In this document: positions 1 through 64,000 of the stretch, piece by piece | Layout: every line of letters begins with the position of its first letter | How positions within the stretch are numbered: position 1 is the first letter of the stretch | Source: a virus | Lineage: Duplodnaviria > Heunggongvirae > Uroviricota > Caudoviricetes | DNA: 64,000 bases | Reading direction: 5' to 3' (one strand) | Virus record (IMG/VR): IMGVR_UViG_3300051215_000059 | The notes under the pieces: generated by a model | What the model saw: only the letters and a program-made list of their open reading frames with translations | Database searches by the model: none | What the model was told of the DNA's origin: nothing | Made by a program: the position numbers and the translations under genes

Positions 1-25
1 AATACAAAAGAATCGAAAACATCGC

Positions 26-54
26 TTGACTTTCTGAACGAATCGCTGTATACA
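26..54 (+). promoter_or_regulatory. sigma70-like promoter TTGACT-17-TATACA with GAACGAATC box in spacer
   Basis: -35 TTGACT 26-31, 17-nt spacer containing GAACGAATC, -10 TATACA 49-54; RBS AGAGAGG and ATG 84 follow. Confidence 0.55.
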
Positions 55-83
55 TAATCTGTAGCCAAGAGAGAGGAAACACG

Positions 84-332
84 ATGAACAGCTTCATGAA
101 CGCCCTTTACAATGCTGAAGGTTCGGTTGTCACTGGTTATAAGAATGATGTGCCGTTTCTTGGTTACATCACCAAGACTCGTGTGAAGTATGGCAGCGAC
201 ATTCAAGTCACCATCGCATATGACGAAGATTCGATGAAAGAAACTGGGTATGGTGGCGACATCATTGACGGTTCGGTTCTCTTTGCTGGTGAAAACGGCA
301 CCTATCGCAATCTTCATGTTTACTTTGAGTGA
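84..332 (+). CDS. hypothetical protein
   Basis: ORF with RBS AGAGAGGAAAC 8 nt upstream, downstream of promoter; no recognisable motifs. Confidence 0.55.
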   Translation: MNSFMNALYNAEGSVVTGYKNDVPFLGYITKTRVKYGSDIQVTIAYDEDSMKETGYGGDIIDGSVLFAGENGTYRNLHVYFE

Positions 333-595
333 GCATGATGGCAAAGATGGTTGATACACGATGCAAGTGGTGCGGATGCGAAATGAGTGTCCGTGCCGCT
401 GATGTGGCAAGAGGGTGGGGCCGTTTCTGTTCCAAGTCTTGCAAAGCAAAAAACCAAGAAAAGAAAAACGGCCAATACAAAGCATACATGAATGGTCGTG
501 GTGTTAGCAATCTTCATCCAGAACGATTGAAAGATTACGAAACCTATGATGTTCATCCGTTTTCATCTGAAGGGTTGGGTCAATGGACAGACTAA
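329..595 (+). CDS. hypothetical Cys-rich (CxxC..CxxxC) small protein
   Basis: ATGA overlap with upstream gene; motif CKWCGC...FCSKSCK suggests zinc ribbon. Confidence 0.5.
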   Translation: MSMMAKMVDTRCKWCGCEMSVRAADVARGWGRFCSKSCKAKNQEKKNGQYKAYMNGRGVSNLHPERLKDYETYDVHPFSSEGLGQWTD

Positions 596-597
596 AT

Positions 598-738
598 ATG
601 AAAGTATACATCACTGAACGAGTGAAAGAACTGGATCATCTGATTTCCCAACAACCAGAGGGTTCCAACCATCGGTATGCGTTGATGGCTGGCAAATTTG
701 AACTTCTACAAATGGCAGTTGCGTTGAACCTTTGATAT
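598..738 (+). CDS. small hypothetical protein (46 aa)
   Basis: ATG 3 nt after previous stop, fills otherwise empty gap; below ORF-track cutoff. Confidence 0.25.
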
Positions 739-752
739 AATGGATAATAATA

Positions 753-986
753 ATGATAACATTTTGGGCGACTGTTTGGTATGCAGGGACAGTCGTTATG
801 GTTTTGGGATACGAAGGGCAATCTCTTGACCAATGCAACACTCTTTCGCAAATCATAAAAGATGATATTGCACTTACCTATGAAAATCCCACAGATGAAA
901 TAAAAAACAGCATTTACCCAACCAACAAGTTTGCTGTTACTTGCGAACAAAAAATCTTTTTACCACCAACGCAGGAGACAATATGA
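753..986 (+). CDS. hypothetical protein
   Basis: ORF in + strand gene train; hydrophobic N-terminus. Confidence 0.4.
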   Translation: MITFWATVWYAGTVVMVLGYEGQSLDQCNTLSQIIKDDIALTYENPTDEIKNSIYPTNKFAVTCEQKIFLPPTQETI

Positions 987-1147
987 TTGCTCTAAGTATT
1001 TTGATTGCTGGCTTTGTAATCGCAGACGCGATTATGTTTGTCAATGGATATAAGAGTTGGGCGTTCTTCGCCAAAACCGAACAAGAAAAGGCAGTTCGGC
1101 GGAAATGGTTTGCTGATCGTGGCATTGAATGGGATGGCAAAAAATGA
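983..1147 (+). CDS. small membrane protein (54 aa)
   Basis: internal ATG 983 preceded by GCAGGAGACA RBS; single TM helix IALSILIAGFVIADAIMF. Confidence 0.4.
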   Translation: MIALSILIAGFVIADAIMFVNGYKSWAFFAKTEQEKAVRRKWFADRGIEWDGKK

Positions 1148-1413
1148 TAATCCGCGAAGACAAGCACGGTCTTTACATTCGCAGTGGATGGTATATGGCC
1201 GATAAGTCTGCAAAAGCATTTCGGCCCGGTGACTTTTCTGGGCATAGCCATGCTTGGAATACAACGGATGCTGGCCTAAAGAAAGGCGACAAACCAAAAA
1301 CCTCGTATGTGAATGGAACATCATTCATTCGTATCAAGATGCCAGATGGCAGCAAGGTATATTGGGGTAGCTACGGGCGAACCGAAGGCGATTTTTCAGA
1401 GGAAAAGGCGTAA
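1144..1413 (+). CDS. hypothetical protein
   Basis: ATGA start-stop overlap with upstream ORF; no motifs. Confidence 0.5.
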   Translation: MIIREDKHGLYIRSGWYMADKSAKAFRPGDFSGHSHAWNTTDAGLKKGDKPKTSYVNGTSFIRIKMPDGSKVYWGSYGRTEGDFSEEKA

Positions 1414-1418
1414 GTCAG

Positions 1419-1760
1419 ATGGGTATCAATACGCACGTTTACACCTACTGGGGTGTTCGCACTGAATACAATCATGATTTGTCAGAAGACTTTGAAGAAG
1501 TATATGACGACATTGACCCTTCGCAGTATCTTTTTGATGGCATGAGTTGCGAATATATGGTGTTCGGCAATCGTCTATACGATTCTGGGGATGCACGTTG
1601 GGGAGAAATGAATAACTCTAACGAGATCGAAATCAACGATGAACTCTTGAACGAAATGAAAACAAACTTCATGACTGAGTTCAAAGAAAAGTTTCCAAAA
1701 CATTACGACTGGCTTGCTGAAAAGCCATGGAAACTTGTATCACTTGTTCATTACTCGTGA
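1419..1760 (+). CDS. hypothetical acidic protein
   Basis: ORF 113 aa, 5 nt after previous stop. Confidence 0.55.
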   Translation: MGINTHVYTYWGVRTEYNHDLSEDFEEVYDDIDPSQYLFDGMSCEYMVFGNRLYDSGDARWGEMNNSNEIEINDELLNEMKTNFMTEFKEKFPKHYDWLAEKPWKLVSLVHYS

Positions 1761-1767
1761 GAAAATA

Positions 1768-2052
1768 ATGGAAAAACTTGATTACTGTCCGTTCTGCGGG
1801 AATGGTGCTGGCGAAGATGGCATCAGTATCAACACTAGGCCGCATCGCTTGGGAATAAAGGCATACGTGAAGTGTGAGCATTGTTCTGCACAGGGTGGAA
1901 CTTTCATTGATGAAACCGAAGACGAAGCAATCGCATCTGCTGTTCGCGATTGGAACCAAAAGGACATTCGCCCTAATACGATTTGCCACAAAGTAAAGCG
2001 TTTCTTTGTTCAACTTGAATATGACCTACGAACTTGTTGGGGGCGATACTAA
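1768..2052 (+). CDS. Lar-family restriction alleviation protein-like (zinc ribbon)
   Basis: N-terminal DYCPFCG...CEHCSAQGG motif typical of Lar/zinc-finger anti-restriction family; ATG 1768 after AAAATA-rich RBS region. Confidence 0.5.
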   Translation: MEKLDYCPFCGNGAGEDGISINTRPHRLGIKAYVKCEHCSAQGGTFIDETEDEAIASAVRDWNQKDIRPNTICHKVKRFFVQLEYDLRTCWGRY

Positions 2053-2381
2053 TGTCAAGATACGTTGAATACTATGAGGTCAAGGACATTTATGCTTATC
2101 CGCCGCCAGAAAACTACGAATACTATGCGATGGCGATAGATAAGGATGCTCACAACAAGAAAAACTTTGACACCAGTTCTCGTCGTATTTGGCGATATGA
2201 TACAAAGACTGGTAATGTGTTTTATGAAAAGTATGATGGATGGACGGGCGAAAGCGCCCATTCTAAGTTTCAAGTTGACAAAGATGAGTTTCAACGTATT
2301 GCAATCGTTGCTGATCCTTGCCCATACTCCGAATACTACACAAATACACAACGCCTCAAAGCAAAAGGAATTATCAAATAA
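2052..2381 (+). CDS. hypothetical protein
   Basis: TAATG overlap with Lar-like gene. Confidence 0.55.
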   Translation: MSRYVEYYEVKDIYAYPPPENYEYYAMAIDKDAHNKKNFDTSSRRIWRYDTKTGNVFYEKYDGWTGESAHSKFQVDKDEFQRIAIVADPCPYSEYYTNTQRLKAKGIIK

Positions 2382-2499
2382 TGATTACAATCGCACTCAT
2401 TTTGGCACACGCATTTAGTAGCAACAAAAACTTTCAGCCAACCATTCTTTATCTTGGCACAATCATTGCCGACTGTGAGATTGCACGATACTTTTTTAC

Positions 2500-2528
2500 T
2501 TGACTTATTTTCCGAATCACTCTATATT
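2500..2528 (+). promoter_or_regulatory. sigma70-like promoter TTGACT-17-TATATT with CCGAATC box
   Basis: TTGACT 2500-2505, 17-nt spacer with CGAATC, TATATT 2523-2528; GGGAGATAGAGC RBS then ATG 2553. Confidence 0.55.
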
Positions 2529-2552
2529 GTATGAGTAATCGGGAGATAGAGC

Positions 2553-2774
2553 ATGACCAACGAAGAACTTGTCCGCAGAATGATTGACGTGCTGAAAGAG
2601 TTCGCAATGACTGCGACTTACGTTGATGCTCTTGACCTTGCCAAGCAACAGTTCGTCGCGAATGAAAGCACTCACAATGACTGGGACATCCTTGATGAAA
2701 ACTACAAGTTCATCAACGTGAAGTTTGCCGAAGCTGCAATTTATGAACTCACCACTGGCAAGGAAGTCAAGTAA
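2553..2774 (+). CDS. hypothetical protein
   Basis: first ORF after promoter, RBS GGGAGA. Confidence 0.55.
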   Translation: MTNEELVRRMIDVLKEFAMTATYVDALDLAKQQFVANESTHNDWDILDENYKFINVKFAEAAIYELTTGKEVK

Positions 2775-3250
2775 TGATTGAAGTCACTGGCGGAACCAAG
2801 AAACAACGTGAACTCGTTCAGAGCATTGCTGAGTATTCGGCAGTGAAGCTGTTGGGTTCGCGTCTTGCCGCTTCAGTGGAAATCAATATTGAACTTCGTC
2901 ATGACCTTGGCACTGCTCTTGGAAATGCAACTTGGGAAGATGACAATCATCGCCCTCGTGAGTTTACCATTGAAGTAAACGCCGCGAAACATATTCGCCT
3001 TCGTAGAATGCTGGAAACTGTCACGCATGAAATGGTTCATGTGAAGCAGTTTGCCAAAGGGGAAATGAAGGATTTGATGTCCCGTCCTGCTAACATTCGT
3101 AAGTGGATGGGCAAAGAAGTAGATATGAACACGATTTCCTACTGGGACTTGCCTTGGGAAATTGAAGCCTACGGACGCGAAGCTGGACTTTTTGTTCGGT
3201 GGGCAGAAGAAAATGACCTTGCAAAAGAAGAATGGACTCACGATGTTTGA
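2774..3250 (+). CDS. SprT-like zinc metallopeptidase domain protein (HExxH)
   Basis: motif TVTHEMVHVKQF (HExxH) in SprT-like context; assignment by motif only. Confidence 0.4.
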   Translation: MIEVTGGTKKQRELVQSIAEYSAVKLLGSRLAASVEINIELRHDLGTALGNATWEDDNHRPREFTIEVNAAKHIRLRRMLETVTHEMVHVKQFAKGEMKDLMSRPANIRKWMGKEVDMNTISYWDLPWEIEAYGREAGLFVRWAEENDLAKEEWTHDV

Positions 3251-3599
3251 AGGAAAACAATGGTTGGTTTATTGGGATAATACTGGATTTGAAGGTATTA
3301 TTGATGTAGGTACTCATCTTGAAAAAGAAGCATTTGACCTGTTGGTTCATGACAAACGCCAAGACCAAAGTATTTCGTCCATCTACAATATGATGACAAT
3401 GCGGGCGCGGTTCAATCCTCAACGCAATCCTGAAATCTGGACGTTCACATCCAATGAAGACATCACCGAAGAATCTCTACGCGAAGTAGCTGACCGTGAC
3501 CCTCAGTGGTTGGTGGATTGGATTCGTAAAAACGGAACCAAGATGTATGATGAACGTGAGATGTATGGTGAACGTGGAGCGAAACCGAGAATCACATGA
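3243..3599 (+). CDS. hypothetical protein
   Basis: internal ATG 3243 overlapping previous stop (ATGTTTGA); ORF track frame 3162-3599. Confidence 0.5.
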   Translation: MFEGKQWLVYWDNTGFEGIIDVGTHLEKEAFDLLVHDKRQDQSISSIYNMMTMRARFNPQRNPEIWTFTSNEDITEESLREVADRDPQWLVDWIRKNGTKMYDEREMYGERGAKPRIT

Positions 3600-3826
3600 A
3601 GATAGATAGGACTAAACACAAACCAAGCTGGCGTGTCCAAAAAGGATGCAACATTGAATGGTTTGAGCCACACCGTAAAGGCAAGGGTGTTGTCAAGAAA
3701 GTAATATGCGAACTCGACAAACTGTGGGGCAATGATCCAAAATATGTAATAGTTGATGATGTAGCACTTGGTGAAGTGACGGTTGATATCGGAAACATTA
3801 GAATACTCAAAGGAAAAAACAAATGA
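3596..3826 (+). CDS. hypothetical protein
   Basis: ATGA overlap both ends. Confidence 0.5.
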   Translation: MKIDRTKHKPSWRVQKGCNIEWFEPHRKGKGVVKKVICELDKLWGNDPKYVIVDDVALGEVTVDIGNIRILKGKNK

Positions 3827-4302
3827 AAACTAAACTTATGGCGGCTGTATTTGCTCTTGTTGGTAACGCAGCATTTGCAGATACTATCGTGGTTCAGGGT
3901 GAAGTAGTATCAGTAAACCCTGTTCGCTCGTATATTTCTGAAAGTGTTCCGCAGCAAGTTTGTCAAAATGTTCGGGTGACACGCCAACACACCCAAGACA
4001 ACCAAGTTGCTGGCGCAGTGATTGGTGCAGTGATTGGCAATCAGTTTGGCAGTGGAAGTGGTAAAGATGCTATGACCATTCTTGGTGCGATTGTTGGTGC
4101 AGAACAGGGACGTAAGAACAGCCATGTTCGCACCGAAACTACCAACCAAGTTGAATGCTTTACCGAATGGACCACAGTGAGAACTCACTATCGTCGCGGT
4201 TTTGAGACTGTGATTTTTGATGGTGCGCAATACCTGACTTTCCACACCGACCAACGTTTTCGTTACGGAGAGGTAGTGTCGTTCTACGTTCAAGTTCAAT
4301 AA
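3823..4302 (+). CDS. secreted glycine-zipper (SlyB / 17 kDa antigen-like) outer-membrane lipoprotein-like protein
   Basis: signal peptide MKTKLMAAVFALVGNAAFA; GAVIGAVIGNQFGSGSGKDAMTILGAIVGA glycine-zipper 2TM motif. Confidence 0.6.
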   Translation: MKTKLMAAVFALVGNAAFADTIVVQGEVVSVNPVRSYISESVPQQVCQNVRVTRQHTQDNQVAGAVIGAVIGNQFGSGSGKDAMTILGAIVGAEQGRKNSHVRTETTNQVECFTEWTTVRTHYRRGFETVIFDGAQYLTFHTDQRFRYGEVVSFYVQVQ

Positions 4303-4356
4303 AAGTGTCCCCAAATGATAAATACAGATGAGAGTTATTTACAGAGGGGATTGGTA

Positions 4357-5826
4357 ATGTTATTTCCAATTATTACATTTATTGTCGCGATTTCTATTGC
4401 AGTGATCGCGGCTTGGTTTTCTATCGCTGGTTTGATGGCGATATTTTCTGCTGCTGCGATACCAGTTGCATTGATGGCTGGTTCACTTGAAGTTGGTAAA
4501 TTAGTATCAGCTTCTTGGGTATATCGCAACTGGAAACGTGCGCCATTTTTGCTAAAATCTTATTTGACTGCTGCAACTGTAGTTCTAATGTTCATCACTT
4601 CGATGGGCATTTTTGGTTATTTGTCGAAAGCGCACTTGGAGCAATCTGCGCAAATGACTCAGGGGTCTGCGCAAGTTGAGCAATTTACCGCAGAAATTAC
4701 CAGCAAAGAACAAGAAATTGCGCTGTTGATGCAAAAAGCAACAGAGTTGCGTTCACAAGCCACAAACAATACTGCCAGTATTCAGGCACAGATTGATGCC
4801 GAACAGAAGCGTAAAGACGAAGCATATGCTCGTATTCAGCCAGCAATTGATGAGCAAAATGCTATCATTGCAAAAGAGCAAGGTGGCTCAAGTCCAGAAG
4901 TTCAAACATATCAGCGCAGAATAGACCAAATTGATGCTGAGTTGGCACAACTACAAACCTATATTGAACAAAACAATATTGCTCAATTGCAAGCAATGGT
5001 TGGTGTCAAAGCAGACGGTAATTATGGTTCACAAACTACTGCTGCTGTTGAAAGTTTCAAACAGCAAAAATCAAGCGAAAAAAATGCACTACTCGATTCA
5101 ATAGCGAAGGCGCAAACTAATGCTGACCAAACAAAGATTGATGCAGCCCGTGCAGAAATTACACGTTTGCGTTCATTGGCAGAACAAGAAGTCGCTGCAT
5201 CACAGTCAACTATTGACAGTCTGAGACAACAACTTACCACTGTTTCCACTATTGATAACAGCGCAGAAGTTCAAAAAGTTCAAACTCAAATCGATGCAGA
5301 GAACGAAGAACTCAAAAAAATGAAAGATGAAAAGTTTGCGTTAGAAACTGAAATACGCAAACTAGAAGCAGAAGTTGGACCAATCAAATATATCGCAGAG
5401 TTGGTATATGGGAACACTGACAAAAGCACAATTGACGTAGCAGTCCGTTGGCTAATCATCGTATTCATTTTTGTGTTTGACCCATTAGCAGTTCTATTGC
5501 TTATTGCTGCAAACTTCTCTTGGAAGCACCGCCATGATGATGACGGTGCTCAAGAAGAAATATTTGAAGCCATCTTTTCTCGTTCAAATGATGAACCAAA
5601 GGTAGAAAAATCTCTTGACAATCAAGAAGTTATGAGTGATAATAAACCTACCGATGAAGAAATCCAAGAACAGGAAATCGTCACCGAAAGTGAAAATGTT
5701 GATAATGAGCCTACTGCCGATGAAAAATCATACACCGTGATAAATAAACTAGAGGCAACGCCAGAGCCAACAATTATCAAAACGCCAAGAAAACCTAGCG
5801 GATGGTTAGATTACATTCGAAAATAA
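4357..5826 (+). CDS. membrane protein with N-terminal TM helices, long coiled coil, peptidoglycan-binding domain and C-terminal TM plus acidic tail
   Basis: RBS GAGGGGATTGG before ATG 4357; TM helices at both ends; Q/A/E heptad-rich centre; VKADGNYGSQTTAAVESFKQQ resembles PG_binding_1. Confidence 0.6.
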   Translation: MLFPIITFIVAISIAVIAAWFSIAGLMAIFSAAAIPVALMAGSLEVGKLVSASWVYRNWKRAPFLLKSYLTAATVVLMFITSMGIFGYLSKAHLEQSAQMTQGSAQVEQFTAEITSKEQEIALLMQKATELRSQATNNTASIQAQIDAEQKRKDEAYARIQPAIDEQNAIIAKEQGGSSPEVQTYQRRIDQIDAELAQLQTYIEQNNIAQLQAMVGVKADGNYGSQTTAAVESFKQQKSSEKNALLDSIAKAQTNADQTKIDAARAEITRLRSLAEQEVAASQSTIDSLRQQLTTVSTIDNSAEVQKVQTQIDAENEELKKMKDEKFALETEIRKLEAEVGPIKYIAELVYGNTDKSTIDVAVRWLIIVFIFVFDPLAVLLLIAANFSWKHRHDDDGAQEEIFEAIFSRSNDEPKVEKSLDNQEVMSDNKPTDEEIQEQEIVTESENVDNEPTADEKSYTVINKLEATPEPTIIKTPRKPSGWLDYIRK

Positions 5827-5835
5827 TGAGGAAAA

Positions 5836-7080
5836 ATGTCTGATAATAAAAACTACTCTTGCTCATTCTGTGGCAAGAACAAATCTGAAGTCAATACACT
5901 GATTGCAGGACCAGGAATTTATATTTGCGATGAGTGTATTGACTTATGCTATGACATTATTCATCAGAAGAAGTCAGAAAAACACGCAGCACTTGACAGT
6001 TTTCCCACACCAGAAGAAATCAAAGCACATCTTGACCAATACATTGTTGGTCAAGATGAGGCAAAAGAAGTCCTAAGTGTGGCAGTATACAATCACTACA
6101 AACGTATCAATCACTCAATGGATGACATTGAGATTGAAAAGTCAAACGTTATTCTACTTGGACCATCAGGGACGGGTAAAACTTTGATTGCAAAAACTGT
6201 CGCCAAAATCCTAGATGTTCCGTTTGCACAAGTTGACGCAACTACTCTTACCGAGAGTGGGTATGTTGGCGAAGACGTAGAAAATGTAGTTCAACGATTG
6301 TTGATCTCTGCCGACTTTGACGTAGAAAAGGCAGAGCGTGGAATCGTATACATTGATGAAATTGATAAGAAAGCCAAGAAGGGCGAAAACGTATCAATAA
6401 CAAAAGACGTATCTGGCGAAGGCGTCCAGCAAGCACTTCTCAAAATTGTAGAGGGAACGAAAGTTCGTGTTCCACCTGGTGGCGGAAGAAAGCACCCTGG
6501 CCAAGATATGATTGAAGTAGATACATCAAACATCTTGTTTGTTGTCGGTGGTGCATTTGTTGGTATTGACAAGATAATTGAAAAGCGTGTCAACAAAAAA
6601 AGTGGCATCGGATTTGGTGCAACAGTGAAGTCTGAAACGGATGAAGTAAATGTGCGAGAAAATATCTCTGCACAAGACCTTATCAAGTTCGGTCTTATTC
6701 CAGAGTTCATGGGACGTTTCCCCATTATCGTAGGCTTGGACAACCTGTCAGAAGAACAGCTTGTTCATGTTATGACTGCTCCCAAAAACAACATTGTTAG
6801 CCAGTTCATTCGTCTATTCCAATTGGATGAAGTTGAACTTGAATTCACTGAGGATGCAATTCGTGCGGTTGCAAAACAAGCCATAAATAATAAAACTGGG
6901 GCGCGTGGTCTTCGCAGTGTGATTGAGAAATCACTACTTCAACTACAATTCAAACTACCAACATTAGCAAAAGAGGGACTAACCAAGGTGATTATCACCA
7001 AAGAATTTATTGATGGAAGCAACAAACCAATCATGGTTTTCAACGACGAGCAAGGGTTCTCCGATACTCAAAATGACTAA
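5836..7080 (+). CDS. clpX: ATP-dependent Clp protease ATP-binding subunit ClpX
   Basis: N-terminal zinc-binding domain CSFCGK...CDECIDLC, Walker A GPSGTGKT, ClpP-docking IGFG loop, full-length 414 aa. Confidence 0.93.
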
Positions 7081-7597
7081 TCAATCAAATACTGTTGTTT
7101 ATAATGAATACATCAAGTATTCTGAAGTCCGTGTCGTTGACGAAGACGGAAGCCCACTTGGCGTGATGGAGATTTCAAAAGCAAGAAATCTTGCTTACGA
7201 TAAAAACTTGGATTTGGTGATTATAACTCATCAAAGCACTCCACCAGTTGCACGTATTGTTGACGTTGCTAAATATACCTACGAACAAAAGAAGCGTCAG
7301 AAAGATGCAGAAAAAAAGGCACGTCAAAATGTCGTTGAGGTCAAAGAGGTAAAAATCAGACCGGGTATTGGACCACATGATTTAGAAATCAAAATGAAGC
7401 AAGTTACAAAGTTTCTTGAGTCAAATGCGAAAGTAAAAATCACCATTCCACTTCGCGGTCGCGAAATCACTAAAGGTAATGATGTTCTTCAAAACATGGT
7501 TGATGATATCGCATCACTACTTACAAATTTCAAATATGAACAAGAACTGAAACAGTCAGGGAATAGAATCACAGGTGTTATAACAAAAGATGGCTAA
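7073..7597 (+). CDS. infC: translation initiation factor IF-3
   Basis: [15 protein letters not shown]...LDLVIIT...[20 protein letters not shown]...[18 protein letters not shown] matches IF3 N- and C-domains; ATG 7073 overlaps clpX stop. Confidence 0.85.
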
Positions 7598-7838
7598 ACA
7601 TTATATAAAAGGCAATGACCAAGAGCGAAATATAAAATCAGGGACAACTGTCACTGTAAAAAATGGAAATGTTGAACGTGCAATTCGTAGGTTCAAAAAG
7701 CTATGCGTGGATGAGAATATCATTCAAGAATATCGCGACCGTCAAGAATATGTAGGCGGAAGCGAAAAGCGTAGAAAAGACAAGGATGCGGGCAAAAAGC
7801 GATGGCAGAAGAAATTGCGCCAGATGCGCAGCGAATAA
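7590..7838 (+). CDS. rpsU: ribosomal protein S21
   Basis: VKNGNVERAIRRFKKLCVDENIIQEYRDRQEY...KRRKDK matches S21 signature (ALRRFKR.CEK...E.RRRE.YEKP..RKR). Confidence 0.75.
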   Translation: MAKHYIKGNDQERNIKSGTTVTVKNGNVERAIRRFKKLCVDENIIQEYRDRQEYVGGSEKRRKDKDAGKKRWQKKLRQMRSE

Positions 7839-8071
7839 TAGACCTAGACCGCTTAGACCTTAGAACCCTTCAAAAAGAATCGTCCCGTGCATTACTGACA
7901 ATGAACGGGACGAATGATGGTATAGCAAAATTCAATAAGGTCGCACATCATAACTCACAACTTTGGTATAAGGCTGTGATACAGTCTTATATTGATGAGC
8001 ATGGTGGATTGCCCAGTGAGGTAGGACCAGCCAAAGATTTTCAACTTTTTTCAGAAAAACTTGGTCTATAA
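7802..8071 (+). CDS. hypothetical protein (start uncertain, overlaps S21 3' end)
   Basis: ORF 89 aa; real start may be downstream. Confidence 0.35.
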   Translation: MAEEIAPDAQRIIDLDRLDLRTLQKESSRALLTMNGTNDGIAKFNKVAHHNSQLWYKAVIQSYIDEHGGLPSEVGPAKDFQLFSEKLGL

Positions 8072-8075
8072 ATGC

Positions 8076-8104
8076 TTGACAAATAACAAAAAAGTTGTTA
8101 TATT
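8076..8104 (+). promoter_or_regulatory. sigma70-like promoter TTGACA-17-TATATT
   Basis: TTGACA 8076-8081, spacer 17, TATATT 8099-8104, upstream of Hsp20 gene. Confidence 0.6.
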
Positions 8105-8191
8105 ATGTGAGTAAAGTTTCATAATGATTTGAACTTTACTGTGACGCCAAAAATGGGTCACTACAATTCTTGCTTATCTAAGGAGAAAAAA

Positions 8192-8629
8192 ATGACACAA
8201 CGCAGAATTACAACTTCAACCCTTCCAAATCTATATAGCGCAACCATTGGTTTTGACAAACTACTTAGTGCGTTGGACGCTCAATTGAACAGTGTCAATA
8301 GTGGCGGATACCCCCCATACAATGTCGCCCAAATCAACGACAATGAGTATATGGTTACTCTTGCTGTTGCTGGATTTGGAATGGATAATCTGGAAATTAC
8401 TCGTGATAAAAACATCCTGAGAATTGAAGGAACTCCACCAAAAGGTGACGAGGAAGTAAACTACCTTCACAAAGGTATTGCGGGTCGTTCATTCCGTAGA
8501 GAGTTCACTCTTGCGGATCATATCGAAATCGCAAACGCAGACTTGGAACTTGGAATGTTGAATATTCATTTGGTCCGAGTTGTTCCACCAGAACTACAAC
8601 CAAAGCGTATCGCGATTACTCAACGATAA
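8192..8629 (+). CDS. small heat shock protein, Hsp20/IbpA family
   Basis: AAGGAGAAAAAA RBS then ATG 8192; alpha-crystallin domain YNVAQINDNEYMVTLAVAGFGMDNLEI...GIAGRSFRREFTLAD. Confidence 0.85.
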   Translation: MTQRRITTSTLPNLYSATIGFDKLLSALDAQLNSVNSGGYPPYNVAQINDNEYMVTLAVAGFGMDNLEITRDKNILRIEGTPPKGDEEVNYLHKGIAGRSFRREFTLADHIEIANADLELGMLNIHLVRVVPPELQPKRIAITQR

Positions 8630-8637
8630 TTCAAACA

Positions 8638-8664
8638 GAGGGGCTGAACAAGCCCCTCACCTTT
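8638..8664 (+). terminator. stem-loop after hsp20 (weak T tract)
   Basis: GAGGGGCT-gaaca-AGCCCCTC 8-bp stem followed by ACCTTT. Confidence 0.4.
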
Positions 8665-8678
8665 AGCGGATAGAAACA

Positions 8679-8981
8679 ATGGCAATAGCAGAAGTAAAAT
8701 CATCAAGTCGCACCGAAATAGAAATTACCGAACCTCTCAACTATTATGTTGTTATGCATAATGATGACACAACTCCAATGGATTTTGTGATTGAGGTTCT
8801 TGCAGAAATTTTTCATCATGATAATCAGACCGCAGTTGACTTGACGATGAAAATTCACGAAGAAGGCAAAGCAATTGTTGGAATGTATAATCTGGAAATT
8901 GCAGAGCAGAAAGTTTCAGATGTATCGTATGTTGCAAAAGCGCACGATTATCCTTTGAAGACTACTGTGGAGCCAGCCTAA
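8679..8981 (+). CDS. clpS: ATP-dependent Clp protease adaptor ClpS
   Basis: YYVVMHNDDTTPMDFVIEVLAEIFHHD...AVDLTMKIHEEGKAIVG matches ClpS core. Confidence 0.85.
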   Translation: MAIAEVKSSSRTEIEITEPLNYYVVMHNDDTTPMDFVIEVLAEIFHHDNQTAVDLTMKIHEEGKAIVGMYNLEIAEQKVSDVSYVAKAHDYPLKTTVEPA

Positions 8982-9700
8982 TGCCGATTGGCGTAATCTC
9001 TGCTATACCAGAAGAATATTCAAAACTATCTTGGGACACTGAACCAAGAACTGAAACAATCATCAACAAAATATTTCAATTTGGCACGATCAACGGCGTT
9101 GAAGTAATCGCGGCAGAATGTGGCATCGGCAAAGTAAACGCTGCCATGACAACTTCCTTACTGTTGGGTCATTACAATTGCGATGGTATCATTTTCAGTG
9201 GCGTTGCCGGCGGAATCAATCCGATACTTGATATTGGTCAAGTCATCATTGCGGACGAACTTATTCAGCATGATTATGGCACCATGTCAAAAAGCGTGTT
9301 TTTCAATGCTATCCCTGGTAGTTTTCCGGGTTACACAGAAGATGACAAGAACGTGTCATACAAAATGCCAACTGCAATGAAGAACACGATACGTCACCTT
9401 CTTGGTCCAGACCATGACGTTCACTTTGGAAAAGTCCTAACAGGTGACACGTATGTTGCTTGTAGCGTTACACGTGAACAACTAAGAAACAAATTTGGTG
9501 CAGATGCGGTTGAAATGGAAGGCGCAGCAATTGCGCAAGTGTGTTGTAACTGGAATAAGCCTTTCATCGTCATTCGTGTGTTGAGTGACTTGGCAGGAAA
9601 CACTTCGCATTTTGACTTTGATACATTTGTAGATGAAAGCAGCGAAAAAGCTGCAAGTTTGACACAAAAACTATTACCTATATTGGACGCTTGGCTATGA
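8981..9700 (+). CDS. mtnN: 5'-methylthioadenosine/S-adenosylhomocysteine nucleosidase
   Basis: PNP/UDP phosphorylase fold motifs GIGKVNAAMTTSLLL, FSGVAGGINP, AVEMEGAAIAQVC. Confidence 0.8.
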   Translation: MPIGVISAIPEEYSKLSWDTEPRTETIINKIFQFGTINGVEVIAAECGIGKVNAAMTTSLLLGHYNCDGIIFSGVAGGINPILDIGQVIIADELIQHDYGTMSKSVFFNAIPGSFPGYTEDDKNVSYKMPTAMKNTIRHLLGPDHDVHFGKVLTGDTYVACSVTREQLRNKFGADAVEMEGAAIAQVCCNWNKPFIVIRVLSDLAGNTSHFDFDTFVDESSEKAASLTQKLLPILDAWL

Positions 9701-10206
9701 TAGTATACACCACTTGTTACAGACGTGGGTTTGAACTGGTCACATCAAACGTGTGGGAAGTTACTGACGAAAGCGGGCATGTTGGTTACGTAAACACCTC
9801 CGTCTCGCCATATCAATCATGTGACCCACCAGAATATATTCAAACTTCTGCGACCGAAAACCCCGTAATTGCATTGCCAAAAAATGCAAAAGTAATAGAA
9901 AAAAGACTTGACACCAAAGCCGATTCTGTAGTATATTCAAATCCTGACGAACTAAAGTTCTACAAAGATAGAGTTGCAGAACTTGAAAGACAAATATCAT
10001 TGAAACCAAACACTGACGTTGAGTTAGTAGACAGATGGAGGTTGCAGTTTAGGTGGTATGGCTCTTGGGGAGAAATTTACCAAGAGTGGGGATTTGAAAC
10101 ACACAAGCAAGCCGAAAATAGACTAAAACACTGGGTCGATACGTTTGGAGAAAAGTTTGAAGACGTAAAGATCATTCCATACAAAATCAACAGAGAAGGA
10201 CTATAA
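9691..10206 (+). CDS. hypothetical protein
   Basis: 171 aa ORF in gene train. Confidence 0.5.
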   Translation: MAMIVYTTCYRRGFELVTSNVWEVTDESGHVGYVNTSVSPYQSCDPPEYIQTSATENPVIALPKNAKVIEKRLDTKADSVVYSNPDELKFYKDRVAELERQISLKPNTDVELVDRWRLQFRWYGSWGEIYQEWGFETHKQAENRLKHWVDTFGEKFEDVKIIPYKINREGL

Positions 10207-10207
10207 A

Positions 10208-10450
10208 ATGGGTAAGAAAGCATCTGGTAAGCATTACACTTCAAAGGGTGAGCGTATCGGTTCAATGAAGACAGCAACACGTGACCCTGCTGCACGAGTT
10301 ATGAACCAGCTAAAAGCATGGCAAGCTGGCAAGAACGTGGTGGTTACCATTGAAAACCCAAACAAGAATGAAACCAATAAGAAGTTCATTCGCGTGAACG
10401 CTCGTGACATTTACGGTGATCCCCGTAAGAAAACGGGCTTTATGATCTAA
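10208..10450 (+). CDS. hypothetical basic protein
   Basis: 80 aa, starts 2 nt after previous stop; followed by terminator. Confidence 0.5.
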   Translation: MGKKASGKHYTSKGERIGSMKTATRDPAARVMNQLKAWQAGKNVVVTIENPNKNETNKKFIRVNARDIYGDPRKKTGFMI

Positions 10451-10476
10451 TAAAAAAGCATTTGTTTTACCAACTC

Positions 10477-10504
10477 AACGCAGCCTTTATGGCTGCGTTT
10501 TTTG
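10477..10504 (+). terminator. rho-independent terminator
   Basis: AACGCAGCC-tttat-GGCTGCGTT followed by TTTTT. Confidence 0.7.
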
Positions 10505-10537
10505 ATAAATACATCAAATGGAAGTTGGAGACAATCA

Positions 10538-11401
10538 ATGAAAATGATGCAAATCATAACCGAAGGACTGAGTGATATACTGTATCACTCCACCAGTTTA
10601 TATAATGTTCTGAGTATTCTAAAAAATAATAAACTTCAACTGACTCCTGACCTTGGCACAAACGCAGAGGTAAAACTGCGAAAGAAAAACAGAATCTATT
10701 ACATGAGTTTTGCCAGAAGCAAAATGGGAGACTATCATCAACCAAGTCAGTATGCTGGAAACCTTGCACTGTTAGTATTTGATGGCAGACAACTAAAACA
10801 AGATGGCTATACTGGCAACCCAGTTGACTATTGGGGATGGGGCGACAAGGATGAAATGGAAGACCGTCTGTTTAGCAGAAAACCATACATTGAAGATGCC
10901 GCAAAATACGTAAAAGAAATACACGTATTCTATAAAAAAGAAGCAGATGACGAGTTCAAAGCAAAGAGCATAAGATGGCTACGAGCAGCTTATATTATGG
11001 CAAGAAAACTTGGAATTGAAATGTATGTCTATGACGATATTGAAGCATTCAAGCTATTGAACAAGTCTAAATCTGTAAGTATTTCAACATTGAAATATGA
11101 TACAAACCAGCAACAATTGAAACCATATTCTCGTCAATCAAAAAACTATTTTGCTCCGTATATGGAACTGTTATCGGTTACCGACCGTTCAAAACTCAGC
11201 AAAGACGCAAGACGCCTTCTATATAATATGGATGGATACTATAAGGATGACGCCAAGCGTTCACTAGCGGCAGATATTCATAACTCAAGAACCAGTTCTG
11301 GCCGACCACAGTTGGACAAGTTTTTAGCCAAGGTTGCATCCCTACGTCTTTCAAGTGTTGAGGAAATCGTGGATTACATAGAAAACAAATTCAAAGAATA
11401 A
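10538..11401 (+). CDS. hypothetical protein with DarT-like / H-Y-E ADP-ribosyltransferase-like N-terminal motifs
   Basis: ATG 10538 (MKMMQ); ILYHSTSLYNVLSIL resembles the DarT IYHITHIDNL..IL NAD-binding motif, followed by YYMSF; assignment speculative. Confidence 0.5.
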   Translation: MKMMQIITEGLSDILYHSTSLYNVLSILKNNKLQLTPDLGTNAEVKLRKKNRIYYMSFARSKMGDYHQPSQYAGNLALLVFDGRQLKQDGYTGNPVDYWGWGDKDEMEDRLFSRKPYIEDAAKYVKEIHVFYKKEADDEFKAKSIRWLRAAYIMARKLGIEMYVYDDIEAFKLLNKSKSVSISTLKYDTNQQQLKPYSRQSKNYFAPYMELLSVTDRSKLSKDARRLLYNMDGYYKDDAKRSLAADIHNSRTSSGRPQLDKFLAKVASLRLSSVEEIVDYIENKFKE

Positions 11402-11436
11402 TACGATAAATACTCATAGTTGTTGGGAGAGGCACT

Positions 11437-12435
11437 ATGAATTTTATTATTTCGTATCTTTTGAGATACGTTTTCCAAGCGTGGCTGATTTCAAAATTGG
11501 CCAAATATATAAGAAAAACAATCGTAAACAAATACAAATTGGACGAACACTTTGTCCAAAACACAGAACGCTTTGCGGAAATTGATTGGGCCAATATTCG
11601 CTGGTTCGCAGTTCTTGCCGCATATGCATATAAAATAAACGATGATGTGATACGAAAAAAGTATGAAACATTTTCGGACATTTACATTCATGAAATAAAC
11701 CAAGTAAAATATATAGTCCTAAAAGACGTAGCGAATAAGAAGTATTACATTTCTATTCGTGGAACAACCAATTCCCACAATGCACTACAAGACATAAACT
11801 TTCTCAAGGACAAAAGTTTTCGTTTGGGAATACATCTGCACACAGGCTTTCACAGAACAGCAGAACTTATTGCAGATGACCTACTAAACCGTTTGGACAA
11901 AACATACAGTATATATCTAACTGGTCATAGTCTTGGTGCTGCACAAGCAGTTATTGTGGCATGGTATTTAGATTACAGTAACTTCAATATAGCCGAGTGC
12001 ATCACCTTCGGTCAGCCAAAGATTACAGATTCAATTGGAACTCGTGTGATGAGAGGAAAGATAAAACTTACTCGTATCGTCAACGAAACTGATATTGTGT
12101 CCATGGTTCCGCCAACTGGAACACATAGAAATAGATATGCACACCTTGGCACATTGATAAAGCTACTTGAAAGAGGCAAATACTGTTATTTGGATGAACC
12201 AGACAGCATGAACTATGGCGTGAATAGCTTTTGGTTATTTGCGGCAGAAGAAAGTTTGTCTTTTTATGAAATAGGAAAAGAACTACCAGACCATTACATG
12301 ACAAGTTACATTTCAAATATTGATTCAATCTTAGAAGATGGAAAAGAAGTGCTGTGGAAAGACCGAATGATGTATCTATCAGACAATAGTATATCTGGGG
12401 AACTGAAAAAAGTTACAGAAATGGAGATTGAATAA
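11437..12435 (+). CDS. class 3 (fungal-type) lipase family alpha/beta hydrolase with N-terminal TM anchor
   Basis: nucleophile elbow LTGHSLGAAQA (GHSLG), ISIRGT motif, hydrophobic N-terminus. Confidence 0.75.
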   Translation: MNFIISYLLRYVFQAWLISKLAKYIRKTIVNKYKLDEHFVQNTERFAEIDWANIRWFAVLAAYAYKINDDVIRKKYETFSDIYIHEINQVKYIVLKDVANKKYYISIRGTTNSHNALQDINFLKDKSFRLGIHLHTGFHRTAELIADDLLNRLDKTYSIYLTGHSLGAAQAVIVAWYLDYSNFNIAECITFGQPKITDSIGTRVMRGKIKLTRIVNETDIVSMVPPTGTHRNRYAHLGTLIKLLERGKYCYLDEPDSMNYGVNSFWLFAAEESLSFYEIGKELPDHYMTSYISNIDSILEDGKEVLWKDRMMYLSDNSISGELKKVTEMEIE

Positions 12436-12848
12436 TGTATGAATATAGATGTGTAGTGATTGAAGTCATAGATGGCGACACGGTAGAAGTAGATATTGAC
12501 TTGGGTTTTGGAGTATGGATGCGCTCAGAGCATATCCGTATTCAAGGTGTAGACACACCAGAAAGTAAAACAACAAACAAAGAAGAAAAAGTATTTGGAT
12601 TGCTGGCAAAGAAACATGTGGAAGGTTTACTTCCCGTTGGAAAAGAGTGCACACTGATGTCAATGGAGTTCAGAGGAAAATTTGGTAGAATTTTGGGTGA
12701 CATAAAAGTGGACGGTGTAACTCTGAGTGAATCGCTAATTTCTAATCATTTGGCCGTTCCCTACAATGGAGAGAACAAAAAACTGGTGACTGACGCCCAT
12801 CTTGCTAATAGAAAAATCCTCATAGAACAGGGTAAAGTGACACTATAA
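12435..12848 (+). CDS. thermonuclease (SNase-like) family nuclease
   Basis: VIDGDTVEVDID...IRIQGVDTPES matches staphylococcal nuclease fold signature. Confidence 0.7.
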   Translation: MYEYRCVVIEVIDGDTVEVDIDLGFGVWMRSEHIRIQGVDTPESKTTNKEEKVFGLLAKKHVEGLLPVGKECTLMSMEFRGKFGRILGDIKVDGVTLSESLISNHLAVPYNGENKKLVTDAHLANRKILIEQGKVTL

Positions 12849-12926
12849 TTCAAGTTTTTTATAAATAATATAAGTTGTCAGATATAAGGCAACCAGCGAA
12901 AATGGACTAACTCTCAGGAATAATAA

Positions 12927-12955
12927 AGCCCTACATTACTGTAGGGCTTTTTTTA
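12927..12955. terminator. bidirectional rho-independent terminator between convergent genes
   Basis: AGCCCTACA-ttac-TGTAGGGCT followed by TTTTTTT on + and A/T-rich on -. Confidence 0.7.
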
Positions 12956-13687
12956 TTGTTCATGCTTTACGTATTCATATTTCGGAGTCGTTCTCAATCG
13001 TCTGTCTTTGTGAGCAATGATGACAGTCTTCCAACCTTTTTCATTCATCGAGTTTATACCATTTCGGTTTTGAGAATCACGAAGAATGAAAGATGTTCCA
13101 TCCTTTGTCATAATCTCAACCATGTCCATTGGATCATGGCGAGTGTCCAAATAGTCATATGCGTTATCAATAGCTTCTTCTGGCGTAGAAACTTCTTCAC
13201 CTCTTGCCTCATTCACTTGTGTATCATCCGAGCTAACTATTGAATCGTAATCATTCATAGTCAATGGTTTTGATCGTGACAGTTCTATCATTTTCTCCGC
13301 AACTGTATGCAAATCCATATCATCTTTAGCGTCTTCTCTTGCATATTCCATAATACGAATAATAAGAGGAACGTCCATTGTGACCATATCAGTCTTGTCG
13401 CCACCTTCGTCTGATTCACGTAGGGATTGCCCATCCATGTAATTTGCTACATTTTCAATGTAATCACTTGCAAGAGTAATCTTGCTTGCAATCCATCCAT
13501 CAATGCCTTCTTCTTCTGTGGTATTGGACAAGTGCTTTGCAATACGTGTTGCATTTTTTACGGTTGACAACAGTTGACCTTTGGCCATTCCAACTTCATG
13601 GTCTGGTTCCTTTTCATCATCGTTCTCTCTAATGGATATACTTTCAATCAGGCGCTTCCATTTCAGTATGTCTGCATTGTTTTTCAT
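12953..13687 (-). CDS. hypothetical acidic protein (only minus-strand gene in window)
   Basis: 244-aa ORF on - strand flanked by a convergent terminator and a divergent promoter region; + strand has no competing ORF except a 95-aa shadow. Confidence 0.6.
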   Translation of the reverse strand: MKNNADILKWKRLIESISIRENDDEKEPDHEVGMAKGQLLSTVKNATRIAKHLSNTTEEEGIDGWIASKITLASDYIENVANYMDGQSLRESDEGGDKTDMVTMDVPLIIRIMEYAREDAKDDMDLHTVAEKMIELSRSKPLTMNDYDSIVSSDDTQVNEARGEEVSTPEEAIDNAYDYLDTRHDPMDMVEIMTKDGTSFILRDSQNRNGINSMNEKGWKTVIIAHKDRRLRTTPKYEYVKHEQ

Positions 13688-13709
13688 TGAGAAATCCTTT
13701 CAACTGTTC

Positions 13710-13738
13710 TTGACATACATGTATTTATCTGCTACTAT
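13710..13738 (+). promoter_or_regulatory. sigma70-like promoter TTGACA-17-TACTAT
   Basis: TTGACA 13710-13715, spacer 17, TACTAT 13733-13738; divergent from minus-strand gene. Confidence 0.5.
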
Positions 13739-13779
13739 GAAAAACATAGAATCAACATTGACACTCAACGAGGAAGAAA

Positions 13780-14040
13780 ATGACTGCCACTAATACCCAT
13801 GAATTTGAGTTTGTGTTCACAAATCGTGAACAGTTTTATGCGGTTGTAAACACTCTAAACAAGGAATGCGGAAAGGGCAAGTGGACTATTCGCGGTAGGG
13901 TTTTGAAAAGCCTGAAGCGGTCAGAACAATACACTTGGCTTTCCTCAAACACTGCCATTCGTAAAGTGGTAGTGGTTCCGAAGGAGAACGCAGACGTAGA
14001 AGCGTTTCTACGGTTTGTTCACTCACCAGACCTAAAGTAA
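13780..14040 (+). CDS. hypothetical protein
   Basis: RBS AGGAAGAAA before ATG. Confidence 0.55.
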   Translation: MTATNTHEFEFVFTNREQFYAVVNTLNKECGKGKWTIRGRVLKSLKRSEQYTWLSSNTAIRKVVVVPKENADVEAFLRFVHSPDLK

Positions 14041-14047
14041 GGAACAG

Positions 14048-14290
14048 ATGCAAATAACAACGTCACAGTTGGCAAGACTTGCCAAAGAAGCTGAGATCAC
14101 AGACCCTATTGAATGGGGTGAACTCACTATACAAGAAGATGTCGCCTACGAAATGATGGCGGCATCTGTTATCGAAATGATGACTAAGTTGAAAGACGAC
14201 GAAAAAGAAGTCGTCGCTATGGCATCTATTGTCAAGCTGTTGGTTGAAAACTTTGTTCTCAACTTAAAGCAAGGAACAGCATTGATGTGA
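14048..14290 (+). CDS. hypothetical protein
   Basis: RBS AAGGAACAG before ATG. Confidence 0.55.
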   Translation: MQITTSQLARLAKEAEITDPIEWGELTIQEDVAYEMMAASVIEMMTKLKDDEKEVVAMASIVKLLVENFVLNLKQGTALM

Positions 14291-14613
14291 TAGAGCAACT
14301 AAAACAATATGTGTGGAGACACGATGGTCAAATTTGGGCCAGACGTGCTATACTCAAAGGTTCCATACCAGACGATTTCACTAGAAACTACTCAATGAGT
14401 GGTATGGTTTCTGAAATCAAAATGAACGCCGCAAGGCAGTGTGCTATGTATATATTTGAACATAGTCCACAATACGATTTACTAAAAGACTACGTTGACG
14501 AGAACACACAGGCAAATGTGTTCTACGATGCTGCAACAATGGATTTGAAATTTACGATTTCCATGATAATACCAGATGACGTATACGCACACTACCTGTT
14601 TATGAAAGGATAA
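14287..14613 (+). CDS. hypothetical protein
   Basis: ATGA-type overlap. Confidence 0.5.
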   Translation: MIEQLKQYVWRHDGQIWARRAILKGSIPDDFTRNYSMSGMVSEIKMNAARQCAMYIFEHSPQYDLLKDYVDENTQANVFYDAATMDLKFTISMIIPDDVYAHYLFMKG

Positions 14614-14616
14614 CCG

Positions 14617-15369
14617 ATGCAAACACTAAGCGTTCTGTTTGAAGATTACGAAAAGTCTAAAGAGATAGAATCAAGAATCAAAACATACCCAGTTGACCCG
14701 CTTGCATTGGCAATTCATTGGCTTGATGGGAATCTGCCGCAACCATCTTCATTGGTTGGACATGCTCCATTTGACATCGCGACAGCATTGATGAATCAGG
14801 CAGATATGTCTCCCTCTGCTTATATGGTTTCAGAATCATCACTTCAAAAAGCACAAGAAATTCGTGACTTTTATAAACAAAAGTATGCCTACGCACTCAT
14901 GATGGACGAAGACCAGCTTTCACCATTTCAGACTGCGTTGGTAAAGTTCTTGTCATCAAATAATCCAAACTCATTGAATTTGGATAATGTTGGCATGGTT
15001 ATTTCTCTGCCAAGTATGTATGAAGAAGACCACAAGATATTTGAACTCATGAAAGAGTTTGTGGACATTCCATTGCCCAATGATGACAAAAGAAAAGCGG
15101 GCGATTATTACAAGGGTAAACTTACTTTCTCAAATAAAAGGACTACTAAGTTTTTGAACTCTGCTGCGAAGCATGATTATTGGTTCAAAAATAGCAAAGG
15201 TCATTTGTTCCGTATGTTATTGCCAATGCATACGATGGAACAAAAACTGATGGACAAAGTTCTTGACCTGAATAATAACACAATTGATTTTGAGGGAACG
15301 GTTTATGTCAAACGGCTGTTTGGCAATAATTTTTACTACGCCCATATATTCGGCAGATACAACATATGA
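14617..15369 (+). CDS. hypothetical protein
   Basis: 250 aa ORF, RBS AAAGGATAA. Confidence 0.55.
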   Translation: MQTLSVLFEDYEKSKEIESRIKTYPVDPLALAIHWLDGNLPQPSSLVGHAPFDIATALMNQADMSPSAYMVSESSLQKAQEIRDFYKQKYAYALMMDEDQLSPFQTALVKFLSSNNPNSLNLDNVGMVISLPSMYEEDHKIFELMKEFVDIPLPNDDKRKAGDYYKGKLTFSNKRTTKFLNSAAKHDYWFKNSKGHLFRMLLPMHTMEQKLMDKVLDLNNNTIDFEGTVYVKRLFGNNFYYAHIFGRYNI

Positions 15370-16226
15370 TGACCACACATTTAGACATCTATCAGTTACT
15401 TGATAGATTTGAACTTCTTTTTCCAGATAACAAAAATCTATCAGACCTTCGTAGGGCATATATAGATAAAGATTTGAATAGTATATTTCGTCTATTATCT
15501 TCTGGTATTGACTCGGAAGAGTTGAGGAAAATAATTCTGGAAGAAAACTACTGGTCATTGTGGAAGATACTACTAGATAGCACCAACAGTCAGTTTGTAT
15601 CGGCCTTCAAGAATTTCTATGTAAACAAAATAGAATTTGATGATGATTGCTTTAGTAGAGGGCAACTTGAATCGAAACTCTGGTTGGTCGGAATTGTCCG
15701 AGATTTGAACATTCCACTGGGAACTGTGTATCTTTGCGCTGGATGGTATGGAACGTTGGCCACCCTGTTATTTGAAAGATGTTCTTCTATTGGAAACATA
15801 CGCAGTTTTGATATTGACCCAAGCTGCGTTCCAATTGCGGAAATCTTCAATAAAAACTGGATGATTGATAACTGGAAGTTCAAATCGTTGGTGCAAGATA
15901 TCAACGAGATTAATTTTGAAACCCATTCGTGGCAAGTATGGAGCAACAAAAACAACCGTTATAGTCATCCTATAACAGAAACACCAAATACGATAATCAA
16001 CACATCGTGCGAACATATTGGCAATTTTGATGAATGGTATGCAAAGATACCGTCTGGAAAACTTGTCATACTACAAAGTAACGACTACTTTGAAGTAAAG
16101 GAACACGTCAATTGCTCAAAAGATTTGGATGCATTTGTGGCTCAAACTCCAATGCGAACCGAACTGTATTCGGGCGAATTGCTACTACCAAAATACAAAA
16201 GATTTATGAGGATTGGATACAAATGA
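15366..16226 (+). CDS. hypothetical protein, possible SAM-dependent methyltransferase fold
   Basis: VYLCAGWYGT...SFDIDP resembles MTase motif I plus post-I acidic residue; weak. Confidence 0.4.
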   Translation: MMTTHLDIYQLLDRFELLFPDNKNLSDLRRAYIDKDLNSIFRLLSSGIDSEELRKIILEENYWSLWKILLDSTNSQFVSAFKNFYVNKIEFDDDCFSRGQLESKLWLVGIVRDLNIPLGTVYLCAGWYGTLATLLFERCSSIGNIRSFDIDPSCVPIAEIFNKNWMIDNWKFKSLVQDINEINFETHSWQVWSNKNNRYSHPITETPNTIINTSCEHIGNFDEWYAKIPSGKLVILQSNDYFEVKEHVNCSKDLDAFVAQTPMRTELYSGELLLPKYKRFMRIGYK

Positions 16227-16480
16227 CACAAGAAGAAAAAGATGCATTGGCAGAACGTCTCAAGTCAGAAGAAGTAACTGTGAAGTTCAAGAAAGTTTCT
16301 GGTGAAGAACGCACCATGAAATGCACTCTGCAAGAGAGTGTCATTCCGCCAGCAACTAAAGAAGACCCACTATCACAAAAGAAAATAAGGGCAGTAAGTC
16401 CAGAAGTATGTAGCGTGTGGGATACTGAAGCAAAAGGTTGGCGCTCATTCCGTTGGGAAAATGTTATTTCCATAGAATAA
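16223..16480 (+). CDS. hypothetical protein
   Basis: internal ATG 16223 with ATGA overlap; ORF-track frame 16112-16480. Confidence 0.45.
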   Translation: MTQEEKDALAERLKSEEVTVKFKKVSGEERTMKCTLQESVIPPATKEDPLSQKKIRAVSPEVCSVWDTEAKGWRSFRWENVISIE

Positions 16481-16491
16481 ACTTGACTTCA

Positions 16492-16536
16492 TTCTCCATC
16501 TGATGTAACTTACAAAAGTAGGAATCAGATGGAGAA
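16492..16536 (+). promoter_or_regulatory. 13-bp inverted repeat hairpin sequestering the RBS of the 16541 gene
   Basis: TTCTCCATCTGAT (16492-16504) pairs with ATCAGATGGAGAA (16524-16536); GGAG RBS 16531-16534 lies in the 3' arm, ATG at 16541. Confidence 0.45.
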
Positions 16537-16540
16537 CTAA

Positions 16541-16990
16541 ATGACAAAGTTTCCAACACGTATCAAAGTTCTTCAACTTGAGTTTTGGATGAAGATAAGT
16601 GATGATAACTTTGATGACAGAACGCCAGATGACAACTCATTTATAGGTCCAGCTATCATTGGCAAGGATGCGTGGTATTATGATGGCACTGGAGTTTCTT
16701 GGTTTGAGTATAAAGGAAACTCTTATGCCACCAAAGGTCTGGCAGAATCATTCAAATATGCGTTAGAATTGTTTGATACTGCTCTGCTCACAAATGAGCA
16801 AGAGAAATCTTTGCGGGCGATGGCATACTCATTGCCAAAATCTCAATCTTCCCTAATCAAAACAATTCAAACCACTTTGCAAAAAAACTATCGGGCAAAA
16901 TCCTTGCGCGAGGTAGGTCGCAGATCGCAACTAGATTTACTTCTGTTTCGTAAAAAACAAAAAATGAAAAAGAATAAGTTGACAAACTGA
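16541..16990 (+). CDS. hypothetical protein
   Basis: 149-aa ORF. Confidence 0.5.
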   Translation: MTKFPTRIKVLQLEFWMKISDDNFDDRTPDDNSFIGPAIIGKDAWYYDGTGVSWFEYKGNSYATKGLAESFKYALELFDTALLTNEQEKSLRAMAYSLPKSQSSLIKTIQTTLQKNYRAKSLREVGRRSQLDLLLFRKKQKMKKNKLTN

Positions 16991-17007
16991 ACGAATCAAT
17001 ATAGATT
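16979..17007 (+). promoter_or_regulatory. sigma70-like promoter TTGACA-17-TAGATT with GAACGAATC box
   Basis: TTGACAAACTGAACGAATCA identical over 20 nt to promoter at 17233. Confidence 0.5.
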
Positions 17008-17034
17008 GAACGGGTAAGGAAAAGGAAACCAAGC

Positions 17035-17229
17035 ATGACAATGTGGAAACCGATTGAAACGTTTGATTACAAAAAGTATCTTTACGTTGATGTTCTTGTT
17101 CGTGGGCAAGACGGTGTAGCAGTCGCAGCGTGGGACGACGAAGAAAATGCTTTCATTTCTGACCTTCGTGGTAAAGGTAATGGACAGACTGTTTATGGTC
17201 CCGTTGCATGGATGGAAATTCCAAAGTAA
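17035..17229 (+). CDS. hypothetical protein
   Basis: RBS AAGGAAAAGGAAACC before ATG. Confidence 0.5.
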   Translation: MTMWKPIETFDYKKYLYVDVLVRGQDGVAVAAWDDEENAFISDLRGKGNGQTVYGPVAWMEIPK

Positions 17230-17232
17230 CGA

Positions 17233-17261
17233 TTGACAAACTGAACGAATCACGCTATAAG
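17233..17261 (+). promoter_or_regulatory. sigma70-like promoter TTGACA-17-TATAAG with GAACGAATC box
   Basis: TTGACA 17233-17238, spacer AACTGAACGAATCACGC, TATAAG 17256-17261. Confidence 0.55.
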
Positions 17262-17288
17262 AATAGAGTAGTCAGCAAGGAGAGAGAA

Positions 17289-17603
17289 ATGACTGTCAAC
17301 GCCACTGAAACCGCCAAGAAAATCCTTGACACTGCCAAAGAACTTGGTTGGGACGTTACTGTCCGTGGTTCCATTCTGACCATCTACAAAGAAGGCATCA
17401 ATGACCGCGAAGCCTTCTGCCGCGCTGATATGGAATATTACAGCATCCTTGGACTTCTTCCTTCCACTTCGGCTGGTTCTATTTGGGGGACTGATGGTGG
17501 TGGCATCGGTGCTATGTCTGCAATGTCCAGCCGAGTTTTCAAAATGAACAAGTCGGGTGGTTCTAAACGTGTCCTCAATGCTCTGAAAAAGATGGGTGCC
17601 TAA
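17289..17603 (+). CDS. hypothetical protein
   Basis: AAGGAGAGAGAA RBS then ATG 17289. Confidence 0.55.
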   Translation: MTVNATETAKKILDTAKELGWDVTVRGSILTIYKEGINDREAFCRADMEYYSILGLLPSTSAGSIWGTDGGGIGAMSAMSSRVFKMNKSGGSKRVLNALKKMGA

Positions 17604-17604
17604 T

Positions 17605-17760
17605 ATGGAAAAGTTTCTTATCAATGTAGCCTCTGGTCTGATCAACGTTGGTATCGCTATCGGTGTTGTATATCTTTTGGGTTGGCTGCTAAACCAAGAT
17701 GTGGATTCCATTGTTGGGTGGGTCGCCCTTGGCATGGCTGCTGGCAGTAATCGGTCGTAA
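17605..17760 (+). CDS. small membrane protein (51 aa)
   Basis: TAATATG start; one TM helix LINVGIAIGVVYLLGWLL; below ORF-track cutoff. Confidence 0.35.
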   Translation: MEKFLINVASGLINVGIAIGVVYLLGWLLNQDVDSIVGWVALGMAAGSNRS

Positions 17761-17763
17761 TCA

Positions 17764-17919
17764 ATGAACGACAACCTATATAAGTTGGTCTTCTTTCTTC
17801 TATTTGCAGAAAAGCAAGACGACAAAATGATGTTTGGTGGACACTCTATCAACGAAGTAGTTGATGCTCTTGCAGAGATTATGAAAGTTCCACCTGACAA
17901 GCTAAGAGAGTTAGCATAA
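17764..17919 (+). CDS. small hypothetical protein (51 aa)
   Basis: fills gap, ends with TAATG overlap onto 17919 gene. Confidence 0.3.
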   Translation: MNDNLYKLVFFLLFAEKQDDKMMFGGHSINEVVDALAEIMKVPPDKLRELA

Positions 17920-18431
17920 TGAGTTATCGATATCTTGTGTTTTTGGACATTGACGGAGTTTTTACTTCGTCGCGTGTCCATTATGCACATAACTCAGAAT
18001 ATAAGATGTGGGCAAGATTCGACCCAGTTGCAGTCGACTTTATGAACAAGATTCACGATAGGTATCCTGTTGAGTTTGTTCTTATGTCAACTTGGAAGAA
18101 TGGACTTCGTAATGACGATATAATGATTGAACATTGGGTTCGTTCTGCTTTTGCCAACTCTGGATTTCGTGGCATGATCGCAAATCCTTGGAAAACCGAC
18201 CCTGATAACTTTGCGACCCATAAAAAATGGGACAGGGCAAACGAAGTCAAAGACTATCTTGAAAATTTTGCAACCGATGTAGATGATTTCATCTTGTTTG
18301 ATGATAATCGGTATCGGTTCAAAGAAATCCTTGGAAAAGGAAGATTGGTTCAGACCGATCCAGAAAACGGTCTATTATATAAACACATGCTCAATGCACA
18401 AAGCATCATGGGCAATTGGATAGAAAGGTAA
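17919..18431 (+). CDS. HAD-superfamily phosphatase
   Basis: motif I FLDIDGVFT (DxDGx) near N-terminus, conserved downstream Ser/Thr and DD motifs. Confidence 0.6.
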   Translation: MSYRYLVFLDIDGVFTSSRVHYAHNSEYKMWARFDPVAVDFMNKIHDRYPVEFVLMSTWKNGLRNDDIMIEHWVRSAFANSGFRGMIANPWKTDPDNFATHKKWDRANEVKDYLENFATDVDDFILFDDNRYRFKEILGKGRLVQTDPENGLLYKHMLNAQSIMGNWIER

Positions 18432-18435
18432 TCTA

Positions 18436-18990
18436 ATGGAAAGTTTTATTGGTGCATTTAGTGGCGTTTGGGCGGCACTATTTTTGATTGTGTTCCTTGC
18501 ATCTGGTATTTTGGCAAGCCGAACCGAAAGTATGATTATGGGTCTTGGAATGCTATTCCTTGGCGCAGTGGTCGCAGAATACGTAGTGGGAATTGCAGTG
18601 GTTTCATACGTCCTTGCAAACCCATTGTCTATTGCCCTTATTGCGTTGGTGTATGGTGCAATTGGTGCAGTATATACTGGTTTGTGGCGCTGGCCTCTGT
18701 TTATCACAAGCCATCACTATGACATTGAAGATAAGTTCAAGTCTTGGCATCGCAATCACGAAGGAACGTTTGACGACTTTTTGGACTCATATGAGTATTC
18801 AAAGTATACCGCCCGTAATAACAAGGACCGTCTTGCTTCCTACGTTCTAATGTGGCCATTTCACTTTACTTGGGAAATTATTCACAAGCCATTCGTGTGG
18901 GTATACAACTTCGTCTACGTTTTCCTTGGAAGCACGTTTGACAAAATCGGCAAATACTATGCAAAGAAACTGCACAGTGAGCGTCATTGA
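18436..18990 (+). CDS. integral membrane protein (3-4 TM)
   Basis: hydrophobic helices throughout N-terminal half. Confidence 0.5.
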   Translation: MESFIGAFSGVWAALFLIVFLASGILASRTESMIMGLGMLFLGAVVAEYVVGIAVVSYVLANPLSIALIALVYGAIGAVYTGLWRWPLFITSHHYDIEDKFKSWHRNHEGTFDDFLDSYEYSKYTARNNKDRLASYVLMWPFHFTWEIIHKPFVWVYNFVYVFLGSTFDKIGKYYAKKLHSERH

Positions 18991-19553
18991 TGTGTAAGCT
19001 GACGTTTGTGTATTCGTCAATGAACTCTGGTAAGAGCCTTTCGGTTCTTACCAGAAATCATACATTGACCCAAAAAGGTTTTCGAACTGTATTGATGAAG
19101 CCAGCCGTGGATGATCGCTCCACTGCTATTACTACGCGCCTTGGTATTGAGCATGATTGTTTGATTGTTGGTCCAACTGATATGCCAAGCGCCAAGATTC
19201 TGAAGTCACACGCCACCAAGCCAGACTTCTTGATGGTTGATGAAGCACAATTTCTTACTAAAGAACAGGTGTGGGATTTGGCAAATCTGGTTGACAACTG
19301 GGACATAAACGTGTATTGTTATGGTCTGCGGCTAAACTGGCAGGGCGAGTTTTTCACTGGTTCTGAAGAACTGATGAAAATCGCAGATGAACTTATACCG
19401 ATTGAAAACTTCTGCAAAGAAAACAAAGGTGCGTTGGCGTTCTTTCACATCAAAAAAGGCGGAAACGACAACCCAGTAGAAACTGGATACGAGGATTTGT
19501 ATGATACTGTATCTCGCAAAGTGTGGAAACAGTGGTGGGAAAGTAAGCAATAA
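18987..19553 (+). CDS. tdk: thymidine kinase
   Basis: P-loop SSMNSGKSLSVL, VDEAQF motif, C-terminal zinc-ribbon region. Confidence 0.85.
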   Translation: MMCKLTFVYSSMNSGKSLSVLTRNHTLTQKGFRTVLMKPAVDDRSTAITTRLGIEHDCLIVGPTDMPSAKILKSHATKPDFLMVDEAQFLTKEQVWDLANLVDNWDINVYCYGLRLNWQGEFFTGSEELMKIADELIPIENFCKENKGALAFFHIKKGGNDNPVETGYEDLYDTVSRKVWKQWWESKQ

Positions 19554-19555
19554 TC

Positions 19556-19963
19556 ATGTTTGATGTATTTCGTATCAGGGCGAGACTCAGAAAAAGAAGA
19601 ATCCGCAAGGTTCTTGAAGATTCTGGTTGTCGCTCTTGGTATGAATATCATATGATTCGAGACCCGAACTTGAATGTAGATGCAAAGACAGTTCAAGAGT
19701 TTTATCGTGGTTACATTCTGTTTGAGGTTCCATTTGGAATTGTAATGCGACAACCATCGTATGACCAAGGACTTTTTTCAGACGGAACGTTGGAATTTCG
19801 TATTTGGTGCAAACATAACTGCGAAGGAAAATATAGAGTTCATTGGCATAGAACTCGTTCCGATGGCAAATTTGACTACTTTGATGGTCGCGGCGGTGAA
19901 GCAGTATATGTCGCATTTGAAAATGAAACTGATGCCGCAAGGTTTGCACTGACATGGTTATGA
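19556..19963 (+). CDS. hypothetical protein
   Basis: 135-aa ORF. Confidence 0.5.
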   Translation: MFDVFRIRARLRKRRIRKVLEDSGCRSWYEYHMIRDPNLNVDAKTVQEFYRGYILFEVPFGIVMRQPSYDQGLFSDGTLEFRIWCKHNCEGKYRVHWHRTRSDGKFDYFDGRGGEAVYVAFENETDAARFALTWL

Positions 19964-20214
19964 AAACTTGGGCGATTGAAGTATACTACGGAAACACAAA
20001 TCCGTTTTATGTCAAGAGGAACAAAGTTGACAGATGGCGAAATATCCTACGTGATACAGGATTTGTGACTAAAGAGGTGACGGTGACACAAGCTGAAGAA
20101 ACTGTCAGATGGGTTGTCGCACATCCAACAAACGAGAATGCATTGGAAGAAATGATGCTTATGCAAGGCGACATACTTCCACCAGCAAAAATAATGGAGA
20201 TTGAATATGCATAG
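19954..20214 (+). CDS. hypothetical protein
   Basis: 86-aa ORF in gene train. Confidence 0.45.
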   Translation: MVMKTWAIEVYYGNTNPFYVKRNKVDRWRNILRDTGFVTKEVTVTQAEETVRWVVAHPTNENALEEMMLMQGDILPPAKIMEIEYA

Positions 20215-20449
20215 GACAGTTACAGTAGACGTTGAAGTAGAGGTAGACTTGGATGACTTCACCGATGATGACTTGGTGGAAGAACTCAAATTTCGCGGCT
20301 ACATCGCAGAGCCAGAAGACAACTATGTTTCAGAGCAACATTTGGACAAGTTTGACCTTGAGTTTCTTATTGAAACGATTGACAAACAAGAACAAACTTG
20401 GTATACTCGCACGGTAAGAGACAAACTACATAAATTGAGGTTCAAATGA
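20201..20449 (+). CDS. hypothetical acidic protein
   Basis: 82-aa ORF. Confidence 0.45.
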   Translation: MNMHRTVTVDVEVEVDLDDFTDDDLVEELKFRGYIAEPEDNYVSEQHLDKFDLEFLIETIDKQEQTWYTRTVRDKLHKLRFK

Positions 20450-20724
20450 ACATACTACAGCAACTAATGGTCATCACAATGGAAGAATGTGCGGAACTTA
20501 CCCAGCAATGCAGTAAGACAATCCGCAAATATGAAACCGTTGAAGAAGCAAACGCTGATAATCCAAAGGCAAAACTTAATCGTGACAAGCTGGTAGAAGA
20601 AGCTGGCGATGTATTGTGTATGCTTCAACTCATGGTTGCCCACAATATGGTGACGTGGGATGAACTTGAACTTCGCGCTGAAGTCAAAAAAGAAAAACTG
20701 AAAAGATGGAGTGATTTGGTATGA
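20446..20724 (+). CDS. MazG-like nucleoside triphosphate pyrophosphohydrolase
   Basis: EECAELTQ...EEAGDVLCMLQLM all-alpha NTP-PPase motifs. Confidence 0.7.
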   Translation: MNILQQLMVITMEECAELTQQCSKTIRKYETVEEANADNPKAKLNRDKLVEEAGDVLCMLQLMVAHNMVTWDELELRAEVKKEKLKRWSDLV

Positions 20725-21086
20725 AAAAGTTAGGATGTTTTTTTGGTTCACATAATTTTGAGTTAGTGGCGGTCAATCGCGACTATCACACAACTTACAC
20801 CGATTCTGATAGAGTAATATATCACACAATGCGGTTCTATCAGTGTTCTTGCGGGGAAAGAAAGTTCAAAACTGATTATGCTAACAAGTATAGCACACAT
20901 AATGGAATCAATCTCGCAAAAGATAATTGGTTAGATGTTGGTGTAGTCCCATCTGGCAGCTATGATCCAAGAACTGTTGGAGAAAATTACGTCCCTACTC
21001 CGCCCACTCCGACAAAAAAACCAATCATCAACAAATCAGCAAAAATTCTTGATTTCAAAGTAATCAAAGGCGGAAACAATGAGTGA
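20721..21086 (+). CDS. hypothetical protein
   Basis: 121 aa. Confidence 0.5.
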   Translation: MKKLGCFFGSHNFELVAVNRDYHTTYTDSDRVIYHTMRFYQCSCGERKFKTDYANKYSTHNGINLAKDNWLDVGVVPSGSYDPRTVGENYVPTPPTPTKKPIINKSAKILDFKVIKGGNNE

Positions 21087-21381
21087 TACCTACACCCTGT
21101 TAGATGCGATGCGCGAGGAAATTGACACCCTCAAAGAACTTGAAACTATATATGAAAAGGAAGAAAAGTTTTTGTTGGTGTCTGATTACAGAGTTCAGCG
21201 CCGAAGTCTGGAACGCATCGTAAATCGTTTTGAAAAAGGGTATGAGTATTATATGGGCATCAACAGCGAAGGCAATGCTCAACTGAAATACCGCCAAACT
21301 GACAAACATCTATTGCGTGAATATCCTGCACTTCGTGAAGCAAAAGAAAACTATGATATCGTGAAAGAGATTGTAAAATGA
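21079..21381 (+). CDS. hypothetical protein
   Basis: 100 aa. Confidence 0.5.
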   Translation: MSDTYTLLDAMREEIDTLKELETIYEKEEKFLLVSDYRVQRRSLERIVNRFEKGYEYYMGINSEGNAQLKYRQTDKHLLREYPALREAKENYDIVKEIVK

Positions 21382-21740
21382 GCGAAGATTACAATCATTA
21401 CGCAGCAATTGACTACTCTGCGACTGGAGAGGGCAGGACACTCTATCTATTGATTACTCGTGCCAATCCCAGTCCAGACGATTGGGAAGACCCACCGTCA
21501 TTGAAAAATGGGTGGAGTGGCACTCTTGCAGTTTCTTCAGAAACAATAGTCAAGCGTCAAATGGCAGAACTCGTGGACTCCTACTACATGGCAGGGATTC
21601 AATATTATACTCGTGAAGAATTTTTGAGTTCGTATCAGTTTTATCTTCCACAAGTTGTTGTTGATATGAGCAATCCAGATAACGACCACCAACCATTCAA
21701 TCTCCATTATTTTCAAGAATTTCATTTCAATTTCTCATGA
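21378..21740 (+). CDS. hypothetical protein
   Basis: 120 aa. Confidence 0.5.
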   Translation: MSEDYNHYAAIDYSATGEGRTLYLLITRANPSPDDWEDPPSLKNGWSGTLAVSSETIVKRQMAELVDSYYMAGIQYYTREEFLSSYQFYLPQVVVDMSNPDNDHQPFNLHYFQEFHFNFS

Positions 21741-22108
21741 CATACGCAAAAGATATAAATGTTGGTGATTTAGTTTACACCGTTGAATCCGTATATCACT
21801 GGATAAACGGACACCGACAGAGGTTGACTATGATTGATGATGAAGGCAACGAATGGCATCGTTACGACAAACCAGGTATTGAATATCATGTTGATACATG
21901 GGCAGTGAAAGGAAAAGTCGTCACTACGTTTGAAGGTGAATTGCCAGATGACGAAAAAATAAGTGATTACACAGATTCTATCTTTCTTGAAAATGTAAAA
22001 ACAAAAGAAAGAAACACACTGGTTGGGGTATGTGGCAATCCTCTTGAAAATGTGTATCTCTGTAGTGGCGATGCTCAGTCAGCAAAAGACACAGCGACGA
22101 AACGATAA
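21737..22108 (+). CDS. hypothetical protein
   Basis: 123 aa. Confidence 0.5.
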   Translation: MTYAKDINVGDLVYTVESVYHWINGHRQRLTMIDDEGNEWHRYDKPGIEYHVDTWAVKGKVVTTFEGELPDDEKISDYTDSIFLENVKTKERNTLVGVCGNPLENVYLCSGDAQSAKDTATKR

Positions 22109-22136
22109 ATAGTGATAATGTTATAGGAGAAACAAC

Positions 22137-24599
22137 ATGAAAACAACAAGGATAACCAACGCAACATTCGCAAAAAGTGTATCGTTACTAAAATCTTCTA
22201 CCGCACTACCAGAAATGTCGTATGTGTTTGAATTAAAATTTACATTGAATAATCCAAACACATACGATGGTGGTTCATATGCAGCAAACGACAAATTTGC
22301 AACTGCGATATCGACATCTGGAAACTACACAATCGTTGGTTCACAAGACGAGGGTGACGCTATCGGAACCATGTCTGGAGTTGCATATATATATTCAAAC
22401 TCAACTGGTCAATTATTATACACTCTTAGAAATCCAAATCCATTTGGAACAAGCACAAATGATTTTTTTGGACAGGCAGTCGCAATTTCTAACAATTATG
22501 CCATAGTTGGTGCATCAGAAAGCGATGCAAATGGAACGGCGTCAGGCAAAGCATATATATATTCTACATCCACAGGCCAATTGATATATACACTAGACAA
22601 TCCAAATCCAGTTGACACTAGTCAGAGTGATCGTTTTGGACAGGCAGTCGCAATTTCTGACAGTTATGTTATAGTTGGTGCAAACGGCGAGGACGATGCT
22701 GGGTTGAATTCGGGCAAGGCGTATGTCTTTTCTCTGGCAACTGGGCAATTAGTTTATCAACTTGATAACGTAAATGCCACCGGAACAACTGCTTCTGACT
22801 TGTTTGGAATATCCGTTGGTATAACTGATACATACGCAATTGTTGGCGCACATCAAGAAGATGTTGGTGGTTCAAGTTCAGGTTCTGCTTACATTTTCTC
22901 CATGTCTGATGGCTCCCTGCAATATACACTAAACAACCCAAATGCATATGGAACAAGTGCAAGTGATTTCTTCGGTAGATCAGTTGCAATTTCTAACAAT
23001 TATGCCATAGTTGGTGCATACGGCGAGGACGATGCAAATGGAACGACATCAGGCAAAGCGTATATATACTCATTGAGTAATGGGTCTTTACTATATACAT
23101 TGAACAATCCAAATCCAGTTGGAACAAGTGCAAATGACAATTTTGGATATTACATTGATGTATCTGACACACATGCTGTTATAAGCGCACATACAGAAGG
23201 AACCAGTGTTGGTGGTGGAGCAATTGCTACTACCGCTGGAAAAGCATATGTATATAACTTATCATCTGGAAGTCTGGTGTATACCATTGACGACCCAAAT
23301 GCTTTTTCAACGGCCACGGCAGATAATTTTTCACAATTTGCAGTTTCAATATCAAATGACTACGTGAGTGTTGGTGCATGGAACGAAGATTCTTCCAATG
23401 CAGCAGGGACTACAATCAACGCAACAGGGAGAGCTTATATATTCTCTGCAAGCAATGGCACACTTCTTCACACATTAACAAATCCAAACGCTTTCGGGTC
23501 TGGATCGTTTGACGAGTTTTCTCGTTACAACGGGGTGTCAGTTTCAAGTATGTATACCGTGATCGGTGCGGCGAATGAAGACTCTGATGGCGTAATGGAC
23601 GCGGGAAAAGCATATATATATTCAAACTCAACTGGACAATTACTATATACGCTGAACAATCCGATTACTGTAAGTCCTGGATATATAGCGTTTGGCACCT
23701 CAGTCGCAAACACAAATGATTATGTCGCAGTTGGGTCTCCATATGGGTATGTTCATGTATTTAATACTCAAGGCCAGTTTTTGCATACAATTACAAATCC
23801 AATAGCTTCACTTACATCCTTTGGCGACGACATTGATATTGAAGGAACTAATCTCATAGTGGGGTCATACGGCGCGACTGATGGCGGTCGGGCATATATC
23901 TATAATGTTGAAACTGGATCGCTATTATATACGCTTATAAATCCAAATGCTTTTGATACAGCGGCAAATGACAATTTCGGATATTCAGTTGGTATTTCTA
24001 ACAATTATGCAATCGTCGGCGCATCATTAGAGGATGATGCAAATGGAACGACATCAGGTAAAGCATATGTATATTCCACAACTACGGGTCAGTTGCTATA
24101 TACACTAGACAATCCAAATCCAGTTGGAACAAGCACGAATGACGGATTTGGAACTTCAGTCGCAATTTCTAACAACTATGCAATCGTCGGTGCATATGGA
24201 GAAAGCGATGCTGGTGGAACCAGTTCAGGAAAAGCATACATCTATTCCACAACTACGGGCCAATTGCTATATACACTAGACAATCCAACCCCATATGGAA
24301 CAAGTGCAAGTGATTACTTTGGGCGCTCAGTATCTATATCAAATAATTATGCTATAGTTGGGGCAGTTTTTGAAGATGATGCAAATGGTTTGTCGTCAGG
24401 TAAAGCATATGTATATTCCACAACTACTGGTCAGTTGCTATATACACTAGACAATCCGAATCCAGTTGGGACTAGTCAGAACGACAATTTTGGACAGTCA
24501 GTTGAAATTTCTGGTAACTATGCCATTTTTAGTGCGTATGGTGAAGATGAATCTAATGGATTAAATTCAGGTAAAGCATATCTATACACATTACCATAA
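22137..24599 (+). CDS. FG-GAP repeat (integrin-alpha-like beta-propeller) protein, 820 aa
   Basis: about 13 tandem ~57-aa units GKAYIYS.STGQLLYTLDNPNP.GTS..D.FGQSVAIS.NYAIVGA..EDDANG; RBS GGAGAAACAAC. Confidence 0.75.
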   Translation: MKTTRITNATFAKSVSLLKSSTALPEMSYVFELKFTLNNPNTYDGGSYAANDKFATAISTSGNYTIVGSQDEGDAIGTMSGVAYIYSNSTGQLLYTLRNPNPFGTSTNDFFGQAVAISNNYAIVGASESDANGTASGKAYIYSTSTGQLIYTLDNPNPVDTSQSDRFGQAVAISDSYVIVGANGEDDAGLNSGKAYVFSLATGQLVYQLDNVNATGTTASDLFGISVGITDTYAIVGAHQEDVGGSSSGSAYIFSMSDGSLQYTLNNPNAYGTSASDFFGRSVAISNNYAIVGAYGEDDANGTTSGKAYIYSLSNGSLLYTLNNPNPVGTSANDNFGYYIDVSDTHAVISAHTEGTSVGGGAIATTAGKAYVYNLSSGSLVYTIDDPNAFSTATADNFSQFAVSISNDYVSVGAWNEDSSNAAGTTINATGRAYIFSASNGTLLHTLTNPNAFGSGSFDEFSRYNGVSVSSMYTVIGAANEDSDGVMDAGKAYIYSNSTGQLLYTLNNPITVSPGYIAFGTSVANTNDYVAVGSPYGYVHVFNTQGQFLHTITNPIASLTSFGDDIDIEGTNLIVGSYGATDGGRAYIYNVETGSLLYTLINPNAFDTAANDNFGYSVGISNNYAIVGASLEDDANGTTSGKAYVYSTTTGQLLYTLDNPNPVGTSTNDGFGTSVAISNNYAIVGAYGESDAGGTSSGKAYIYSTTTGQLLYTLDNPTPYGTSASDYFGRSVSISNNYAIVGAVFEDDANGLSSGKAYVYSTTTGQLLYTLDNPNPVGTSQNDNFGQSVEISGNYAIFSAYGEDESNGLNSGKAYLYTLP

Positions 24600-24612
24600 T
24601 ATGAATGAGGAA

Positions 24613-24640
24613 AGAGGGGCATATGCCCCTCTTTTCCTTT
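24613..24640 (+). terminator. rho-independent terminator
   Basis: AGAGGGGCATATGCCCCTCT palindrome then TTTCCTTTT. Confidence 0.7.
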
Positions 24641-24722
24641 TGATCGATGACATTATGCGTTACGGGGATTATCAAATGATTTCAAACTCATACATTACTT
24701 TCCCGAAGATAAAAGAAAACTA

Positions 24723-24751
24723 TTGACATCATTGGTTTGATGTTGTATAAC
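24723..24751 (+). promoter_or_regulatory. sigma70-like promoter TTGACA-17-TATAAC
   Basis: TTGACA 24723-24728, spacer 17, TATAAC 24746-24751. Confidence 0.5.
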
Positions 24752-24780
24752 ACAAGTGAAGAAAAAACTTGGAGATACAA

Positions 24781-25002
24781 ATGTCGAATCAACGTCCTGC
24801 TAAAATGCACCGTGCTGCTGCTCCGAATGAAGGTAGCATGTCGCTTCAAGACCTCAAAGCATTTGCACTTCTTGCTCAAAAAGAACTTGAAGCCGCTGGT
24901 GAAGATGGTGCTGCATATTACTTCGGGCAACTTGCAGAGTTTATTGCGGATAGTCCCGAAAAACTTACCAGCACTTCTGTGTCTCGTGTGCTTGGTCTAT
25001 GA
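24781..25002 (+). CDS. hypothetical protein
   Basis: GGAGATACAA RBS then ATG 24781. Confidence 0.5.
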   Translation: MSNQRPAKMHRAAAPNEGSMSLQDLKAFALLAQKELEAAGEDGAAYYFGQLAEFIADSPEKLTSTSVSRVLGL

Positions 25003-25340
25003 AACCTTTCGTAGTAAAGAAATCTGCGCCCGTTCAGAAGGTTCAATCTGAACGGGTAAAAGGCGAACTCAAACCTCTTGACAAATACGAAGAAGATATT
25101 CGAAACGGCGAAAATACTCGCTTCGTTGTCAACTTCTTCAAGACTGGTGGCAGTGTTCGTTCAGAACTTGAGTTTGCTTCTGGTAGCGAAGCACAAGAAT
25201 TTGCTAAACTGACATTGACAGAGGGCATGTATCGTGCTGCATTGATTTATGCAATTGATGAATATGCTCATGCTGTGCTACATTCTACTTTGCGCAAAGG
25301 TGACACAAAGTTTGTCTATCCAGAGGTTCAGCGATGGTAA
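24999..25340 (+). CDS. hypothetical protein
   Basis: 113 aa. Confidence 0.5.
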   Translation: MKPFVVKKSAPVQKVQSERVKGELKPLDKYEEDIRNGENTRFVVNFFKTGGSVRSELEFASGSEAQEFAKLTLTEGMYRAALIYAIDEYAHAVLHSTLRKGDTKFVYPEVQRW

Positions 25341-25573
25341 AAGTTTCAGTCTACGAACAATTTATTGGGATGGATTTGGCGGTAAACAAAACCGCCAAAA
25401 TTGTTCTGAATGAGTTTTACCAAACTGACGCTGGACAGTGGATGGCATCAAAACCTGAATGTGTGATGCAATATGACATTCACAACGACCACGAAAATAT
25501 GGGGTTGCGTTTAGAGTTTTTTTCGTATATGAATGAAGATGCCGCAACTGAGTTTATTATGAGGTTCAAATGA
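25334..25573 (+). CDS. hypothetical protein
   Basis: 79 aa. Confidence 0.45.
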   Translation: MVKVSVYEQFIGMDLAVNKTAKIVLNEFYQTDAGQWMASKPECVMQYDIHNDHENMGLRLEFFSYMNEDAATEFIMRFK

Positions 25574-25815
25574 TCGATACTGAAACTGGCGCAGTTTGGG
25601 TTGAATGGAACCTAGCAGAAGGCGACAAGTATTCTGACTTGGTTGATGATTTCGCATCCAGAATGCCTTGGCTGAAATATCTTGAAACTCACAAACTTGA
25701 CAGAACCGATATGATTTCTGACGCGACTGATTACATTTCATGTTGGCAAATCTGTTACATCATGTCGTTTGAGGATGCTGCGATGTATGCGTTGCTATAC
25801 GGACAACAATCATGA
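25570..25815 (+). CDS. hypothetical acidic protein
   Basis: 81 aa. Confidence 0.45.
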   Translation: MIDTETGAVWVEWNLAEGDKYSDLVDDFASRMPWLKYLETHKLDRTDMISDATDYISCWQICYIMSFEDAAMYALLYGQQS

Positions 25816-26057
25816 AATCTGATACTCTACAAATAACGATGGAGATTTCTGATCCATGGACAAAGGAATCTGCTCTAAAACGATTATGCGAAGACCACGA
25901 GAAGATAAACTTTCTATGTCATAATAGCAACAAGTATGAATTTTCTAATCATGTCTTTGATATGGACCTTGACGCAGAAATGTGCGATGTGGTATTCTAT
26001 CTTGATGATATAAGCAAGGCACATTATGTGCTAATATACGGAGAATACGATGTCTGA
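25812..26057 (+). CDS. hypothetical protein
   Basis: 81 aa. Confidence 0.45.
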   Translation: MKSDTLQITMEISDPWTKESALKRLCEDHEKINFLCHNSNKYEFSNHVFDMDLDAEMCDVVFYLDDISKAHYVLIYGEYDV

Positions 26058-26598
26058 TATTTGGGTTACGAGTGATACTCACTTTTTCCACAAAAACATT
26101 CTGTCATTTACCGACAGCAATACTGGTTTGAAGATTCGGCCAGAGTTTTCTACAGTTGAAGAAATGAATGAATGTATGGTTGACCGCTGGAATAGTGTGG
26201 TCAAACCAGGCGATAAAGTCTATCACCTTGGTGATGTCGTCATGGGAAACCTTGACGATTTCAAAAAGCTATGGCCGAAACTAACTGGAAGTAAACGCCT
26301 GATTGTTGGAAACCACGATGATATCAAGTTTCTATCAAGTGGTGGCTTCTTTCAGAAAGTTCAAATGTGGAGAATGTTTCCAGAGTTTGGTTTGATGTTC
26401 AGTCATGTTCCGCTTCATGAAAGTTCTCTGTTTCGTGGTGCGCCAGACAAGAGTTTCGCAGAACATCCGCCAAACCAACTTCTCAACGTGCATGGACATA
26501 TTCACCAAAATCCTTCACCAGAAGGACCATATAAGTGCGTCTGTGTTGAACAAACCAACTACACCCCTGTAAACATCGAAGAACTTCGCATCAAATAA
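26050..26598 (+). CDS. calcineurin-like metallophosphoesterase
   Basis: motifs SDTHF (DxH), LGDVV (GD), IVGNHDD (GNHD). Confidence 0.7.
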   Translation: MSDIWVTSDTHFFHKNILSFTDSNTGLKIRPEFSTVEEMNECMVDRWNSVVKPGDKVYHLGDVVMGNLDDFKKLWPKLTGSKRLIVGNHDDIKFLSSGGFFQKVQMWRMFPEFGLMFSHVPLHESSLFRGAPDKSFAEHPPNQLLNVHGHIHQNPSPEGPYKCVCVEQTNYTPVNIEELRIK

Positions 26599-26632
26599 TT
26601 GGTGCGAAGTATTTACACATAGGAGAGTTCCA

Positions 26633-29299
26633 ATGAAAAAACTTCTACTTGCCCTTTTTATTTCATTGTCTGTAATCGTGTCCCCCGTGCTTGCTGGCAC
26701 AGTATATGACACAATTGCGAGTATCAAAAACAAAACAACACAGACCACACTTGCAACGAAATACATGAACCAATATTTGGGGTATATTCAAACATATTCT
26801 GCATACTTGGATGCCAACAAACATATGGATGGAAATGCAAGTTATGAATCATTGGAAGCAAAGGTTGCAATGTATAAAGAAGATGTTGCAAAGTTTGCAA
26901 TTCTTCTTGGTGTTCCGAACCCACTTCAGCCTACTGTTGTAAACACAACTTCAACTAAATCACAAAACACCGCAACAATCGTTTCTGACCCTGTGTTGGT
27001 GAATACGGTAGTTACAAATGATATTGTATACACTGATACCACTACCGACACTTATGAGGTCACCGTAAAGTATTATCAGACTACTACAACTGTTACTCTT
27101 ACCGAAACGGTTCTTACCACTACCTATTACAGTGACGGAACAAACAAAACAAATACCACTACAAATGTCATTTCAACGTCTTCGTCGGTATCAGAAACAC
27201 AAACTACTGACCGAGTTTTGATTAGTTCTGTTCAAAACACAGAAACCAGCCAGTCGGAGTTTTTGACTGCCGAAGAATATGCTGCTCGTAATGACGTAAG
27301 TCTAGCTGGAACACAAACGTTTATTGATGCAGTAAAAGTGACAAACCCATACTATACCAATAGCACTATTCTAAGCCCAAGTGGTCTTGGACTTTATGCA
27401 AACTGGCTTCCTGCTACTGGCGCTCATGTTGCATGGAGTCGTGGATACACTGGTGCTGGTTCAACCATTGCAATCCTAGATACTGGCATTGATTTGGACC
27501 ATCCAGAATTTGATGGACGTATCGTTGGGACCAAATGCTTTACTGTAATGTGCAAAAGTGGGTATGAAACCATTCAAGATAATAACTCAGTTTCGCATGG
27601 CACACATGTTGCTGGTATTGCGGGTGCAGCATTAGATGGCGTTGGCATGACTGGTGTTGCGCCTGACGCTGACCTGTTGATTGGCAAAATTGGTCATGAT
27701 AGCGGATATATTGAACTTGACCAACTTGGTAATGGTATCGCATGGGCAGTATCAAATGGCGCAGATGTAGTAAACGTAAGTGCCGAAATGAGTATGGATT
27801 CTACATACCGTAATAGTGTAGTGTCTATTGGCGATGGTTTTTACTATAGCACCTACAGCCCATACCAATCTCTTGGTTACAACCAAGTGCTAGATAGCAA
27901 CAACTTCACTGCTCCTGTTATCAGTGCGATGAGTGGAAATGACACTGTTCTTGTTGTGGCTGCTGGTAACCAAGGGTTGGCATTTCCAGCGTTTCCTGCT
28001 CACTATGCCACTATCACTGATGAAAATGGCAACCTTGCACTTGACGGTCGGGTAATCATTGCTGGTTCGTTTGACCTTGGAACAAATAATATTGCTTCTT
28101 ACTCAAACCGTGCTGGAACAATGTGCTATGATTACAATTCCGTAACTAATCAGTGTAACAATACCTATCGTGTTAGCGACTATTATTTGATGGCTCCTGG
28201 TTCTTGGGTCACTTCAACCGATAATGGTGGGGACTATCGTGCTCTGAGTGGAACATCTATGGCTGCTCCCGCTATTTCTGGTGGCGTAGCACTAGTTCAT
28301 CAAATGTGGCCATACATGACAGGCGATAATATTGTAAAACTACTCATGGAAACTGCGGACAAATCGTTTGCTGGCTATAATGTAAATATTCACGGTCAAG
28401 GCGTCATGGACCTTGATAACGCAACGTCTCCACAGGGTGCAATTGGTATTCCTACGACTGGTCGGATTGATGGGGCAACCGCTTCGCTTGATGGGCAACT
28501 TTCTGTTGCAGGGATGAATATGGCTTCGTTGTCCAGTATGATGGTCGTTGATGACTATGATCGAAACTTTTATGTTGATGGCAACAAACTGAACGTTGCT
28601 ACTGATACTCGCATGGTGAACCCAGTTCTGGCAGCATCGTATAACTCAAATGCAGACAATTACATGGGTTATACAAAAGGACTAAATATCAATATCGGCA
28701 ATGTTGCTGTATCTACAAACACTGATGGAACAAACTATGGTCTATCATATAACGCAGGATTTATGACATTCGGGATGATGAAAGAAGATGGTTCATTCCT
28801 TGGAAACACGGCGAACAGTCCAATCATGAATGTAACTGGTGCGACTACAACTTATGTAAGTTTCAATCCAGAAATTCAAACTGGAAACGGCTCACTGTTT
28901 GGGAGTATTGGATTTGGTGCGACTGACCTGAATGTTGGAGATAACTCTATGATGAAAAGTGCTGGAACTATAATCAGCAACACAGCAAGCATTGGTGCAA
29001 AATTCAACACGAAAAACGGACACTTTGGAGTTGTGGCGGCACTTCCAGTTTCCATTCAATCTGGGGAAGTGTCAATGGAATATGCATCTTCCGTAAGTGC
29101 TGAAGGTGTGGTATCATCTGCTTCTGCAACTGAATCTCTTGCGAATAATAGTCGTGAAGTAAATCTTGGTGTGTTTTACAATGTAGACGTAGCACCAATG
29201 ACTAACGTTTCTATGTTTGCAGAAGTTCGCGAAAATTACATGGGTATTGCTGGCGAAACCGCGCCACAGATTGGCTTTACCCTTACACAAAGGTTCTAA
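26633..29299 (+). CDS. secreted subtilisin-like (S8) serine peptidase with Thr-rich linker and C-terminal autotransporter-like beta-domain
   Basis: signal peptide MKKLLLALFISLSVIVSPVLA; catalytic D (AILDTGID), H (HGTHVAGI), S (GTSMAAP); C-terminus ends GFTLTQRF as in OM beta-barrels. Confidence 0.8.
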   Translation: MKKLLLALFISLSVIVSPVLAGTVYDTIASIKNKTTQTTLATKYMNQYLGYIQTYSAYLDANKHMDGNASYESLEAKVAMYKEDVAKFAILLGVPNPLQPTVVNTTSTKSQNTATIVSDPVLVNTVVTNDIVYTDTTTDTYEVTVKYYQTTTTVTLTETVLTTTYYSDGTNKTNTTTNVISTSSSVSETQTTDRVLISSVQNTETSQSEFLTAEEYAARNDVSLAGTQTFIDAVKVTNPYYTNSTILSPSGLGLYANWLPATGAHVAWSRGYTGAGSTIAILDTGIDLDHPEFDGRIVGTKCFTVMCKSGYETIQDNNSVSHGTHVAGIAGAALDGVGMTGVAPDADLLIGKIGHDSGYIELDQLGNGIAWAVSNGADVVNVSAEMSMDSTYRNSVVSIGDGFYYSTYSPYQSLGYNQVLDSNNFTAPVISAMSGNDTVLVVAAGNQGLAFPAFPAHYATITDENGNLALDGRVIIAGSFDLGTNNIASYSNRAGTMCYDYNSVTNQCNNTYRVSDYYLMAPGSWVTSTDNGGDYRALSGTSMAAPAISGGVALVHQMWPYMTGDNIVKLLMETADKSFAGYNVNIHGQGVMDLDNATSPQGAIGIPTTGRIDGATASLDGQLSVAGMNMASLSSMMVVDDYDRNFYVDGNKLNVATDTRMVNPVLAASYNSNADNYMGYTKGLNINIGNVAVSTNTDGTNYGLSYNAGFMTFGMMKEDGSFLGNTANSPIMNVTGATTTYVSFNPEIQTGNGSLFGSIGFGATDLNVGDNSMMKSAGTIISNTASIGAKFNTKNGHFGVVAALPVSIQSGEVSMEYASSVSAEGVVSSASATESLANNSREVNLGVFYNVDVAPMTNVSMFAEVRENYMGIAGETAPQIGFTLTQRF

Positions 29300-29300
29300 T

Positions 29301-30056
29301 ATGAGAATACAATTACTTACACATCCGCGATCCGGCAGCACATATTATGCCGGGTTGCTTGAACGATACATCAGAGAATATCCAGACTTTGAGATACAGT
29401 ATGAACCATTCAATATTGACTGGATTACCGCGAGAGAGAAGATTTCCCGTGATGAATTTCCAAAATATGCGGAAGAGCGTGTAGAGGCGTTTACCAAATC
29501 AAACCATTGTCTTGTCAAAAATCACATGTTCAACATGTTTCATCTTCACAGTATGGGAAATAATCTTTGGGATAGGTATATGTCTCTTGATTGGCACACT
29601 GTTGTGCTTGTTCGTAAAAATGTGTTTGACACCGTTATGAGTCTGGCGTTAGCCCGAACAAAAGATGTTTGGTTCTATGATAAAGACGCCACAGTTGACA
29701 AAAAATCCGTTCCTATTGATATATTTCACCGAACACTACTTGACTGTCTAAACAACTATCGAAAGTTTAGAAGTAATGAACTTGGTATCGTATACAATAA
29801 AGTGATTTATTATGAAGATTTGACATCTGACCCAATAGCAGATGTGAAGAAATCTGGCTTCATTCCAACTTACATAGAAAGTATGGAAAGCAGGGTTCAT
29901 CGGGGACCATCAAAAGAATCATCAATTGACAACATTGAACAACTCAGAAGATATTTCAATAGCTTTATGGTTTCAAACAAGATAAAGTTAGTAAAACCAG
30001 ATGGGTTTCTTGATGAAGAGTTTGCCAACTACGAGAGATTTATACCAAAATCATGA
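29301..30056 (+). CDS. sulfotransferase-family protein
   Basis: N-terminal PAPS 5'-phosphosulfate-binding loop THPRSGSTY; start ATG 29301 immediately after S8 stop. Confidence 0.5.
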   Translation: MRIQLLTHPRSGSTYYAGLLERYIREYPDFEIQYEPFNIDWITAREKISRDEFPKYAEERVEAFTKSNHCLVKNHMFNMFHLHSMGNNLWDRYMSLDWHTVVLVRKNVFDTVMSLALARTKDVWFYDKDATVDKKSVPIDIFHRTLLDCLNNYRKFRSNELGIVYNKVIYYEDLTSDPIADVKKSGFIPTYIESMESRVHRGPSKESSIDNIEQLRRYFNSFMVSNKIKLVKPDGFLDEEFANYERFIPKS

Positions 30057-30550
30057 TAAACGCAATATTTGCAATGGACGACAATTGGGGCATAGGAAAG
30101 AACGGCGACTTGCCATGGCCCCGTAACTCTGCCGACTTGAAATGGTTCAAAGATTGCACCAATGGTCATTCGGTGGTAATGGGAAGAAAGACATGGGATA
30201 GCCTTCCATATAAACCACTATCCAACCGTCTGAACTTTGTAATATCGTCTTCCATGAATCCAAATGAATGGAAGAACGCACCCCATGGAGTATATAGTGG
30301 CAATCCTTCTAGAATCATCAAGGAAATCATAGAAACTAGATACTCGGAATACATTACATGGGTCATCGGCGGCGCTTCGCTTATTGAAGACTGCCTTGAT
30401 ATTATAGATGAATTGTGGATAAGTAATATTAGTGGAATATATGATTGTGACGTGTTTTTACCAAAAGAAAAAATAACAAGCCAATTCTATATTCACAATA
30501 ACGAAATAATAGATAGCGGACTATCTATCACAAAATGGAGAAAAAAATGA
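30053..30550 (+). CDS. folA: dihydrofolate reductase
   Basis: MINAIFAMDDNWGIGKNGDLPW...VVMGRKTW...GG DHFR signature. Confidence 0.85.
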   Translation: MINAIFAMDDNWGIGKNGDLPWPRNSADLKWFKDCTNGHSVVMGRKTWDSLPYKPLSNRLNFVISSSMNPNEWKNAPHGVYSGNPSRIIKEIIETRYSEYITWVIGGASLIEDCLDIIDELWISNISGIYDCDVFLPKEKITSQFYIHNNEIIDSGLSITKWRKK

Positions 30551-30873
30551 GTGTTGTGACACTAACCGACAAAGCAATCAATCACTTTACTAATATCGCA
30601 TCTGGAAAACTGGTGAAGTTTGGCATCATCGGTGGTGGATGCGCGGGTTTCCAATACCATTGGGAAATATTCGATGAAGTCAAGGACCATATGTTTGGCG
30701 ATGAGGTTCAAGAATACGATAACTTCACTCTGTATGTTGACAGTCACAGCCTAATGTATCTTATCGGAACGACTGTTGATTATGTCAGCGATATCACTGG
30801 AAGTAAAATTGAACTTTTCAATCCAAATGCACAATCTGGCTGCGGATGTGGAGTTTCGGTGAACTTTGCGTAA
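30535..30873 (+). CDS. A-type iron-sulfur cluster carrier (IscA/ErpA/HesB family)
   Basis: GGGCAGFQY ... C-terminal GCGCGVSF cysteine motif. Confidence 0.8.
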   Translation: MEKKMSVVTLTDKAINHFTNIASGKLVKFGIIGGGCAGFQYHWEIFDEVKDHMFGDEVQEYDNFTLYVDSHSLMYLIGTTVDYVSDITGSKIELFNPNAQSGCGCGVSVNFA

Positions 30874-31062
30874 TGATGAGCGTATAATAGACTGCAAAGA
30901 AGTAAGATGCATCAATCCATTTGGTTGGTGCATTTTCACTAAAAGGTGGATGTTTTTGAGAATATGCACTAAAGTTATGATTATGGGCGGAAGGATGGAA
31001 TACACCTATACTTATAGAAAGTATGCAACAACAGAAAATCTTGCTTTTCACTTACTATCCTC

Positions 31063-31091
31063 TTGACATTGACACGAATCTATACTATATA
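31063..31091 (+). promoter_or_regulatory. sigma70-like promoter TTGACA-17-TATATA with CGAATC box
   Basis: TTGACATTGACACGAATCTATACTATATA. Confidence 0.55.
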
Positions 31092-31141
31092 TAACACATA
31101 AGAGTGAGCAATAGTGCAAACTCAATACGAAGGAAAACGAC

Positions 31142-31288
31142 ATGGTAGATGTAGTTGTATACTATGTAATCCCAAACGTGCTTATGTTTGGTGGACTGTG
31201 GTTTGTTAGCAAAGCTATTGAACGCATGGTATGGCACGTTATTGAAAACCACGAAACGCTTATGAACTACGGTTCAGAACAAAACTAA
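31142..31288 (+). CDS. small membrane protein (48 aa) preceding SPFH gene
   Basis: RBS AAGGAAAACGAC; TM helix VYYVIPNVLMFGGLWFVS; below ORF-track cutoff. Confidence 0.4.
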   Translation: MVDVVVYYVIPNVLMFGGLWFVSKAIERMVWHVIENHETLMNYGSEQN

Positions 31289-31318
31289 CTCACACACAAT
31301 CTAACAAAGGATAAAATA

Positions 31319-32716
31319 ATGACTGGACTTATTCTAGGCATCGTCTTTATTATTGCGGCAATCGCAATCAAAGCTGTGCCTCTGGTGCCTGAACTACGAA
31401 AAGTAAAAACAATCGTTTCATCTGCGGTCGCCGTTTTTGGTGTTGCAATTATCGGTCTTGGGGCCGTAAGTTACAATGACGCTGGATACTGCCAACACAC
31501 TCGGAGTATTTTTGGAACAGAAACCGCAGTTTGCGAAACAGGTTGGTTTTTTGTCGGTTGGGGAACTTCTACCGCATGGCCTCACTTCATTACAGTCGCA
31601 AACACGATTGATATTGAAGCGGATGGCAGTTCTGTCACGGGTCCATATCGTGTTCGCCTAGCAGACAACTGGACAGGTGATGTTACTCAGACCACTCGTT
31701 TTGCAATCCCACAAGATCAAGAACAATTCTTGACGATGGCACGAACCTTCCGTAGTCCTGAGCGTCTGATTAGCACTACTCTGAAACCTGCCGTTACTGC
31801 ATCGCTTGACTCGGTTTCCAACATGTTTACCATGGAAGAATACTACTCTGGTGGTAAGCGGGACCAATTCAAGAGCGAGTTCAAAGATACTGTTGAAAAG
31901 GGTCGTGCGCAAGTTCGTCAAGTGTCTTTCAACCAAGCGGGTGGCGTAATTCCTAGTCGTGCCGCTCCATCAAGTAGCGATGTTGCTGCCGACACTTCAG
32001 AAGTTGGCGACACAGAAGTTCGTCGTGTTATGATGGAAAAAGTGACAGACGCAAGCGGCAATGACATCCGAACCCCACATGACTTTGCGGAAATCGGTGT
32101 TGTTGTATCATCTGCAATTCTTGAAAACATTGACCCAGATGATGAATATGAGCGTCAAATTGGTGAACGTAAGAAAGCTGCGTCTCGTCGTGTAGTTGCT
32201 CGTGAACAACGCCTTGAGCAAGAAGAACAGCGTCTGCTGGCTATTCAACAAGGTGAAACTGACATTGCCAAGCGTCAAGCAGAAGCAAAAGTGGAACAGA
32301 TTGAAAAGACTACAAACGCCGAAACCACGAAAAAACTTGCTCTAATTGAAGCTGAACGTATCCGCGAGGAAGCCCGAATTGCACAAGAAACCTCGGAAAT
32401 CAATCTGGAACGTGCAAAGGTTGACGCACAATCTGTAACTGTTGCTGCCGATGCAGAAGCCTACGCCAAACAAGCTATCCTTGAAGCTGACGGTGCGCTA
32501 CAACAGAAACTTGATGCTTGGGTTGAAGCACAACGTGTATGGGCAGACGCCGCATCTAAAATCAATGTTCCTTCCACTGTGATTGCTGGTGGTGGTAGCG
32601 ATGGGACTGCGGGAAATGCACTTGGAACCGTAGACCAGTTTATGCAACTGATGATGCTAAACTCTGCAAAGCAACTGAGTGTTGATCCTACTATCGGAAA
32701 CCCTGTAAAGCAGTAA
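31319..32716 (+). CDS. SPFH/band-7 (prohibitin/flotillin/HflKC-like) membrane protein with long C-terminal coiled coil
   Basis: N-terminal TM, SPFH core, Ala/Glu/Gln-rich heptads (IEAERIREEARIAQE...). Confidence 0.75.
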   Translation: MTGLILGIVFIIAAIAIKAVPLVPELRKVKTIVSSAVAVFGVAIIGLGAVSYNDAGYCQHTRSIFGTETAVCETGWFFVGWGTSTAWPHFITVANTIDIEADGSSVTGPYRVRLADNWTGDVTQTTRFAIPQDQEQFLTMARTFRSPERLISTTLKPAVTASLDSVSNMFTMEEYYSGGKRDQFKSEFKDTVEKGRAQVRQVSFNQAGGVIPSRAAPSSSDVAADTSEVGDTEVRRVMMEKVTDASGNDIRTPHDFAEIGVVVSSAILENIDPDDEYERQIGERKKAASRRVVAREQRLEQEEQRLLAIQQGETDIAKRQAEAKVEQIEKTTNAETTKKLALIEAERIREEARIAQETSEINLERAKVDAQSVTVAADAEAYAKQAILEADGALQQKLDAWVEAQRVWADAASKINVPSTVIAGGGSDGTAGNALGTVDQFMQLMMLNSAKQLSVDPTIGNPVKQ

Positions 32717-32733
32717 CCACACAAGAATCAAAA

Positions 32734-32757
32734 AAGGCGACTTCGGTCGCCTTTTTT
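32734..32757 (+). terminator. rho-independent terminator
   Basis: AAGGCGAC-ttcg-GTCGCCTT then TTTTT. Confidence 0.8.
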
Positions 32758-32758
32758 G

Positions 32759-32787
32759 TTGACATCGTGGCATTTGTAGAGTATATT
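32759..32787 (+). promoter_or_regulatory. sigma70-like promoter TTGACA-17-TATATT
   Basis: starts in terminator T-tract: TTGACATCGTGGCATTTGTAGAGTATATT. Confidence 0.55.
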
Positions 32788-32806
32788 ATTCCGAAGGAGA
32801 ATCTAC

Positions 32807-32968
32807 ATGAGCGATATACCAAAAGATTGCAAAGATTGTGCAGAATATGGTTCGCCCTTCTGCGAAGACTGCTTGGACGAACAAAACGAAAAACTATCCA
32901 AAAAAGACAAGATAAAACTTAGTAAAACACTTCGTGCTATCGCAAACGATAAAGGGAATAAAAAGTGA
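32807..32968 (+). CDS. small Cys-rich zinc-ribbon protein (53 aa)
   Basis: AAGGAGAATC RBS; CKDC...CEDC motif; below ORF-track cutoff. Confidence 0.45.
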   Translation: MSDIPKDCKDCAEYGSPFCEDCLDEQNEKLSKKDKIKLSKTLRAIANDKGNKK

Positions 32969-32979
32969 TCCTACAAGGA

Positions 32980-33189
32980 ATGTCAGAAAGTCAGTGCCGC
33001 CTATTAGACAAGATGTGGAGTTTGGAAACAGTAGACGAGTTAGAGCGATGGATTCGCTCACTCCCAGAAGAAACCGTAAAAGAAGTAATTGTGCTTCGTG
33101 AATTGCTAATACTTTCTATGATAGACGAAGAATTGGAAGAAAGAAATGATACTGCAATGGCACGTCAGATGATTGAGAAATGTAGATGA
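32980..33189 (+). CDS. hypothetical protein
   Basis: ATG 32980 within ORF-track frame 32965-33189. Confidence 0.45.
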   Translation: MSESQCRLLDKMWSLETVDELERWIRSLPEETVKEVIVLRELLILSMIDEELEERNDTAMARQMIEKCR

Positions 33190-33452
33190 TTGAAAATTAT
33201 GACATTGTATGGGAAGGCGAAATCATTCCGACTGCTGAACAAGTCGCAAAGGTTCGCAATGAACTTGACTATTTATGCGAAAGCCTAGAAACCACGGGCG
33301 ACCTTTGGTTTCATCACGTGTTCATGTCAAAAGACATAGATGGCCCAAGTATTTTTGTATACGGAAAAGAAGGAGTGGAAGGCACCTTTTTCGCTGAATG
33401 TCACATTGAAACAGAATGGACCGAACTAAATACTGATGATGAAGACGACTAA
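33186..33452 (+). CDS. hypothetical acidic protein
   Basis: 88 aa. Confidence 0.45.
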   Translation: MIENYDIVWEGEIIPTAEQVAKVRNELDYLCESLETTGDLWFHHVFMSKDIDGPSIFVYGKEGVEGTFFAECHIETEWTELNTDDEDD

Positions 33453-33469
33453 TAAGAAAGAAACATAAA

Positions 33470-34105
33470 ATGAAAAACAAAGTCATCCCCGTTCCAAAAG
33501 AAACACCAGCGCCACAAACCCCTCCACCACCACCGCCAGCGCCACCAAGTCCACCAAAACAGCTAGGTGAATACTTGCGCGACAATGGTGTGTTGTTTAT
33601 GGACAAAGAGTTCAATCAAGAAAATTGTATGCCACTAGTAAAAATGATTATGGAATACAACTTGATGCCAGCCGATAGAGCACCAGAAGTGATTCATCTA
33701 TATATCAACAGCCCTGGTGGTTACGTTGACAGTTGTATGCATCTGATTGACATTATCAAACAAAGTCGTATTCCAGTATATACCTATGGAATGGGAAGCA
33801 TTGCAAGTTGTGGTGTGATGCTCATGATGTCAGGAGAAAAGGGACACCGTTACCTGACACAAAACACCGCTGTTATGAGCCATGAATTTAGTGGTGGCAC
33901 TCGTGGCCAATACCATGATATGGTTGAAAGCCGCAAACACATGGATTGGACAAACGACAAGTTGCTTGAACACTACATCAAATGCACTGGCAAAACGGAA
34001 AAGTATATTCGTAAGCACTTGCTTGCGCCAAAAACAGACCACTGGCTAACACCAGAAGAAGCAGTCCAACATGGTATTGCTGACGTGGTTGTAGAAACAT
34101 ACTAA
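33470..34105 (+). CDS. clpP: ATP-dependent Clp protease proteolytic subunit ClpP with proline-rich N-terminal extension
   Basis: catalytic Ser in GMGSIASCG, His in MSHEFSGG, Asp in KTDHWL; ClpP fold; N-terminal PAPQTPPPPPPAPPSPP extension. Confidence 0.85.
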   Translation: MKNKVIPVPKETPAPQTPPPPPPAPPSPPKQLGEYLRDNGVLFMDKEFNQENCMPLVKMIMEYNLMPADRAPEVIHLYINSPGGYVDSCMHLIDIIKQSRIPVYTYGMGSIASCGVMLMMSGEKGHRYLTQNTAVMSHEFSGGTRGQYHDMVESRKHMDWTNDKLLEHYIKCTGKTEKYIRKHLLAPKTDHWLTPEEAVQHGIADVVVETY

Positions 34106-34129
34106 CAGTAAAAATAAATCAAAATAAAA

Positions 34130-34158
34130 GAACAGTGATTACTCACTGTTCTTTTTTT
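34130..34158 (+). terminator. rho-independent terminator
   Basis: GAACAGTGA-ttac-TCACTGTTC then TTTTTTT. Confidence 0.8.
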
Positions 34159-34266
34159 ATTGTGGCAGTAATACCACAAAAGTGGATTTTGATTATTCGT
34201 TATATACAGACAAAATAGATAAATAAATAAATGAATTAGTTTGTGTGAATGTGTGGAGAAGTATTA

Positions 34267-34722
34267 ATGTCTAAAGTTCTAAAATGGTGGCTAGTTTTTT
34301 GTTTATCATTAGTTATGGGATACATTGCATACATCTTTGGATGGACTTGGGAAATTTACACCAAGGATACAACTAAAATAAGCGTCTTGATTATAGCGTT
34401 GTATATAATTGCAAGTTTGTTTGTTGGAAAATTGTCTTACGAAAATTCCAAAAACAAAATAGTAGAAGAAAGAACCGAAATTGCATGGTTCATAAGTGAA
34501 ACTATGTTGACACTTGGTATGATTGGAACCGTTGCTGGTTTTATTATGATGCTAGGCGGTTCGTTTGCTGAAATAGATGCTTCTAATCCAGAAACACTAA
34601 AATCTGCACTTGTCGCAATGGCGCTTGGTATGAGCACTGCACTATATACTACTCTTGTCGGGTTGGTATGTAGTCAAGTATTAAAGATACAACTTGTCAA
34701 TTTAGAGTCAGGCAACCAATGA
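34267..34722 (+). CDS. MotA/TolQ/ExbB-family proton-channel protein (short form)
   Basis: LGMIGTVAGFIMML and ALGMSTALYTTLVGLVCSQVL match the conserved C-terminal TM pair of ExbB/TolQ/MotA. Confidence 0.6.
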   Translation: MSKVLKWWLVFCLSLVMGYIAYIFGWTWEIYTKDTTKISVLIIALYIIASLFVGKLSYENSKNKIVEERTEIAWFISETMLTLGMIGTVAGFIMMLGGSFAEIDASNPETLKSALVAMALGMSTALYTTLVGLVCSQVLKIQLVNLESGNQ

Positions 34723-34723
34723 T

Positions 34724-35437
34724 ATGAAAAGATCACACTACGGAAGTGGCATAGCATTTAATGATTTGTTATTCAACTTGTTGGTGGGATTTGTATTTTT
34801 GTTCACGGTTGCATTTATTTTAATCAATCCGCAAGCGAAAAAAAATGATATACCATCAAAAGCTGAATACCTATTCGCCATCGAATGGGACTCAGAATCG
34901 TATGACGATATTGATATTTGGGTAAGAGACCCAAATGGAATAACCGTAAGTTTCTTGAGTAAAGATGGCGGTTTACTCAATCTTGAAAGAGACGATCTTG
35001 GTAAAAGTAACGATACGTATGAATCCCCAGATGGGACAGAGACTATTGTAAAAACCAATCGGGAAGTTACTACAATGCGTGGAATTATCCCAGGAACTTA
35101 TACAGTTATGGCCCACGTTTTCAATAAGTATGAAAATAAAAATAATCCAGACCCATATTCTCCATTGTCTTTTAAAATGATACGTGTGAATCCGTATCAA
35201 GAAGTATATACTTCAGAACACAGATATAAAGATAAAGGCCAAATCGTTCCAATCCTACAATTCGATTTAGATGAAAATGGAAAGGCAAGCAATTTTAGAT
35301 TTCCTACTGAAAATATAGTAATAAAATCCAATTCCAGAATTAGTGGTTCACTTATATCTGACACGTTTGTCAGTGGTGGATTGCAAAAATCTAATAAAAA
35401 ATATACCGCAGGGTCAAGTTTCATAAATGTAGAGTAA
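34724..35437 (+). CDS. ExbD/TolR/MotB-like single-pass membrane partner with extended periplasmic domain
   Basis: stop-start 1-nt gap with upstream gene; TM IAFNDLLFNLLVGFVFLFTV with Asp near TM start as in ExbD/TolR. Confidence 0.45.
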   Translation: MKRSHYGSGIAFNDLLFNLLVGFVFLFTVAFILINPQAKKNDIPSKAEYLFAIEWDSESYDDIDIWVRDPNGITVSFLSKDGGLLNLERDDLGKSNDTYESPDGTETIVKTNREVTTMRGIIPGTYTVMAHVFNKYENKNNPDPYSPLSFKMIRVNPYQEVYTSEHRYKDKGQIVPILQFDLDENGKASNFRFPTENIVIKSNSRISGSLISDTFVSGGLQKSNKKYTAGSSFINVE

Positions 35438-35443
35438 AATAAA

Positions 35444-35929
35444 ATGATATATAGCAGCGAATTGTTACCTATTTTAATATCCCTTATGTTCCTATCAATT
35501 GTTGTATTGTGGGTAGCGATAAGAAACTATAAAAATTTCCTGATTACTTTTATAATCATACCAGTAACATTCGTTAGTGTCATTACAAGTTATCTCACAT
35601 TACAGAACCTTTTAGGATTTCCCGTTGTTACTCCAATTCCAAATGACAGTTTTTATATAAATCACATTGTTGATGGTGATGTGATTTATGTTTGGGCATG
35701 GCCGACTGAAACTGAAAAGCCTAGACTGTATAGTATTCCAAATACTGAGCAAAACAAAAAGGCGATGGATGAAGCAGCAAAAGCACAAGAAGAAGGCAAA
35801 GGCCAAAAAATTGGTCAAGAAGGTGCAGACCAAGATGGAACTGGAGTAGGCAAAGGGCAAACGCAGGGTGGAGAATATAACACCTATGACTTTGTTGTTA
35901 CTGATCCAGACAATTTAAAAGGAAATTGA
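35444..35929 (+). CDS. membrane protein (2 TM) with Gly/Gln-rich low-complexity tail
   Basis: 161 aa. Confidence 0.5.
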   Translation: MIYSSELLPILISLMFLSIVVLWVAIRNYKNFLITFIIIPVTFVSVITSYLTLQNLLGFPVVTPIPNDSFYINHIVDGDVIYVWAWPTETEKPRLYSIPNTEQNKKAMDEAAKAQEEGKGQKIGQEGADQDGTGVGKGQTQGGEYNTYDFVVTDPDNLKGN

Positions 35930-35930
35930 T

Positions 35931-36191
35931 ATGGAATACAATGCAGTCCTAGTAGTGGTTTACTTTATAGTATCGGTGTTCAATGTGCAACTCGGAGCAC
36001 CGATTATTCAACACATACCGTATACGTCTTTGGAAGATTGCAAAGCACATGCCCAAATGCTAGAAAATCAAAAGACGCAAATTGACATAGAATGGACTGT
36101 CTATTCAAGGTCACAATGTATGACACGTCAAGAATATGATGCCGCAGTTGCGGAACAATCAAAACAACAACCAGACACACCCGCACAGTAA
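35931..36191 (+). CDS. small secreted or membrane-anchored protein
   Basis: N-terminal hydrophobic segment VLVVVYFIVSVF. Confidence 0.45.
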   Translation: MEYNAVLVVVYFIVSVFNVQLGAPIIQHIPYTSLEDCKAHAQMLENQKTQIDIEWTVYSRSQCMTRQEYDAAVAEQSKQQPDTPAQ

Positions 36192-36224
36192 CTAAAATAA
36201 CAATACAATATAGGGGAAACCAAT

Positions 36225-37088
36225 ATGAATATATGGAAGAAGGTTAGACTCTTTATATTTGAATCAATAGAGGGATTGTGGATATATAGAGCGATACGTA
36301 GGCTGATTTCACAGCCATTAATGCTCTCGCTAATAATCATCATAATGTTGTTAGCTGGAAATCAAATAAGAATGTCATATAACGCATACAACGAGTTATA
36401 CACTGAACTAAACAATCCCTCAAAAGAAGTTACTGCGGTAGAAGAAGTTGGGTTAGAGTTCAAACAGATTGATGACAACTTGTATACATTAACTGGTGGC
36501 ATAAAAGAAGGCGATTGTCAAAAAATCGTCCCGTTGTTACCAGACCATTTCACTGTTATTTTAGAAAGCCCTGGCGGAAGTCTTGCAGATGGTTCATGTC
36601 TGGCTGCACATTTCAAAATACGGGACGTAGTAACGGTTGTCCGTGCAACCCCAGTTTATAATGACATGGGGAAAAATATATACCAACCAGGATTGATAGC
36701 ACCAAAAGACTCTGGTATGGAGGGAAACTCAATATGCGCCAGTGCTTGTGGTCTGCTATTCTTGGCTGGTGATGTTCGCTATCTGATTGGCGATGTATGG
36801 TTTGGTATACATTCTCCTGCAACCCCAGAAGGCGCTGGTGGAGGAATGAACCAGTCGCAAGTCGAATCATCAACGTTGAGAGTTGCCAGTAGCTTGTTAT
36901 CGTTACTTGAAGATTTGGGCGTCACAGATGCAGACGTAAGACAACTATTCATTCAAATACCAAATTCGAATATGTATTGGCTAAAGCCAGATGACTTTAA
37001 AGTTAAGCCAGGATTACTTAACATCGCAACAAATTATAGAAACTTTTGGGGTTTTACTGCTGCTAACCCAATAAGTGGATTAGAGTAG
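36225..37088 (+). CDS. membrane-anchored ClpP/crotonase-fold serine peptidase (S49/NfeD-like)
   Basis: N-terminal TM; ILESPGGSL, Ser in ICASACGL, His in GIHSP, as in ClpP-class S14/S49 peptidases. Confidence 0.6.
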   Translation: MNIWKKVRLFIFESIEGLWIYRAIRRLISQPLMLSLIIIIMLLAGNQIRMSYNAYNELYTELNNPSKEVTAVEEVGLEFKQIDDNLYTLTGGIKEGDCQKIVPLLPDHFTVILESPGGSLADGSCLAAHFKIRDVVTVVRATPVYNDMGKNIYQPGLIAPKDSGMEGNSICASACGLLFLAGDVRYLIGDVWFGIHSPATPEGAGGGMNQSQVESSTLRVASSLLSLLEDLGVTDADVRQLFIQIPNSNMYWLKPDDFKVKPGLLNIATNYRNFWGFTAANPISGLE

Positions 37089-37099
37089 GGAGATAAAAA

Positions 37100-38164
37100 A
37101 TGCTAAAAAGTTTCTTTTGGAACAGAGAAACCGCGTTATATTCTTGGCTAATGTTAGCATGGTTGCTATTCGTTGGTTGGTATAGCGTTGAAATTCTCGT
37201 ATATTATAATGCGTGGAACAGAGAGTTCTATGATGCCATACAAACGCTACAAGAGGAAACCTTTTGGGAATTGTTATGGGGTTGGGATACAGGAAGATTT
37301 TTTGACTTTCTAATGCTAAGAATCGACTCCGAAATGATTGTTCCCAGTTTCTTGGAAATCATTGTGCTATACACTCCAATCGCAGTTTATTCAACGTGGC
37401 AAACACAGCGTTACACGTTTGCATGGAGAGAAGCAAACACGATGTATTATCTAAAGCGTTGGGAAAAATCAACGGCAAAGATTGAAGGTGGCTCACAGCG
37501 TATACAAGAAGACTTGATGGTCTTTGGAAAAACACTACAAGGTCTATTTGCTGGATTTGTGAATAAGATTTTTGTTCTTGCAGCTTTCTTGCCAGTTTTG
37601 TGGAATCTGAGCGAAGGACTGCCAGTGTGGGGCGACCAAATAATTCCTGGGTTCTTGGTGTGGGTTGCTCTTACCATGTCCTTGGGCGGAACATTGCTGT
37701 CATTCTTGTTGGGTATAAAACTTCCTGGGTTAGAATATAACAACCAAGTGGTAGAAGCACAGTTTAGAAAGAAGTTAGTTCATTCCGAAGATGATTTCAA
37801 CCATCGTTTGACCGCAGACCTATTCCCTATGTTTGCTTCAATCAAACGTAACTATTATCGTTTGTTCAACTGGTATATGGGATTTGGTGTATGGCAAACC
37901 GCATTTGGTATGATAGCAGGAAACGTGGCTCTTGTTGTGCTGGCACCAAGCTATTTCGCACAGTTGGTTACATTTGGTGTTCTCATACAAGTTCTAAATG
38001 CGTTTGGACGAGTTGAAAGTGCGCTTACATACTTCATTGACCGTTGGACAACGATTGTTGATTTCCAGTCTGTTATAAAGCGTTTACGAGAATTCAACAG
38101 AGTGTTGGACGAAGCTGACGCCAACTCGGCTAATGCGACACCACCAAGTAACCCCACACCATAA
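37100..38164 (+). CDS. SbmA/BacA-family inner-membrane peptide transporter homologue
   Basis: 8-TM protein; motifs MLKSFF, NAWNREFYDAIQT, QRIQEDL...AFLPVLW, GIKLPGLEY, KRNYYRLF, RWTTIVDF, IKRLREF line up with SbmA as recalled from memory. Confidence 0.6.
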   Translation: MLKSFFWNRETALYSWLMLAWLLFVGWYSVEILVYYNAWNREFYDAIQTLQEETFWELLWGWDTGRFFDFLMLRIDSEMIVPSFLEIIVLYTPIAVYSTWQTQRYTFAWREANTMYYLKRWEKSTAKIEGGSQRIQEDLMVFGKTLQGLFAGFVNKIFVLAAFLPVLWNLSEGLPVWGDQIIPGFLVWVALTMSLGGTLLSFLLGIKLPGLEYNNQVVEAQFRKKLVHSEDDFNHRLTADLFPMFASIKRNYYRLFNWYMGFGVWQTAFGMIAGNVALVVLAPSYFAQLVTFGVLIQVLNAFGRVESALTYFIDRWTTIVDFQSVIKRLREFNRVLDEADANSANATPPSNPTP

Positions 38165-38182
38165 AAATAAAAATACTTTTAC

Positions 38183-38211
38183 TTGACAAGACTCCAGTTA
38201 GATGCTATTAT
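38183..38211 (+). promoter_or_regulatory. sigma70-like promoter TTGACA-17-TATTAT
   Basis: TTGACAAGACTCCAGTTAGATGCTATTAT. Confidence 0.55.
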
Positions 38212-38239
38212 GTAGCCGTAACCTAACTGGAGTTTTCTT

Positions 38240-38419
38240 ATGGAAGAAGATCGCGCCGTTGTGCTTCTGAAAGCAGCACTGGAACTACTCAACAAATGCG
38301 ACAAAAGCCCTTATGTGCTTGACGTGCTCAGTGCCACTGCATTTTATGATGGCACTGACTGCGATGGATATTGCCTAAAAGAAGACATTGAAAGTTTCTT
38401 GGAGGAAGTATCACAATGA
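38240..38419 (+). CDS. small hypothetical protein (59 aa)
   Basis: GGAG RBS, ATGA overlap onto next gene; below cutoff. Confidence 0.4.
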   Translation: MEEDRAVVLLKAALELLNKCDKSPYVLDVLSATAFYDGTDCDGYCLKEDIESFLEEVSQ

Positions 38420-39111
38420 CATTGACAAGACTTATTGGCGACATTCACGGAATGGTGAATGATTACAAGGCATATTCCATTGGAGACTTTGATGGTCCCA
38501 CTATTCAAGTTGGCGACTTTGGTATTGGATTTGGCCAAAGCGACTACTGGGTTGAAAGTGTGAATGACTTTCACAAAGATGGGAAACACCGATTTATTCG
38601 TGGAAACCACGACAAGCCTTCTATGTGTAGGTCTGAAATGGTTGGATGGATTCCTGATGGAACTGTTGAAAACGATGTGATGTTTGTTGGCGGGGCGTGG
38701 AGTATTGATGGACCAGATGGTGCGCCCGGTTGGTATCATCGCACAGAGGATGTGGATTGGTGGGCAGATGAACAATGTTCCGATGAGCAGTTCCAACGAT
38801 TTATTGAACTGTATTCGTTTGTAAAACCAAGCATCATGATTACACATGATTGCCCGCAAAAAATCTCACGCGAAATGTTTTTCAATACTGGAATTATCAA
38901 GGGCGTAGAATATAAAACGAGAACCGCCCAAGCATTTGATGCGATGCTTGATATTCATCGGCCTGATTTTTGGTTTTTCGGACATTGGCATCATACAATG
39001 CGTCACCAGTATGGAAATACAGTTTTTATGTGCCTTGGAGAACTTGACTACGTTGATGTGGATTTGAACAATTTGGAAATCACCGACGAGAATATCTATG
39101 GAAAGGGCTAA
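38416..39111 (+). CDS. calcineurin-like metallophosphoesterase
   Basis: IGDIHG (GDxHG), GDFG, RGNHD motifs. Confidence 0.7.
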   Translation: MTLTRLIGDIHGMVNDYKAYSIGDFDGPTIQVGDFGIGFGQSDYWVESVNDFHKDGKHRFIRGNHDKPSMCRSEMVGWIPDGTVENDVMFVGGAWSIDGPDGAPGWYHRTEDVDWWADEQCSDEQFQRFIELYSFVKPSIMITHDCPQKISREMFFNTGIIKGVEYKTRTAQAFDAMLDIHRPDFWFFGHWHHTMRHQYGNTVFMCLGELDYVDVDLNNLEITDENIYGKG

Positions 39112-39373
39112 GAATACATCCATCACAATTGACAACTACACTTGCAGTAGGGTTATTACCGTAACCGAAGGTGAAACCAAGAGGGTTGATGTAACGCTTG
39201 GAACAATGTATCTAAAAAATGGAAAACTCCATAACACGAATGGTCCTGCTATTATTCGGGATGGCGTTTTCTTTTTCTATGTAGAGGGATGTGATATGTC
39301 CTTCAAAGAATGGTTGACATACTGCACATTGTCTGATATAGATAAGGCAATGATGTTGTTCACAATGGAGTAA
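39098..39373 (+). CDS. hypothetical protein with MORN-like repeat
   Basis: NGKLHNTNGPAIIRDG resembles MORN variant also seen at 60429. Confidence 0.4.
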   Translation: MERAKNTSITIDNYTCSRVITVTEGETKRVDVTLGTMYLKNGKLHNTNGPAIIRDGVFFFYVEGCDMSFKEWLTYCTLSDIDKAMMLFTME

Positions 39374-39375
39374 AA

Positions 39376-39777
39376 ATGGAACCGAAACTGTATATTATCA
39401 TGCGCAAAGACATTCAGGACATGAATCCTGGCAAGGCTATGGCGCAAGCTGCACACGCGCAATCTGACTTTGACGAATTTGTGGAATCGTCGAAACTTGC
39501 GCCCTTGGATTTCAAAACTGCTGCACTATTCAATGCGGTTGCACAATGGAAAGAAGATCGGTCTTTTGGCGTCACACTGGTTCTGCATGAACCTCTGGAT
39601 GTCATCAATCAAATCACCAGTGTCATTCCAAACAGTGGGATGACGGTTGATCCTACCTACCCTTGGCGTAACTTTTATGGTGATGTTTTTGTAAGCTGTG
39701 AAGTTACTTGTGCTTGGGTGTTTGTTTACACCGAAGAAGAAGCCGAATATATGAAACAGTTCTCTCTGCATCGGTAG
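39376..39777 (+). CDS. peptidyl-tRNA hydrolase PTH2-like protein
   Basis: YIIMRKDIQDMNPGKAMAQAAHA resembles PTH2 N-terminal motif (R.DL.M..GK.AAQ..HA). Confidence 0.45.
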   Translation: MEPKLYIIMRKDIQDMNPGKAMAQAAHAQSDFDEFVESSKLAPLDFKTAALFNAVAQWKEDRSFGVTLVLHEPLDVINQITSVIPNSGMTVDPTYPWRNFYGDVFVSCEVTCAWVFVYTEEEAEYMKQFSLHR

Positions 39778-39787
39778 GTGAAAATAA

Positions 39788-40186
39788 ATGAACCAAAGCA
39801 CAAAAAATAAGTTGAGTAGAATACTTTTTTACTCAACTGTCATTCTTCGTCCTGCATTTTGGGCCTTGTCTGCTCCCTACAATCGCAACATTGACAATTT
39901 CATTCAAGACATCTTGGATAGAAATGTAGAAGGAGAATATACAGGAACGTATACGGTCAGGTATGGGGATGTGGCGGTATGGATTGGAACATACCCATAC
40001 TCTTACACCAATCTGCGAGACACCCCAATTGTGGGAAGAGCATCACGTTATAATATCTATCGGTTCAAAAAATATATAGATGGACTTGAGAAGAGACGCT
40101 ACAACTCATATATGAACGGCATGACAGAAAAAGAATACCTTTCATTGGAACGAATTGCAAAAGATATGTTTATAAGGGATAACTAA
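39788..40186 (+). CDS. hypothetical protein
   Basis: 132 aa. Confidence 0.5.
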   Translation: MNQSTKNKLSRILFYSTVILRPAFWALSAPYNRNIDNFIQDILDRNVEGEYTGTYTVRYGDVAVWIGTYPYSYTNLRDTPIVGRASRYNIYRFKKYIDGLEKRRYNSYMNGMTEKEYLSLERIAKDMFIRDN

Positions 40187-40187
40187 T

Positions 40188-40661
40188 ATGACACACGAAC
40201 ACACAAGTCTGGTTCAACGTCTACTTGGCCAGTATCGTATTCCTATCACAGACGGTCTTGGTCCCGCCGGTGGAGAAGAACCAGACAACCCCAGTGAGTT
40301 TGTTCGCACGTTTGAAACTCCACCTATTCAAAAAGAAGCTGCGATAGCGATTACATCGTTAGTGTATGAACGGGATGAAGCCATAGCCAAGTATCATGAA
40401 AACGATGGAATGGAAGGTGCGGTGTGTTCAACCATTCGGGATATGCTCAACTCACAAAATGTTCCTCTTGCTGCGTTTATTGATGACCATGTTGCAAACG
40501 CAATTATTCAACGGAACATCTTGCAGCGCAAGGTTGATGCTCTTACGAAAATTATCGAAGCTGCGCCAATCTATGCTGATTCACCAGATGGACTCATAAA
40601 GTTTCTAAACGATTATGAAACTTGGCTACCAGAATTGAAACAAACCGCAAAGGATGAATAA
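40188..40661 (+). CDS. hypothetical protein
   Basis: 157 aa. Confidence 0.5.
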   Translation: MTHEHTSLVQRLLGQYRIPITDGLGPAGGEEPDNPSEFVRTFETPPIQKEAAIAITSLVYERDEAIAKYHENDGMEGAVCSTIRDMLNSQNVPLAAFIDDHVANAIIQRNILQRKVDALTKIIEAAPIYADSPDGLIKFLNDYETWLPELKQTAKDE

Positions 40662-40846
40662 TGAAGTGGTATGATTACTTTGTTTGTTTGTGGATTGCAG
40701 ATGGAATGTCTGCTAGTCTTATGATGACACTCGCTGCTGCCACAACCGTAGACTTTTTGTGGTATTCTGCCATGATTGTTCTTGGATACTTGAGTTTCAT
40801 TTTTTATGCCGATTGGCGTAAAGAAATGATTGACCAACAAAAATAA
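40661..40846 (+). CDS. small membrane protein
   Basis: two hydrophobic helices in 61 aa. Confidence 0.4.
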   Translation: MKWYDYFVCLWIADGMSASLMMTLAAATTVDFLWYSAMIVLGYLSFIFYADWRKEMIDQQK

Positions 40847-40849
40847 GTC

Positions 40850-40878
40850 TTTACATTCTACACGAATCGTCGTATATT
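40850..40878 (+). promoter_or_regulatory. sigma70-like promoter TTTACA-17-TATATT with CGAATC box
   Basis: TTTACATTCTACACGAATCGTCGTATATT. Confidence 0.5.
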
Positions 40879-40903
40879 GCTTTTGATAAGAAGGAGTAAT
40901 AAT

Positions 40904-41428
40904 GTGACCGTTCTTGAAAACTTGAAGTCCAGACACTTTGACTTGAACGTTCACACTGCTTGGGTGGATGAAGAAGAAGGCGTTGCCACTTTTCCATTGT
41001 GGAACCTTTCTGGTCAAATGGTTGGCTATCAGCAATATCGCCCTGCTGGTGACAAAAAAGCATTCAACCATCCCAAAGATGGTCGATATTTCACTTGGCG
41101 AAAAGATAAAGTGGTCGGGGTTTGGGGTCTTGAATCTTGGTCATTCTCAAACGTATTGTTTGTAACAGAAGGTGTTTTTGATGCTGCTCGACTTACTTCT
41201 TATGGCTATTCTGCTATTGCCACCCTTTCTAATGATCTGGACAGTTCTGTGGCTCGTTGGTTATGGGTGGCGAGAAAGAATCGTCCCGTCATTTGTGTAT
41301 GTGATAATGATGCTGCTGGCCGCAAACTTGCTAAATTTGGCAATCAGCATCATGTGATGGACGAAGGCAAAGATATGGGCGATGCTTCCGATGAATATGT
41401 TCGCAACTTTTTGAAATCATACTCTTGA
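40904..41428 (+). CDS. TOPRIM-domain protein (GTG start)
   Basis: AAGGAG RBS 7 nt before GTG 40904 (the nearby ATG is followed at once by TGA); LFVTEGVFDAARL and ICVCDNDAAGRK = Toprim E and DxD motifs. Confidence 0.5.
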   Translation: MTVLENLKSRHFDLNVHTAWVDEEEGVATFPLWNLSGQMVGYQQYRPAGDKKAFNHPKDGRYFTWRKDKVVGVWGLESWSFSNVLFVTEGVFDAARLTSYGYSAIATLSNDLDSSVARWLWVARKNRPVICVCDNDAAGRKLAKFGNQHHVMDEGKDMGDASDEYVRNFLKSYS

Positions 41429-41453
41429 CATTCCTGACGAATCACTGTATACA
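41425..41453 (+). promoter_or_regulatory. sigma70-like promoter TTGACA-17-TATACA with GACGAATC box
   Basis: near-duplicate of promoter/leader at 26-83 (CGAATCRCTGTATACATAAT.TGTARCCAAGAGAGG). Confidence 0.55.
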
Positions 41454-41480
41454 TAATATGTAACCAAGAGAGGTGATGAT

Positions 41481-41708
41481 ATGGACTATCGTCGTTTTGA
41501 GTCGTTCTGCAATAGCTTCACTTCGGGGTTTCTGAAACCTTGGAAGTCGTTTTCCATTTGGAATATGCTTGAAAATCAGATGCCGCAAATCAAAGCGGAC
41601 GAAGAACGACTGTTGAAATATCTTCGCAACTGTCTTGCGATGGAAGGCTTTCGTGAACATGACATCAAAACCATTGCGGTCTATGTCGGTCTGAACGGCG
41701 AAATCTGA
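41481..41708 (+). CDS. hypothetical protein
   Basis: AGAGAGGTGATGAT RBS then ATG. Confidence 0.5.
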   Translation: MDYRRFESFCNSFTSGFLKPWKSFSIWNMLENQMPQIKADEERLLKYLRNCLAMEGFREHDIKTIAVYVGLNGEI

Positions 41709-41719
41709 AGGAATACAAA

Positions 41720-42079
41720 ATGAGCACTGGAAAATATTCACCTCTCTGCCCTCACGCCAATGAAAGCGGATGGGAAATGTTCAAATACAACTGCTATGGC
41801 GAAGTCCCCGCAGAATGGAATCAAGAAGTCTATGAAGATGGAATCGAATATGATGAAAAAACCATGTTTGGCGACTACGACAGTGAAGGTTTTGACAGTT
41901 ACGGATACTCTGCCTTTGATGCTGACGGTGAATACGTTGGGATTGGCAATGGCATTGATCGGTATGGCTATACTGAAATGGACTATCTGACAGACTCCAT
42001 CAACGGTGGAAATCTTCATTCGGACTTACAATGTGGATACGGAACTCCACTCACTGCCTTTATTCGGGAGAAAAAATAA
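41720..42079 (+). CDS. hypothetical acidic protein
   Basis: 119 aa. Confidence 0.5.
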   Translation: MSTGKYSPLCPHANESGWEMFKYNCYGEVPAEWNQEVYEDGIEYDEKTMFGDYDSEGFDSYGYSAFDADGEYVGIGNGIDRYGYTEMDYLTDSINGGNLHSDLQCGYGTPLTAFIREKK

Positions 42080-43089
42080 TGCGTAAACTAGCCTCTATTC
42101 GTCGGATTGCCGACATTCAGCCCATTGAAGGTGCTGATGCTATTGTTGTGGCCACAGTTGATGGCTGGAAAGTTGTGGTCAAGAAAGACGAGTTTCAAGT
42201 TGGTGACCTTGCCGTTTACCTTGAAATCGACTCTTGGGTGCCAACTGAACTTGCTGCGTTCCTGTCAAAAGGACAAGAACCTCGTGAATACAATGGGGTG
42301 AAAGGTGAACGGCTTCGCACTGTCAAACTGCGTGGGCAAGTTTCACAAGGTCTTCTTTTGAAACTTGATGCGGAAGGTGTGAAAGGAAAACTGTTCTTTA
42401 CTCTTCCAGAAGAAGGAGTTGATGTAACCGAAATCCTTGGTATTCAAAAGTGGGAACCAGAAATCCCTGCTCAACTTGCTGGTCAAGTTCGCGGTCTGTT
42501 TCCTACCAGCCTGATTCCTAAAACTGACCAAGAACGTATCCAAAACTGTTTCCAAGAGATTCAGGATAAGGGTGATGTTACTTACGAAGTAACTATGAAA
42601 CTGGACGGAACCAGTTGCACTATCTTCCGTTGGGAAGGCGAAGTTCGCGTTTGCAGTAGGAACCTTGAACTCAAGATCAATGACGAGAACCGAGACAACA
42701 CCCTTGTTGCAATGGCTCTCAAGATCGGTGATCGCATTCCGAACGGTTACGCTGTTCAAGGTGAAGTCATGGGCCCAGGTATTCAAGGAAACCGCGAAGG
42801 GTTCACTGAACACAAGTTCTTCGTGTTCGACGTCTTCGACATTCAGAAGCATGAATACCTAGAACCAAAGACTCGGCGCATGGTCTGCAATGCAAAATAC
42901 TTTGACCATGCTCCTGTTCTTGGTAATGACTGGAAATCCCCTGCTTCGGTTGAACAAGGTCTTGCTATTGCCGAAGGTCCAAGTATCGCCCATAAGGTTC
43001 GTGAAGGTCTTGTGTGGAAGTGCAACGAAGACCCAAGTTTCAGCTTCAAGACAATCAGCAATCAGTTCCTTCTGAAAGGTGGGGACTGA
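42079..43089 (+). CDS. ATP-dependent RNA ligase, Rnl5/DraRnl-NgrRnl-like
   Basis: N-terminal OB-like MRKLASIRRIADIQPIEGAD...VGDLAVYLEIDSWVP; nucleotidyltransferase motif I VTMKLDGTS. Confidence 0.6.
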   Translation: MRKLASIRRIADIQPIEGADAIVVATVDGWKVVVKKDEFQVGDLAVYLEIDSWVPTELAAFLSKGQEPREYNGVKGERLRTVKLRGQVSQGLLLKLDAEGVKGKLFFTLPEEGVDVTEILGIQKWEPEIPAQLAGQVRGLFPTSLIPKTDQERIQNCFQEIQDKGDVTYEVTMKLDGTSCTIFRWEGEVRVCSRNLELKINDENRDNTLVAMALKIGDRIPNGYAVQGEVMGPGIQGNREGFTEHKFFVFDVFDIQKHEYLEPKTRRMVCNAKYFDHAPVLGNDWKSPASVEQGLAIAEGPSIAHKVREGLVWKCNEDPSFSFKTISNQFLLKGGD

Positions 43090-43090
43090 T

Positions 43091-43426
43091 ATGGAAAAAG
43101 TAAAACAATACCCGTGGAAGTTCAAACTTTGTTGGAAGGGAGAACTCGGCGTTGAGTGGTATCAAACCGAAAAGACTCTTGGGTCCGATTGGTATGGGTG
43201 CTATTTCAAGGTTGGACTGGTTGACAAAGAAATGCGTCAAGCAATGCGAGAGTTCAAAGACGACTCTTGGATGCGTAAGATTTGGGGTTTTGAAAACTTT
43301 GGACTTCACAAGTTTTGGTATGACTGCCCACACGCGCAACTGAACCTGTATTTCATTGTGTTCTACTGGTCAACGCAATGGACAAATATGCCAAAAGATT
43401 ATTGGGATAAGAAAAAAGGTTCTTGA
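43091..43426 (+). CDS. hypothetical Trp-rich protein
   Basis: ATG 43091 within ORF-track frame. Confidence 0.45.
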   Translation: MEKVKQYPWKFKLCWKGELGVEWYQTEKTLGSDWYGCYFKVGLVDKEMRQAMREFKDDSWMRKIWGFENFGLHKFWYDCPHAQLNLYFIVFYWSTQWTNMPKDYWDKKKGS

Positions 43427-43451
43427 CAGTTATGCCATTCTGTGGCATAAC
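43423..43451 (+). promoter_or_regulatory. putative promoter TTGACA-17-CATAAC overlapping a 9-bp-arm palindrome (operator-like)
   Basis: GTTATGCCA-ttctg-TGGCATAAC palindrome fills spacer and -10. Confidence 0.4.
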
Positions 43452-43479
43452 TGTTGTGATGAAACAATAGGAAACTAAA

Positions 43480-44190
43480 ATGCCCGCGATTCAAGCATAC
43501 AAAGCAAATGGAAAGATGATTCCAGTGAGCGAAGCAAAAATCTCAAAAGTATATCAATGCCCTTGGACAAGCGAGTTGTTTGCGACCAAGAAGGCATACC
43601 TCAAACATTTGAAAGACCTTCGCGAAAACCGTATGCATAAGCGGGCGCGTCAAAACATTCATCAGCGTAAATTTGCTACTTTCTACAATCAGCCGACATT
43701 CAAAGACATTATTGATTGGATTGAAACCAGTCCAGAGTTTTTCTTTGACAATCTAATTCAACATGGTCATACTGGTTGGGCAACTCGTCGTGCTCACATT
43801 CGCTCAGAATATTGGATCAAAATCCATTATTTGGATTTGACTTACAGCCAACAAGTTTCCAATTCACATTCTGCGCCACGTGGGAAGAAAACCAACTGGT
43901 GCGGGAACGGAGACAAAGAGGGGGTTCCTCGCTATTACCCCGGTTGGAAAGGGCGTATCTCATTCCAAACCAGCCATGATCTTGGGTTTGGTTCTGATAC
44001 GTTCCGTGGAACTGGTATTCACACTGGCACTGGTGGTGGTGGCACCAATAATACCTATAGCTATGAGTGCAACATGTTTGCAGATGATTGGCCTGGCCTT
44101 GCTGCTGCATTGTCTCATGAGTTGCTTGTTGATGATGTGAGCATCACTGGTTCGATCAAAAAGTTCACTTATGGAAAGCGAGACTACTAA
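43480..44190 (+). CDS. hypothetical protein
   Basis: 236 aa, Gly-rich segment GTGIHTGTGGGGTNN. Confidence 0.5.
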   Translation: MPAIQAYKANGKMIPVSEAKISKVYQCPWTSELFATKKAYLKHLKDLRENRMHKRARQNIHQRKFATFYNQPTFKDIIDWIETSPEFFFDNLIQHGHTGWATRRAHIRSEYWIKIHYLDLTYSQQVSNSHSAPRGKKTNWCGNGDKEGVPRYYPGWKGRISFQTSHDLGFGSDTFRGTGIHTGTGGGGTNNTYSYECNMFADDWPGLAAALSHELLVDDVSITGSIKKFTYGKRDY

Positions 44191-44459
44191 TGAAGTATAA
44201 GTTGTATTTGGAACAAGAATACAAAGATTTTGATGGTGACTTGGAGCCTAGTCACATCATCGATACTTCCGATTTGATGATTGATTGGGATATTACTAAC
44301 TTTTGTAAGTATCTGTATAGTCACCGCGATGGTTGGGAGTGGATGAAAGATTCGGATGAACGCATTATAGCTATTGACGAATCAGGAAATAAACGATACT
44401 TTGTATTTGAACTTGACTATGAACCCACCTTCTTTGTAATGGAAAGCGAAGCAAAATGA
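44190..44459 (+). CDS. hypothetical protein
   Basis: 89 aa. Confidence 0.45.
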   Translation: MKYKLYLEQEYKDFDGDLEPSHIIDTSDLMIDWDITNFCKYLYSHRDGWEWMKDSDERIIAIDESGNKRYFVFELDYEPTFFVMESEAK

Positions 44460-45217
44460 CTGTATACGTTCTTATCTATGATGTTGACCATGGAAGCCGT
44501 GAAGATTGCAATATCTTCTATTCACCGATTGAGGTCTTTTCAACGGCTGCTGCACGTCAAGCCCGTATTCAAAAACTGACTGACCTGAATGAAGATATCG
44601 GCTGGCGGGAAGAAGACTTGGAACTTCATGACAATGCTGATTTTGAGATTTCCGAACACTACCATCCGTATGAAGACGAAGAAGATGATGACGTGGCAGA
44701 TGATGACGATGAAGATGAAGATGAAGATAATGACGAGTTCGCAGAAGGTTCCGAAGCACTGACCCTTCTTGAAGAACTTGCAGAAGAAGTTTCAGAAAAA
44801 GAACAAGATACTGGTGTTGATTTCTCTGACGACTTTATGAACCTGTCTCTTGACGATTTTCTTGATGCACTTGCTACCAAAATTGAAAGTGACGAAAAGG
44901 AAAAAGAAAGCCTTATTGTCAAAGAAAAAGAACTGACCCCACAAGATTGCTACTACTACGCGGAAAAAATTGAAAATCCTTGGGGTGGCGAAGAAGAAGC
45001 TGTAGCGGTCTGGGTCATTCCACAAGACAAGTTTGACGGTATTGCCGCAGAGTTCGTAGAACTGCCGTATGGCATGGTTCCTGTTGTTATGACGGAACAA
45101 TCGGTTGCTGGTGGATACTACCATCGCGGCACTGTTGAAGAAGCACGACAAATCATGAACCGTTATGGCTTCTTTGAAGTCCCACAACTTGGTAAGTTTT
45201 GCCCTAAATCGGAGTAA
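44456..45217 (+). CDS. hypothetical highly acidic protein
   Basis: poly-D/E tract EDEEDDDVADDDDEDEDEDNDE. Confidence 0.5.
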   Translation: MTVYVLIYDVDHGSREDCNIFYSPIEVFSTAAARQARIQKLTDLNEDIGWREEDLELHDNADFEISEHYHPYEDEEDDDVADDDDEDEDEDNDEFAEGSEALTLLEELAEEVSEKEQDTGVDFSDDFMNLSLDDFLDALATKIESDEKEKESLIVKEKELTPQDCYYYAEKIENPWGGEEEAVAVWVIPQDKFDGIAAEFVELPYGMVPVVMTEQSVAGGYYHRGTVEEARQIMNRYGFFEVPQLGKFCPKSE

Positions 45218-45222
45218 CTAAA

Positions 45223-46035
45223 ATGGAACACATTCGCCCGAATGGCCTTTCTCATGGATATTTCTGCTTGACTTGTGGTCAAGTATCATCTATGATGGGA
45301 CACAACAAGGGGGAATGTGTTCCAAATCCTTACCTTGTGAACGTTTTGATTGAACTCAACAAACCAAACCCAAGGAAACAAACGATGTTCAAAGTTGGTA
45401 TGAATGTGGAAGTAATCAGCGATATGGCAGAAGGATGGGGTCCGTCCGCTGGCACTATTTGCCAAGTGGTGAAAGTTCACCCAGACCAACATGTGTTTTG
45501 GATTACTCCGCTGAAAGCAAATGGAACACTTGGTAGTGGAATCTTCTGGACTACGCCAGAAGATGTGAAACTTTTGGAGACTGCAACTGCTATGACGACA
45601 CAAACTCTTGGCCAAAAACTGGCTGCTACCCTTGATGAACTTGAAAAAGCAAAAATTGAAGGGCTTGAAAAACAAGCAAGCGCGGATCGTGAAAAGATTC
45701 GCAAAGAACGGCTTTCGCTAACCCGTCTCAAAGATGATACGATTTCCACTCTGACTGCTTCTATTATTGATGGCAGAGTTCCATTGATCAAAATCAAGGA
45801 TTATGACCGCAGGAAATGGGTGCAGGAAGCTGTAAAAGGCAAGGCTGCACATCAAGACATCTGGAATGAACTCACTGCTTGGGCAAGGTCTAATGCTCTG
45901 CATATCAAAATTGAAGATGCACACGATGGCGTTGGTATTGAAAGCTGGATCAATCTCACAGTAGTGCCTGTAAGGCCGGGTTATCGTTCATTGAAAGAAA
46001 TGGAAGGACTGGGAGTAGGAGACTATCGCGGATGA
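45223..46035 (+). CDS. hypothetical protein
   Basis: 270 aa. Confidence 0.5.
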   Translation: MEHIRPNGLSHGYFCLTCGQVSSMMGHNKGECVPNPYLVNVLIELNKPNPRKQTMFKVGMNVEVISDMAEGWGPSAGTICQVVKVHPDQHVFWITPLKANGTLGSGIFWTTPEDVKLLETATAMTTQTLGQKLAATLDELEKAKIEGLEKQASADREKIRKERLSLTRLKDDTISTLTASIIDGRVPLIKIKDYDRRKWVQEAVKGKAAHQDIWNELTAWARSNALHIKIEDAHDGVGIESWINLTVVPVRPGYRSLKEMEGLGVGDYRG

Positions 46036-46271
46036 CCGAAGTAAATAGCTTGTCCGCACTCTTTGAACCTTGTAAATGTGAAGGCAAATACACGATTGAA
46101 AGGCATGGCAAAGGCTATGCCCTTTATCTTGGAAGGTGCAATCATCGTCATGGTTGGAATCTGATCAATATGGTTGAACCCGCTATGCAGTTTGATCCAA
46201 AGTTTATTGAAATGTTGATCAACTTGGGTCATGCCGAATACCAAAAGCAGCAAGGGTGGAAGCAAGAATGA
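46032..46271 (+). CDS. hypothetical protein
   Basis: 79 aa. Confidence 0.45.
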   Translation: MTEVNSLSALFEPCKCEGKYTIERHGKGYALYLGRCNHRHGWNLINMVEPAMQFDPKFIEMLINLGHAEYQKQQGWKQE

Positions 46272-46432
46272 AAGCATATACCGCATATAAAACTTGGTGG
46301 ATGCAACATCAAGCACCAAACCTTGTTCCCTCTTTATATTGGGGACAAACGGCAGAAGAAGCATTTCAACAGCATATTGCTGATATGGGGCTATATAAAC
46401 TTATGGAAACCTTAGTGGATTGGGACGAATGA
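46268..46432 (+). CDS. small hypothetical protein (54 aa)
   Basis: ATGA overlaps at both ends; below cutoff. Confidence 0.3.
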   Translation: MKAYTAYKTWWMQHQAPNLVPSLYWGQTAEEAFQQHIADMGLYKLMETLVDWDE

Positions 46433-46803
46433 AACTATATATCGCTGTTCTGGATGAGTTTCCAGACTATATGACGCCAACTCTTGTCGCTCATTCTATG
46501 CTTGGTGCTCATCTTTACTTCACTAAGTGTCATACTGACCTTGACCGTATTGTAGATGACGGGCCATACAAGTATCCGCAATATATTGACTGGCTTGAAA
46601 ACTCATTCAAGAAATGTGTAGTGAGAGTAAGCCAAAAAGAGTTTGACAAGATTGCCGCACTTCCAGATGTTTATCTTGGTCATGAAAAGAAAACTCTTGA
46701 CGGACGCGATAGTTGCGTGGTAGTATGTCCTTATCGTGATGATGAACCTTTGCCGAATGTGTTGAAGTTCGCCAAGTTATGGAAACCAAAAAGTGTCGAA
46801 TGA
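46429..46803 (+). CDS. hypothetical protein
   Basis: ATG 46429 in ORF-track frame 46420-46803. Confidence 0.45.
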   Translation: MKLYIAVLDEFPDYMTPTLVAHSMLGAHLYFTKCHTDLDRIVDDGPYKYPQYIDWLENSFKKCVVRVSQKEFDKIAALPDVYLGHEKKTLDGRDSCVVVCPYRDDEPLPNVLKFAKLWKPKSVE

Positions 46804-46937
46804 CCTACGCCGAATAAACACACAAATCAAAGATGCTATGAGACGTTTCATCACAACAGACGATGAAGCGTCTTTGCATAGTATCGTAGAGTTGGTAAAA
46901 GAACGGAGAAAGGTTATCATTCATCAAGGAAATTCAA

Positions 46938-47174
46938 ATGAAAACAAGTGATGTATTGATAAATCTTGAATATTGGGCTTCTTGTTTAGAAAACCCAACA
47001 TATAACTCACTTGAAGTTGGCTTTAGGCATTCTCCACTGACCAAGGATGAAATCATTCAACGGTATAAAGATGAATGTCACATGACCCGTCATGCGATTA
47101 TGCGTGTGATAGAAATCATTCAAGAAGAAGGAATAGAAGATGACAGCGAAAGAACGACAACAGTTGATTTATGA
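46938..47174 (+). CDS. hypothetical protein
   Basis: 78 aa. Confidence 0.4.
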   Translation: MKTSDVLINLEYWASCLENPTYNSLEVGFRHSPLTKDEIIQRYKDECHMTRHAIMRVIEIIQEEGIEDDSERTTTVDL

Positions 47175-47415
47175 CCTTGAAGGTGAGATTATGCTTGGTG
47201 CGTTTCATGGTTACAGAATGCCAGCATTGGAAGAAAGGCTTCTTGAACTTCTGAAAGAGAAAGAAAATGACAGTCAAAGAACTGATTGAAGAACTAAAAA
47301 AGTTTCCGCCAGAAACCGAAGTTTTCTATGAGGGCGGCGACTATGCAGACGATTGGCGTAAAGTTCATCGTCTGTCTGATCTGAACAACTGGGGGACACG
47401 GGGAGTTCTTATAGA

Positions 47416-47640
47416 ATGATACATCAAGTTATATTTCACTACAAAGACCATCGTAACCTTGTTGAGCCAAGTTCTCAGCAAGGAGAATGGAATTTGACAC
47501 AAGATGTAAAAAGTTGGTTGGCTACCAACAACATCAAAGTGTTTATGAAATACACAAACGGGGATTCTCCTACTATTACCATGGACTTTCCTTCTCAGGA
47601 TGACGCCAACTATTTTATTGATACGTGGGGAAAGAAATGA
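47416..47640 (+). CDS. hypothetical protein
   Basis: 74 aa. Confidence 0.4.
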   Translation: MIHQVIFHYKDHRNLVEPSSQQGEWNLTQDVKSWLATNNIKVFMKYTNGDSPTITMDFPSQDDANYFIDTWGKK

Positions 47641-47716
47641 AACTGATTTGTCCAAACAACTTTGAACATCGTGGAAGTAGCTGCGGCCCCAAATGCACTT
47701 GCTTTCAGAAGAAAAA

Positions 47717-47905
47717 ATGACTTATTCCAACCAGCACAATCTTGTGCGTTGCAAGTGTTGCGATGCACTTTATGATAAAACTGTTCGTTGGGCAAGAGGC
47801 TCTTATGTAGGAACGTCAAATGCCTTTCTTACTTCATTCAATGTAAGAGAAAACCATTGCCCTGTTTGTGGAGAAGAAAATGAGCCAAGCACATCCAAGC
47901 CATGA
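47717..47905 (+). CDS. small zinc-ribbon protein
   Basis: CKCC...CPVCG motif. Confidence 0.4.
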   Translation: MTYSNQHNLVRCKCCDALYDKTVRWARGSYVGTSNAFLTSFNVRENHCPVCGEENEPSTSKP

Positions 47906-48179
47906 TTTAGAATGGCGTGATAGTTCACACTACGATTATGTATGTAAAAAGTGTGATACCGCCGATACACCAAGTGGATGGGGCAAACTTGCCGATCCTT
48001 GTCCTGCGGTTTATCATGCACTTGAAACTCCAATCGGAACCAATCCGTTGCCAATAGATGCACAAGAAAAACTGGCAGAGTTTCTTGACTGGCTGGATGT
48101 GCATTATGAGACTGAAAACGGTTCAACTGCGTTGTTCTGGGCAGTTTCATACTTGATTGGAGGGAGTATCAAGAAATGA
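47880..48179 (+). CDS. hypothetical protein
   Basis: GGAGAAGAAA RBS then ATG 47880. Confidence 0.45.
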   Translation: MSQAHPSHDLEWRDSSHYDYVCKKCDTADTPSGWGKLADPCPAVYHALETPIGTNPLPIDAQEKLAEFLDWLDVHYETENGSTALFWAVSYLIGGSIKK

Positions 48180-48457
48180 TGACAGAAGATAAAAAGCGCC
48201 GACTTATCGAGCTTGGATATGTAAAGGGTCGCATCCTTCGTAATGGCAAAGCGGTTATTGATAAGCCAAAAGGAATCCAGCATTGGTATTCTACTCGCGA
48301 ACTAAAAAACAAAGTTGAAGAAAGACTTGAAATCTTTCCTGATGGTATGCGAATCAACGGGGAACATCTTCTTCAAATCAGGGGAAAGCATATGCGCCGC
48401 CTGAAAAAGAAAATGAAGATCAAACAAGTAGGCAGATATATTGTGAGGACTAAATGA
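48176..48457 (+). CDS. hypothetical basic protein
   Basis: 93 aa. Confidence 0.45.
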   Translation: MMTEDKKRRLIELGYVKGRILRNGKAVIDKPKGIQHWYSTRELKNKVEERLEIFPDGMRINGEHLLQIRGKHMRRLKKKMKIKQVGRYIVRTK

Positions 48458-48894
48458 TGTATGTAGAAAATCCTATCCGTGAGTTACACGATGCGTTGGC
48501 ACATGCTCAATATGAAGGGTTCAGTGACATTGAGTATGAACAGCGTGACATTGAAGCTATTCGCAAGGCTAAAACTTCGGAAGAACGTGCTGCTGCAATG
48601 CATGCAACCACTCCTGCGGTAAGACGCCCAACTACTCGTGACTTTTGGGTTTACGCAATGTTTCCTCAAACTTGGGGTAGCACCGCCCTTGGTCATGGTG
48701 GAATGGGTGGTGCGGCTATGACAACTGCTTATACTATTGTGTTGGAGTGCTACGCATTACAAGAGTATCTTGTTTACTTTGGTGGAACATTGTGCTATAA
48801 AGTAAGTCGCACAAGCGAAAACATTGAAGCGTTCTTTGAGGATTGTAAAAACCATAGACTGGTAAGTAAGCGAGAAAGCACAAAATACGAATGA
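48454..48894 (+). CDS. hypothetical protein
   Basis: 146 aa. Confidence 0.5.
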   Translation: MMYVENPIRELHDALAHAQYEGFSDIEYEQRDIEAIRKAKTSEERAAAMHATTPAVRRPTTRDFWVYAMFPQTWGSTALGHGGMGGAAMTTAYTIVLECYALQEYLVYFGGTLCYKVSRTSENIEAFFEDCKNHRLVSKRESTKYE

Positions 48895-49466
48895 AAATAA
48901 ACTGGCATCAAAATCCACTGTGGACAACGGTTGACGTTGATGAACGGGATCGTCAACGTATTTGTATGTATCTTCAAAATGAGGATTATGTTGAAATTCT
49001 ATGCGATCTTCAGCTAACGTTGGAAGAAACTATCAACCAAAAGTCACCTTCACTGTCTAACGCTGATATTCTAAAACGTGCCTCAAAGTGGCAACGAATA
49101 TGTGATATGGATGAAAACGATTCTCGAGTCAATGCGCTGGTGAGTGAACTTCAATATTCTCATATGGGCGATTGCACTTGTGTTGCTGCGTCATGTATGA
49201 AGTGTTGGGCGGAAACTGCCCTTGGTATTTCAACCCTTGAAGGTCTTGGCAAGCATGAAGCTGCCAATATTGCAGGAGTGTTTGGTTCAAATGGCAATGT
49301 AACTATTGATGAAGCCATTCAAAAACTTTCAGCGCCATACTCATATGTGAAGCCAATGACTTGGCCAGACTCAGTTGGGTATGAAGAACATATTCCTCGT
49401 TGGGATAGAGAACGAGTAAGAGCAGTAAACTGGCTTACAGAATACAAAAAGGAACATGGATTTTGA
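48891..49466 (+). CDS. hypothetical protein
   Basis: 191 aa. Confidence 0.5.
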   Translation: MKINWHQNPLWTTVDVDERDRQRICMYLQNEDYVEILCDLQLTLEETINQKSPSLSNADILKRASKWQRICDMDENDSRVNALVSELQYSHMGDCTCVAASCMKCWAETALGISTLEGLGKHEAANIAGVFGSNGNVTIDEAIQKLSAPYSYVKPMTWPDSVGYEEHIPRWDRERVRAVNWLTEYKKEHGF

Positions 49467-49717
49467 CATATAAGCCAGTAGTAAATGGCAGAGCAAGTAT
49501 ATGCACTTGGGAACTTGAGTTTCATTTTCGTGATGTGTCACAAGTTCGCAAATTTATCAAGTTGCTAATGGATGACGAGATAGATTTCAACTTTGAATAT
49601 GAGAAAGTGCTTGAAGAAACTTGCGAATTGCACTATATTACAATCTCTGGCTCATGGGCAAACAACTTGGCCAGAATTTCCGAAATGCTAAAAGAAGTGG
49701 ATTATCAGTATGAGTGA
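49463..49717 (+). CDS. hypothetical protein
   Basis: 84 aa. Confidence 0.45.
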   Translation: MTYKPVVNGRASICTWELEFHFRDVSQVRKFIKLLMDDEIDFNFEYEKVLEETCELHYITISGSWANNLARISEMLKEVDYQYE

Positions 49718-50102
49718 GTTAGACCCTAACACTGCCAAGGTATTATTACCTATCATCAGACGAGTTATGCCAAATATCATCGCCAATGATATTATTGGCG
49801 TTCAACCAATGTCGTCAGAAGATTATATTGGTTCAATGATTTATGAAAAGGGGTCTGTTATTATGCAGAAAGTTCATTATCAGCATTTTGTTCGGTTGCC
49901 AAACCGTCAGAAGTTTCACAAGTTTTCTGAAATTGTTGACAAATACAAGTATACCAAAGTCAAGGTAACGTCATTACAAGCAAAAGCAGCAATGCAGTGG
50001 TGTGAACAAAATCTAAAACCAGGCGCATACATTCGTCTTCAAAATCATTTTGTATTTGCATATGAAGCCGATGCCGTATGGTTTGGTATGGTAAACGGAT
50101 AA
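49710..50102 (+). CDS. hypothetical protein
   Basis: 130 aa. Confidence 0.5.
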   Translation: MSELDPNTAKVLLPIIRRVMPNIIANDIIGVQPMSSEDYIGSMIYEKGSVIMQKVHYQHFVRLPNRQKFHKFSEIVDKYKYTKVKVTSLQAKAAMQWCEQNLKPGAYIRLQNHFVFAYEADAVWFGMVNG

Positions 50103-50103
50103 G

Positions 50104-50397
50104 ATGAAAAGTTTAGCAGATGCATTTCGTGACCGTGCAGAGTATTTGAAAAAACATGATGATAGAGAAAGTCGTTGGGGTGACAATGCGAGTGTTGTTT
50201 CAGCCCTATATGAAATGGCAGATGTGATAGACAGTTGGTCTGGCGAATATCTCAGTAAAGAAGAAACATACGAAGAAAATCAAAGAAGGCGATGGGGAAG
50301 TCCACATTGGAGTGTAGACCCACAACCGCCGATGACGATGGAAGATAGAATAAAAGCTGTAAAAAAACCTAATAAAGTCCTTGACTTAGGCGAATGA
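50104..50397 (+). CDS. hypothetical protein
   Basis: 97 aa. Confidence 0.45.
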   Translation: MKSLADAFRDRAEYLKKHDDRESRWGDNASVVSALYEMADVIDSWSGEYLSKEETYEENQRRRWGSPHWSVDPQPPMTMEDRIKAVKKPNKVLDLGE

Positions 50398-50431
50398 TTA
50401 TAGTAGTATATTTGAACTAAGGAAAAGAGAC

Positions 50432-51073
50432 ATGAGTGATTACACAGACGATTACATTGACCATATGGTTGATGGTTGGTTTGATCAACCATATAACAAA
50501 AACACGAAGCAGAAGAAAAAAGGAAACAGTATGAAACTTGTAGTAGGCGACAGAGTTCGCCTTGGGTTTGGAACACGACCACTTATAGTTGAAAGTGTGT
50601 ATGGTAACGATAAGGTTTCTGCCCGCTATGAGCATAGTGGTGGGATGATTTCTTATCGTCATATGAGTGAGTTTGTGAAGATTGACGGAAACAATGAGCA
50701 GAAAGGCAACACAATGAAGGGTAAACTATTTCAAACAAAAGAACAGGCTCCACGGTTTGGCGTTGGTCTTGCGATCAACAGCACTGGGAAGTATGTTCTT
50801 GAAATGAAGGGTTCTGGCGACCTTGAAGCGTTTGACAAGCGGGATATTGAAGTGGTTATGCCATTCACCTTCTCTGTCAAATTCAATGGCCAAGGAACCG
50901 AATATGCGTATCTTGGCAAAGAGGGTTCAGTTGCAGTTGGCGATTTGCTGCTAAAAACTGATGAAACCAAAGGCATCACAATTGCAAAAGTCACGGCAGT
51001 TGATACCAAGAGCGAAAAAGCTACGAAGTATTTTGAAGGCGTAAAACTAGCAACTACGCCACTTGACCAGTAA
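50432..51073 (+). CDS. hypothetical protein
   Basis: 213 aa; RBS AAGGAAAAGAGAC. Confidence 0.5.
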   Translation: MSDYTDDYIDHMVDGWFDQPYNKNTKQKKKGNSMKLVVGDRVRLGFGTRPLIVESVYGNDKVSARYEHSGGMISYRHMSEFVKIDGNNEQKGNTMKGKLFQTKEQAPRFGVGLAINSTGKYVLEMKGSGDLEAFDKRDIEVVMPFTFSVKFNGQGTEYAYLGKEGSVAVGDLLLKTDETKGITIAKVTAVDTKSEKATKYFEGVKLATTPLDQ

Positions 51074-51277
51074 GGTTGGCCAAACGGCCAACCTAATCCA
51101 CGTAACTCTAACAAAAAACTTTGGTGCAATGGAGAAAACAATGCCAAATTCTGACAGCCTAAAAAAGATGCTAGAACAAGATATTGATTGGATGTGGGAC
51201 GAAGGGTTTTATACCCTTGCGAATCGTCTGGATCGTGTGCTACAATACATCGAAATCTTAGAGAAAAAGGCGAAAGA

Positions 51278-51619
51278 ATGAACGACATTCGTGGAGTGTT
51301 TGATATCCCAAACGATATTTTCAACAACTACATGGTAGAAGCGTTGGAACTATATCTGTTTCATGGTATCGAACCGGGTGGATATACTACCGCATTGCTG
51401 GCTGGAAATCTGTATCTTGCTTCTGCACGAGCAGACCACTTCAATGCACCCATGATGTCTCGTCAGGCAAAGTGGATTTATCTTGAATTTCCAAATGGTA
51501 GTTTTGGCAATGAGGATAACTTCAAGAATTGGTGCAAAGACACCAATGGCATCCGCTCATCTTGGGTGGAAAAACAGAAGACCGCTCACATGTGGAAAAT
51601 TCTACAGGGCGTTGCATAA
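51278..51619 (+). CDS. hypothetical protein
   Basis: ATG 51278 in ORF-track frame. Confidence 0.45.
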   Translation: MNDIRGVFDIPNDIFNNYMVEALELYLFHGIEPGGYTTALLAGNLYLASARADHFNAPMMSRQAKWIYLEFPNGSFGNEDNFKNWCKDTNGIRSSWVEKQKTAHMWKILQGVA

Positions 51620-51639
51620 CCTATTATTTGGAGATAAAA

Positions 51640-51945
51640 ATGAAATACCTACTGTTGACTGCGATGCTGCTTGTGGCTCCATTAGCCGCTTCTGCACAAC
51701 AACTATCAGACGAACAACGTGATGCTCTGTGTATGAATATGGGAAAGCTGACGGGCGCAACGGCATCAATGCGCGACCAAGGACAAACTGCATCTGCTGT
51801 ATATGCCGCAATGATAGCAAATGGGTTAGATCAGCAAATTGCACATATGATTGTAAAGATGGTATACGATGACATGCCAACTGCATCACCAGAAACAGTT
51901 GCTGGCGTGTCCTATCTTGGATGCATGGAAGCAACAAAACAATGA
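51640..51945 (+). CDS. small secreted protein
   Basis: GGAGATAAAA RBS; signal peptide MKYLLLTAMLLVAPLAASAQQ. Confidence 0.55.
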   Translation: MKYLLLTAMLLVAPLAASAQQLSDEQRDALCMNMGKLTGATASMRDQGQTASAVYAAMIANGLDQQIAHMIVKMVYDDMPTASPETVAGVSYLGCMEATKQ

Positions 51946-52154
51946 TGGCAAAATTTATTATCTCACCTTGTGGCAATGTTGCAAGGTGGGATTCTGAATC
52001 AGATATTGGGTATCGTTGCACTACTTGTTTTGCTATGGTTGGCAGTATTGGCCAACCAAAACAATGCCAAGAAAAAGCAGAAATGTATAAAATGATGGAA
52101 ATCCTTGGTGGACAAGGATGGGATTACGAAAACGGAAAGGTCAAAGAAGCATGA
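51942..52154 (+). CDS. hypothetical Cys-rich protein
   Basis: ATGA overlap. Confidence 0.4.
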   Translation: MMAKFIISPCGNVARWDSESDIGYRCTTCFAMVGSIGQPKQCQEKAEMYKMMEILGGQGWDYENGKVKEA

Positions 52155-52507
52155 CACCAGAGACACCAGCATCGGGTATTCTAAAACAAGGGGACTTTGG
52201 AGATTCTAAGTTCTACTATGTTCAATGTGATTGCAGTAATGAAGATTGCGCTCATACGATTGAAGTAGAAGCGGATGATATGTTCGTTCAAGTTCACCTA
52301 TATCATAAGCAGCATACCAAATGGTGGAAGTCTAATCGGTGGAAGCAAATCTGGCAAATCCTTACAAAAGGATATGCAGACATGGAGACTACTATTGTCC
52401 TAACTGAACAAACCGCACTGAACTACTCTGCGGTATTGAAATCTGCGATAGATGATGTAAAAGAGTTTCGTAATCAAAGGATGAAAAAAGATGGCGTTTC
52501 GAAATAA
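52151..52507 (+). CDS. hypothetical protein
   Basis: ATGA overlap. Confidence 0.45.
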   Translation: MTPETPASGILKQGDFGDSKFYYVQCDCSNEDCAHTIEVEADDMFVQVHLYHKQHTKWWKSNRWKQIWQILTKGYADMETTIVLTEQTALNYSAVLKSAIDDVKEFRNQRMKKDGVSK

Positions 52508-53312
52508 CTATTGGTCTTGTAGTAAGTTTGCTGATTGGCTACGCGGAACTGAAAAACCATATGCTGCATCTGGCTCTGGCTGGAAGCAGTGGAAGAATGA
52601 AGCCAAGCAGAAACATTCTTTCCGTTATTGGCTGGCAGAAGAAGGTCTTGACAAAATTCAAAACTTTGTCAACTGGCCTGTTGACCGACTGTATGATATG
52701 AAATATTATGTTGTCAACCGCTGGATTGACCAAAGCAATGCCTTGGTTGCACATCCAAAACATATCAAGCCTGGTCAGTATCAAGACTTTGACAGTCGTA
52801 TTCTTATTTGTCTTTTTGATGAACTTGTTGACTTTGTAGAGATTGAAAAGGCATACTGCAACTATCGTTGGTGTGAAGAAAAACAAAAAGGTATGAAGTG
52901 GTGGCAAGTTGGCCGTTGGCGCACTCGCACTTGGCGAAGTGCCGAAGCTGGTATTGGTCATCTAAAATGGGAAATGGACCTCACCGACGAAGAATGGCTT
53001 GATGAAGATAAAAAAGATCAAGCACAACCAACCGCACAGTCTATTGCTGCAAAAGAAATCTACGACCTTTATATGTGGTGGACAGAGGTTTATCCTAACC
53101 GTCCAGACCCATACGATGTGAGCGGTTGGAGCGAATACTGCGAAAACAAACGTGGACGCGGTGTTGATTTTCTTGAAGATGACCCAGACGAAGAAAAGTG
53201 GAACACTCGTGCAATGCATGACAAAATCCGCGAAATGGAAAAAGCATACGAAGAAGAAGATACCGAAATGCTTATTCGCCTAATCAAAGTTAGAGCAAGT
53301 CTGTGGACGTAA
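52491..53312 (+). CDS. hypothetical Trp-rich protein
   Basis: 273 aa. Confidence 0.5.
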   Translation: MAFRNNYWSCSKFADWLRGTEKPYAASGSGWKQWKNEAKQKHSFRYWLAEEGLDKIQNFVNWPVDRLYDMKYYVVNRWIDQSNALVAHPKHIKPGQYQDFDSRILICLFDELVDFVEIEKAYCNYRWCEEKQKGMKWWQVGRWRTRTWRSAEAGIGHLKWEMDLTDEEWLDEDKKDQAQPTAQSIAAKEIYDLYMWWTEVYPNRPDPYDVSGWSEYCENKRGRGVDFLEDDPDEEKWNTRAMHDKIREMEKAYEEEDTEMLIRLIKVRASLWT

Positions 53313-53447
53313 AAGCAAAACCAACTGACGACCAAATCAAAGAGTTCATTGAAATGTTTGGGAGTAAAATCCCAAACCCTCAACAATACCCAAAGTGTTT
53401 TGAGCACTATTGGAAAATGTATCTACTTTCAAAAAGAGAGGAATGAA

Positions 53448-53651
53448 ATGCAAAAAGTTCTAATGGTCGATCCGCCAGAAGGTTGGAAGTATGGATTTCC
53501 AAAACAGATGCATGACGAATATTTTCTGTTGGGAGAAGATTTTGATTTTGAGCGTTGGTTGGTTTCAGAAGGCTATCCGCAATCAATCATAGATAGTTTT
53601 CCGAACAAAGAAATTTTTTGTCGTTGTTGGTGGGCTGAGATAGAAGAATGA
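53448..53651 (+). CDS. hypothetical protein
   Basis: AGAGAGGAATGAA RBS then ATG 53448. Confidence 0.4.
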   Translation: MQKVLMVDPPEGWKYGFPKQMHDEYFLLGEDFDFERWLVSEGYPQSIIDSFPNKEIFCRCWWAEIEE

Positions 53652-54367
53652 TACTAGTTATCGGATGTGGATTTGTTGGCGAAACTGTTGCGACAAGCCT
53701 AGAAAGAAATGGTTATGTTGTAGGTCGGGTTGACCCAAAACTGGAAACTGACCTTTCCAGTTTTTCCAACTATCAATCAGCAATTATATGTTTGCCAACT
53801 CCAACTGTAGATGGAAAATGTGATGATTCACTAATACGGTTCATCATTGGGAAACTCGGTGATATTCCCATACTGTTGAAAAGCACAGTTCCGCCTGACC
53901 TCATTGCACTATATCCAGATAATGTAAGTTATTATCCAGAATTTTTACGGGCGGCTCATGCGTATGAAGATTTCAAGAACCAAAAAGTTATGGTTATTGG
54001 CGGCGACCATGCGCAATTGTTTTATTGGAAACACGTGTTTTCATACATTGAAGCCAATGTCATGGAAACCGACAGACATACTGCAAGCATGGTAAAGTAT
54101 ATGCACAACGTGTGGCTTGCAACAAAGGTTGCGTTCTTTCACGAGATATACTCTCTCGTTCCAGAAGCTAATTTTTACTCTATGGTGAATATTCTTGCAC
54201 AATTTCCAAATATGGGTCCAAGTCACATGATGGCACCAAATGATGAGGGCGGGCTAGGGTTCGGTGGATATTGCTTTCCAAAAGATACAGAGGCGTTTTT
54301 GAAGTTCAGCAACAGTGAAATTCTTCGTAAGGTCATTGAAGTGAACGATAAACTAAGAAAGTTATAA
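53648..54367 (+). CDS. UDP-glucose/GDP-mannose dehydrogenase family protein, truncated (N-terminal NAD-binding plus central domain only)
   Basis: Rossmann VIGCGFVGETVA; central KYMHNVWLATKVAFFHEI; catalytic-Cys motif GFGGYCFPKDTEAF; lacks C-terminal UDP-sugar-binding domain. Confidence 0.55.
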   Translation: MILVIGCGFVGETVATSLERNGYVVGRVDPKLETDLSSFSNYQSAIICLPTPTVDGKCDDSLIRFIIGKLGDIPILLKSTVPPDLIALYPDNVSYYPEFLRAAHAYEDFKNQKVMVIGGDHAQLFYWKHVFSYIEANVMETDRHTASMVKYMHNVWLATKVAFFHEIYSLVPEANFYSMVNILAQFPNMGPSHMMAPNDEGGLGFGGYCFPKDTEAFLKFSNSEILRKVIEVNDKLRKL

Positions 54368-54774
54368 TGTTACTTGGGACAAATCTTACATACTGCATCA
54401 GTGATATTCTACTGAAAAAAGTTGATTTGAACGATGTTTACTGTATCATTGCACATGACGTAAACATAAGAAGCATGGATTCATTCACTCATTGGTATGA
54501 TACCCAAGTAGACCCTATGGTAATAAACCTATCAAACGGTAAAAACGTTTTTCATCTATTTGATTTTGAAGAAGTTTACCATTTGTGCTTGACATTGTAT
54601 CAGGATGGTGCTATAGTAATTCGCGATACTGGTAATCCAGTCAACTTACTCGTGAGAGCAAAACAAGCTGCACGGAGTCATTGGTATCAAATAAATTTAC
54701 GAGAACAAGACATGGAGCCAGCAGTCAAGTTGGCTTGGGACCACTACCAAATGTTAGCAGGGTTATGCAAATGA
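54367..54774 (+). CDS. hypothetical protein, paralogue of next gene
   Basis: C-terminal AVKLAWDHYQMLAGLCK shared with next ORF. Confidence 0.5.
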   Translation: MLLGTNLTYCISDILLKKVDLNDVYCIIAHDVNIRSMDSFTHWYDTQVDPMVINLSNGKNVFHLFDFEEVYHLCLTLYQDGAIVIRDTGNPVNLLVRAKQAARSHWYQINLREQDMEPAVKLAWDHYQMLAGLCK

Positions 54775-55160
54775 AAGTTGGATTGAGTTTTAGTCGTTGC
54801 CTTCGCGACATTTTTGAAGGAAAAGTTGACTATCATGATGTGTTGGTGATTGTCGCCAGAACAGATGTTGATCCAAACATTGACTCAGAATGGAATCAGA
54901 TTTGGGAAGGCTATACCCGTGGTGGATGGTCAAATCCAGAATGGTCCGCACATATTGACAATTATGATGAGTTTAGAAAGCTGGCAGTCAAGCTATACAG
55001 TGGTGGAAAAATACATCAACCACGTAAATTTGGAACACATCCACTTCGGTTGAATTATTACTGGCTTGATTGTGCTGTTCCTGTTGATGAACTTGAAAAC
55101 GTTCCCGCAGTAAAAGAAGCATGGGAACATTACCAAATGCTTGCTGGACTATGTAGCTAA
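54771..55160 (+). CDS. hypothetical protein, paralogue of previous gene
   Basis: ATGA overlap; C-terminal AVKEAWEHYQMLAGLCS. Confidence 0.5.
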   Translation: MKVGLSFSRCLRDIFEGKVDYHDVLVIVARTDVDPNIDSEWNQIWEGYTRGGWSNPEWSAHIDNYDEFRKLAVKLYSGGKIHQPRKFGTHPLRLNYYWLDCAVPVDELENVPAVKEAWEHYQMLAGLCS

Positions 55161-55170
55161 GGAAAAGAAA

Positions 55171-55599
55171 ATGAGTGTTATTGAAAAACTAAAAGCTGAA
55201 TCCATCGCACTGCGTAAAACTCGCAGTCCCATTGCGCCATCCATTCTTTTTGCACTTAGCGAAATTGAAAAGGTTGGCAAGAATAACGGCAACCGCGAAA
55301 CCACAGAAGACGAAGCCATCAAGGTTATTCAGAAACTTATCGTCACTATTGACGAAAACTTGAAGCTGAATATTGATGATGGTCGGCGTGTTGCTCTAAA
55401 CTTTGAAAAGAATATTCTTTCTGGTGTTCTGCCACAAATGGCCTCAGAAGAAGAAATTCGTTCAAAGCTGGTATTCGCCTTCGGTGGCAAACAGGTCCAA
55501 AATAAGGGCGAGATTATGAAGTGGGCAAAGTCTCACTGGGGTGTTCTTGCCGACATGAAACAAGTTGGCGCAATTGCGTCTGAACTGTTTGGCGTATAA
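55171..55599 (+). CDS. GatB/YqeY-domain protein
   Basis: AGGAAAAGAAA RBS; IEKLKAESIALRK...TEDEAIKVIQKLI resembles YqeY. Confidence 0.55.
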   Translation: MSVIEKLKAESIALRKTRSPIAPSILFALSEIEKVGKNNGNRETTEDEAIKVIQKLIVTIDENLKLNIDDGRRVALNFEKNILSGVLPQMASEEEIRSKLVFAFGGKQVQNKGEIMKWAKSHWGVLADMKQVGAIASELFGV

Positions 55600-55613
55600 A
55601 GAATAGGAAAATA

Positions 55614-56153
55614 ATGACAATACATGCAATGATTGATTTGGAGACGCTTGATGTGTCTCCAACAGCACAAGTTTTATCCATCGGTGGGGTAAAATTTAAT
55701 CCAAACAGTAAAGAAAATCCATTTGATGAGTTTTTCTATCGGGTGGATATTGACTATCAGGAAAGCACTGGTAGAACGGTAAGCACAGAAACGTTGGATT
55801 GGTGGTCCACACAAGACAAAGACGCAATTGAAATGGCGTTCTCACCAGAAGGGCGTGTTTCCCCACATGAAATGCTTCGCCATTTGAAAAAATGGTATGT
55901 TGGCTGTGATGCCATCTGGTCACAACGTATTTTGATGGACGTTGGAATTATACAAAACATGTGCAAGCAATACGATTCTCCCGTTCCTTGGCCATACTGG
56001 GCAATCAAAGACAGTGCCACACTGTTTAGTATTTTGCCAGACGACCCAAGGAAAGCATACACGTTTTTGAAGCATGACCCACTACAGGATGCGAAATTTC
56101 AAGCAAAATCCGTCCAAGATGCTATCGCCACATTGGGTTTGAATATCCGATGA
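55614..56153 (+). CDS. DEDD-family 3'-5' exonuclease (Rv2179c-like exoribonuclease fold)
   Basis: Exo I motif MIDLETLD, later DAIW and H...D motifs. Confidence 0.55.
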   Translation: MTIHAMIDLETLDVSPTAQVLSIGGVKFNPNSKENPFDEFFYRVDIDYQESTGRTVSTETLDWWSTQDKDAIEMAFSPEGRVSPHEMLRHLKKWYVGCDAIWSQRILMDVGIIQNMCKQYDSPVPWPYWAIKDSATLFSILPDDPRKAYTFLKHDPLQDAKFQAKSVQDAIATLGLNIR

Positions 56154-56422
56154 CTAACATAGTAAGTTTGGATGAATATCGGTCCAAAAAAGAAGACTCT
56201 ACCTATCGTCCGCAAGACGAAGTAGAGTCTCTTGAACTCATGAAATCCATTATCACCATACTTTTGAAATACAAATACAATGCGTATGACGTGCAAACAG
56301 CAGAGAATATGATTTTACTGAGCATGTTATTTCAAGCACACATCAATCATTTGAATGATATTGACGATGACTTATTTGAAGTTTTCTCTCTCATTAGTGA
56401 AAGGCTGACAAACAATGAATAA
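56150..56422 (+). CDS. hypothetical protein
   Basis: 90 aa. Confidence 0.45.
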   Translation: MTNIVSLDEYRSKKEDSTYRPQDEVESLELMKSIITILLKYKYNAYDVQTAENMILLSMLFQAHINHLNDIDDDLFEVFSLISERLTNNE

Positions 56423-56963
56423 TGCACTATCATTTGTTGTTTACGATAAATACAACCACAACAATAATAATAACAAGGAATACAAAGAATTGAGTGGGGA
56501 CATTATTACCGAACAGGGACGAAAACAAATTTTGGAAAAAATTCAAATTCTTTCCAAAAAGAAACCACTAATTTCTGAGCAAATTAAAGATGCCAGAGAA
56601 AACGGGGGCGTAGAAGAAAATGAAGAATTTTCTATGGCACTCGAAGAAATGATGAGATTGGATATGGAGATTGCAAAACTCCAATTCATAGCAGAAACAT
56701 ATACTATCATACCAACAAAAGCAAAGGGGGAATATAGTAAGGTCGAAGTTGGGCTGAGTGTGACTGTGAAAAACTTATCGACTGACAAAATTATAACATA
56801 CACAATCCTTGGAGAGACGGACAGCAATCCGTCTGAGGGCGTTATAAGTCATAGATCGCCAGTTGGAAAAGAACTATTAGGATGTTCAATTGGTGATATT
56901 GCTTATATTGAACGAAACAAAGATTATATAGAACTCGAAATTTTGAAAATTTTCGCAAAATAA
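56415..56963 (+). CDS. transcript cleavage factor GreA/GreB-like protein
   Basis: N-terminal coiled-coil ARENGGVEENEEFSMALEE; C-terminal FKBP-like ILGETDSNPSEGVISHRSPVGKELLGCSIGDIAY. Confidence 0.65.
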   Translation: MNNALSFVVYDKYNHNNNNNKEYKELSGDIITEQGRKQILEKIQILSKKKPLISEQIKDARENGGVEENEEFSMALEEMMRLDMEIAKLQFIAETYTIIPTKAKGEYSKVEVGLSVTVKNLSTDKIITYTILGETDSNPSEGVISHRSPVGKELLGCSIGDIAYIERNKDYIELEILKIFAK

Positions 56964-56966
56964 TCA

Positions 56967-56995
56967 TTGACACGACCGACGAATCAGAATATAAG
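56967..56995 (+). promoter_or_regulatory. sigma70-like promoter TTGACA-17-TATAAG with GACGAATC box
   Basis: TTGACACGACCGACGAATCAGAATATAAG. Confidence 0.55.
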
Positions 56996-57027
56996 TAAGA
57001 TGCAAAAGAAACAAACATGGAGCGACA

Positions 57028-57567
57028 ATGAAAAGGTTACACCTTGCAGCGTTTCTCATGAATGCTACTGTAGCAATAGGACTTGCGGGTCTCGGAGTTC
57101 ATGAGGTTAAAGCAGAGTCAGAAAGACGTATAGCGATGGCTACGTCTATTGACAATCAAGTTCAAAAAGTGAACATTGAAAAACAAACAGATTGCCTTGC
57201 AAAAAATATCTATTTTGAGGCACGAAACCAATCGTTTCTTGGGCAACGGGCAGTTGCTTGGGTTACACTCAATCGGGTAAAAGACGAACAATATCCGAAA
57301 AGCGTATGTGAAGTTGTATGGCAAGATGGCCAATTCTCTTGGACAGAGGATGGCAAATCGGATAAACCAAACGACGAAACATCTTGGATGCTTGCACAAT
57401 TCGTTGCCGAAATTGCAATGTATTCATACGGCCAAATTCCAGACCCAACGAATGGCGCGACTATGTATCATGCCGACTACGTTGACCCTTACTGGAGTTC
57501 AAAATTTGTAGAAACCGTTGAGATTGAGGATCACATTTTCTACAAAGACGAGAAAAAAGGTTCTTGA
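57028..57567 (+). CDS. secreted SleB/CwlJ-family cell-wall hydrolase (candidate endolysin)
   Basis: signal peptide; LAKNIYFEARNQSFLGQRAVAWVTLNRV Hydrolase_2 motif. Confidence 0.7.
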   Translation: MKRLHLAAFLMNATVAIGLAGLGVHEVKAESERRIAMATSIDNQVQKVNIEKQTDCLAKNIYFEARNQSFLGQRAVAWVTLNRVKDEQYPKSVCEVVWQDGQFSWTEDGKSDKPNDETSWMLAQFVAEIAMYSYGQIPDPTNGATMYHADYVDPYWSSKFVETVEIEDHIFYKDEKKGS

Positions 57568-57636
57568 CAACGATATACGAATCTGCTATAAATAATGTAT
57601 CAGAAACAAGAACTTAACCGTGGAGAATAAAATGCG

Positions 57637-57789
57637 ACGATGACGGTTACATCTTAATGTTATGACTGACTTATAGATATATGAGACTAATTTAGTATGA
57701 TGAGCGCCGAATAATGGGAATGCTGCTCGTAAAACAAAAAACTAACCTTCAACCTCCACTTGGAGTAAGTGTCATGTAACCGTCATCGT
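57637..57789. repeat. perfect 16-bp inverted repeat flanking a 121-bp ORF-free spacer
   Basis: ACGATGACGGTTACAT 57637-57652 and ATGTAACCGTCATCGT 57774-57789. Confidence 0.6.
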
Positions 57790-57882
57790 TATTTTAATAT
57801 TATTAATCGGTGAAGCCGCAACGAGAAATGCTCACCCAAATCAAAAACTTTCTCTTCTTAAATTTGTCAATATGAGGAAAAT

Positions 57883-58155
57883 ATGGCAAACCCAAATACC
57901 CAGAAGAATCGTCGCCCACAATCAAATCAATCAAACCAGCGGCGTTCTCGGACACCTTCGCTAGATGAAGCAATCAAACTTGTGAAACAACATCGTGGCA
58001 AGGAAAATCTTTACGGTATGCTATCCACGAATGACCGTGGTGATGTCACCGAAGTCGGTGTTTATAACGGAAACACAAAACGATACGCGCTATACCGAAG
58101 CGACCTTGTTGATGCCGACACCCTGACAGAGTTCAAAACAATTCTCGGTAAGTAA
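57883..58155 (+). CDS. hypothetical basic protein
   Basis: GAGGAAAATATG RBS; N-terminal RRPQSNQSNQRRSR. Confidence 0.5.
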   Translation: MANPNTQKNRRPQSNQSNQRRSRTPSLDEAIKLVKQHRGKENLYGMLSTNDRGDVTEVGVYNGNTKRYALYRSDLVDADTLTEFKTILGK

Positions 58156-58186
58156 AAAAAAGGGTGGGCAACGTCCCACCCTTTAT
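58153..58186. terminator. stem-loop terminator flanked by A-run and T-run
   Basis: AAAAAAAAGGGTGGG-caacgt-CCCACCCTTTAT. Confidence 0.6.
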
Positions 58187-58196
58187 CATATGGAAA

Positions 58197-58382
58197 ATGC
58201 AGATGCGTTTTAAAAACAAAAAAGAAATGACCGATTGGGCTTACGAACAATTTGACAAGTTTGGGGTTCGTAAACCAGAATCGTATACTGAACAGGAATT
58301 GATTAATTTAAATCCAAGTGTTCCTGTTGATTTCATAAAACAACATGTAAAAAATAGGAATAAGAATGCGCATAGAAAATGA
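58197..58382 (+). CDS. small hypothetical protein
   Basis: ATG 58197 after terminator, within ORF-track frame. Confidence 0.35.
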
Positions 58383-59538
58383 AGTATTGCTGGATTACAG
58401 CGATGTTCTAATTCGCCCAAAACGAAGCACACTCAAAAGCCGTTCAGATGTAAGTCTGGAACGGTCATATACATTTAGAAACTATGTTTCTGGTCCAAAC
58501 GAAACCATGAATGAAGTGTTTGATCGTAACTACTCTCAATACAAGGGGGTTCCCATCATGGCTGCAAACATGGATGGTGTTGGAACATTTGAAATGGCAG
58601 ACGTTCTATCCAGCCAAAGCATTTTTACTTGCTTGGTAAAAACATATTCGATGGATGAACTCGTTGAGTTCTTTTCACAAAACGTTGAACGTAGAACTCA
58701 ACATGTAGCTATGAGTATTGGCACCAGTAATGCAGACTATGACAAGTTTGTTCAGGTTTATGCCAGAGTTGGTGATAATCTAAAATATCTTTGTATTGAT
58801 GTTGCAAATGGATACAGTCAGCATTTTGTTGAACATGTAAAAAACATTCGCAAAATATATCCAAACATCGTTATCATCGCAGGAAACGTTGTTACCGCAG
58901 ACCAAACACAGGAATTGATTCTAAATGGAGCAGACATTGTTAAAGTTGGGATTGGTCCTGGTAGCGTCTGCACCACTCGGATACAAACTGGTGTCGGTTA
59001 TCCCCAACTCTCGGCTATCATTGAGTGCGCGGATGCGGCTCATGGTCTTGGTGGACATATTATTGCTGACGGGGGCTGTTCTTGTTCTGGGGACGTTGCC
59101 AAGGCTTTTGCAGGGGGTGCTGACTTTGTAATGCTAGGTGGCATGTTGGCTGGCCATGACGAAGGTGGTGGCGAGGTGATAAGTAAATGGTATAACACAG
59201 GTGAATACAAACACACTGGCACACCAGAAACTTTTGAAAGTTTTCAACCCATCATCGCAGAAAAGAAATTTGTTCAGTTCTATGGTATGAGTAGCGATGC
59301 TGCTAACACTAAACACTTTGGTGGCCTCAAAGATTATCGGGCAAGTGAAGGCAGAGAAGTATTGGTTCCGTATCGTGGAAATGTATCCAATACCATTCAA
59401 ACTATTCTTGGCGGAATACGTTCAACTTGCACTTATGTTGGCGCACCTACCTTGAAACAACTCAGTAAATGCACCACATTTATTAGGGTAAATAATCAGT
59501 ATAATCGGACATATGAGTCCACAACAACAAAAATGTAA
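58366..59538 (+). CDS. guaC: GMP reductase (IMPDH/GMPR family)
   Basis: N-terminus [29 protein letters not shown] and [33 protein letters not shown] match GuaC. Confidence 0.85.
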
Positions 59539-59547
59539 GGAAACAAA

Positions 59548-59748
59548 ATGGAAATTCTATTCTTTCTACTAATATTCTCGTTTGGCGTAGGATATTGGGC
59601 AAACTCTTGGGGTCGAAATGGTTGGGGTTGGGGCATAGTAGCCTTCATTCTTTCTCCCCTGCTTGTAGGTATAGCACTGCTTATTGCTGGTAAAACTGTA
59701 GAAAAGAAAGCAGAGGAAGCAAAACGTATCAAGGATATTGTTGGCTGA
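59548..59748 (+). CDS. small membrane protein
   Basis: AAGGAAACAAA RBS; two TM helices. Confidence 0.5.
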   Translation: MEILFFLLIFSFGVGYWANSWGRNGWGWGIVAFILSPLLVGIALLIAGKTVEKKAEEAKRIKDIVG

Positions 59749-59754
59749 TAATGA

Positions 59755-60027
59755 ATGTATGATAAGAACTCCAACCTCGATTATAAAGTAAACATCGTTA
59801 ACTCGCGATACATACACGGGGCTGGACTTCCATACACTGTTGTTGTTAGTTTCGATTTAGGAAATTACGACAACCATCATATAAAAAAATGCATCAAAGA
59901 TTTTCGTAACCTTCTTTCTGAAAACTGTGGAAAAGACATAGGAATATATTTTGACAAATATAGTATGATGGCAACTCTCAGTTTTCGCAACGAAGATGAT
60001 GCAGCAATATTTACAATGTTGATATAG
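59755..60027 (+). CDS. hypothetical protein
   Basis: 90 aa. Confidence 0.45.
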   Translation: MYDKNSNLDYKVNIVNSRYIHGAGLPYTVVVSFDLGNYDNHHIKKCIKDFRNLLSENCGKDIGIYFDKYSMMATLSFRNEDDAAIFTMLI

Positions 60028-60028
60028 A

Positions 60029-60457
60029 ATGAAAGTAGGATTTACAGCTTCGTCATTTGATTTACTACACTCAGGTCACACACTGATGCTTGAAGAAGCT
60101 AAAACAGTGTGTGACTATCTTATTGTAGGACTTCAAACTGACCCGACAATAGACCGCCCACAGAAGAACAAACCAGTTCAAACTGTGGTTGAGAGATACT
60201 TGCAACTAAGAGCATGTAAGTATGTTGATGAAATTATCCCATACGCTACCGAACAAGACTTGGAAGATATTCTTTCTGGTATGCATATTGATATTCGTAT
60301 TCTTGGTGTTGAATACAGAGACATGGATTTCACAGGCAGAGACATCTGCAAAAAACGTGGAATTGAAATTTACTTCAACCAAAGAGATCACAGATTTAGT
60401 TCAAGTGACCTAAGAAAAAGAGTAACGAATGAAGAACTACAAAAGACCCAAAAGTAA
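60029..60457 (+). CDS. cytidylyltransferase-like nucleotidyltransferase (TagD/RfaE-domain-II-like)
   Basis: MKVGFTASSFDLLHSGHTLML (HxGH motif). Confidence 0.65.
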   Translation: MKVGFTASSFDLLHSGHTLMLEEAKTVCDYLIVGLQTDPTIDRPQKNKPVQTVVERYLQLRACKYVDEIIPYATEQDLEDILSGMHIDIRILGVEYRDMDFTGRDICKKRGIEIYFNQRDHRFSSSDLRKRVTNEELQKTQK

Positions 60458-60743
60458 AGGCGACCATAAATATACCATATATCAAGATGGAAACATTACA
60501 ATGTATTATAGATACGGGTGTCTTCATAGAGAGAAAGGTGCTGCATATATTGACCACACTGTAAATAGAAAGATATATTATCGTTATGGCAAGATACATC
60601 GCAATGATGGTCCAGCCGATATTATTGAAAATGAGTTTTCAGACTTCTATTTGAATGGTGAACGATATAATTTTGACGAATGGGTCAACAAAACGAATGC
60701 GTCTGATGAAGTAAAGGCGCATCTTATTTTATTATATGGATGA
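60429..60743 (+). CDS. MORN-repeat-like protein (start uncertain)
   Basis: repeats YYRYGCLHREKGAAY / YYRYGKIHRNDGPAD. Confidence 0.4.
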   Translation: MKNYKRPKSKGDHKYTIYQDGNITMYYRYGCLHREKGAAYIDHTVNRKIYYRYGKIHRNDGPADIIENEFSDFYLNGERYNFDEWVNKTNASDEVKAHLILLYG

Positions 60744-60747
60744 AAAA

Positions 60748-60996
60748 ATGAAAGCAAAAATATATACCAAGAATGGATGCAGTTATTGCATTCAGGCAAA
60801 AACTCTATTGCAAATTCGTGGTGTTCAGTATGAAGAACTGAATGTTGAGTTTGTGGATGGAGCGAAAGAAAACATGCTTGCAGAATGTGCGGCAGTAAAT
60901 TACACTCCAAGAACATATCCTCAAATATGGGTAGATGGAAATCACATTGGTGGATTCACTGAACTAAAAGCATACTTTGACAAAGTAGTATGTTGA
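60748..60996 (+). CDS. glutaredoxin / NrdH-like redoxin
   Basis: MKAKIYTKNGCSYC CxxC thioredoxin-fold start. Confidence 0.7.
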   Translation: MKAKIYTKNGCSYCIQAKTLLQIRGVQYEELNVEFVDGAKENMLAECAAVNYTPRTYPQIWVDGNHIGGFTELKAYFDKVVC

Positions 60997-60999
60997 CCG

Positions 61000-61560
61000 A
61001 ATCATAGAGTCTATGATACTCTTATAAAGTCAGGTGTATACCTGTCATATAAAGGTAGTAAAACTTATAACACAGACAATGAGGATGTATCCTCTGTTAC
61101 GTTTTCGGTAGTAATAAACCACTATGCGAATAGATATAGTGACAATGTGTGCTCTGGCATTTTACCGATGCCAGAGTTCGTTTATGTAATCAAGATGACC
61201 ACTTGAAAAATGAGCGGGCAATCCATGACACTTAGGGAACCCGCAAGACTGCTAATGTTATTCATACAGCTATAGCAAGTCTGCGTCATAATAAGTTAGA
61301 ACGTAAAATGGCACCGCGTGACCACCATAACCTGACGTAACAAGGTTGTTCTGTATGAAGTATCAGTGTGACGGAAAAGATTTCCCCATAGATACACGCT
61401 TGCCAGCCTGAAGGCAAAGTGTATCTTGGCTCTGGAAATGATATAAGAAAATAATATCATAACTAAAAAATTATGATGGATATGAATGACGAAGCGATAG
61501 CAAGGAATGAGTGTCCATCATAATTTGATACTTACAGAGTAAGTATCTGTATGAATCCAC
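61000..61560. other. about 560-bp ORF-free region with several local hairpins
   Basis: no ORF of 60 aa or more on either strand; palindrome ATCATAGAGTCTATGAT 61001-61017; 9-bp stem GATACTTAC/GTAAGTATC 61527-61548; 7-bp stem ATCATAA/TTATGAT around 61455-61478. Confidence 0.5.
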
Positions 61561-61589
61561 TTGACAAATGAATCTGCATAGTATATGTA
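61561..61589 (+). promoter_or_regulatory. putative promoter TTGACA-17-TATGTA
   Basis: TTGACAAATGAATCTGCATAGTATATGTA upstream of 61619 gene. Confidence 0.35.
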
Positions 61590-61618
61590 TGGATTCGAAA
61601 TAACCGATAGGAAATCAC

Positions 61619-62728
61619 ATGACCGCATACTATGCCTTTCTATTCCTTATCCCTGTTGTGATATGGATTGGAATCACAAAGACCTTCCTACACATGAACA
61701 TCACTTGGGGTGAAGTTGCTATTCAATTTGTAGCAACAAGTCTTATCATTTTTCTGGTATTTCTTGCTGGCATTGGGTCACAGACAAGTGATGTAAAATT
61801 CGTAAATGGCGTAGTAACTGAACTCGTCAAAGAAAGAAAGTCTTGCAATCAATATTGGAGCGATTGGCCAGATAGCTTCTGCACCAATCAACAAACAAGA
61901 ACGGTAAGGAATGGGCAAACTTGCACAACCGTCAATAATAAACGCACTTGCACTCCAAAATACAAAACTCAATATCGTTCAAAATATTCTTGGGAACAAA
62001 AGTATTTTATTGAAACAACGATTGACACGTATCAAATTTCTCGTGTTGATGCCCAAGGCGTAAACATTCCGCCTCGCGTTGCAGAAGCGAATGTTGGTGA
62101 CCCTGTATCTGGTCAAGTATCGTATACAAACTATATTCGTGGTGCGTCTACAAGTCTCTTCAACAAACATCTGAAACCAGAAGAACTGCCTTCTATCTCC
62201 TATCCTGCCATCTATGACTTCTATCGTTCTGACCGTGTGATTACTGTTGATTATTCTATGCCAGAAACAATGAAAGCAGAATGGAACAAGAAACTTTCTA
62301 TTCTAAACTCTGATATTGTGAAAACTGGCGCAAACGTAATCATTGTAGTAACCAGTAAGAATCAAGACTTTGCTGAACAACTGGCACAATCTTGGGATGC
62401 CCATAATATCAATGACGTAATCGTTGTGATTGGTATGGCAGACAACAATATTTCTTGGGTGGATGTGCGTAGTTGGAGTGAAGATAGCATTGTAAACGTG
62501 AAAATCCGTGATGCAATTTATGATGCGAAAGTTCTTGACATTGATACGATCAATACCTATATTGGGAATGTGATTCGAAGCGACTACAAACTTCAATCAA
62601 TGGACGACTTTGAATACCTGTCCAACGACATTGTTCCGCCTACTTGGGCATTTGTCTTGGCACTCATCGTGCTTCTAATTGTAACCCCTGCAATCACCTA
62701 TGTGATGAACAAATATAAAATCGTCTAA
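61619..62728 (+). CDS. membrane protein (N-terminal 2 TM, C-terminal TM), positional partner of LemA
   Basis: 369 aa; TM helices at both ends. Confidence 0.55.
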   Translation: MTAYYAFLFLIPVVIWIGITKTFLHMNITWGEVAIQFVATSLIIFLVFLAGIGSQTSDVKFVNGVVTELVKERKSCNQYWSDWPDSFCTNQQTRTVRNGQTCTTVNNKRTCTPKYKTQYRSKYSWEQKYFIETTIDTYQISRVDAQGVNIPPRVAEANVGDPVSGQVSYTNYIRGASTSLFNKHLKPEELPSISYPAIYDFYRSDRVITVDYSMPETMKAEWNKKLSILNSDIVKTGANVIIVVTSKNQDFAEQLAQSWDAHNINDVIVVIGMADNNISWVDVRSWSEDSIVNVKIRDAIYDAKVLDIDTINTYIGNVIRSDYKLQSMDDFEYLSNDIVPPTWAFVLALIVLLIVTPAITYVMNKYKIV

Positions 62729-62738
62729 GGAGAAAAAG

Positions 62739-63284
62739 ATGAAATACCTAATCGCTGCCCTTGTCTTTGTTGTCGGTCTGGTTGGCCTTGTGTTCATGAG
62801 TTATGTGTCCGCGTATAACACTGGTAACCGACTTGAAAATCAGATTGTCGCAACATTTGAAGACAACAAAAACATTCTTGCTCAATACAGTAATCGTATT
62901 GCGGAAGCCGCTCAAATCCCCGCAATGCAACGAGACGATTTGACTGCGGTTGTAACCGCTGCCCTTGATGCTCGTTATGGAGAAGAAGGTTCAAAAGCTA
63001 TGTTCCAGTTCATTCAGGAACAAAACCCAACCATTGACAGCACTGTATACACTCAACTACAACGCATGATTGAAGCGGGTCGTATTGACTTTGCAACTGC
63101 CCAAACTCGGTTGATTGATCAGAAACGTGTATATGAAACTGCCCTTGGTTCATTCTGGCAAGGCACTTGGATGCGAGTCGCTGGATATCCAAAAATTAAT
63201 CTTGACGACTACAAGATTGTGACCAATGCCCGAACTGAAGAAGCGTTCAAGACTGGTGTCGAAGAACCACTCAAACTACGATAA
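62739..63284 (+). CDS. lemA: LemA-family membrane protein
   Basis: GGAGAAAAAG RBS; N-terminal TM then YNTGNRLENQIVATFEDNKNIL...QRDDLTAVV LemA core. Confidence 0.7.
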   Translation: MKYLIAALVFVVGLVGLVFMSYVSAYNTGNRLENQIVATFEDNKNILAQYSNRIAEAAQIPAMQRDDLTAVVTAALDARYGEEGSKAMFQFIQEQNPTIDSTVYTQLQRMIEAGRIDFATAQTRLIDQKRVYETALGSFWQGTWMRVAGYPKINLDDYKIVTNARTEEAFKTGVEEPLKLR

Positions 63285-63293
63285 TCTCAACAA

Positions 63294-63320
63294 AAGGCGG
63301 CTTCGGTCGCCTTTTTTATT
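63294..63320 (+). terminator. rho-independent terminator
   Basis: AAGGCGGC-ttcg-GTCGCCTT then TTTTTATTT; same TTCG tetraloop design as terminator at 32734. Confidence 0.75.
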
Positions 63321-63348
63321 TGACAATCTTGGGTTATCAACTTATCAT
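63320..63348 (+). promoter_or_regulatory. sigma70-like promoter TTGACA-17-TATCAT
   Basis: TTGACAATCTTGGGTTATCAACTTATCAT immediately after terminator. Confidence 0.5.
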
Positions 63349-63377
63349 AGAAGTATAGAAACAGAAAGGAACCGAAG

Positions 63378-63578
63378 ATGAAAGTAAAATACGAAGTCTG
63401 CACTATTGAATCAGAACGTGGTTGGGGACAAAAACGAGAATATGCTTTGTTTGATACGATAGAAGAAGCCATCAAGTATCGTGACCATATCAACTCATTC
63501 AATGAGCCACCAGAAGCAATCGCACCTGATTGGTATATGATTGCCGAACAAGAAATACGAGTTGTGGAACAAAAATAA
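63378..63578 (+). CDS. hypothetical protein
   Basis: AGGAACCGAAG RBS then ATG. Confidence 0.5.
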
Positions 63579-63600
63579 AGAGGGGAAACCCTCTTTTTTA
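63579..63600 (+). terminator. rho-independent terminator with GNRA tetraloop
   Basis: AGAGGG-gaaa-CCCTCT then TTTTTT. Confidence 0.75.
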
Positions 63601-63601
63601 T

Positions 63602-63630
63602 TTGACAAGGTAAGAATCATACTGTATGGT
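63602..63630 (+). promoter_or_regulatory. putative promoter TTGACA-17-TATGGT (weak -10)
   Basis: TTGACAAGGTAAGAATCATACTGTATGGT, contains GAATC box. Confidence 0.35.
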
Positions 63631-63658
63631 GTAACAGTAATGAGAAAGGAATCACCAA

Positions 63659-64000
63659 TGCAAACATTTCTGGTCGGCGGTGCTGTTCGCGATATGCTGA
63701 TGGGCATGGAGCCGAAAGATAAAGATTTTGTCGTGGTCGGTTCCACGGTCGAAGAAATGCTGGCTGCTGGCTTTGAAAAAGTTGGCGCTGATTTTCCTGT
63801 GTTTCTGCACCCCGAAACTGGTGAAGAATTTGCTCTGGCTCGTCGTGAAAAAAAGACTGGCACTGGGTATCTGGGTTTCACTTCTGAGTTCGGCACTGAT
63901 GTGACGCTGGAAGAAGACCTGGGTCGACGTGACCTGACCATCAACAGCATGTCTCTGCAACGCATGGAAGACACTGAGTTCTTTGTTGAAGGCGATGAAG
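63659..64000 (+). CDS. cca: CCA-adding tRNA nucleotidyltransferase (partial, runs off window end)
   Basis: [16 protein letters not shown]...[10 protein letters not shown]...[22 protein letters not shown] matches Cca N-terminal pol-beta NTase head; codon usage (CTG-rich) differs from rest of window. Confidence 0.85.

Follow-up and report, generated by a model that had tools for sequence, protein, structure and literature searches.

In this study, we identified a family of sigma70-type phage promoters that carry a conserved box in the middle of a 17-nt spacer. This box is a functional element of the promoter. The core, 5′-CGAATC(R)-3′ on the non-template strand, occupies positions -22 to -16 and defines a promoter class found in a freshwater jumbo phage of ~350 kb and across a wide clade of aquatic phages, T4-like, pelagimyophage-like relatives included. 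The box agrees with that of GcrA in its sequence, its strand and its position. We tentatively propose, as a reading that could quite possibly be right but is far from assured, that it may be the docking site of a GcrA-like sigma70 cofactor that would compensate for a weak -10 element.

The window, that is the whole stretch of 64,000 nt of viral DNA analysed here (IMGVR_UViG_3300051215_000059), contains the following promoters, in which Nx/Ny gives the distances from the box to the -35 and -10 hexamers.

26-54, + strand: box promoter TTGACT-TTCTGAA-CGAATC-G-CTG-TATACA (N7/N4)
2500-2528, + strand: box promoter TTGACT-TATTTTC-CGAATC-A-CTC-TATATT, heading the gene run toward ClpX, IF3 and S21
16979-17007, + strand: box promoter TTGACA-AACTGAA-CGAATC-A-ATA-TAGATT
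17233-17261, + strand: box promoter TTGACA-AACTGAA-CGAATC-A-CGC-TATAAG; ortholog at L140:21140
31063-31091, + strand: box promoter N6/N5 (box 1 nt further upstream), 5′ of an SPFH/Band-7 gene
40850-40878, + strand: box promoter TTTACA-TTCTACA-CGAATC-G-TCG-TATATT
41425-41453, + strand: box promoter TTGACA-TTCCTGA-CGAATC-A-CTG-TATACA, 5′ of an RNA-ligase operon
56967-56995, + strand: box promoter TTGACA-CGACCGA-CGAATC-A-GAA-TATAAG, between GreA-like and cell-wall hydrolase genes
57564-57592, + strand: ninth member TTGACA-ACGATATA-CGAATC-TGC-TATAAA, N8/N3 (box 1 nt further downstream)
63602-63630, + strand: AGAATCA variant, 2 nt further upstream, complement TGATTCT; membership uncertain
8076-8104, + strand: box-less comparison promoter, TATATT with T at -7
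24723-24751, + strand: box-less promoter; a CGAATCA copy (24785) lies ~27 nt downstream of the predicted start
32759-32787, + strand: box-less comparison promoter, 3′ of a terminator hairpin
38183-38211, + strand: box-less promoter whose -10 is flanked by an 11-bp perfect inverted repeat (38191-38201, 38223-38233)
63320-63348, + strand: box-less comparison promoter

The eight promoters listed in a preliminary description of this DNA are all present at their positions on the + strand, and to this number we add the ninth member at 57564-57592 and the shifted variant at 63602. The geometry had to be corrected to TTGACA-N7-CGAATC-N4-TATAnn. Indeed, the gap of 8 to 9 nt first given between the -35 hexamer and the box returns no match as written, the real gap being 7 nt, and the statement that CGAATC always ends 4 nt before the -10 hexamer holds at seven of the eight sites but fails at 31063. 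The box does not lie in the -16/-15 extended region where it had been placed: it occupies -22 to -17, in mid-spacer, and is followed by a purine at -16, with C/T rather than TG at -15/-14. The full GAACGAATC is carried by the first and fourth sites as described, but is not limited to them since it is also found at 16979. The promoters at 8076, 24723, 32759 and 38183 indeed lack the box. Other features conserved among box promoters are C/G at -36, an upstream A/T-rich stretch and RTAR at +1.

The motif is commoner than expected by chance. In the window, CGAATC-N4-TATA occurs 6 times (0.03 expected) and TTGACW-N7-CGAATC-N4-TATA, allowing up to 2 mismatches, 7 times (0.13 expected); promoter spacers hold 9 of the 16 CGAATC copies of the + strand. 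The 9 box promoters of the window rise to 19 in 83 kb of phage genome when contigs L121 and L119 are included. The phage itself is a freshwater jumbo phage with a genome of ~350 kb. In IMG/VR, more than 117 loci match the box-promoter pattern, giving 131 unique sites, and many contigs have multiple copies of the box on the same strand with common flanks. The family exists well beyond the window.

The box is under strong purifying selection. Across 8 orthologous promoter pairs compared with an NCBI relative (CACUWB010000001.1, 356 kb), no substitution was found in CGAATC (0/48), against 22/56 (39%) in the 5′ half of the spacer (Fisher p = 1.8e-7). The relatives in this comparison have 86% DNA identity. 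At individual sites, the L140 ortholog of promoter 26 has a changed 5′ spacer and a retained box, the box of promoter 2500 is kept in the L140 and L141 orthologs and in the distant relative L226 (ClpX 79% identical), the L138 copy of promoter 56967 is identical, and the L138 ortholog of promoter 57564 keeps ACGAATCTG next to a wholly different 5′ spacer. At 63602, AGAATCATACTG is conserved in L138. Among box-less promoters, the spacer of 8076 is freely divergent in L140, and at 63320 L138 keeps the -35, the -10 and the leader with a diverged spacer. More broadly, the box is still present in relatives with only 72-79% identity in ClpX, and the 7-mer spans lineages that share only 35-79% protein identity. 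Immediately 5′ of the core any of the four bases may stand, the first base of the core is C and rarely A, and the base after the core, a position left unconstrained in the search pattern, is A (85%) or G (12%). Within the phage's own lineage, variation is confined to a C-to-A change in the first base of the core and to the choice of A or G in the base that follows the core. This selection, the retention in distant relatives and a link with -10 hexamers without the -7 T (see below) support the earlier proposal of a class-specific cis element.

Promoter/terminator cassettes of the PeSL (promoter-early stem-loop) type have been described in T4-like phages, and box promoters resemble T4-type early promoters and PeSL in being strong and sigma70-like, with G/C just 5′ of the -35 and an upstream A/T-rich stretch, and in being placed, frequently behind a terminator hairpin, ahead of numerous small novel ORFs on the same strand. 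A functionless box, spread with mobile cassette copies homogenised by recombination, would fit the several promoters that come after terminator hairpins and the extended leaders common to promoters 26 and 41425 and to 16979 and 17233. However, homogenisation would keep whole cassettes, and in these promoters both the upstream flanks and the 5′ half of the spacer change around a constant box that outlasts deep protein divergence, so that this explanation is strongly disfavoured. Near-identical PeSL cassette repeats are ruled out, since flanks and 5′ spacer half differ between copies and orthologs, the only constant parts being the hexamers, the box and the +1 region. T4-like baseplate proteins are encoded by some related box-bearing contigs, and no T4 core gene turned up in the window or within its 10-kb flanks. 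The T4-like early consensus sequences described so far contain no conserved 7-mer at -22 to -16 (PMC1524935).

The complement of the box is YGATTCK, most commonly TGATTCG. This falls within the GcrA consensus YGAKTCK, whose MEME form, TGATTCG, is the GcrA/CcrM (m6A-GANTC) box of Caulobacter (PMC4647560). Even the AGAATCA found in the L141 ortholog of promoter 16979 is a variant permitted by YGAKTCK, and the Y position, which the search had left free, is 97% Y. In the crystal structure, the DNA-binding domain of GcrA contacts all seven bases of its site (PMC5887438). GcrA boxes are narrowly centred around -20 (PMC4647560), and the cryo-EM scaffold of GcrA with RNA polymerase on the PcsM promoter reads TTGACA-N6-CG(m6A)ATC-N5-TATAAT (PMC9976885). 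The phage promoters use the same hexamer on the same strand: the main class, with GAATC at -21 to -17 (centre -19), is offset by 1 nt, and site 31063, with GAATC at -22 to -18, has exactly the geometry of the scaffold. The off-centre variants, three N8/N3 sites at -18 and the one at 63602 at -21, are borderline or just outside -20 ± 1, which, with +2 to +30 as the alternative, is the expected location of a GcrA box.

Box promoters thus share with the Caulobacter crescentus GcrA promoters the heptamer with its allowed degeneracy and strand, its location in a 17-bp spacer (centre -19 or -20 versus -20 ± 1) and an asymmetric, monomer-sized site inside a sigma70-type promoter; the hallmarks of the primary sigma factor (TTGACA, TATAnn, 17-nt spacer) are all present. 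They differ in sitting on a lytic phage rather than on the host chromosome, in having E. coli-like TTGACA/TATA hexamers in DNA of 40% G+C, and in the central N of the box, which is always A/T. A published GcrA-motif scan of alphaproteobacterial phages gave no positional signal (PMC9437464). Because the box matches the GcrA site, the phage may use the epigenetic machinery of its host to fire genes. A factor-binding site had been suggested before, with a phage transcription factor as one candidate, and so had a possible marker of early versus middle expression; the sequence plausibly points instead to a host GcrA-type sigma70 cofactor.

Since its core contains GAATC, a GANTC site, the box might also act merely as a methylation site without GcrA, its full, hemi- or unmethylated state setting promoter activity as a replication-coupled clock. 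CcrM-dependent promoters are known in Caulobacter (PMC3973325), and the box-bearing contig L099 from the same sample encodes three DNA methyltransferases (two PF01555, one of the D12 class), although the PDB entries that match them best are generic enzymes of the beta class. Against this, seven bases are conserved where GANTC specifies four, the N is always A and the complement is flanked by Y and K, indicating a reader more specific than a methyltransferase; we regard methylation by itself as decidedly improbable.

The box is associated with a weak -10 element. The T at -7 is missing from 15 of 19 box promoters, compared with 4 of 15 box-less sites (p = 0.005), and hexamers such as TATACA, TATAAG and TATAAA are found in the class. 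Sites 26 and 17233 were missed by a generic sigma70 scan because this T is absent. GcrA is known to bind the domain of sigma responsible for the -10 element and to promote formation of the open complex (PMC4647560). A box accompanying non-consensus -10 hexamers would also be expected if it were a cis-only strength element, either read by the RNA polymerase holoenzyme (sigma region 3, the sigma non-conserved region or the beta-prime zipper) or setting the shape or twist of the spacer. Indeed, the sequence of the spacer is known to influence sigma70 promoters (PMC3130263), and the same promoters have extended-consensus features, with comparable extras in T4-type early promoters. This is nevertheless distinctly unlikely: a near-invariant, G/C-containing 7-bp word beside freely varying neighbours looks like base-specific reading by a protein, sister lineages, in which RNA polymerase is just as conserved, have very different words in the spacer, and such promoters are essentially absent from host genomes.

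Known promoter types with extra elements were also compared. Like the box, the TGn motif of extended -10 promoters lies 5′ of the -10 and can offset a weak core element, but the box is further upstream, at -22 to -16, and this type is ruled out by C at -15 (49%) and T at -14 (78%). MerR-family sites are dyad-symmetric in over-long spacers of 19-20 bp, whereas the box is asymmetric in a spacer of the optimal 17 bp, which rules out a MerR-type operator. T4 MotA-dependent middle promoters are likewise ruled out by the consensus TTGACA at -35 and the lack of a MotA box (TGCTTtA, -30).

The main rival to a GcrA-like cofactor is a spacer-binding protein of another kind than GcrA, encoded by the phage or delivered with the virion, with the box as its operator. 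It could be a repressor silencing early promoters, replacing the AsiA/MotA system absent from these phages, or a phage activator for a delayed class. Promoters that are otherwise homologous do carry other spacer boxes in related lineages: the one in Melnitz is a palindromic TTTGTTnnnAnAACAnG, and the cultured SAR11 myophages HTVC008M and Mosig are without the box and have TGn extended -10 promoters instead, which fits a lineage-specific trans-factor co-evolving with its site. Furthermore, bacterial genomes are all but free of this promoter type, with 8 scattered matches, about chance level, among 185,579 species genomes, and a tblastn search of the window and of ~1.2 Mb of box-bearing phage DNA detected no DNA-binding domain of GcrA. 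On this account, however, the identity with TGATTCG, its degeneracy, strand and -20 position would be a coincidence, an asymmetric 7-bp site would be atypical of a dimeric phage repressor, and the loss of the -7 T would not be explained by pure repression. No candidate protein emerged, and we consider this account rather unlikely.

Other observations also speak against the use of GcrA. Viral contigs that encode GcrA have a mean of 62% G+C and no such promoters, and no spacer-embedded boxes were seen in the 50 kb examined of the T4-like Sinorhizobium phage phiM12. GANTC is mildly depleted in the window (O/E 0.67), a depletion unspecific to GANTC, versus 0.40 in GcrA-encoding phage contigs.

Returning to the GcrA-like cofactor, we infer that the box is recognised by GcrA or by a factor of equivalent function, that its adenines are methylated and that the host is an alphaproteobacterium. 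A monomeric cofactor, for which GcrA of the host is the candidate, would be held on domain 2 of sigma70, its helix-turn-helix entering the spacer's major groove on the side opposite RNA polymerase. It would read GAATC bearing N6-methylation from CcrM or a phage methyltransferase, and would stabilise polymerase binding and open-complex formation where the -10 lacks the critical -7 T. The broader proposal that a very large clade of uncultured aquatic phages (genomes of ~140 to 350 kb) runs this promoter class through the host GcrA-sigma70 holoenzyme and CcrM-type adenine methylation is unlikely as it stands. If true, the methylation status of injected versus newly replicated phage DNA, together with the cell-cycle stage of the host, would gate phage expression, and the box would be a sequence-only marker of an alphaproteobacterial host.

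An alphaproteobacterial association is hinted at by the tmRNA type and by kinship with pelagimyophages. Many box-bearing contigs are Melnitz-like or pelagimyophage-like; SAR11 has CcrM (PMC3973325) and was grouped with genomes having both CcrM and GcrA (PMC2877005). The phage encodes a permuted tmRNA 8.3 kb upstream of the window (alpha_tmRNA RF01849, 114.8 bits; tag ANENFAPVAYALAA), and alpha-type tmRNA is found on three other box-bearing contigs. This is a weak hint and no proof of host, because Melnitz has an alpha-type tmRNA and a non-alphaproteobacterial host. Finally, the tmRNA_permuted model begins at the predicted +1 of a box promoter.

The box promoters, sigma70-type promoters that carry CGAATC (the box), followed by a purine, between their -35 and -10 hexamers, are real, and the family is bigger than was first seen. 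All eight members of the preliminary description were found in place on the + strand, and the four promoters that it had set apart as box-less (8076, 24723, 32759 and 38183; sites are named by the first nucleotide of the -35 hexamer) were confirmed as such. The gap of eight to nine nucleotides that it gave between the -35 hexamer and CGAATC has 0 matches; the true gap is N7, and the corrected architecture is TTGAC(A/T)-N7-CGAATC-N4-TATAnn, with a spacer of 17 nt. Nor does the box fall, as had been thought, in the extended -10 region: with the -10 hexamer set at -12 to -7, it occupies -22 to -17, in mid-spacer, followed by the purine at -16. Motif counts in the window are above chance, with six copies of CGAATC-N4-TATA against 0.03 expected and seven of the full pattern, at up to two mismatches, against 0.13 expected. 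Promoter spacers hold 9 of the 16 + strand copies of CGAATC in the window. In two promoters the box is displaced by one nucleotide:

Box promoters with a displaced box
31063, + strand: box shifted 1 nt upstream (N6/N5)
57564, + strand: ninth member, additional to the first eight; box shifted 1 nt downstream (N8/N3)

With the 10-kb flanks of the window on either side (L121 and L119) included, 19 box promoters are found in 83 kb, and a scan of IMG/VR with TTGACW-N5-RACGAATC-N4-TATA returned at least 117 loci. Among the matches listed, many contigs bear two to five box-promoter copies on the same strand, and many share proteins with the window or with the T4-like marine myophage Melnitz and the pelagimyophages. 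The 131 unique sites among these listed matches have in common an A/T-rich stretch, C/G, TTGACA and five nearly free bases, then (A)ACGAATC(A), c-T-n, TATA-a-(a/t) and R-T-A-R at the predicted start. The box is also kept in phages whose ClpX is 72-79% identical to that of the window, including the ortholog of the 2500 promoter. A stricter 19-base pattern gave eight scattered matches in the bacterial and archaeal genomes of 185,579 species (one per species), which is about chance; a host-promoter or prophage origin was therefore rejected, and the box promoter is a phage promoter type. Short promoter queries gave no matches by blastn, and string searches of the literature for ACGAATC or CGAATCA with promoter terms found no description of the motif. 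In the Melnitz and pelagimyophage papers promoters were predicted by BPROM alone, and the box goes unmentioned.

Nearly all genes of the window lie on the + strand and are mostly small ORFs, among host-like genes for ClpX, IF3, S21, HSP20, ClpS, ClpP, a GreA-like protein, SbmA/BacA, GMP reductase, RNA ligase and an S8 protease. The sole clear minus-strand gene (12953-13687, within the stretch 12925-13687) has a bidirectional terminator hairpin (12925-12950) at its boundary. The window yielded no tRNAs and no Rfam families, and megablast of positions 1-20000 against INPHARED matched no cultured phage. Exact-protein look-ups located window proteins on metagenomic contigs of up to 246 kb, and relatives at 86% DNA identity are contigs of 350-356 kb (NCBI GCA_902725615.1 CACUWB010000001.1, the 356-kb relative below, and JGI 3300012348); the window belongs to a jumbo phage with a genome of about 350 kb. 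Its ClpX-IF3-S21-(HSP20)-ClpS module (window 5836-8981; also L226, a distant relative with a 79%-identical ClpX, L227 and L228) is kept in phages whose ClpX identity is as low as 72%. Gene context was checked for 2 of the 120 best ClpX homologues (79% and 72% identical) in a collection of 5.8 billion proteins; both lie inside the same phage module, which speaks for a very large clade of uncultured phages, and these two contexts yielded no cellular ClpX donor as a host clue.

Selection on the box was assessed in eight orthologous, in-register promoters of this genome and the 356-kb relative.

Substitutions between this genome and the 356-kb relative, by promoter element
-35 hexamer: 1/48
Spacer, 5′ half: 22/56
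CGAATC core: 0/48
Purine at -16: 1/8 (G to A)
Spacer, 3′ part: 2/24
-10 hexamer: 0/48

The core is thus invariant beside a freely changing 5′ spacer half (Fisher p = 1.8e-7). At 57564 the entire 5′ spacer is replaced in the relative and ACGAATCTG is kept; at the box-less 8076 and 63320 the spacers drift, while hexamers and leaders are kept. Since the base immediately 5′ of the core can be any of A, G, C or T, the core starts with C or occasionally A, and the base after it is A or G, the functional unit is the heptamer [C>A]GAATC[A>G]. The box-promoter architecture also resembles promoter-early stem-loop (PeSL) cassettes, and a box spread by cassette homogenisation would need no function; the copies here are not near-identical, and we regard this explanation as very improbable.

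The complement of the heptamer is [T>C]GATTC[G>T], most commonly TGATTCG. For GcrA of Caulobacter, an alphaproteobacterial cell-cycle factor, the MEME consensus is TGATTCG and the broader form YGAKTCK (PMC4647560). TGATTCG is built round GANTC, whose adenine is methylated by CcrM, and the GcrA DNA-binding domain has been co-crystallised on it, with contacts to all seven bases (PMC5887438). GcrA is a monomeric cofactor on sigma70 domain 2, and its boxes in activated promoters lie in the spacer, 'narrowly centred around -20'. The cryo-EM scaffold derived from the Caulobacter promoter PcsM reads TTGACA-CCCGGG-CG(m6A)ATC-CCTGC-TATAAT on the non-template strand (PMC9976885); the phage box shares its hexamer and its strand, the main class being offset by 1 nt and site 31063 having exactly the scaffold geometry. 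It seems unlikely that chance would make a random conserved spacer heptamer agree in sequence, degeneracy, strand and position. Box promoters would then be sigma70 promoters, on phage DNA, with a candidate site for a GcrA-type cofactor embedded in the spacer; as judged from sequence, a GcrA-like cofactor mechanism is a tentative reading, which we place somewhat short of probable. As known GcrA boxes also include some that lie past the start, at +2 to +30, two further sites may belong to the family: a promoter-like site at 62535-62590, inside ORF 61619-62728, with top-strand TGATTCG at roughly +8 to +14 and conserved in the 356-kb relative, and the 24723 promoter (24723-24791), with CGAATCA at about +27.

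The -10 hexamer of the box promoters is weak. The T at -7 is absent from 15 of the 19 (hexamers TATACA, TATAAG and TATAAA), against 4 of 15 box-less TTGACA-N17 sites (p = 0.005), so that a generic sigma70 scan misses 26 and 17233. Among the IMG/VR matches listed, 47% of box sites have T at -7; in box-less sister phages almost all predicted promoters do. GcrA is reported to speed open-complex formation, and a cofactor that grips sigma domain 2 and speeds the open complex would compensate exactly for the missing T. Such compensation favours an activating role of the box over a purely repressive one. That RNA polymerase itself reads the box directly, or reads the shape of the spacer, is an explanation that we hold to be quite unlikely.

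Several observations on this and other phages weigh against the GcrA reading. By tblastn, the GcrA DNA-binding domain was found neither in the window nor in roughly 1.2 Mb of box-bearing DNA; with this query, domains at 40% identity are picked up in Lactobacillus phages. Cultured phages that do carry the domain, those of Brucella, Lactobacillus and Caulobacter among them, are unrelated to the window phage, and the 80 GcrA-encoding IMG/VR contigs average 62% G+C and hold no box promoters. For the phage DNA searched, an encoded GcrA was accordingly rejected. A published GcrA-motif scan of alphaproteobacterial phages found no positional signal (PMC9437464).

The spacers of comparison phages also count against the GcrA reading. 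The cultured SAR11 myophages HTVC008M and Mosig lack the box and have TGn extended -10 promoters instead; no spacer boxes were found in the 50 kb examined of phiM12, a T4-like phage of Sinorhizobium. The first 50 kb of Melnitz (MZ577097.1) also lack the box, and its early promoters (e.g. 3952, 6198, 31702, 32277, 33499, 38659 and 38992) carry a palindromic spacer box, TTTGTTnnnAnAACAnG: they share flanks and +1 motif with the box family and differ in the spacer box, which suggests that the spacer-binding factor was swapped in the Melnitz lineage. Such lineage-specific boxes fit equally well an unrelated spacer-binding protein, encoded by the phage and co-evolving with its site. This main rival is unlikely, though far from negligible, and in a purely repressive form it is disfavoured by the missing -7 T. 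Methylation of the box could also act as a switch without GcrA, which we find distinctly improbable. A CcrM-like methyltransferase was rejected as a candidate, its matches being confined to L099, a box-bearing contig of the same sample, and of unassignable specificity; there (IMGVR_UViG_3300043463_000021, 6054-9775) three DNA methyltransferase genes stand in tandem, two of the PF01555 beta class and one D12 Dam-like. Depletion of GANTC in the window is only mild and non-specific (O/E 0.67), a further point against the GcrA reading. In HTVC008M (NC_020484.1) it is ten-fold and specific, with O/E 0.10 against 0.53-1.52 for seven other palindromic pentamers; Mosig is at about 0.5 and Melnitz at 0.92. 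Restriction avoidance is no obvious cause of the HTVC008M depletion, since, according to the pelagimyophage paper, a single genome among more than 100 from SAR11 has a restriction-modification system.

Clues to the host come from tmRNA genes and from SAR11. The phage has a permuted, two-piece tmRNA gene (1648-1997 of the flank L121, about 8.3 kb upstream of window position 1) with the tag ANENFAPVAYALAA, which scores best with the Rfam model alpha_tmRNA (RF01849, 114.8 bits). The permuted-tmRNA model starts at L121 position 1687, and the box promoter that drives the gene, at 1652-1680, predicts a start at 1687-1688; this agreement is independent support for the box sites as real promoters. The same phage has ClpX, ClpP and ClpS, which would act on tmRNA-tagged proteins. 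Alpha-type tmRNAs occur on three other box-bearing contigs. SAR11 has CcrM (PMC3973325) and has been placed among genomes with CcrM and GcrA (PMC2877005). Because Melnitz has an alpha-type tmRNA, yet its host is a methylotroph of the OM43 clade, these tmRNA and SAR11 clues to an alphaproteobacterial host are no more than suggestive.

Among known promoter classes, extended -10 promoters, MerR-type operators and MotA boxes each failed on their defining feature. T4-type early promoters, like the box family, have extra conserved positions and stand before novel small ORFs (PMC1524935); unlike it, the published T4-like early consensus sequences consulted show no heptamer at -22 to -16. If the GcrA reading is true, box promoters would be the first class in any phage with a demonstrated link to the GcrA/CcrM epigenetic system of alphaproteobacteria, tying phage gene expression to host cell cycle and DNA methylation state. 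It would also suggest a mechanism of temporal control for aquatic T4-like phages without MotA/AsiA, such as Melnitz and T4-like cyanophages, and would let hosts be assigned cheaply, by a sequence marker, to hundreds of uncultured large phage genomes. If another factor is at work, the box keeps its value as a cis element of seven bases, unusually clean and strongly selected. As it comes with natural controls, the box-less promoters of the same genome, and with sister lineages that have other boxes, the search for the trans factor is directly testable.

At the box-less promoter 38183, the -10 hexamer lies between the arms of a perfect 11-bp inverted repeat, ACTCCAGTTAG (38191-38201) and CTAACTGGAGT (38223-38233), which looks like a dimeric operator and hence a different regulatory class. 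Two ORF-free stretches downstream of promoters, 57593-57882 (about 290 nt) and 60997-61618 (622 nt, opening with the conserved TTGACCGAATCATAGAGTCTATGATAC), have no tRNA or Rfam match and may encode non-coding RNAs. Directly upstream of box promoter 56967 lies the gene for a GreA/GreB-like transcript-cleavage factor (56415-56963), which is conserved among relatives (its cluster at 90% identity has 17 members) and may remodel the host RNA polymerase.

Follow-up and report, generated by a model that had tools for sequence, protein, structure and literature searches.

Gene content and layout of the block

The locus lies near the start of a 64-kb window, the whole stretch of viral DNA that was analysed, and it contains six open reading frames, clpX, infC, rpsU, orf89, the Hsp20 gene and clpS, all of which occupy the plus strand between positions 5836 and 8981, at the coordinates reported earlier. 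They are listed here with the adjoining genes and regulatory features, and with a more distant ClpP-like gene.

4315–5826, plus strand: 503-aa membrane and coiled-coil protein, separated from clpX by a 10-nt gap
5836–7080, plus strand: clpX, AAA+ unfoldase of canonical type, with a zinc-binding (C4) N-domain and an IGF loop for docking to ClpP
7073–7597, plus strand: infC, two-domain translation initiation factor IF3
7590–7838, plus strand: rpsU, ribosomal protein bS21, extended at its N-terminus by 19 residues of basic and aromatic character
7802–8071, plus strand: orf89, small conserved helical protein, overlapping the 3' end of the S21 gene by 37 nt
8076–8104, plus strand: sigma70-like promoter match, TTGACA-17-TATATT with a TG extended -10 (11/12)
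8111–8194, plus strand: Hsp20 5' leader, candidate ROSE-type RNA thermometer with three hairpins
8192–8629, plus strand: Hsp20, IbpA-like small heat-shock protein of 145 aa with an alpha-crystallin domain
8638–8658, no strand assigned: G+C-rich hairpin (GAGGGGCT...AGCCCCTC) between Hsp20 and clpS, with a weak T tract on the plus strand
8679–8981, plus strand: clpS, N-degron adaptor (Pfam PF02617, 101 bits against a threshold of 23)
8981–9700, plus strand: MTA/SAH nucleosidase, whose start overlaps the clpS stop (TAATG) (NF004079, 201 bits against 169)
10477–10499, plus strand: strong intrinsic-terminator-like hairpin with a T tract
33470–34105, plus strand: atypical ClpP-family serine peptidase with the triad S113/H138/D190 and a proline-rich N-terminus

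Profile searches with HMMs bore out the block as it had been described, with all six gene identities correct and strong family matches, and E-values ranged from 1e-13 to 1e-178. The same gene order recurs in more than 70 independently assembled related contigs, derived from many samples and with IF3 identities extending down to about 44%, and these E-values together with the synteny exclude a chance arrangement. Among the carriers of the block are IMG/VR UViGs of 342–343 kb, and the metagenome contigs with it reach 369 kb.

The 503-aa protein yielded weak Tetraspanin and PG_binding matches only, and comparison with PHROG assigned it to no family; its homologues, 41–74% identical, lie directly 5' to clpX in essentially every sufficiently flanked related locus. 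Both Hsp20, which is missing from about 10 related loci, and a SAM lyase, encoded inside the block in many relatives, vary in their presence and, because they come and go, the genes of the cluster do not form an obligate functional unit. At the 3' end, the MTA/SAH nucleosidase is a neighbour of the block that falls outside its translation and Clp theme; it also lies immediately 3' of clpS in the related loci L005–L007, and the overlapping codons show an arrangement in which clpS would be coupled to it. Other genes in the cluster that fall outside this theme encode a lipase and a nuclease. The hairpin at 10477–10499 is likely to mark the 3' end of the transcription unit.

Clp components

ClpX exceeds the cut-offs of the NCBIfam equivalog models (NF003745, 593 bits against 359; TIGR00382, 574 against 371) and can be aligned over its full length with that of E. 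coli (PDB 8e91), to which it is about 56% identical. The zinc-binding N-domain and IGF loop that had been ascribed to it are both present. A zf-C4_ClpX domain scores 66.8 bits, the CxxC...CxxC zinc finger is retained (CSFCGK...YICDEC, aligned to the E. coli protein) and the IGF loop reads KSGIGFGA, while Walker A/B, the GYVG pore loop, the RKH loop, the Arg finger and sensor-2 are also kept in the alignment to 8e91. Among the relatives L005–L007 the protein is 68–88% identical.

The ClpP-like protein is atypical. The only cut-off that it passes is the Pfam family-level one for CLP_protease (115 bits), and it falls below the NCBIfam cut-offs for ClpP (PRK00277, 105 bits against 249; TIGR00493, 76 against 309). 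Its Ser-His-Asp triad is intact on alignment, with S113, H138 and D190 corresponding to S97, H122 and D171 of E. coli and invariant in 15 sequences, and the family as a whole is 65–91% identical. In ClpP, the axial loop (mature residues 1–20 in E. coli) is needed for coupling to the ATPase. The phage protein lacks a canonical N-terminal axial loop, carrying IPxPKE, a polyproline stretch and PKQPGE instead, with no counterpart of EQTSRGERSFDIY. Within the hydrophobic pocket for IGF docking, which we take to be formed by Y60, Y62, F82, I90, M92, F112, L114 and L189, the protein keeps Y62 and M92, together with A52, and shows the changes Y60H, F82Q, L114T, L23Y, I90Y, F112Y and L189V. Thus, of the complete ClpXP protease envisaged in the preliminary description, the canonical ClpX and the intact triad stand, but completeness is unproven because the ClpP-like protein has no axial loop, an altered pocket and scores under the ClpP cut-offs. 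We infer a functional tie between this protein and the block.

ClpS belongs to PHROG 27368, lies below the NCBIfam equivalog cut-off (88 against 143) and aligns without gaps to residues 22–106 of E. coli ClpS (1mbu/3o2b). In the E. coli protein, N34, D35, D36, T38, M40 and H66 form the N-degron pocket, and E79 and K84 contact the N-domain of ClpA. The corresponding phage residues are identical, N28/D29/D30, T32, M34 and H60 for the pocket and E73/K78 for the ClpA contacts. ClpS is an adaptor of ClpA (or ClpC), binding to its N-domain, and not of ClpX, and it had been mistakenly counted as part of a ClpXP set, since its partner is ClpA and related block-bearing contigs encode this protein. No ClpA gene was found in the 64-kb window. 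Full-length ClpA, comprising a Clp_N domain and two AAA+ modules and bearing an IGF loop, is encoded by four related block-bearing UViGs (3300027757_000397, 3300020469_003050, 2747842453_000003 and 3300020182_000010). On three of these contigs its gene lies 55–85 kb away from the block; on the fourth, the distance measured around the circle is about 66 kb. The link to the present phage is made through relatives with 48–62% IF3 identity and through a contig whose source sample also contains an identical copy of the present ClpX. In common with the E. coli ClpXP and ClpAPS systems, the phage ClpX and ClpS, and the ClpA of the relatives, keep canonical domains, pore loops and IGF-type docking loops, but differ in gene arrangement, with clpS not beside clpA and clpX not beside clpP.

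Initiation factor, S21, orf89 and the Hsp20 leader

IF3 was identified by its IF3_N (88 bits) and IF3_C (72 bits) domains and by TIGR00168 (149 bits, cut-off 60). The two domains are joined by a Lys-rich linker, and the protein can be aligned with IF3 as present in the structures 5me0 and 5lmn. Judged by the motifs and residues that were checked, ClpX, IF3 and ClpS retain what is needed for activity and look functional. Identities to IF3 relatives run from 95% to 50% and then fall to about 39–46%, where the named matches are cellular; on these values the lineage is phage-specific. Bacterial infC typically starts with a non-canonical AUU codon which is used in autoregulation, a trait of gene control that does not bear on membership of the protein family. 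The phage gene starts instead with ATG, as assigned by start-picking limited to ATG, GTG and TTG.

S21 scores above the curated cut-offs (Pfam, 48.8 bits against 27; TIGR00030, 51.3 against 29). Its N-terminal extension is conserved in all 47 distinct sequences and, on comparison across the clade, its C-terminus is changed. The infC ATG overlaps the clpX stop by 8 nt (ATGACTAA) and in 71 of 73 loci the IF3 start lies between -17 and +5 nt from that stop, while the rpsU ATG overlaps the infC stop, again by 8 nt, an overlap kept in 72/73 loci. These ATGnnTAA overlaps show clpX, infC and rpsU to be arranged for translational coupling.

Comparison shows orf89 to be a real gene, 68–75% identical in relatives whose IF3 proteins are only 51–74% identical. 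In its alignment 19 columns are invariant, and the AlphaFold prediction has a pLDDT of 84. Searches of PDB folds, Pfam and PHROG gave no significant fold match and no family. With more than 585 metagenome relatives and 497 in IMG/VR, it is a widespread phage protein.

Translation of Hsp20 starts at the ATG at 8192, preceded by an AAGGAG Shine-Dalgarno (SD) sequence. The protein, which falls into PHROG 432, matches PF00011 (52.7 bits against 20.8) and scores 135 bits with the IbpA equivalog model, under its cut-off of 212. It had been credited with its own sigma70 promoter: a sigma70-like site does occur in the gap before the gene, as a pattern match only, and matches of at least 10/12 at 84–94 nt from the ATG occur in eight of 30 distinct leaders.

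ROSE thermometers are defined by imperfect pairing between a U(U/C)GCU motif and the SD sequence, by a bulged G and by a free AUG (PMC3669281). In the last hairpin of the Hsp20 leader, CUU[G]CUUA pairs with UAAGGAG, which includes the SD sequence, the bulged G lies opposite the SD sequence and the AUG is free; this pairing is nearly invariant across 24 leaders. Over the same 24 leaders, 95.7% of cells are paired, rising to 99.4% in helix 1, where compensatory changes were found in five of nine pairs; none of 500 shuffles reached the observed score and slid registers gave 36–65% pairing. The Rfam model ROSE_3 matches at full length at 8138–8197 with 30.2 bits, under the gathering score of 43 (local E = 1e-4), and a scan of the whole window at the gathering threshold yielded no match. 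The leader fold has a dG of -20.2 kcal/mol (z = -3.25) and, on in-silico melting, the SD hairpin becomes less stable as temperature rises (dG of -7.2 kcal/mol at 4 °C and -1.9 kcal/mol at 37 °C), with a gradual predicted opening of the SD sequence, from 0.05 to 0.18 over this range. We consider the leader to be a candidate SD-sequestering, ROSE-type RNA thermometer. It resembles ROSE_3 and the short Pseudomonas ROSE elements of ibpA (PMC3669281) in that the hairpins precede an IbpA-like gene, but it is phage-borne, its promoter match is of the sigma70 and not the sigma32 type, and its score lies below the Rfam gathering threshold.

Related jumbo phages and possible roles of the block

The combination of IF3, S21 and a Clp set had been considered unusual, but similar sets are present in Escherichia phage 121Q, in Vibrio phage 2.275.O._10N.286.54.E11 and in the phages Phosso, AP-J-162 and Atu_ph07. 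The gene set is therefore already known from cultured jumbo phages, and genes of this kind have been discussed (Iyer 2021; Al-Shayeb 2020). In 121Q, the genes for IF3 (gp47), ClpS (gp48) and a DnaJ-like chaperone (gp49) are immediate neighbours in that order, and DHFR is encoded close by. Genomes of the Rak2-like jumbo phages (121Q, GAP32, CBB and BF; about 350 kb) also encode ClpA (gp581) and a ClpP-like protein. The 121Q stretch examined lacks ClpX, S21 and the small heat-shock protein, its IF3 is about 37% identical, the hosts of the Rak2-like phages are enterobacterial and DNA identity with the present phage is too low for megablast. The Vibrio phage, which is marine, cultured and has a genome of 349 kb, encodes IF3, S21 (RpsU3) and a ClpS-like protein consecutively on one strand, but not ClpX (the upstream P-loop NTPase does not match), the small heat-shock protein or orf89, and identities are 30–40%.

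In Phosso and AP-J-162, which infect Sinorhizobium, and in the Agrobacterium phage Atu_ph07, all described previously (PMC11242549; PMC6102473), ClpX directly adjoins IF3, and S21, the small heat-shock protein and ClpS come next, their order and strand matching those found here. In these phages, with genomes of 470–490 kb and soil alphaproteobacterial hosts, the genes extend over about 17 kb and are interspersed with tRNAs and many ORFs, whereas here they occupy 3.1 kb with overlapping stop and start codons. ClpA and ClpP-like genes also occur in this group of phages; Phosso encodes ClpA as well as the closest deposited ClpP-like homologue (40% identity). The ClpX and IF3 proteins resemble bacterial homologues as closely as those of Phosso and, for this reason, shared ancestry of the ClpX–IF3 pair is not demonstrated. 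Phage bS21 proteins are also known from pelagiphages and huge phages (Mizuno 2019; Al-Shayeb 2020; Chen 2022); here S21 is strictly coupled, at the level of translation, to a phage IF3.

The reading that we favour, with a probability of roughly 60%, is that the block constitutes a conserved accessory operon of a clade of uncultured, mostly marine jumbo phages of about 340–370 kb, and would supply initiation and protein-quality-control capacity. This module is common to the clade and to the jumbo phages Rak2/121Q, Atu_ph07 and Phosso. IF3 and S21, made together, would act on host 30S subunits, at the platform and the anti-SD region. Since the phage infC begins with AUG and not with the autoregulatory AUU, its expression may escape IF3 feedback and raise IF3 above the host set-point, while S21 with its basic N-terminal extension could supplement or replace the host protein; jointly they might keep or bias initiation toward those phage mRNAs that begin translation at AUG behind a strong SD sequence. 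ClpX hexamers would dock via their IGF loops onto a ClpP barrel, probably that of the host and possibly the atypical phage one, and ClpS would bind the N-domain of phage-encoded or host ClpA, switching it to substrates whose N-terminal residue is Leu, Phe, Tyr or Trp. The small heat-shock protein may be translated only once temperature melts the weak SD hairpin, and would then act as a holdase. The net effect would be that the phage brings its own translation-initiation and protein-quality-control capacity to a long jumbo-phage infection. The re-targeting of proteolysis and re-programming of initiation that were suggested at the outset are plausible possibilities.

An alternative, put forward by the Atu_ph07 authors (PMC6102473), is that the genes are cargo for host maintenance rather than takeover, acting independently to keep a stressed host productive during a long infection; clustering would then reflect shared ancestry and the timing of co-expression, with no re-targeting of specific host proteins or start sites. 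We regard this as possible but somewhat doubtful. It accords with the dispensability of Hsp20 and the SAM lyase, with the presence of unrelated genes in the cluster and with the canonical nature of the checked ClpX, IF3 and ClpS residues, among which no altered specificity was seen. However, the strict 8-nt coupling of IF3 to S21, the clade-wide S21 extension and altered C-terminus, the loss of the AUU start and the phage-specific IF3 lineage argue for a specialised rather than a generic role.

It is unlikely that the Clp parts serve morphogenesis or replication, with ClpX remodelling complexes, as it does for lambda O and MuA, the ClpP-like protein acting as a prohead maturation protease, and IF3 and S21 as unrelated neighbours. 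The best PHROG matches of the ClpP-like protein are indeed to head maturation protease families (phrog_94, 98.6 bits), the Rak2-like homologues are so labelled in RefSeq and the very high conservation of the protein is often seen for structural-module genes. However, it falls below the NCBIfam head-maturation cut-off (NF045542, 65 bits against 120) and, in three independent contexts, its gene lies among accessory genes with no portal, capsid or scaffold gene beside it. As regards replication, the Atu_ph07 and AP-J-162 authors tied clpX to this process because topoisomerase genes lie nearby (PMC6102473; PMC11242549), but within the window no topoisomerase gene occurs near clpX, which is coupled translationally to infC and not to replication genes.

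That the block derives from the host as contamination, belongs to a bacterial genomic island or is an assembly chimera could be entertained because the individual proteins are typically cellular and ClpX is close to that of E. coli (about 56% identity). This reading is for practical purposes refuted by the recurrent gene order in diverged IMG/VR contigs, by codon usage and GC content indistinguishable from those of flanking genes, by the scarcity of orf89 in a set of 185,579 species genomes, where just 6 MAG contigs carry it, and by an infC-rpsU-clpS arrangement unlike bacterial operons; the viral origin assumed earlier thus stands. The block-bearing clade is classified as viral in IMG/VR, and PHROG families match IF3, S21, Hsp20, ClpS and ClpX. 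The ORFs of the window are dense, mostly small and mostly on the plus strand, GC content is even throughout, and codon usage of the block correlates with that of the remaining window at r = 0.963, compared with 0.935 ± 0.026 for random gene subsets.

Gene order, coupling and viral origin of the block

The genes at 5836-8981 form a genuine jumbo-phage module, conserved across related loci, that combines translation initiation with Clp proteostasis; a function in host takeover is plausible and wholly inferred. The preliminary description had placed six ORFs here; all six lie on the + strand at the positions given, profile searches bore out every family call, and the reading put forward there is supported in part. 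They are listed below together with two further genes.

Genes of the block and associated ORFs, with profile-search scores
5836-7080, + strand, clpX: NCBIfam ClpX equivalog, 593 bits (cut-off 359); ClpX C4 zinc finger
7073-7597, + strand, infC (IF3): two IF3 domains, 149 bits (cut-off 60)
7590-7838, + strand, rpsU (S21): 51 bits (cut-off 29)
7802-8071, + strand, orf89: 89-aa protein
Start ATG at 8192, + strand, Hsp20: alpha-crystallin family match; IbpA-like, under the IbpA equivalog cut-off
8679-8981, + strand, clpS: Pfam, 101 bits
8981-9700, MTA/SAH nucleosidase: start overlaps the clpS stop
33470-34105, ClpP-like ORF: Pfam Clp-protease family, 115 bits; 105 bits against the NCBIfam ClpP cut-off of 249

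Using orf89 as a marker for the clade, 80 metagenome and 80 IMG/VR loci were gathered, and ClpX, IF3, S21 and orf89 occur in this order at 73 of them, including UViGs of 342-343 kb, with ClpS downstream wherever the recovered flank sufficed. In three diverged relatives the order is membrane protein, ClpX, IF3, S21, orf89, (SAM lyase), Hsp20, ClpS and MTA nucleosidase, and the presence of Hsp20 and of the SAM lyase varies among related loci. In the window, the clpX stop and infC ATG overlap by 8 nt, as do the infC stop and rpsU ATG, while the 3' end of the S21 gene overlaps orf89 by 37 nt. The 8-nt IF3-S21 overlap is kept in 72 of the 73 loci, and the IF3 ATG lies at -17 to +5 nt relative to the clpX stop in 71 of them. 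Bacterial infC usually starts with AUU, which serves autoregulation, and since the phage gene starts with ATG it should, judging from the start codon, escape this feedback.

IF3 aligns across both domains and the linker with the IF3 chains of solved 30S initiation complexes. The C-terminal tail of S21 lies near the anti-SD region of bacterial ribosomes. Two forms of this terminus occur among the 47 clade homologues, ...KKRMY or ...KKRLY, which is E. coli-like, and ...LRQMRSE; the subclade of the window carries the latter and lacks the RLY/RMY kept by another subclade. All 47 distinct sequences of the clade share a 19-residue extension at the N-terminus, basic and aromatic in character, and such an extension was reported earlier for huge-phage S21 (Al-Shayeb et al.).

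Contamination with host DNA, which would have undermined the preliminary description, is excluded by the gene order shared at the 73 loci, by codon usage (r = 0.963 between the block and the rest of the window, with 0.935 +/- 0.026 for random gene subsets) and by the rarity of orf89 in cellular genomes, where 185,579 species genomes yielded no more than six MAG contigs with it. Nine metagenome contigs, the longest of 105 kb, encode an identical ClpX and share the gene order of the window. IF3 homologues, on contigs of up to 369 kb, grade from 95% to 50% identity, below which there is a gap before a group at about 39-46% where the named matches are cellular IF3s. The window itself carries about 130 mostly small ORFs, densely packed on the + strand with an even GC content of about 40%, and the majority have no family match. 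Accessory genes typical of jumbo phages are present (TK, DHFR, RNA ligase, nucleases, a GreA/GreB homologue and a cell-wall hydrolase), and neither structural genes nor tRNAs were found within the 64 kb. Relatives were detected at the protein level only, with no megablast match of the block among 50,697 phage records. A single-sequence IF3 scan of IMG/VR also yielded nothing, a limit of the pattern method, and an orf89 alignment recovered 497 loci there.

Clp components and their partners

ClpX is alignable over its whole length with the E. coli protein (PDB 8e91) and retains the zinc finger, Walker A/B motifs, GYVG pore loop, RKH loop, IGF loop, Arg finger and sensor-2, bearing out the zinc-binding N-domain and IGF loop ascribed to it earlier. 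For the distant ClpP-like ORF, alignment to E. coli ClpP (a reference identical to PDB 3mt6 at 207 of 207 residues) revealed an intact catalytic triad, S113, H138 and D190, invariant in the 15 family sequences compared, so that a loss of catalytic residues, envisaged as a possible objection, was not observed. The family is large and highly conserved, with 336 homologues at 65-91% core identity. The claim of a complete ClpXP protease is supported as regards the ClpX motifs and the triad, and less so as regards other parts of the peptidase. The canonical N-terminal axial loop (the axial beta-hairpin, E. coli mature residues 1-20) is missing, and the family-conserved N-terminus reads IPxPKE, followed by about 20 proline-rich residues and PKQPGE. 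Moreover, the IGF-docking pocket differs at several residues (Y60H, F82Q and L114T at E. coli positions), and the protein scores far under every NCBIfam ClpP cut-off. On these sequence features, it is best called an atypical ClpP-family peptidase, and the phage ClpX may dock with host ClpP instead. The ClpP-like protein appears to represent a distinct and abundant marine-phage ClpP variant.

The best PHROG matches of this peptidase are "head maturation protease" families. A role as prohead protease is not favoured by genomic context, because in three genomic contexts the gene lies among accessory genes and never beside portal or capsid genes. Nor does it qualify as an NfeD-type partner of the SPFH/Band-7 gene near which it sits in the window, since two relatives lack that adjacency and the protein has a ClpP-type triad. 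Membrane-protein genes surround it, encoding SPFH/Band-7 and MotA/ExbB-like proteins and an SbmA/BacA-like transporter (31319-32716, 34249-34722, 37100-38164), and the arrangement from MotA-like to SbmA recurs downstream of the ClpP-like gene in a relative (L175). In phage Phosso (L093, 3851-5196) the closest ClpP-like homologue is two genes from a phage IF-1 gene, a further instance of translation-factor and Clp genes in proximity.

ClpS aligns gap-free to E. coli ClpS residues 22-106. The residues that form the N-degron pocket (E. coli N34, D35, D36, T38, M40 and H66) are kept as N28, D29, D30, T32, M34 and H60, and those that contact ClpA (E79 and K84) as E73 and K78. ClpS is an adaptor for ClpA, or ClpC in some phyla, and not for ClpX, and its earlier assignment to the ClpXP set is therefore mistaken; ClpS of phages has likewise been described as a ClpA adaptor (Iyer et al.).

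No ORF in the 64-kb window qualifies as ClpA. A marine ClpA query was taken from sample 3300043463, which also contains an exact copy of the window's ClpX, and ClpA proteins 68-71% identical to it are encoded on four block-bearing contigs: UViG_3300027757_000397, with ClpA at about 89-93 kb and the block at about 174-182 kb, UViG_3300020469_003050, UViG_2747842453_000003 and UViG_3300020182_000010. ClpA proteins of such block-bearing relatives (IMG/VR contigs L194, L269, L272, L277 and L280) are full-length, at 738-741 aa, with a Clp_N domain and two AAA+ modules, and their ClpP-docking tripeptide is IGF, compared with IGL in E. coli ClpA. Cultured relatives with both ClpS and ClpA include 121Q (gp581), GAP32, CBB, Atu_ph07, Phosso and PA5oct. 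Given the four contigs, the clade most likely possesses a ClpA alongside ClpS, ClpX and a ClpP-family peptidase, and we infer the same for the window's own genome. This set is much like that of Atu_ph07, which encodes seven Clp-family proteins. "Complete ClpXP plus ClpS" should consequently be replaced by ClpX with candidate ClpP partners and ClpS with a ClpA that is encoded elsewhere in relatives.

The Hsp20 leader

The true start codon of Hsp20, ATG 8192, is preceded by the Shine-Dalgarno sequence AAGGAG. Its 5' leader, 8111-8194, is a candidate ROSE-type RNA thermometer with three hairpins (dG -20.2 kcal/mol, z = -3.25). The Rfam model ROSE_3 matches over its full length at 8138-8197 with 30.2 bits, under the gathering score of 43, and a local E-value of 1e-4; at the gathering threshold Rfam gave no match in the whole window. 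Across 24 distinct leaders the SD hairpin is near-invariant; in it UAAGGAG pairs with CUU[G]CUUA, and the G that bulges out faces the SD. The upstream hairpin shows 99.4% pairing, and five of its nine pairs carry compensatory changes. The observed covariation score was attained in none of 500 shuffles, and slid registers were only 36-65% paired. The SD hairpin is computed to be marginally stable, at -7.2 kcal/mol at 4 C and -1.9 kcal/mol at 37 C. These leader features are the defining ones of the ROSE-like ibpA thermometers (PMC3669281), from which the phage leader differs in having a sigma70-like rather than a sigma32-type promoter. No published account of a phage gene with a ROSE-type thermometer was found, within incomplete literature coverage.

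The putative promoter, at 8076-8104 in the intergenic gap upstream of Hsp20, is close to the sigma70 consensus and has an extended -10, in agreement with the proposal that this gene has its own sigma70 promoter. Of 30 distinct leaders, only 8 contain a strong match, and in these it keeps a constant distance of 84-94 nt to the ATG.

Known jumbo phages, possible roles and neighbouring genes

Jumbo phages are the main viral location of core translation and proteostasis genes. Each named block component matches an existing PHROG family, more than 80 deposited genomes of jumbo phages carry an annotated IF3, and the combination, previously considered unusual, is already catalogued in cultured jumbo phages, so that the block itself leaves current understanding unchanged. 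IF3, ClpS and a DnaJ-like chaperone are consecutive genes in 121Q, as are IF3, S21 and a ClpS-like gene in Vibrio phage 2.275.O. In Phosso, ClpX adjoins IF3 and is followed on the same strand within 17 kb by S21, sHSP and ClpS, with the closest deposited ClpP-like homologue and a ClpA elsewhere in the genome. The AP-J-162 paper describes clpX next to IF-3, with S21, Hsp20 and six Clp ORFs. What sets the present clade apart is that the genes are compacted into 3.1 kb under strict translational coupling, together with the candidate thermometer, the polyproline ClpP variant and orf89. The "moraphage" lineage of 2025 was rejected as the clade; its hosts are Bacteroidota and the paper mentions no IF3 or S21.

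To our knowledge, none of the IF3, S21 or ClpS proteins of phages has a demonstrated function. Genes of the block have been discussed as candidates for host takeover (Iyer et al. 2021; Al-Shayeb et al. 2020), and the block could be read as a "replace and degrade" device, to which we assign a probability of about one in ten. A phage-specific pair of IF3 and S21, synthesized at a fixed ratio owing to translational coupling and not subject to infC autoregulation, could re-specify host 30S subunits for phage mRNAs, while a phage-private Clp machine could clear displaced or competing host factors, being composed of ClpX, ClpA-ClpS and the atypical ClpP with the polyproline N-terminus, a peptidase that may escape recognition by host ATPases; the supply of holdase could be gated by the RNA thermometer. 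As the genes occur here in their most compact, translationally coupled form, the block provides a convenient test system for the long-standing "ribosome hijacking" hypothesis, and experiments hold most promise for the candidate thermometer and for the strict coupling of IF3 with S21. The thermometer, the ClpP variant and a small phage protein without a PDB fold match, orf89, also provide side findings with testable hypotheses.

The clade is abundant in the ocean, with orf89 carried by more than 585 metagenome and 497 IMG/VR contigs. The protein is more conserved than IF3, with 19 invariant residues, and its AlphaFold model is a confident helical bundle (pLDDT 84), which matched no PDB fold significantly (best Foldseek E = 5.3); the sequence falls into no Pfam or PHROG family. 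Homologues also occur in a second genomic context, at about 28 of the 80 metagenome loci and on IMG/VR contigs of up to 365 kb, and in one example inspected the gene lies beside radical-SAM, sugar-dehydrogenase and GmrSD-like genes. Therefore orf89 is widespread among aquatic phages and is not tied obligately to S21. An 82-aa ORF upstream of it in the second context was rejected as a divergent S21, being acidic and without a Pfam hit.

In related loci with sufficient flank, the gene directly preceding clpX is in essentially every case one for a 503-aa protein (4315-5826), which has transmembrane helices at its N-terminus, a long coiled coil, an acidic tail and a weak match to peptidoglycan-binding domains; it matched no PHROG family. 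At the other end, the MTA/SAH nucleosidase is translationally coupled to clpS, and many relatives carry a SAM lyase inside the block (L006, 9481-10014; L007, 9063-9593), a pairing that suggests clearance of the MTA from SAM cleavage and a role in anti-restriction or methylation control. In the same two relatives, genes for HIT-family and M17 leucyl aminopeptidase proteins follow the ClpS-nucleosidase pair (L006, 11649-13513; L007, 11199-13045), and an aminopeptidase beside an N-degron adaptor could be a source of N-degrons. The SAM lyase, HIT and M17 genes are absent from the window. Elsewhere in the window, a GreA/GreB-type transcript-cleavage factor with both Pfam domains (56415-56963) adjoins a YqeY-like protein (55141-55599) and an Rv2179c-like 3'-5' exoribonuclease (55614-56153), and the largest ORFs encode an 820-aa FG-GAP repeat protein and an 888-aa subtilase-family protease (22137-24599, 26633-29299).

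Follow-up and report, generated by a model that had tools for sequence, protein, structure and literature searches.

The stretch of DNA analyzed here (the window; 64,000 nucleotides of IMG/VR record IMGVR_UViG_3300051215_000059) comes from an uncultivated jumbo phage of ~350 kb that has syntenic relatives of 350-356 kb. The phage was absent from the cultured-phage collection, and Megablast gave no match. An earlier note on this DNA had named ten genes: an Rnl5-type RNA ligase, a HAD phosphatase, two metallophosphoesterases, a PTH2-like hydrolase, a YqeY-domain protein, a DEDD exonuclease, a CCA-adding enzyme, IF3 and S21. Using Pfam for domain calls and judging bit scores against family cut-offs, we confirmed each of them. 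All ten are on the plus strand, have no internal stop codons and are intact, at 77-99% amino-acid identity, in the 350- and 356-kb syntenic contigs, with none of the pseudogenization that the note had raised as an objection. Its description of the genes as dispersed is only partly apt. They are spread over 46 kb amid metabolic, proteostasis and membrane genes, but MPP2, PTH2, a Toprim gene and Rnl5 lie within 4.7 kb (38416-43089), and the YqeY and exonuclease genes are adjacent. Promoter and terminator scans of 38.0-43.6 kb performed no better than on shuffled sequence.

The ligase (42079..43089) aligned colinearly over its full length with NgrRnl of Naegleria gruberi (PDB 5cot; E=5e-72, residues 1-334) and exceeded the cut-off of the TIGR02306 equivalog family (200 versus 151 bits). 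Pfam identified an N-terminal PHA02142 OB domain (3e-31) and an RNA_ligase domain (7e-26). The protein is <60% identical to any record. The KxDG lysine of motif I, whose loss would have spoken against a functional ligase, is present as K173 (codon 42595-42597), aligned with NgrRnl K170. Equivalents of NgrRnl R4, D53, K121, R149, K170, D172, E227, E312 and K326 were all found, and the essential Glu/Glu/Lys residues are kept. Judged by these residues, the protein is a catalytically complete Rnl5. It shares with NgrRnl and with DraRnl of Deinococcus radiodurans the OB and NTase domains, as well as all active-site residues probed in NgrRnl, but differs in its phage context; viral Rnl5 genes often adjoin an Rnl1-type ligase, which is missing here. 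Enzymes of the Rnl5 class seal nicks, and a link between DraRnl and the recovery of cells from DNA damage has been reported (PMC5397189). In the heal-and-seal proposal of the earlier note the phosphatase and ligase domain calls are right, but the ligase belongs to a class of nick sealers rather than anticodon-loop ligases.

Three candidate phosphatases are encoded. The first (17919..18431) is a standalone HAD_SAK_2 protein of the "Swiss-army-knife" RNA-repair type (phrog_1818; PF18143, E=2.4e-19, 70.5 bits versus a cut-off of 27.5), with the motifs FLDIDGV, MST and FDDN kept in 13 relatives. The second, MPP1 (26050..26598), is a small calcineurin-like metallophosphoesterase (Pfam Metallophos, E=6.8e-6; phrog_547 "phosphoesterase", E=1e-48) that matches the uncharacterised protein aq_1665 (PDB 1xm7; E=1e-12). 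Its homologues are found 2 bp downstream of Rnl5 in five loci (L042/43/45/48/57) and adjoin the HAD gene in another (L094). The third, the metallophosphoesterase MPP2 (38416..39111; Metallophos, E=1.6e-6; phrog_1649), yielded an AlphaFold2 model with a pLDDT of 85.8. Foldseek placed the RNA lariat debranching enzyme Dbr1 first (E=2e-7, TMq 0.6), followed by Rv0805, LpxH, GpdQ and Mre11, so that in the model the nearest solved fold is that of Dbr1. Cyclic nucleotides and lipids, too, are substrates of metallophosphoesterases with this fold.

Downstream of MPP2 lies the PTH2 gene (39376..39777). Its Pfam match was marginal, covering the N-terminal third only (23.8 bits versus a cut-off of 23). 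The AlphaFold2 model (pLDDT 90.6) confirms the PTH2 fold: the seven best Foldseek matches in the PDB were chains of four solved PTH2-family entries, the best matches including 1rlk, 1q7s (Bit1), 2zv3, 3erj and 1wn2 at a probability of 1.0. Residues K20 and D92 are invariant across 39 homologues.

The right-hand part of the window contains a YqeY/GatB-tail domain protein, a putative tRNA-binding module (55171..55599; Pfam YqeY, E=4.8e-7, 30.4 bits versus 27; phrog_1460, E=4e-21), and a Rv2179c-like DEDDh 3'-5' exonuclease (55614..56153; PF16473, E=3e-29; phrog_255 "exonuclease") whose target may be RNA or DNA. At the window end is the 5' part of the CCA-adding enzyme gene, cca (63640..64000; start at 63640 or 63658; PolyA_pol head domain, E=1e-14). 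The full gene was recovered from a contig of the same phage (L001, positions 10902-12170) that matches the window at 99.99% identity over 52739-64000. In the test for PRK10885, the multifunctional CCA addition/repair family, the full gene scored 480 bits (cut-off 451). With its head, RNA-binding and HD regions, it is by sequence a repair enzyme of the HD-containing E. coli type. Unlike its E. coli counterpart it is phage-encoded, and lies 3.2 kb upstream of a tRNA array; a TilS-like gene is also found downstream. Since all six tRNA genes flanking cca already encode CCA, their maturation does not depend on the enzyme.

Translation initiation factor IF3 (7010..7597; start at 7073 in the gene call on related contigs) and ribosomal protein bS21 (7590..7838) overlap head to tail between ClpX and Hsp20/ClpS. 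The supporting matches are IF3_N at E=1.7e-23, IF3_C at E=4.6e-19 and TIGR00168 at 148 bits versus 60 for the former, and Ribosomal_S21 at E=5.6e-13 and TIGR00030 at 51.3 bits versus 28.95 for the latter. The earlier note had listed the pair in its damage-repair set, for which it gave the span 17919-64000. They are in fact located outside it, at 7.0-7.8 kb, and are translation-initiation genes in a Clp/Hsp20 block rather than repair genes. Homologues of IF3 are present in 102 phage records, most of them from jumbo phages. In passing the equivalog cut-offs, the two genes resemble phage bS21 and IF3 genes described before (Mizuno et al. 2019, PMC6375957; Chen et al. 2022, PMC9723584; IF3 of group 2.2 jumbo phages, PMC7824862), but they differ in their overlap and location, and the IF3 is at most 43% identical to that of any phage record. 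The YqeY gene may belong with this pair, given that bacteria have an rpsU-yqeY operon (PMC13374519).

We then considered gene neighbourhoods within 10 kb of Rnl5 in 80 loci from IMG/VR. Rnl1 was present in 35 of these, an AAA_33 kinase in 13, the MPP1 family in 12, the MPP2 family in 10-11, HAD_PNKP in 9, and YqeY and DUF2828 in 8 each. YqeY homologues lie 0.6-7 kb from Rnl5 in seven viral loci, with an eighth (L011) also having one. More generally, homologues of the window genes recur in related viral contigs adjacent to each other and to Rnl1, AAA_33, HAD_PNKP, cREC, RlaP, Macro and DUF2828. Several islands are compact: Rnl5, MPP2, PTH2, Cca and YqeY within 8 kb (L007); MPP1, Band7, MPP2, PTH2, two HAD copies and thymidine kinase within 13 kb (L187); MPP2, PTH2, AAA_33, Macro and HAD_SAK_2 (L181); and MPP1, YqeY, RlaP and PTH2 (L186). 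Because relatives keep the same genes within a few kb, in changing order, the window holds a stretched version of a conserved island. Since the relatives are of a single clade, their co-localized genes may simply have inherited this arrangement, and linkage need not have been selected for.

The earlier observation that the window has no polynucleotide kinase holds. In a Walker-A scan the sole match in a real window gene was ClpX (the thymidine kinase escapes the pattern), and comparison of the window with the AAA_33 kinases, HAD_PNKP and Rnl1 of relatives gave no matching stretch. Neither a kinase nor an Rnl1-type ligase was found in the window or in the flanking sequence recovered (16 kb). 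The syntenic 350-kb relative has cREC, an AAA_33 kinase, NMNAT/Nudix, NAMPT, HNH and Rnl1 at a distance of 61-70 kb downstream of Rnl5. This kinase cluster recurs on the 356-kb relative, and a related one is found on a 347-kb relative. NMNAT/Nudix and NAMPT are NAD-salvage genes. In relatives the T4-type Rnl1 and the kinase belong to a different cluster from Rnl5. Given the synteny with the 350-kb relative, the kinase, cREC and Rnl1 of the heal-and-seal path probably lie ~40 kb past the window end.

Our combined findings suggest, with somewhat better than even confidence, that the window carries this clade's version of a jumbo-phage RNA-repair and translation-support gene set. The window would hold the accessory arms of the repair system. 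HAD, MPP1 and the Dbr1-like MPP2 would remove 3'-phosphates or cyclic phosphates, and Rnl5 would seal RNA nicks with 3'-OH and 5'-PO4 ends. PTH2 may free damaged tRNA of peptidyl groups or of aminoacyl groups that are blocked, and Cca may rebuild the CCA end, perhaps after trimming by the DEDDh exonuclease. The 5'-kinase, the cREC cyclic-phosphate enzyme and the Rnl1 tRNA ligase beyond the window would complete classical heal-and-seal. IF3 and bS21 would form a separate pair, probably biasing translation initiation on host ribosomes. The claims that the genes act as a single pathway, or against a particular host nuclease, are not supported.

It is unlikely, though not negligibly so, that these are unrelated auxiliary genes sharing a hyperplastic genome region, with no common RNA-repair pathway. 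HAD and thymidine kinase would then serve nucleotide salvage, the DEDDh protein would be a DNA exonuclease, Rnl5 would seal RNA-DNA junctions in replication or repair, and the targets broken down by MPP1 and MPP2 would be immune signals (cyclic nucleotides or 2'-5'-linked) or small molecules of another kind. The 46-kb spread is in line with this. Thymidine kinase, 0.5 kb downstream of HAD in the window (18987-19553), is its most constant neighbour, at 0.3-2.3 kb in the window and in L088, L091/92, L097/98, L181 and L187, an arrangement as compatible with nucleotide salvage as with RNA repair. In the PDB the exonuclease has a single relative by sequence, 8kel, named "Exodeoxyribonuclease" (E=0.0025); the structural matches of MPP2 include the cyclic-nucleotide phosphodiesterase Rv0805 and GpdQ; and the neighbours of Rnl5 in relatives include DNA ligase, Toprim, RuvC, NT5C and a putative RNase H/FEN-like protein, labelled by eye from sequence. 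The role of DraRnl in DNA-damage recovery (PMC5397189) points the same way. However, HAD scores far above the cut-off of an RNA-repair family, the connection with tRNA is unambiguous for PTH2, Cca/HD, YqeY, TilS and the tRNA genes, and the most recurrent annotated neighbours of these families are Rnl1, AAA_33, HAD_PNKP, RlaP, cREC, Macro and DUF2828.

Improbable in our view is a tRNA acceptor-end rescue module in place of an anticodon-loop heal-and-seal kit. In such a module PTH2 would take off blocked or peptidyl groups, 2',3'-cyclic or 2'/3'-phosphates would be cleared by the Dbr1-like MPP2 and by Cca through its HD domain, DEDDh would trim aberrant 3' extensions, and Cca would rebuild CCA; its purpose would be to offset host toxins whose action on the tRNA 3' end is acetylation, extension or cleavage. 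The order MPP2-PTH2, with the two genes on one strand and 0.3 to ~3 kb apart, holds for the window and for 9 of the 11 other loci carrying a PTH2 homologue, down to 56% PTH2 identity, and cca follows PTH2 by 1-3 kb in L007 and L020. The missing kinase, the HD-containing repair type of Cca and its dispensability for tRNA maturation also fit, but the proposal draws purely on gene identity and adjacency, and in the window 16-24 kb separate PTH2 from the exonuclease and cca.

The RNA-repair and translation-support reading has precedents. Phage T4 Pnkp and Rnl1 heal and seal tRNA against the PrrC anticodon nuclease, and the phosphatase domain of Pnkp has the same fold as the HAD protein. The logic of a phosphatase preparing ends for a ligase to join is shared, and relatives carry HAD_PNKP, AAA_33 kinase and Rnl1 cassettes (e.g., L013), whereas the window has none of these three and its ligase is a duplex-nick sealer. 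The concept itself was already published in section 3.4.9 of a jumbo-phage survey (Iyer, Anantharaman, Krishnan, Burroughs & Aravind 2021, Viruses 13:63; PMC7824862), which lists ATP-dependent RNA ligases with polynucleotide kinases, HAD phosphatases including standalone "Swiss-army-knife" forms, calcineurin-like phosphatases, a CCA-adding enzyme, PTH2, IF3 and phage tRNAs. The term "Rnl5" is absent from that paper, and its passages on this kit do not mention the conserved MPP2-PTH2 pair or the Dbr1-like MPP2 fold. The listed members, except the kinase, occur in the window or its recovered flank, but the kinase and Rnl1 are not in the 64-kb window. Thus, the gene set is one more example of a kit already described for jumbo phages.

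The enzymes that an earlier note had read as a tRNA/mRNA damage-repair set are present in the window, conserved and catalytically plausible. This repair-toolkit interpretation is supported in part. The genes, their domains and the KxDG lysine of the RNA ligase are as the note proposed; a T4-type kinase, which the note had not seen either, and an Rnl1 ligase were not found in the window. Taken together, our findings make it reasonably likely that the window genes share a function in RNA repair and translation maintenance.

Pfam analysis of all plausible ORFs shows the window to be an auxiliary region such as is typical of very large phages. Almost all long ORFs are on the + strand, and the GC content is ~0.41. 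The families found were ClpX, IF3, S21, Hsp20, ClpS, an MTA/SAH-type nucleosidase, lipase, SNase, WYL_2, HAD_SAK_2, thymidine kinase, an 820-aa FG-GAP repeat protein, a small metallophosphoesterase, a secreted S8 protease, DHFR, an IscA-like protein, SPFH, ClpP, MotA/ExbB, SbmA/BacA, a second metallophosphoesterase, PTH2, Toprim, RNA ligase, a UDP-glucose dehydrogenase-like protein, YqeY, a DEDD exonuclease, GreA, a SleB-like hydrolase, GMP reductase, cytidylyltransferase, glutaredoxin and the start only of a CCA-adding enzyme. Matches to "Serglycin" were an artefact of the GS linkers joining concatenated proteins. No tRNA genes (ARAGORN) and no RNA families (Rfam scan) were found within the 64-kb window. 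The S8 protease (26633-29299) is an 888-aa subtilase with a hydrophobic N-terminal leader, and the GreA-type transcript cleavage factor (56415-56963) falls below the NCBIfam equivalog cut-offs. A 130-aa ORF at 49710-50102 resembles the N-terminus of the T4 Gp23 major capsid protein in its first ~30 residues only (PF07068, E=1.4e-7), the rest being unmatched.

At least six samples yielded contigs encoding proteins identical to those of the window. Contigs with 99.99% identity to the window add 7.2 kb on its upstream side (L083/L084) and, from an overlap at 52739-64000, 9.3 kb on its downstream side (L001); these flanks carry an alternative oxidase (AOX) gene (L083:1-33) and an ornithine/DAP decarboxylase gene (L001:19191-20318), respectively. 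Relatives of the phage are 347-374 kb long, and two of them are syntenic, the 356-kb GenBank contig GCA_902725615.1 and a 350-kb JGI contig, with 77-99% amino-acid identity to the window in the genes of interest. Megablast of 8 kb of the window against 50,697 records of cultured phages gave no match, and the clade is absent from cultured phages. Two window segments without counterpart in the 350- and 356-kb relatives were either inserted here or deleted there. One, at 33.4-38.2 kb (33400-38200), holds ClpP, MotA/ExbB, four ORFs without Pfam match (most are hydrophobic at the N-terminus) and an SbmA/BacA-like transporter (Pfam E=1.4e-76), which is unusual on a phage genome; the other, at 29.3-30.05 kb (29313-30047), is an ORF of 279 aa whose product contains PRSGST, a P-loop-like motif.

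The RNA ligase at 42079-43089 (+) is of the Rnl5 type, with the domain claimed for it. It joins an N-terminal OB domain (Pfam PHA02142, residues 4-95) to a C-terminal nucleotidyltransferase domain (RNA_ligase, 169-324), scores 200 bits with the DraRnl equivalog model TIGR02306 (cut-off 151.15), and is colinear over residues 1-334 with the Naegleria gruberi RNA ligase (NgrRnl, 5cot; phmmer E=5e-72), the structural prototype of the family. The KxDG lysine, which the note had proposed to check by alignment, is kept, with K173 in MKLDG (motif I) aligning with NgrRnl K170. Also retained are the motif III, IV and V residues essential by mutagenesis in NgrRnl (QGEVMG corresponding to E227, REGLVWK to E312 and FSFKTIS to K326), as are all the ATP and metal contacts R4, D53, K121, R149 and D172. 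The ligase is thus predicted to be catalytically complete. The Pfam model RNA_lig_T4_1 gave a sub-threshold match only, on this same gene. Between Toprim and the ligase (40877-42079) lie small ORFs only, as in the closest relatives (L180 and L183); in two more distant relatives (L006 and L020), a DNA ligase and an Rnl1-type RNA ligase occupy this position.

A different explanation, which we regard as unlikely though worth weighing, is that the window genes are unrelated auxiliary genes. Physiologically, the Rnl5 family is explicitly described as "uncharted", and the sole genetic study ties DraRnl to recovery from ionising radiation (PMC5397189). Furthermore, in viral contigs Rnl5 is also found near DNA ligase, Toprim, RuvC, an unconfirmed RNase H/FEN-like protein and NT5C.

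Three candidate phosphoesterases for RNA ends are encoded in the window, all with the domains that had been assigned to them and with substrates that are unreadable from sequence: the HAD_SAK_2 phosphatase (17919-18431) and the metallophosphoesterases MPP1 (26050-26598) and MPP2 (38416-39111). The HAD protein scores 70.5 bits with PF18143 (gathering cut-off 27.5), and its motifs FLDIDGV (the DxD nucleophile) and FDDN are conserved in 13 relatives. It lies near MPP1 or MPP2, PTH2, DUF2828, AAA_33 or Macro in several related loci (L022, L089, L093, L094, L097/98, L181 and L187), and L187 carries two HAD copies in tandem. Its most constant neighbour is thymidine kinase, found 0.3-2.3 kb away in all loci with enough flank (window 17919-19553, with the kinase at 18987-19553; L088, L091/92, L097/98, L181 and L187). 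This pairing suits a nucleotidase, and the HAD protein may therefore serve nucleotide salvage instead of RNA repair, as expected if the genes are unrelated. Searching phages with the HAD protein by tblastn gave 19 weak matches only (26-27% identity), a sensitivity at which a co-occurrence count is impossible. A minus-strand ORF overlapping the HAD gene (17250-17990) was discarded as low-complexity nonsense. In two related loci, HAD and thymidine kinase lie a few kb from a gene for a homologue of ribosomal protein L12 (PF00542; L181:17923-18324 and L187:19888-20274); no L12 was found within the window. The FG-GAP_2 repeats of the 820-aa window protein (22137-24599) form eight stretches (E=1e-111).

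By both profile and fold, the nearest solved relative of MPP2 is the RNA lariat debranching enzyme Dbr1, which modestly favours an RNA phosphodiester as its substrate. The metallophosphoesterase fold also includes cyclic-nucleotide phosphodiesterases, so that an anti-signalling role is possible for the window enzymes, a point that again fits unrelated genes.

The PTH2-like hydrolase (39376-39777) is weak by sequence and was recognized as PTH2 by its predicted fold. Its match to PF01981 is 23.8 bits (gathering cut-off 23.0) and covers residues 4-61 only, in the N-terminal third; a profile of 39 homologues reached 1rlk at E=0.31 among PDB sequences, and phmmer against the PDB gave spurious antithrombin matches only, so the fold search was decisive. 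An AlphaFold2 model built on the 39 homologues (pLDDT 90.6) had as its seven best Foldseek matches chains of the PTH2-family structures 1rlk, 1q7s (human Bit1), 2zv3 and 3erj, with 1wn2 ranking ninth (PTH2-family E-values 8e-4 to 4e-2, TMq 0.43-0.58). The modelled product thus appears to have the PTH2 fold. K20 and D92 are invariant in the 39 homologues and may be the equivalents of the catalytic Lys and Asp of archaeal Pth2. The window and 9 of 11 further PTH2-bearing loci share the order MPP2 then PTH2, on the same strand and 0.3 to ~3 kb apart. Another ORF, at 46420-46803, had seemed PTH2-like by eye from an N-terminal motif; it was rejected, with BLASTP against PTH2 at E=0.48 and no Pfam match. 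Its 127-aa product, which relatives share at 92-93% identity, aligns with phrog_5822 in the C-terminal half of that family (E=3e-49).

The CCA-adding enzyme (from 63640/63658 onward) is indeed encoded, with its first 120 residues inside the window, whose end truncates it. The full gene, at L001:10902-12170, scores 480.4 bits with the multifunctional CCA addition/repair model PRK10885 (cut-off 451) and carries PolyA_pol, PolyA_pol_RNAbd and HD domains. Within 3-7 kb after it lie a TilS N-domain protein and six tRNA genes (ARAGORN; L001:15364-19145, 4.1-7.9 kb past the window end), namely Arg-TCT, Leu-TAA, Met/Ile-CAT and Leu-CAA, plus the odd-anticodon calls Tyr-ATA and Ser-ACT; Rfam confirms four of the six. 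Since all six genes already encode the 3' CCA, Cca is unneeded for maturing the phage tRNAs, and its role fits tRNA end repair, as for the E. coli family to which it belongs. The TilS N-domain protein (L001:16079-16672; TIGR02432, 103.9 bits against a cut-off of 93.6) lies 250 nt downstream of the CAT tRNA, which suggests a phage lysidine tRNA-Ile2 system. The DEDD exonuclease (55614-56153) likewise has its expected domain (Rv2179c-like PF16473, 102.4 bits against a cut-off of 27). Its only sequence relative in the PDB, 8kel (E=0.0025), is named an exodeoxyribonuclease, a further point for unrelated genes.

Adjoining the exonuclease is the YqeY/GatB-domain protein (55171-55599; PF09424, 30.4 bits against a cut-off of 27; phrog_1460, E=4e-21). 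IF3 and S21 are present as claimed, but lie outside 17919-64000, between ClpX and Hsp20/ClpS: IF3 at 7010/7073-7597 (TIGR00168, 148.3 bits against a cut-off of 60, with both IF3_N and IF3_C) and bS21 at 7590-7838 (TIGR00030, 51.3 bits against a cut-off of 28.95). The stretch 5836-9700 encodes ClpX, IF3, bS21, an 89-aa ORF, Hsp20, ClpS and the MTA/SAH-type nucleosidase, tightly packed with overlapping gene ends, and these proteostasis and translation-initiation genes appear to form a single unit. By analogy with other phages in which it has been discussed (PMC6375957, PMC9723584), capture of translation initiation would fit IF3 and bS21 better. YqeY may go with bS21, because rpsU and yqeY share one bacterial operon and YqeY resembles the tRNA-binding tails of GatB and GlnRS (PMC13374519, PMC1865053). 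An ORF at 54367-54774, tried as IF3, had no Pfam match. It overlaps the ORF at 54681-55160; both end in AW(D/E)HYQMLAGLC, lack a family match and look like diverged tandem paralogues.

We sought the neighbours of Rnl5 in 80 viral contigs encoding such a ligase (46-78% identity to that of the window), clustering all ORFs in up to 10 kb on each side. The annotated neighbours seen most often within 10 kb of Rnl5 were a T4 Rnl1-type ligase in 35/80 loci (and Rnl1 is also present in the 350-kb relative), an AAA_33 P-loop kinase in 13, the MPP1 family in 12, the MPP2 family in 10-11, a HAD_PNKP phosphatase in nine, YqeY, DUF2828/DUF7788 and DNA ligase in eight each, the DEDD exonuclease in seven, and the CCA enzyme and PTH2 in four each. 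These counts ignore shared ancestry, and in five MPP1-group loci, probably one lineage, MPP1 begins 2 bp after Rnl5; gene orders do vary among loci. Examples are Rnl5, MPP2, PTH2, Cca and YqeY in 8 kb (L007); MPP1, SPFH, Toprim, DNA ligase, Rnl1, Rnl5, MPP2, PTH2 and Cca (L020); and HAD_PNKP, AAA_33 kinase, Rnl1 and Rnl5 (L013). Loci found through HAD hold HAD-MPP1-MPP2 (L094), HAD-TK-MPP2-PTH2 (TK, thymidine kinase) with an AAA_33 kinase 9 kb away (L097/98), or HAD-DUF2828 (L089, L093 and L022). Those found through PTH2 hold MPP2, PTH2, AAA_33, Macro, HAD_SAK_2 and TK (L181); MPP1, YqeY, Band_7, RlaP and PTH2 (L186); or MPP1, Band_7, MPP2, PTH2, two HAD copies and TK within 13 kb (L187). Because the same genes recur close together and in varied orders in relatives, the window looks like a conserved island in a stretched and in part rearranged form. 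The genes had been called dispersed, which holds only in part: MPP2, PTH2, Toprim and Rnl5 lie within 4.7 kb, YqeY adjoins the exonuclease, and Cca is followed by tRNAs and TilS. A promoter and terminator scan of 38.0-43.6 kb performed no better than on shuffled sequence. Co-localisation inside one phage clade can be inherited, which weakens the case for a shared pathway.

The absence of a polynucleotide kinase from the window was confirmed by a Walker-A search and by tblastn with relatives' kinases. Among the real genes of the window, ClpX alone matched the Walker-A pattern, the P-loop of thymidine kinase being a variant outside it, and relatives' AAA_33 kinases matched nothing in the window, the 9.3 kb downstream or the 7.2 kb upstream. 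Likewise, HAD_PNKP and Rnl1 of relatives had no matching stretch in the window or either flank. From MPP1 to beyond Rnl5, gene order is the same in the window and the 350-kb relative, which carries a second cluster on the same strand 61-70 kb beyond Rnl5: cREC_REC, an AAA_33 kinase (61 kb from Rnl5), two unannotated proteins, an NMNAT-Nudix fusion, NAMPT, HNH and an Rnl1-type ligase, in that order. cREC_REC is a "cyclic-phosphate processing receiver" domain. Based on this synteny, the window phage probably has its own cREC/kinase/Rnl1 cluster ~40 kb past the window end. The 356-kb relative has a kinase at least 90% identical to that of the 350-kb relative, a 347-kb contig encodes a related AAA_33 kinase and a PTH2 homologue, and the cREC, kinase and NAD-salvage arrangement recurs on one further contig. 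In the recovered loci L182 (8979-19863) and L184, the AAA_33 kinase is flanked by cREC_REC and the NAD+ salvage genes (NMNAT-Nudix fusion and NAMPT), and directly followed by two conserved proteins without Pfam match (191-195 and 336-337 aa); in L182, an HNH protein and an Rnl1 ligase also lie ~8 kb downstream. A metagenome scan with an Rnl1 alignment recovered at least 80 loci, and among the matches listed none came from samples holding the window phage.

If the genes do share a function, the HAD protein and both metallophosphoesterases would clear 3'-phosphates, 2',3'-cyclic phosphates or 2'-5' linkages, and Rnl5 would seal RNA nicks with 3'-OH and 5'-PO4 ends. PTH2 would strip peptidyl or acyl groups off damaged or blocked tRNAs, and Cca would rebuild the tRNA 3' end, perhaps once the exonuclease has trimmed it. 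Breaks in the anticodon loop and 5'-OH ends would fall to the predicted cluster of kinase, cREC and Rnl1 genes in another part of the genome. A narrower proposal, which we consider quite improbable, makes the MPP2-PTH2 pair, the HD-bearing Cca and the DEDDh exonuclease a pathway dedicated to rescuing the acceptor end of tRNA; if true, this pathway would act against host toxins acetylating, extending, phosphorylating or trimming the tRNA 3' end, would be distinct from anticodon-loop heal-and-seal, and would need no kinase.

Iyer et al., who compared 224 jumbo phages, already describe this kit (PMC7824862): RNA ligases with polynucleotide kinases, cREC domains linked to RNA ligases, two HAD phosphatase families, one of them a standalone "Swiss-army-knife", occasional calcineurin-like and HD phosphatases, RlaP, CCA-adding enzyme, PTH2 and phage tRNAs, and IF3 in a few phages. 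The window is a further instance of the jumbo-phage kit. It differs from T4-type Pnkp/Rnl1 heal-and-seal; the kinase and the Rnl1 ligase were both tested and not found there, and because these two defining parts are absent the window is not itself such a system, but probably works alongside one.

A catalytically complete phage Rnl5 would offer a handle on a ligase family without an assigned physiological role, and the well-conserved Dbr1-like phosphoesterase travelling with PTH2 is a second concrete handle; for both, it is a biochemical test that would change thinking. With our combined findings, the jumbo phages known to encode RNA-repair and translation genes gain one more member, which is uncultivated and has been assembled recurrently. 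Its kit appears to be a loosened form of a conserved island, in which the kinase/cREC/Rnl1 core and the Rnl5/phosphoesterase/PTH2 arm would reside in separate clusters.
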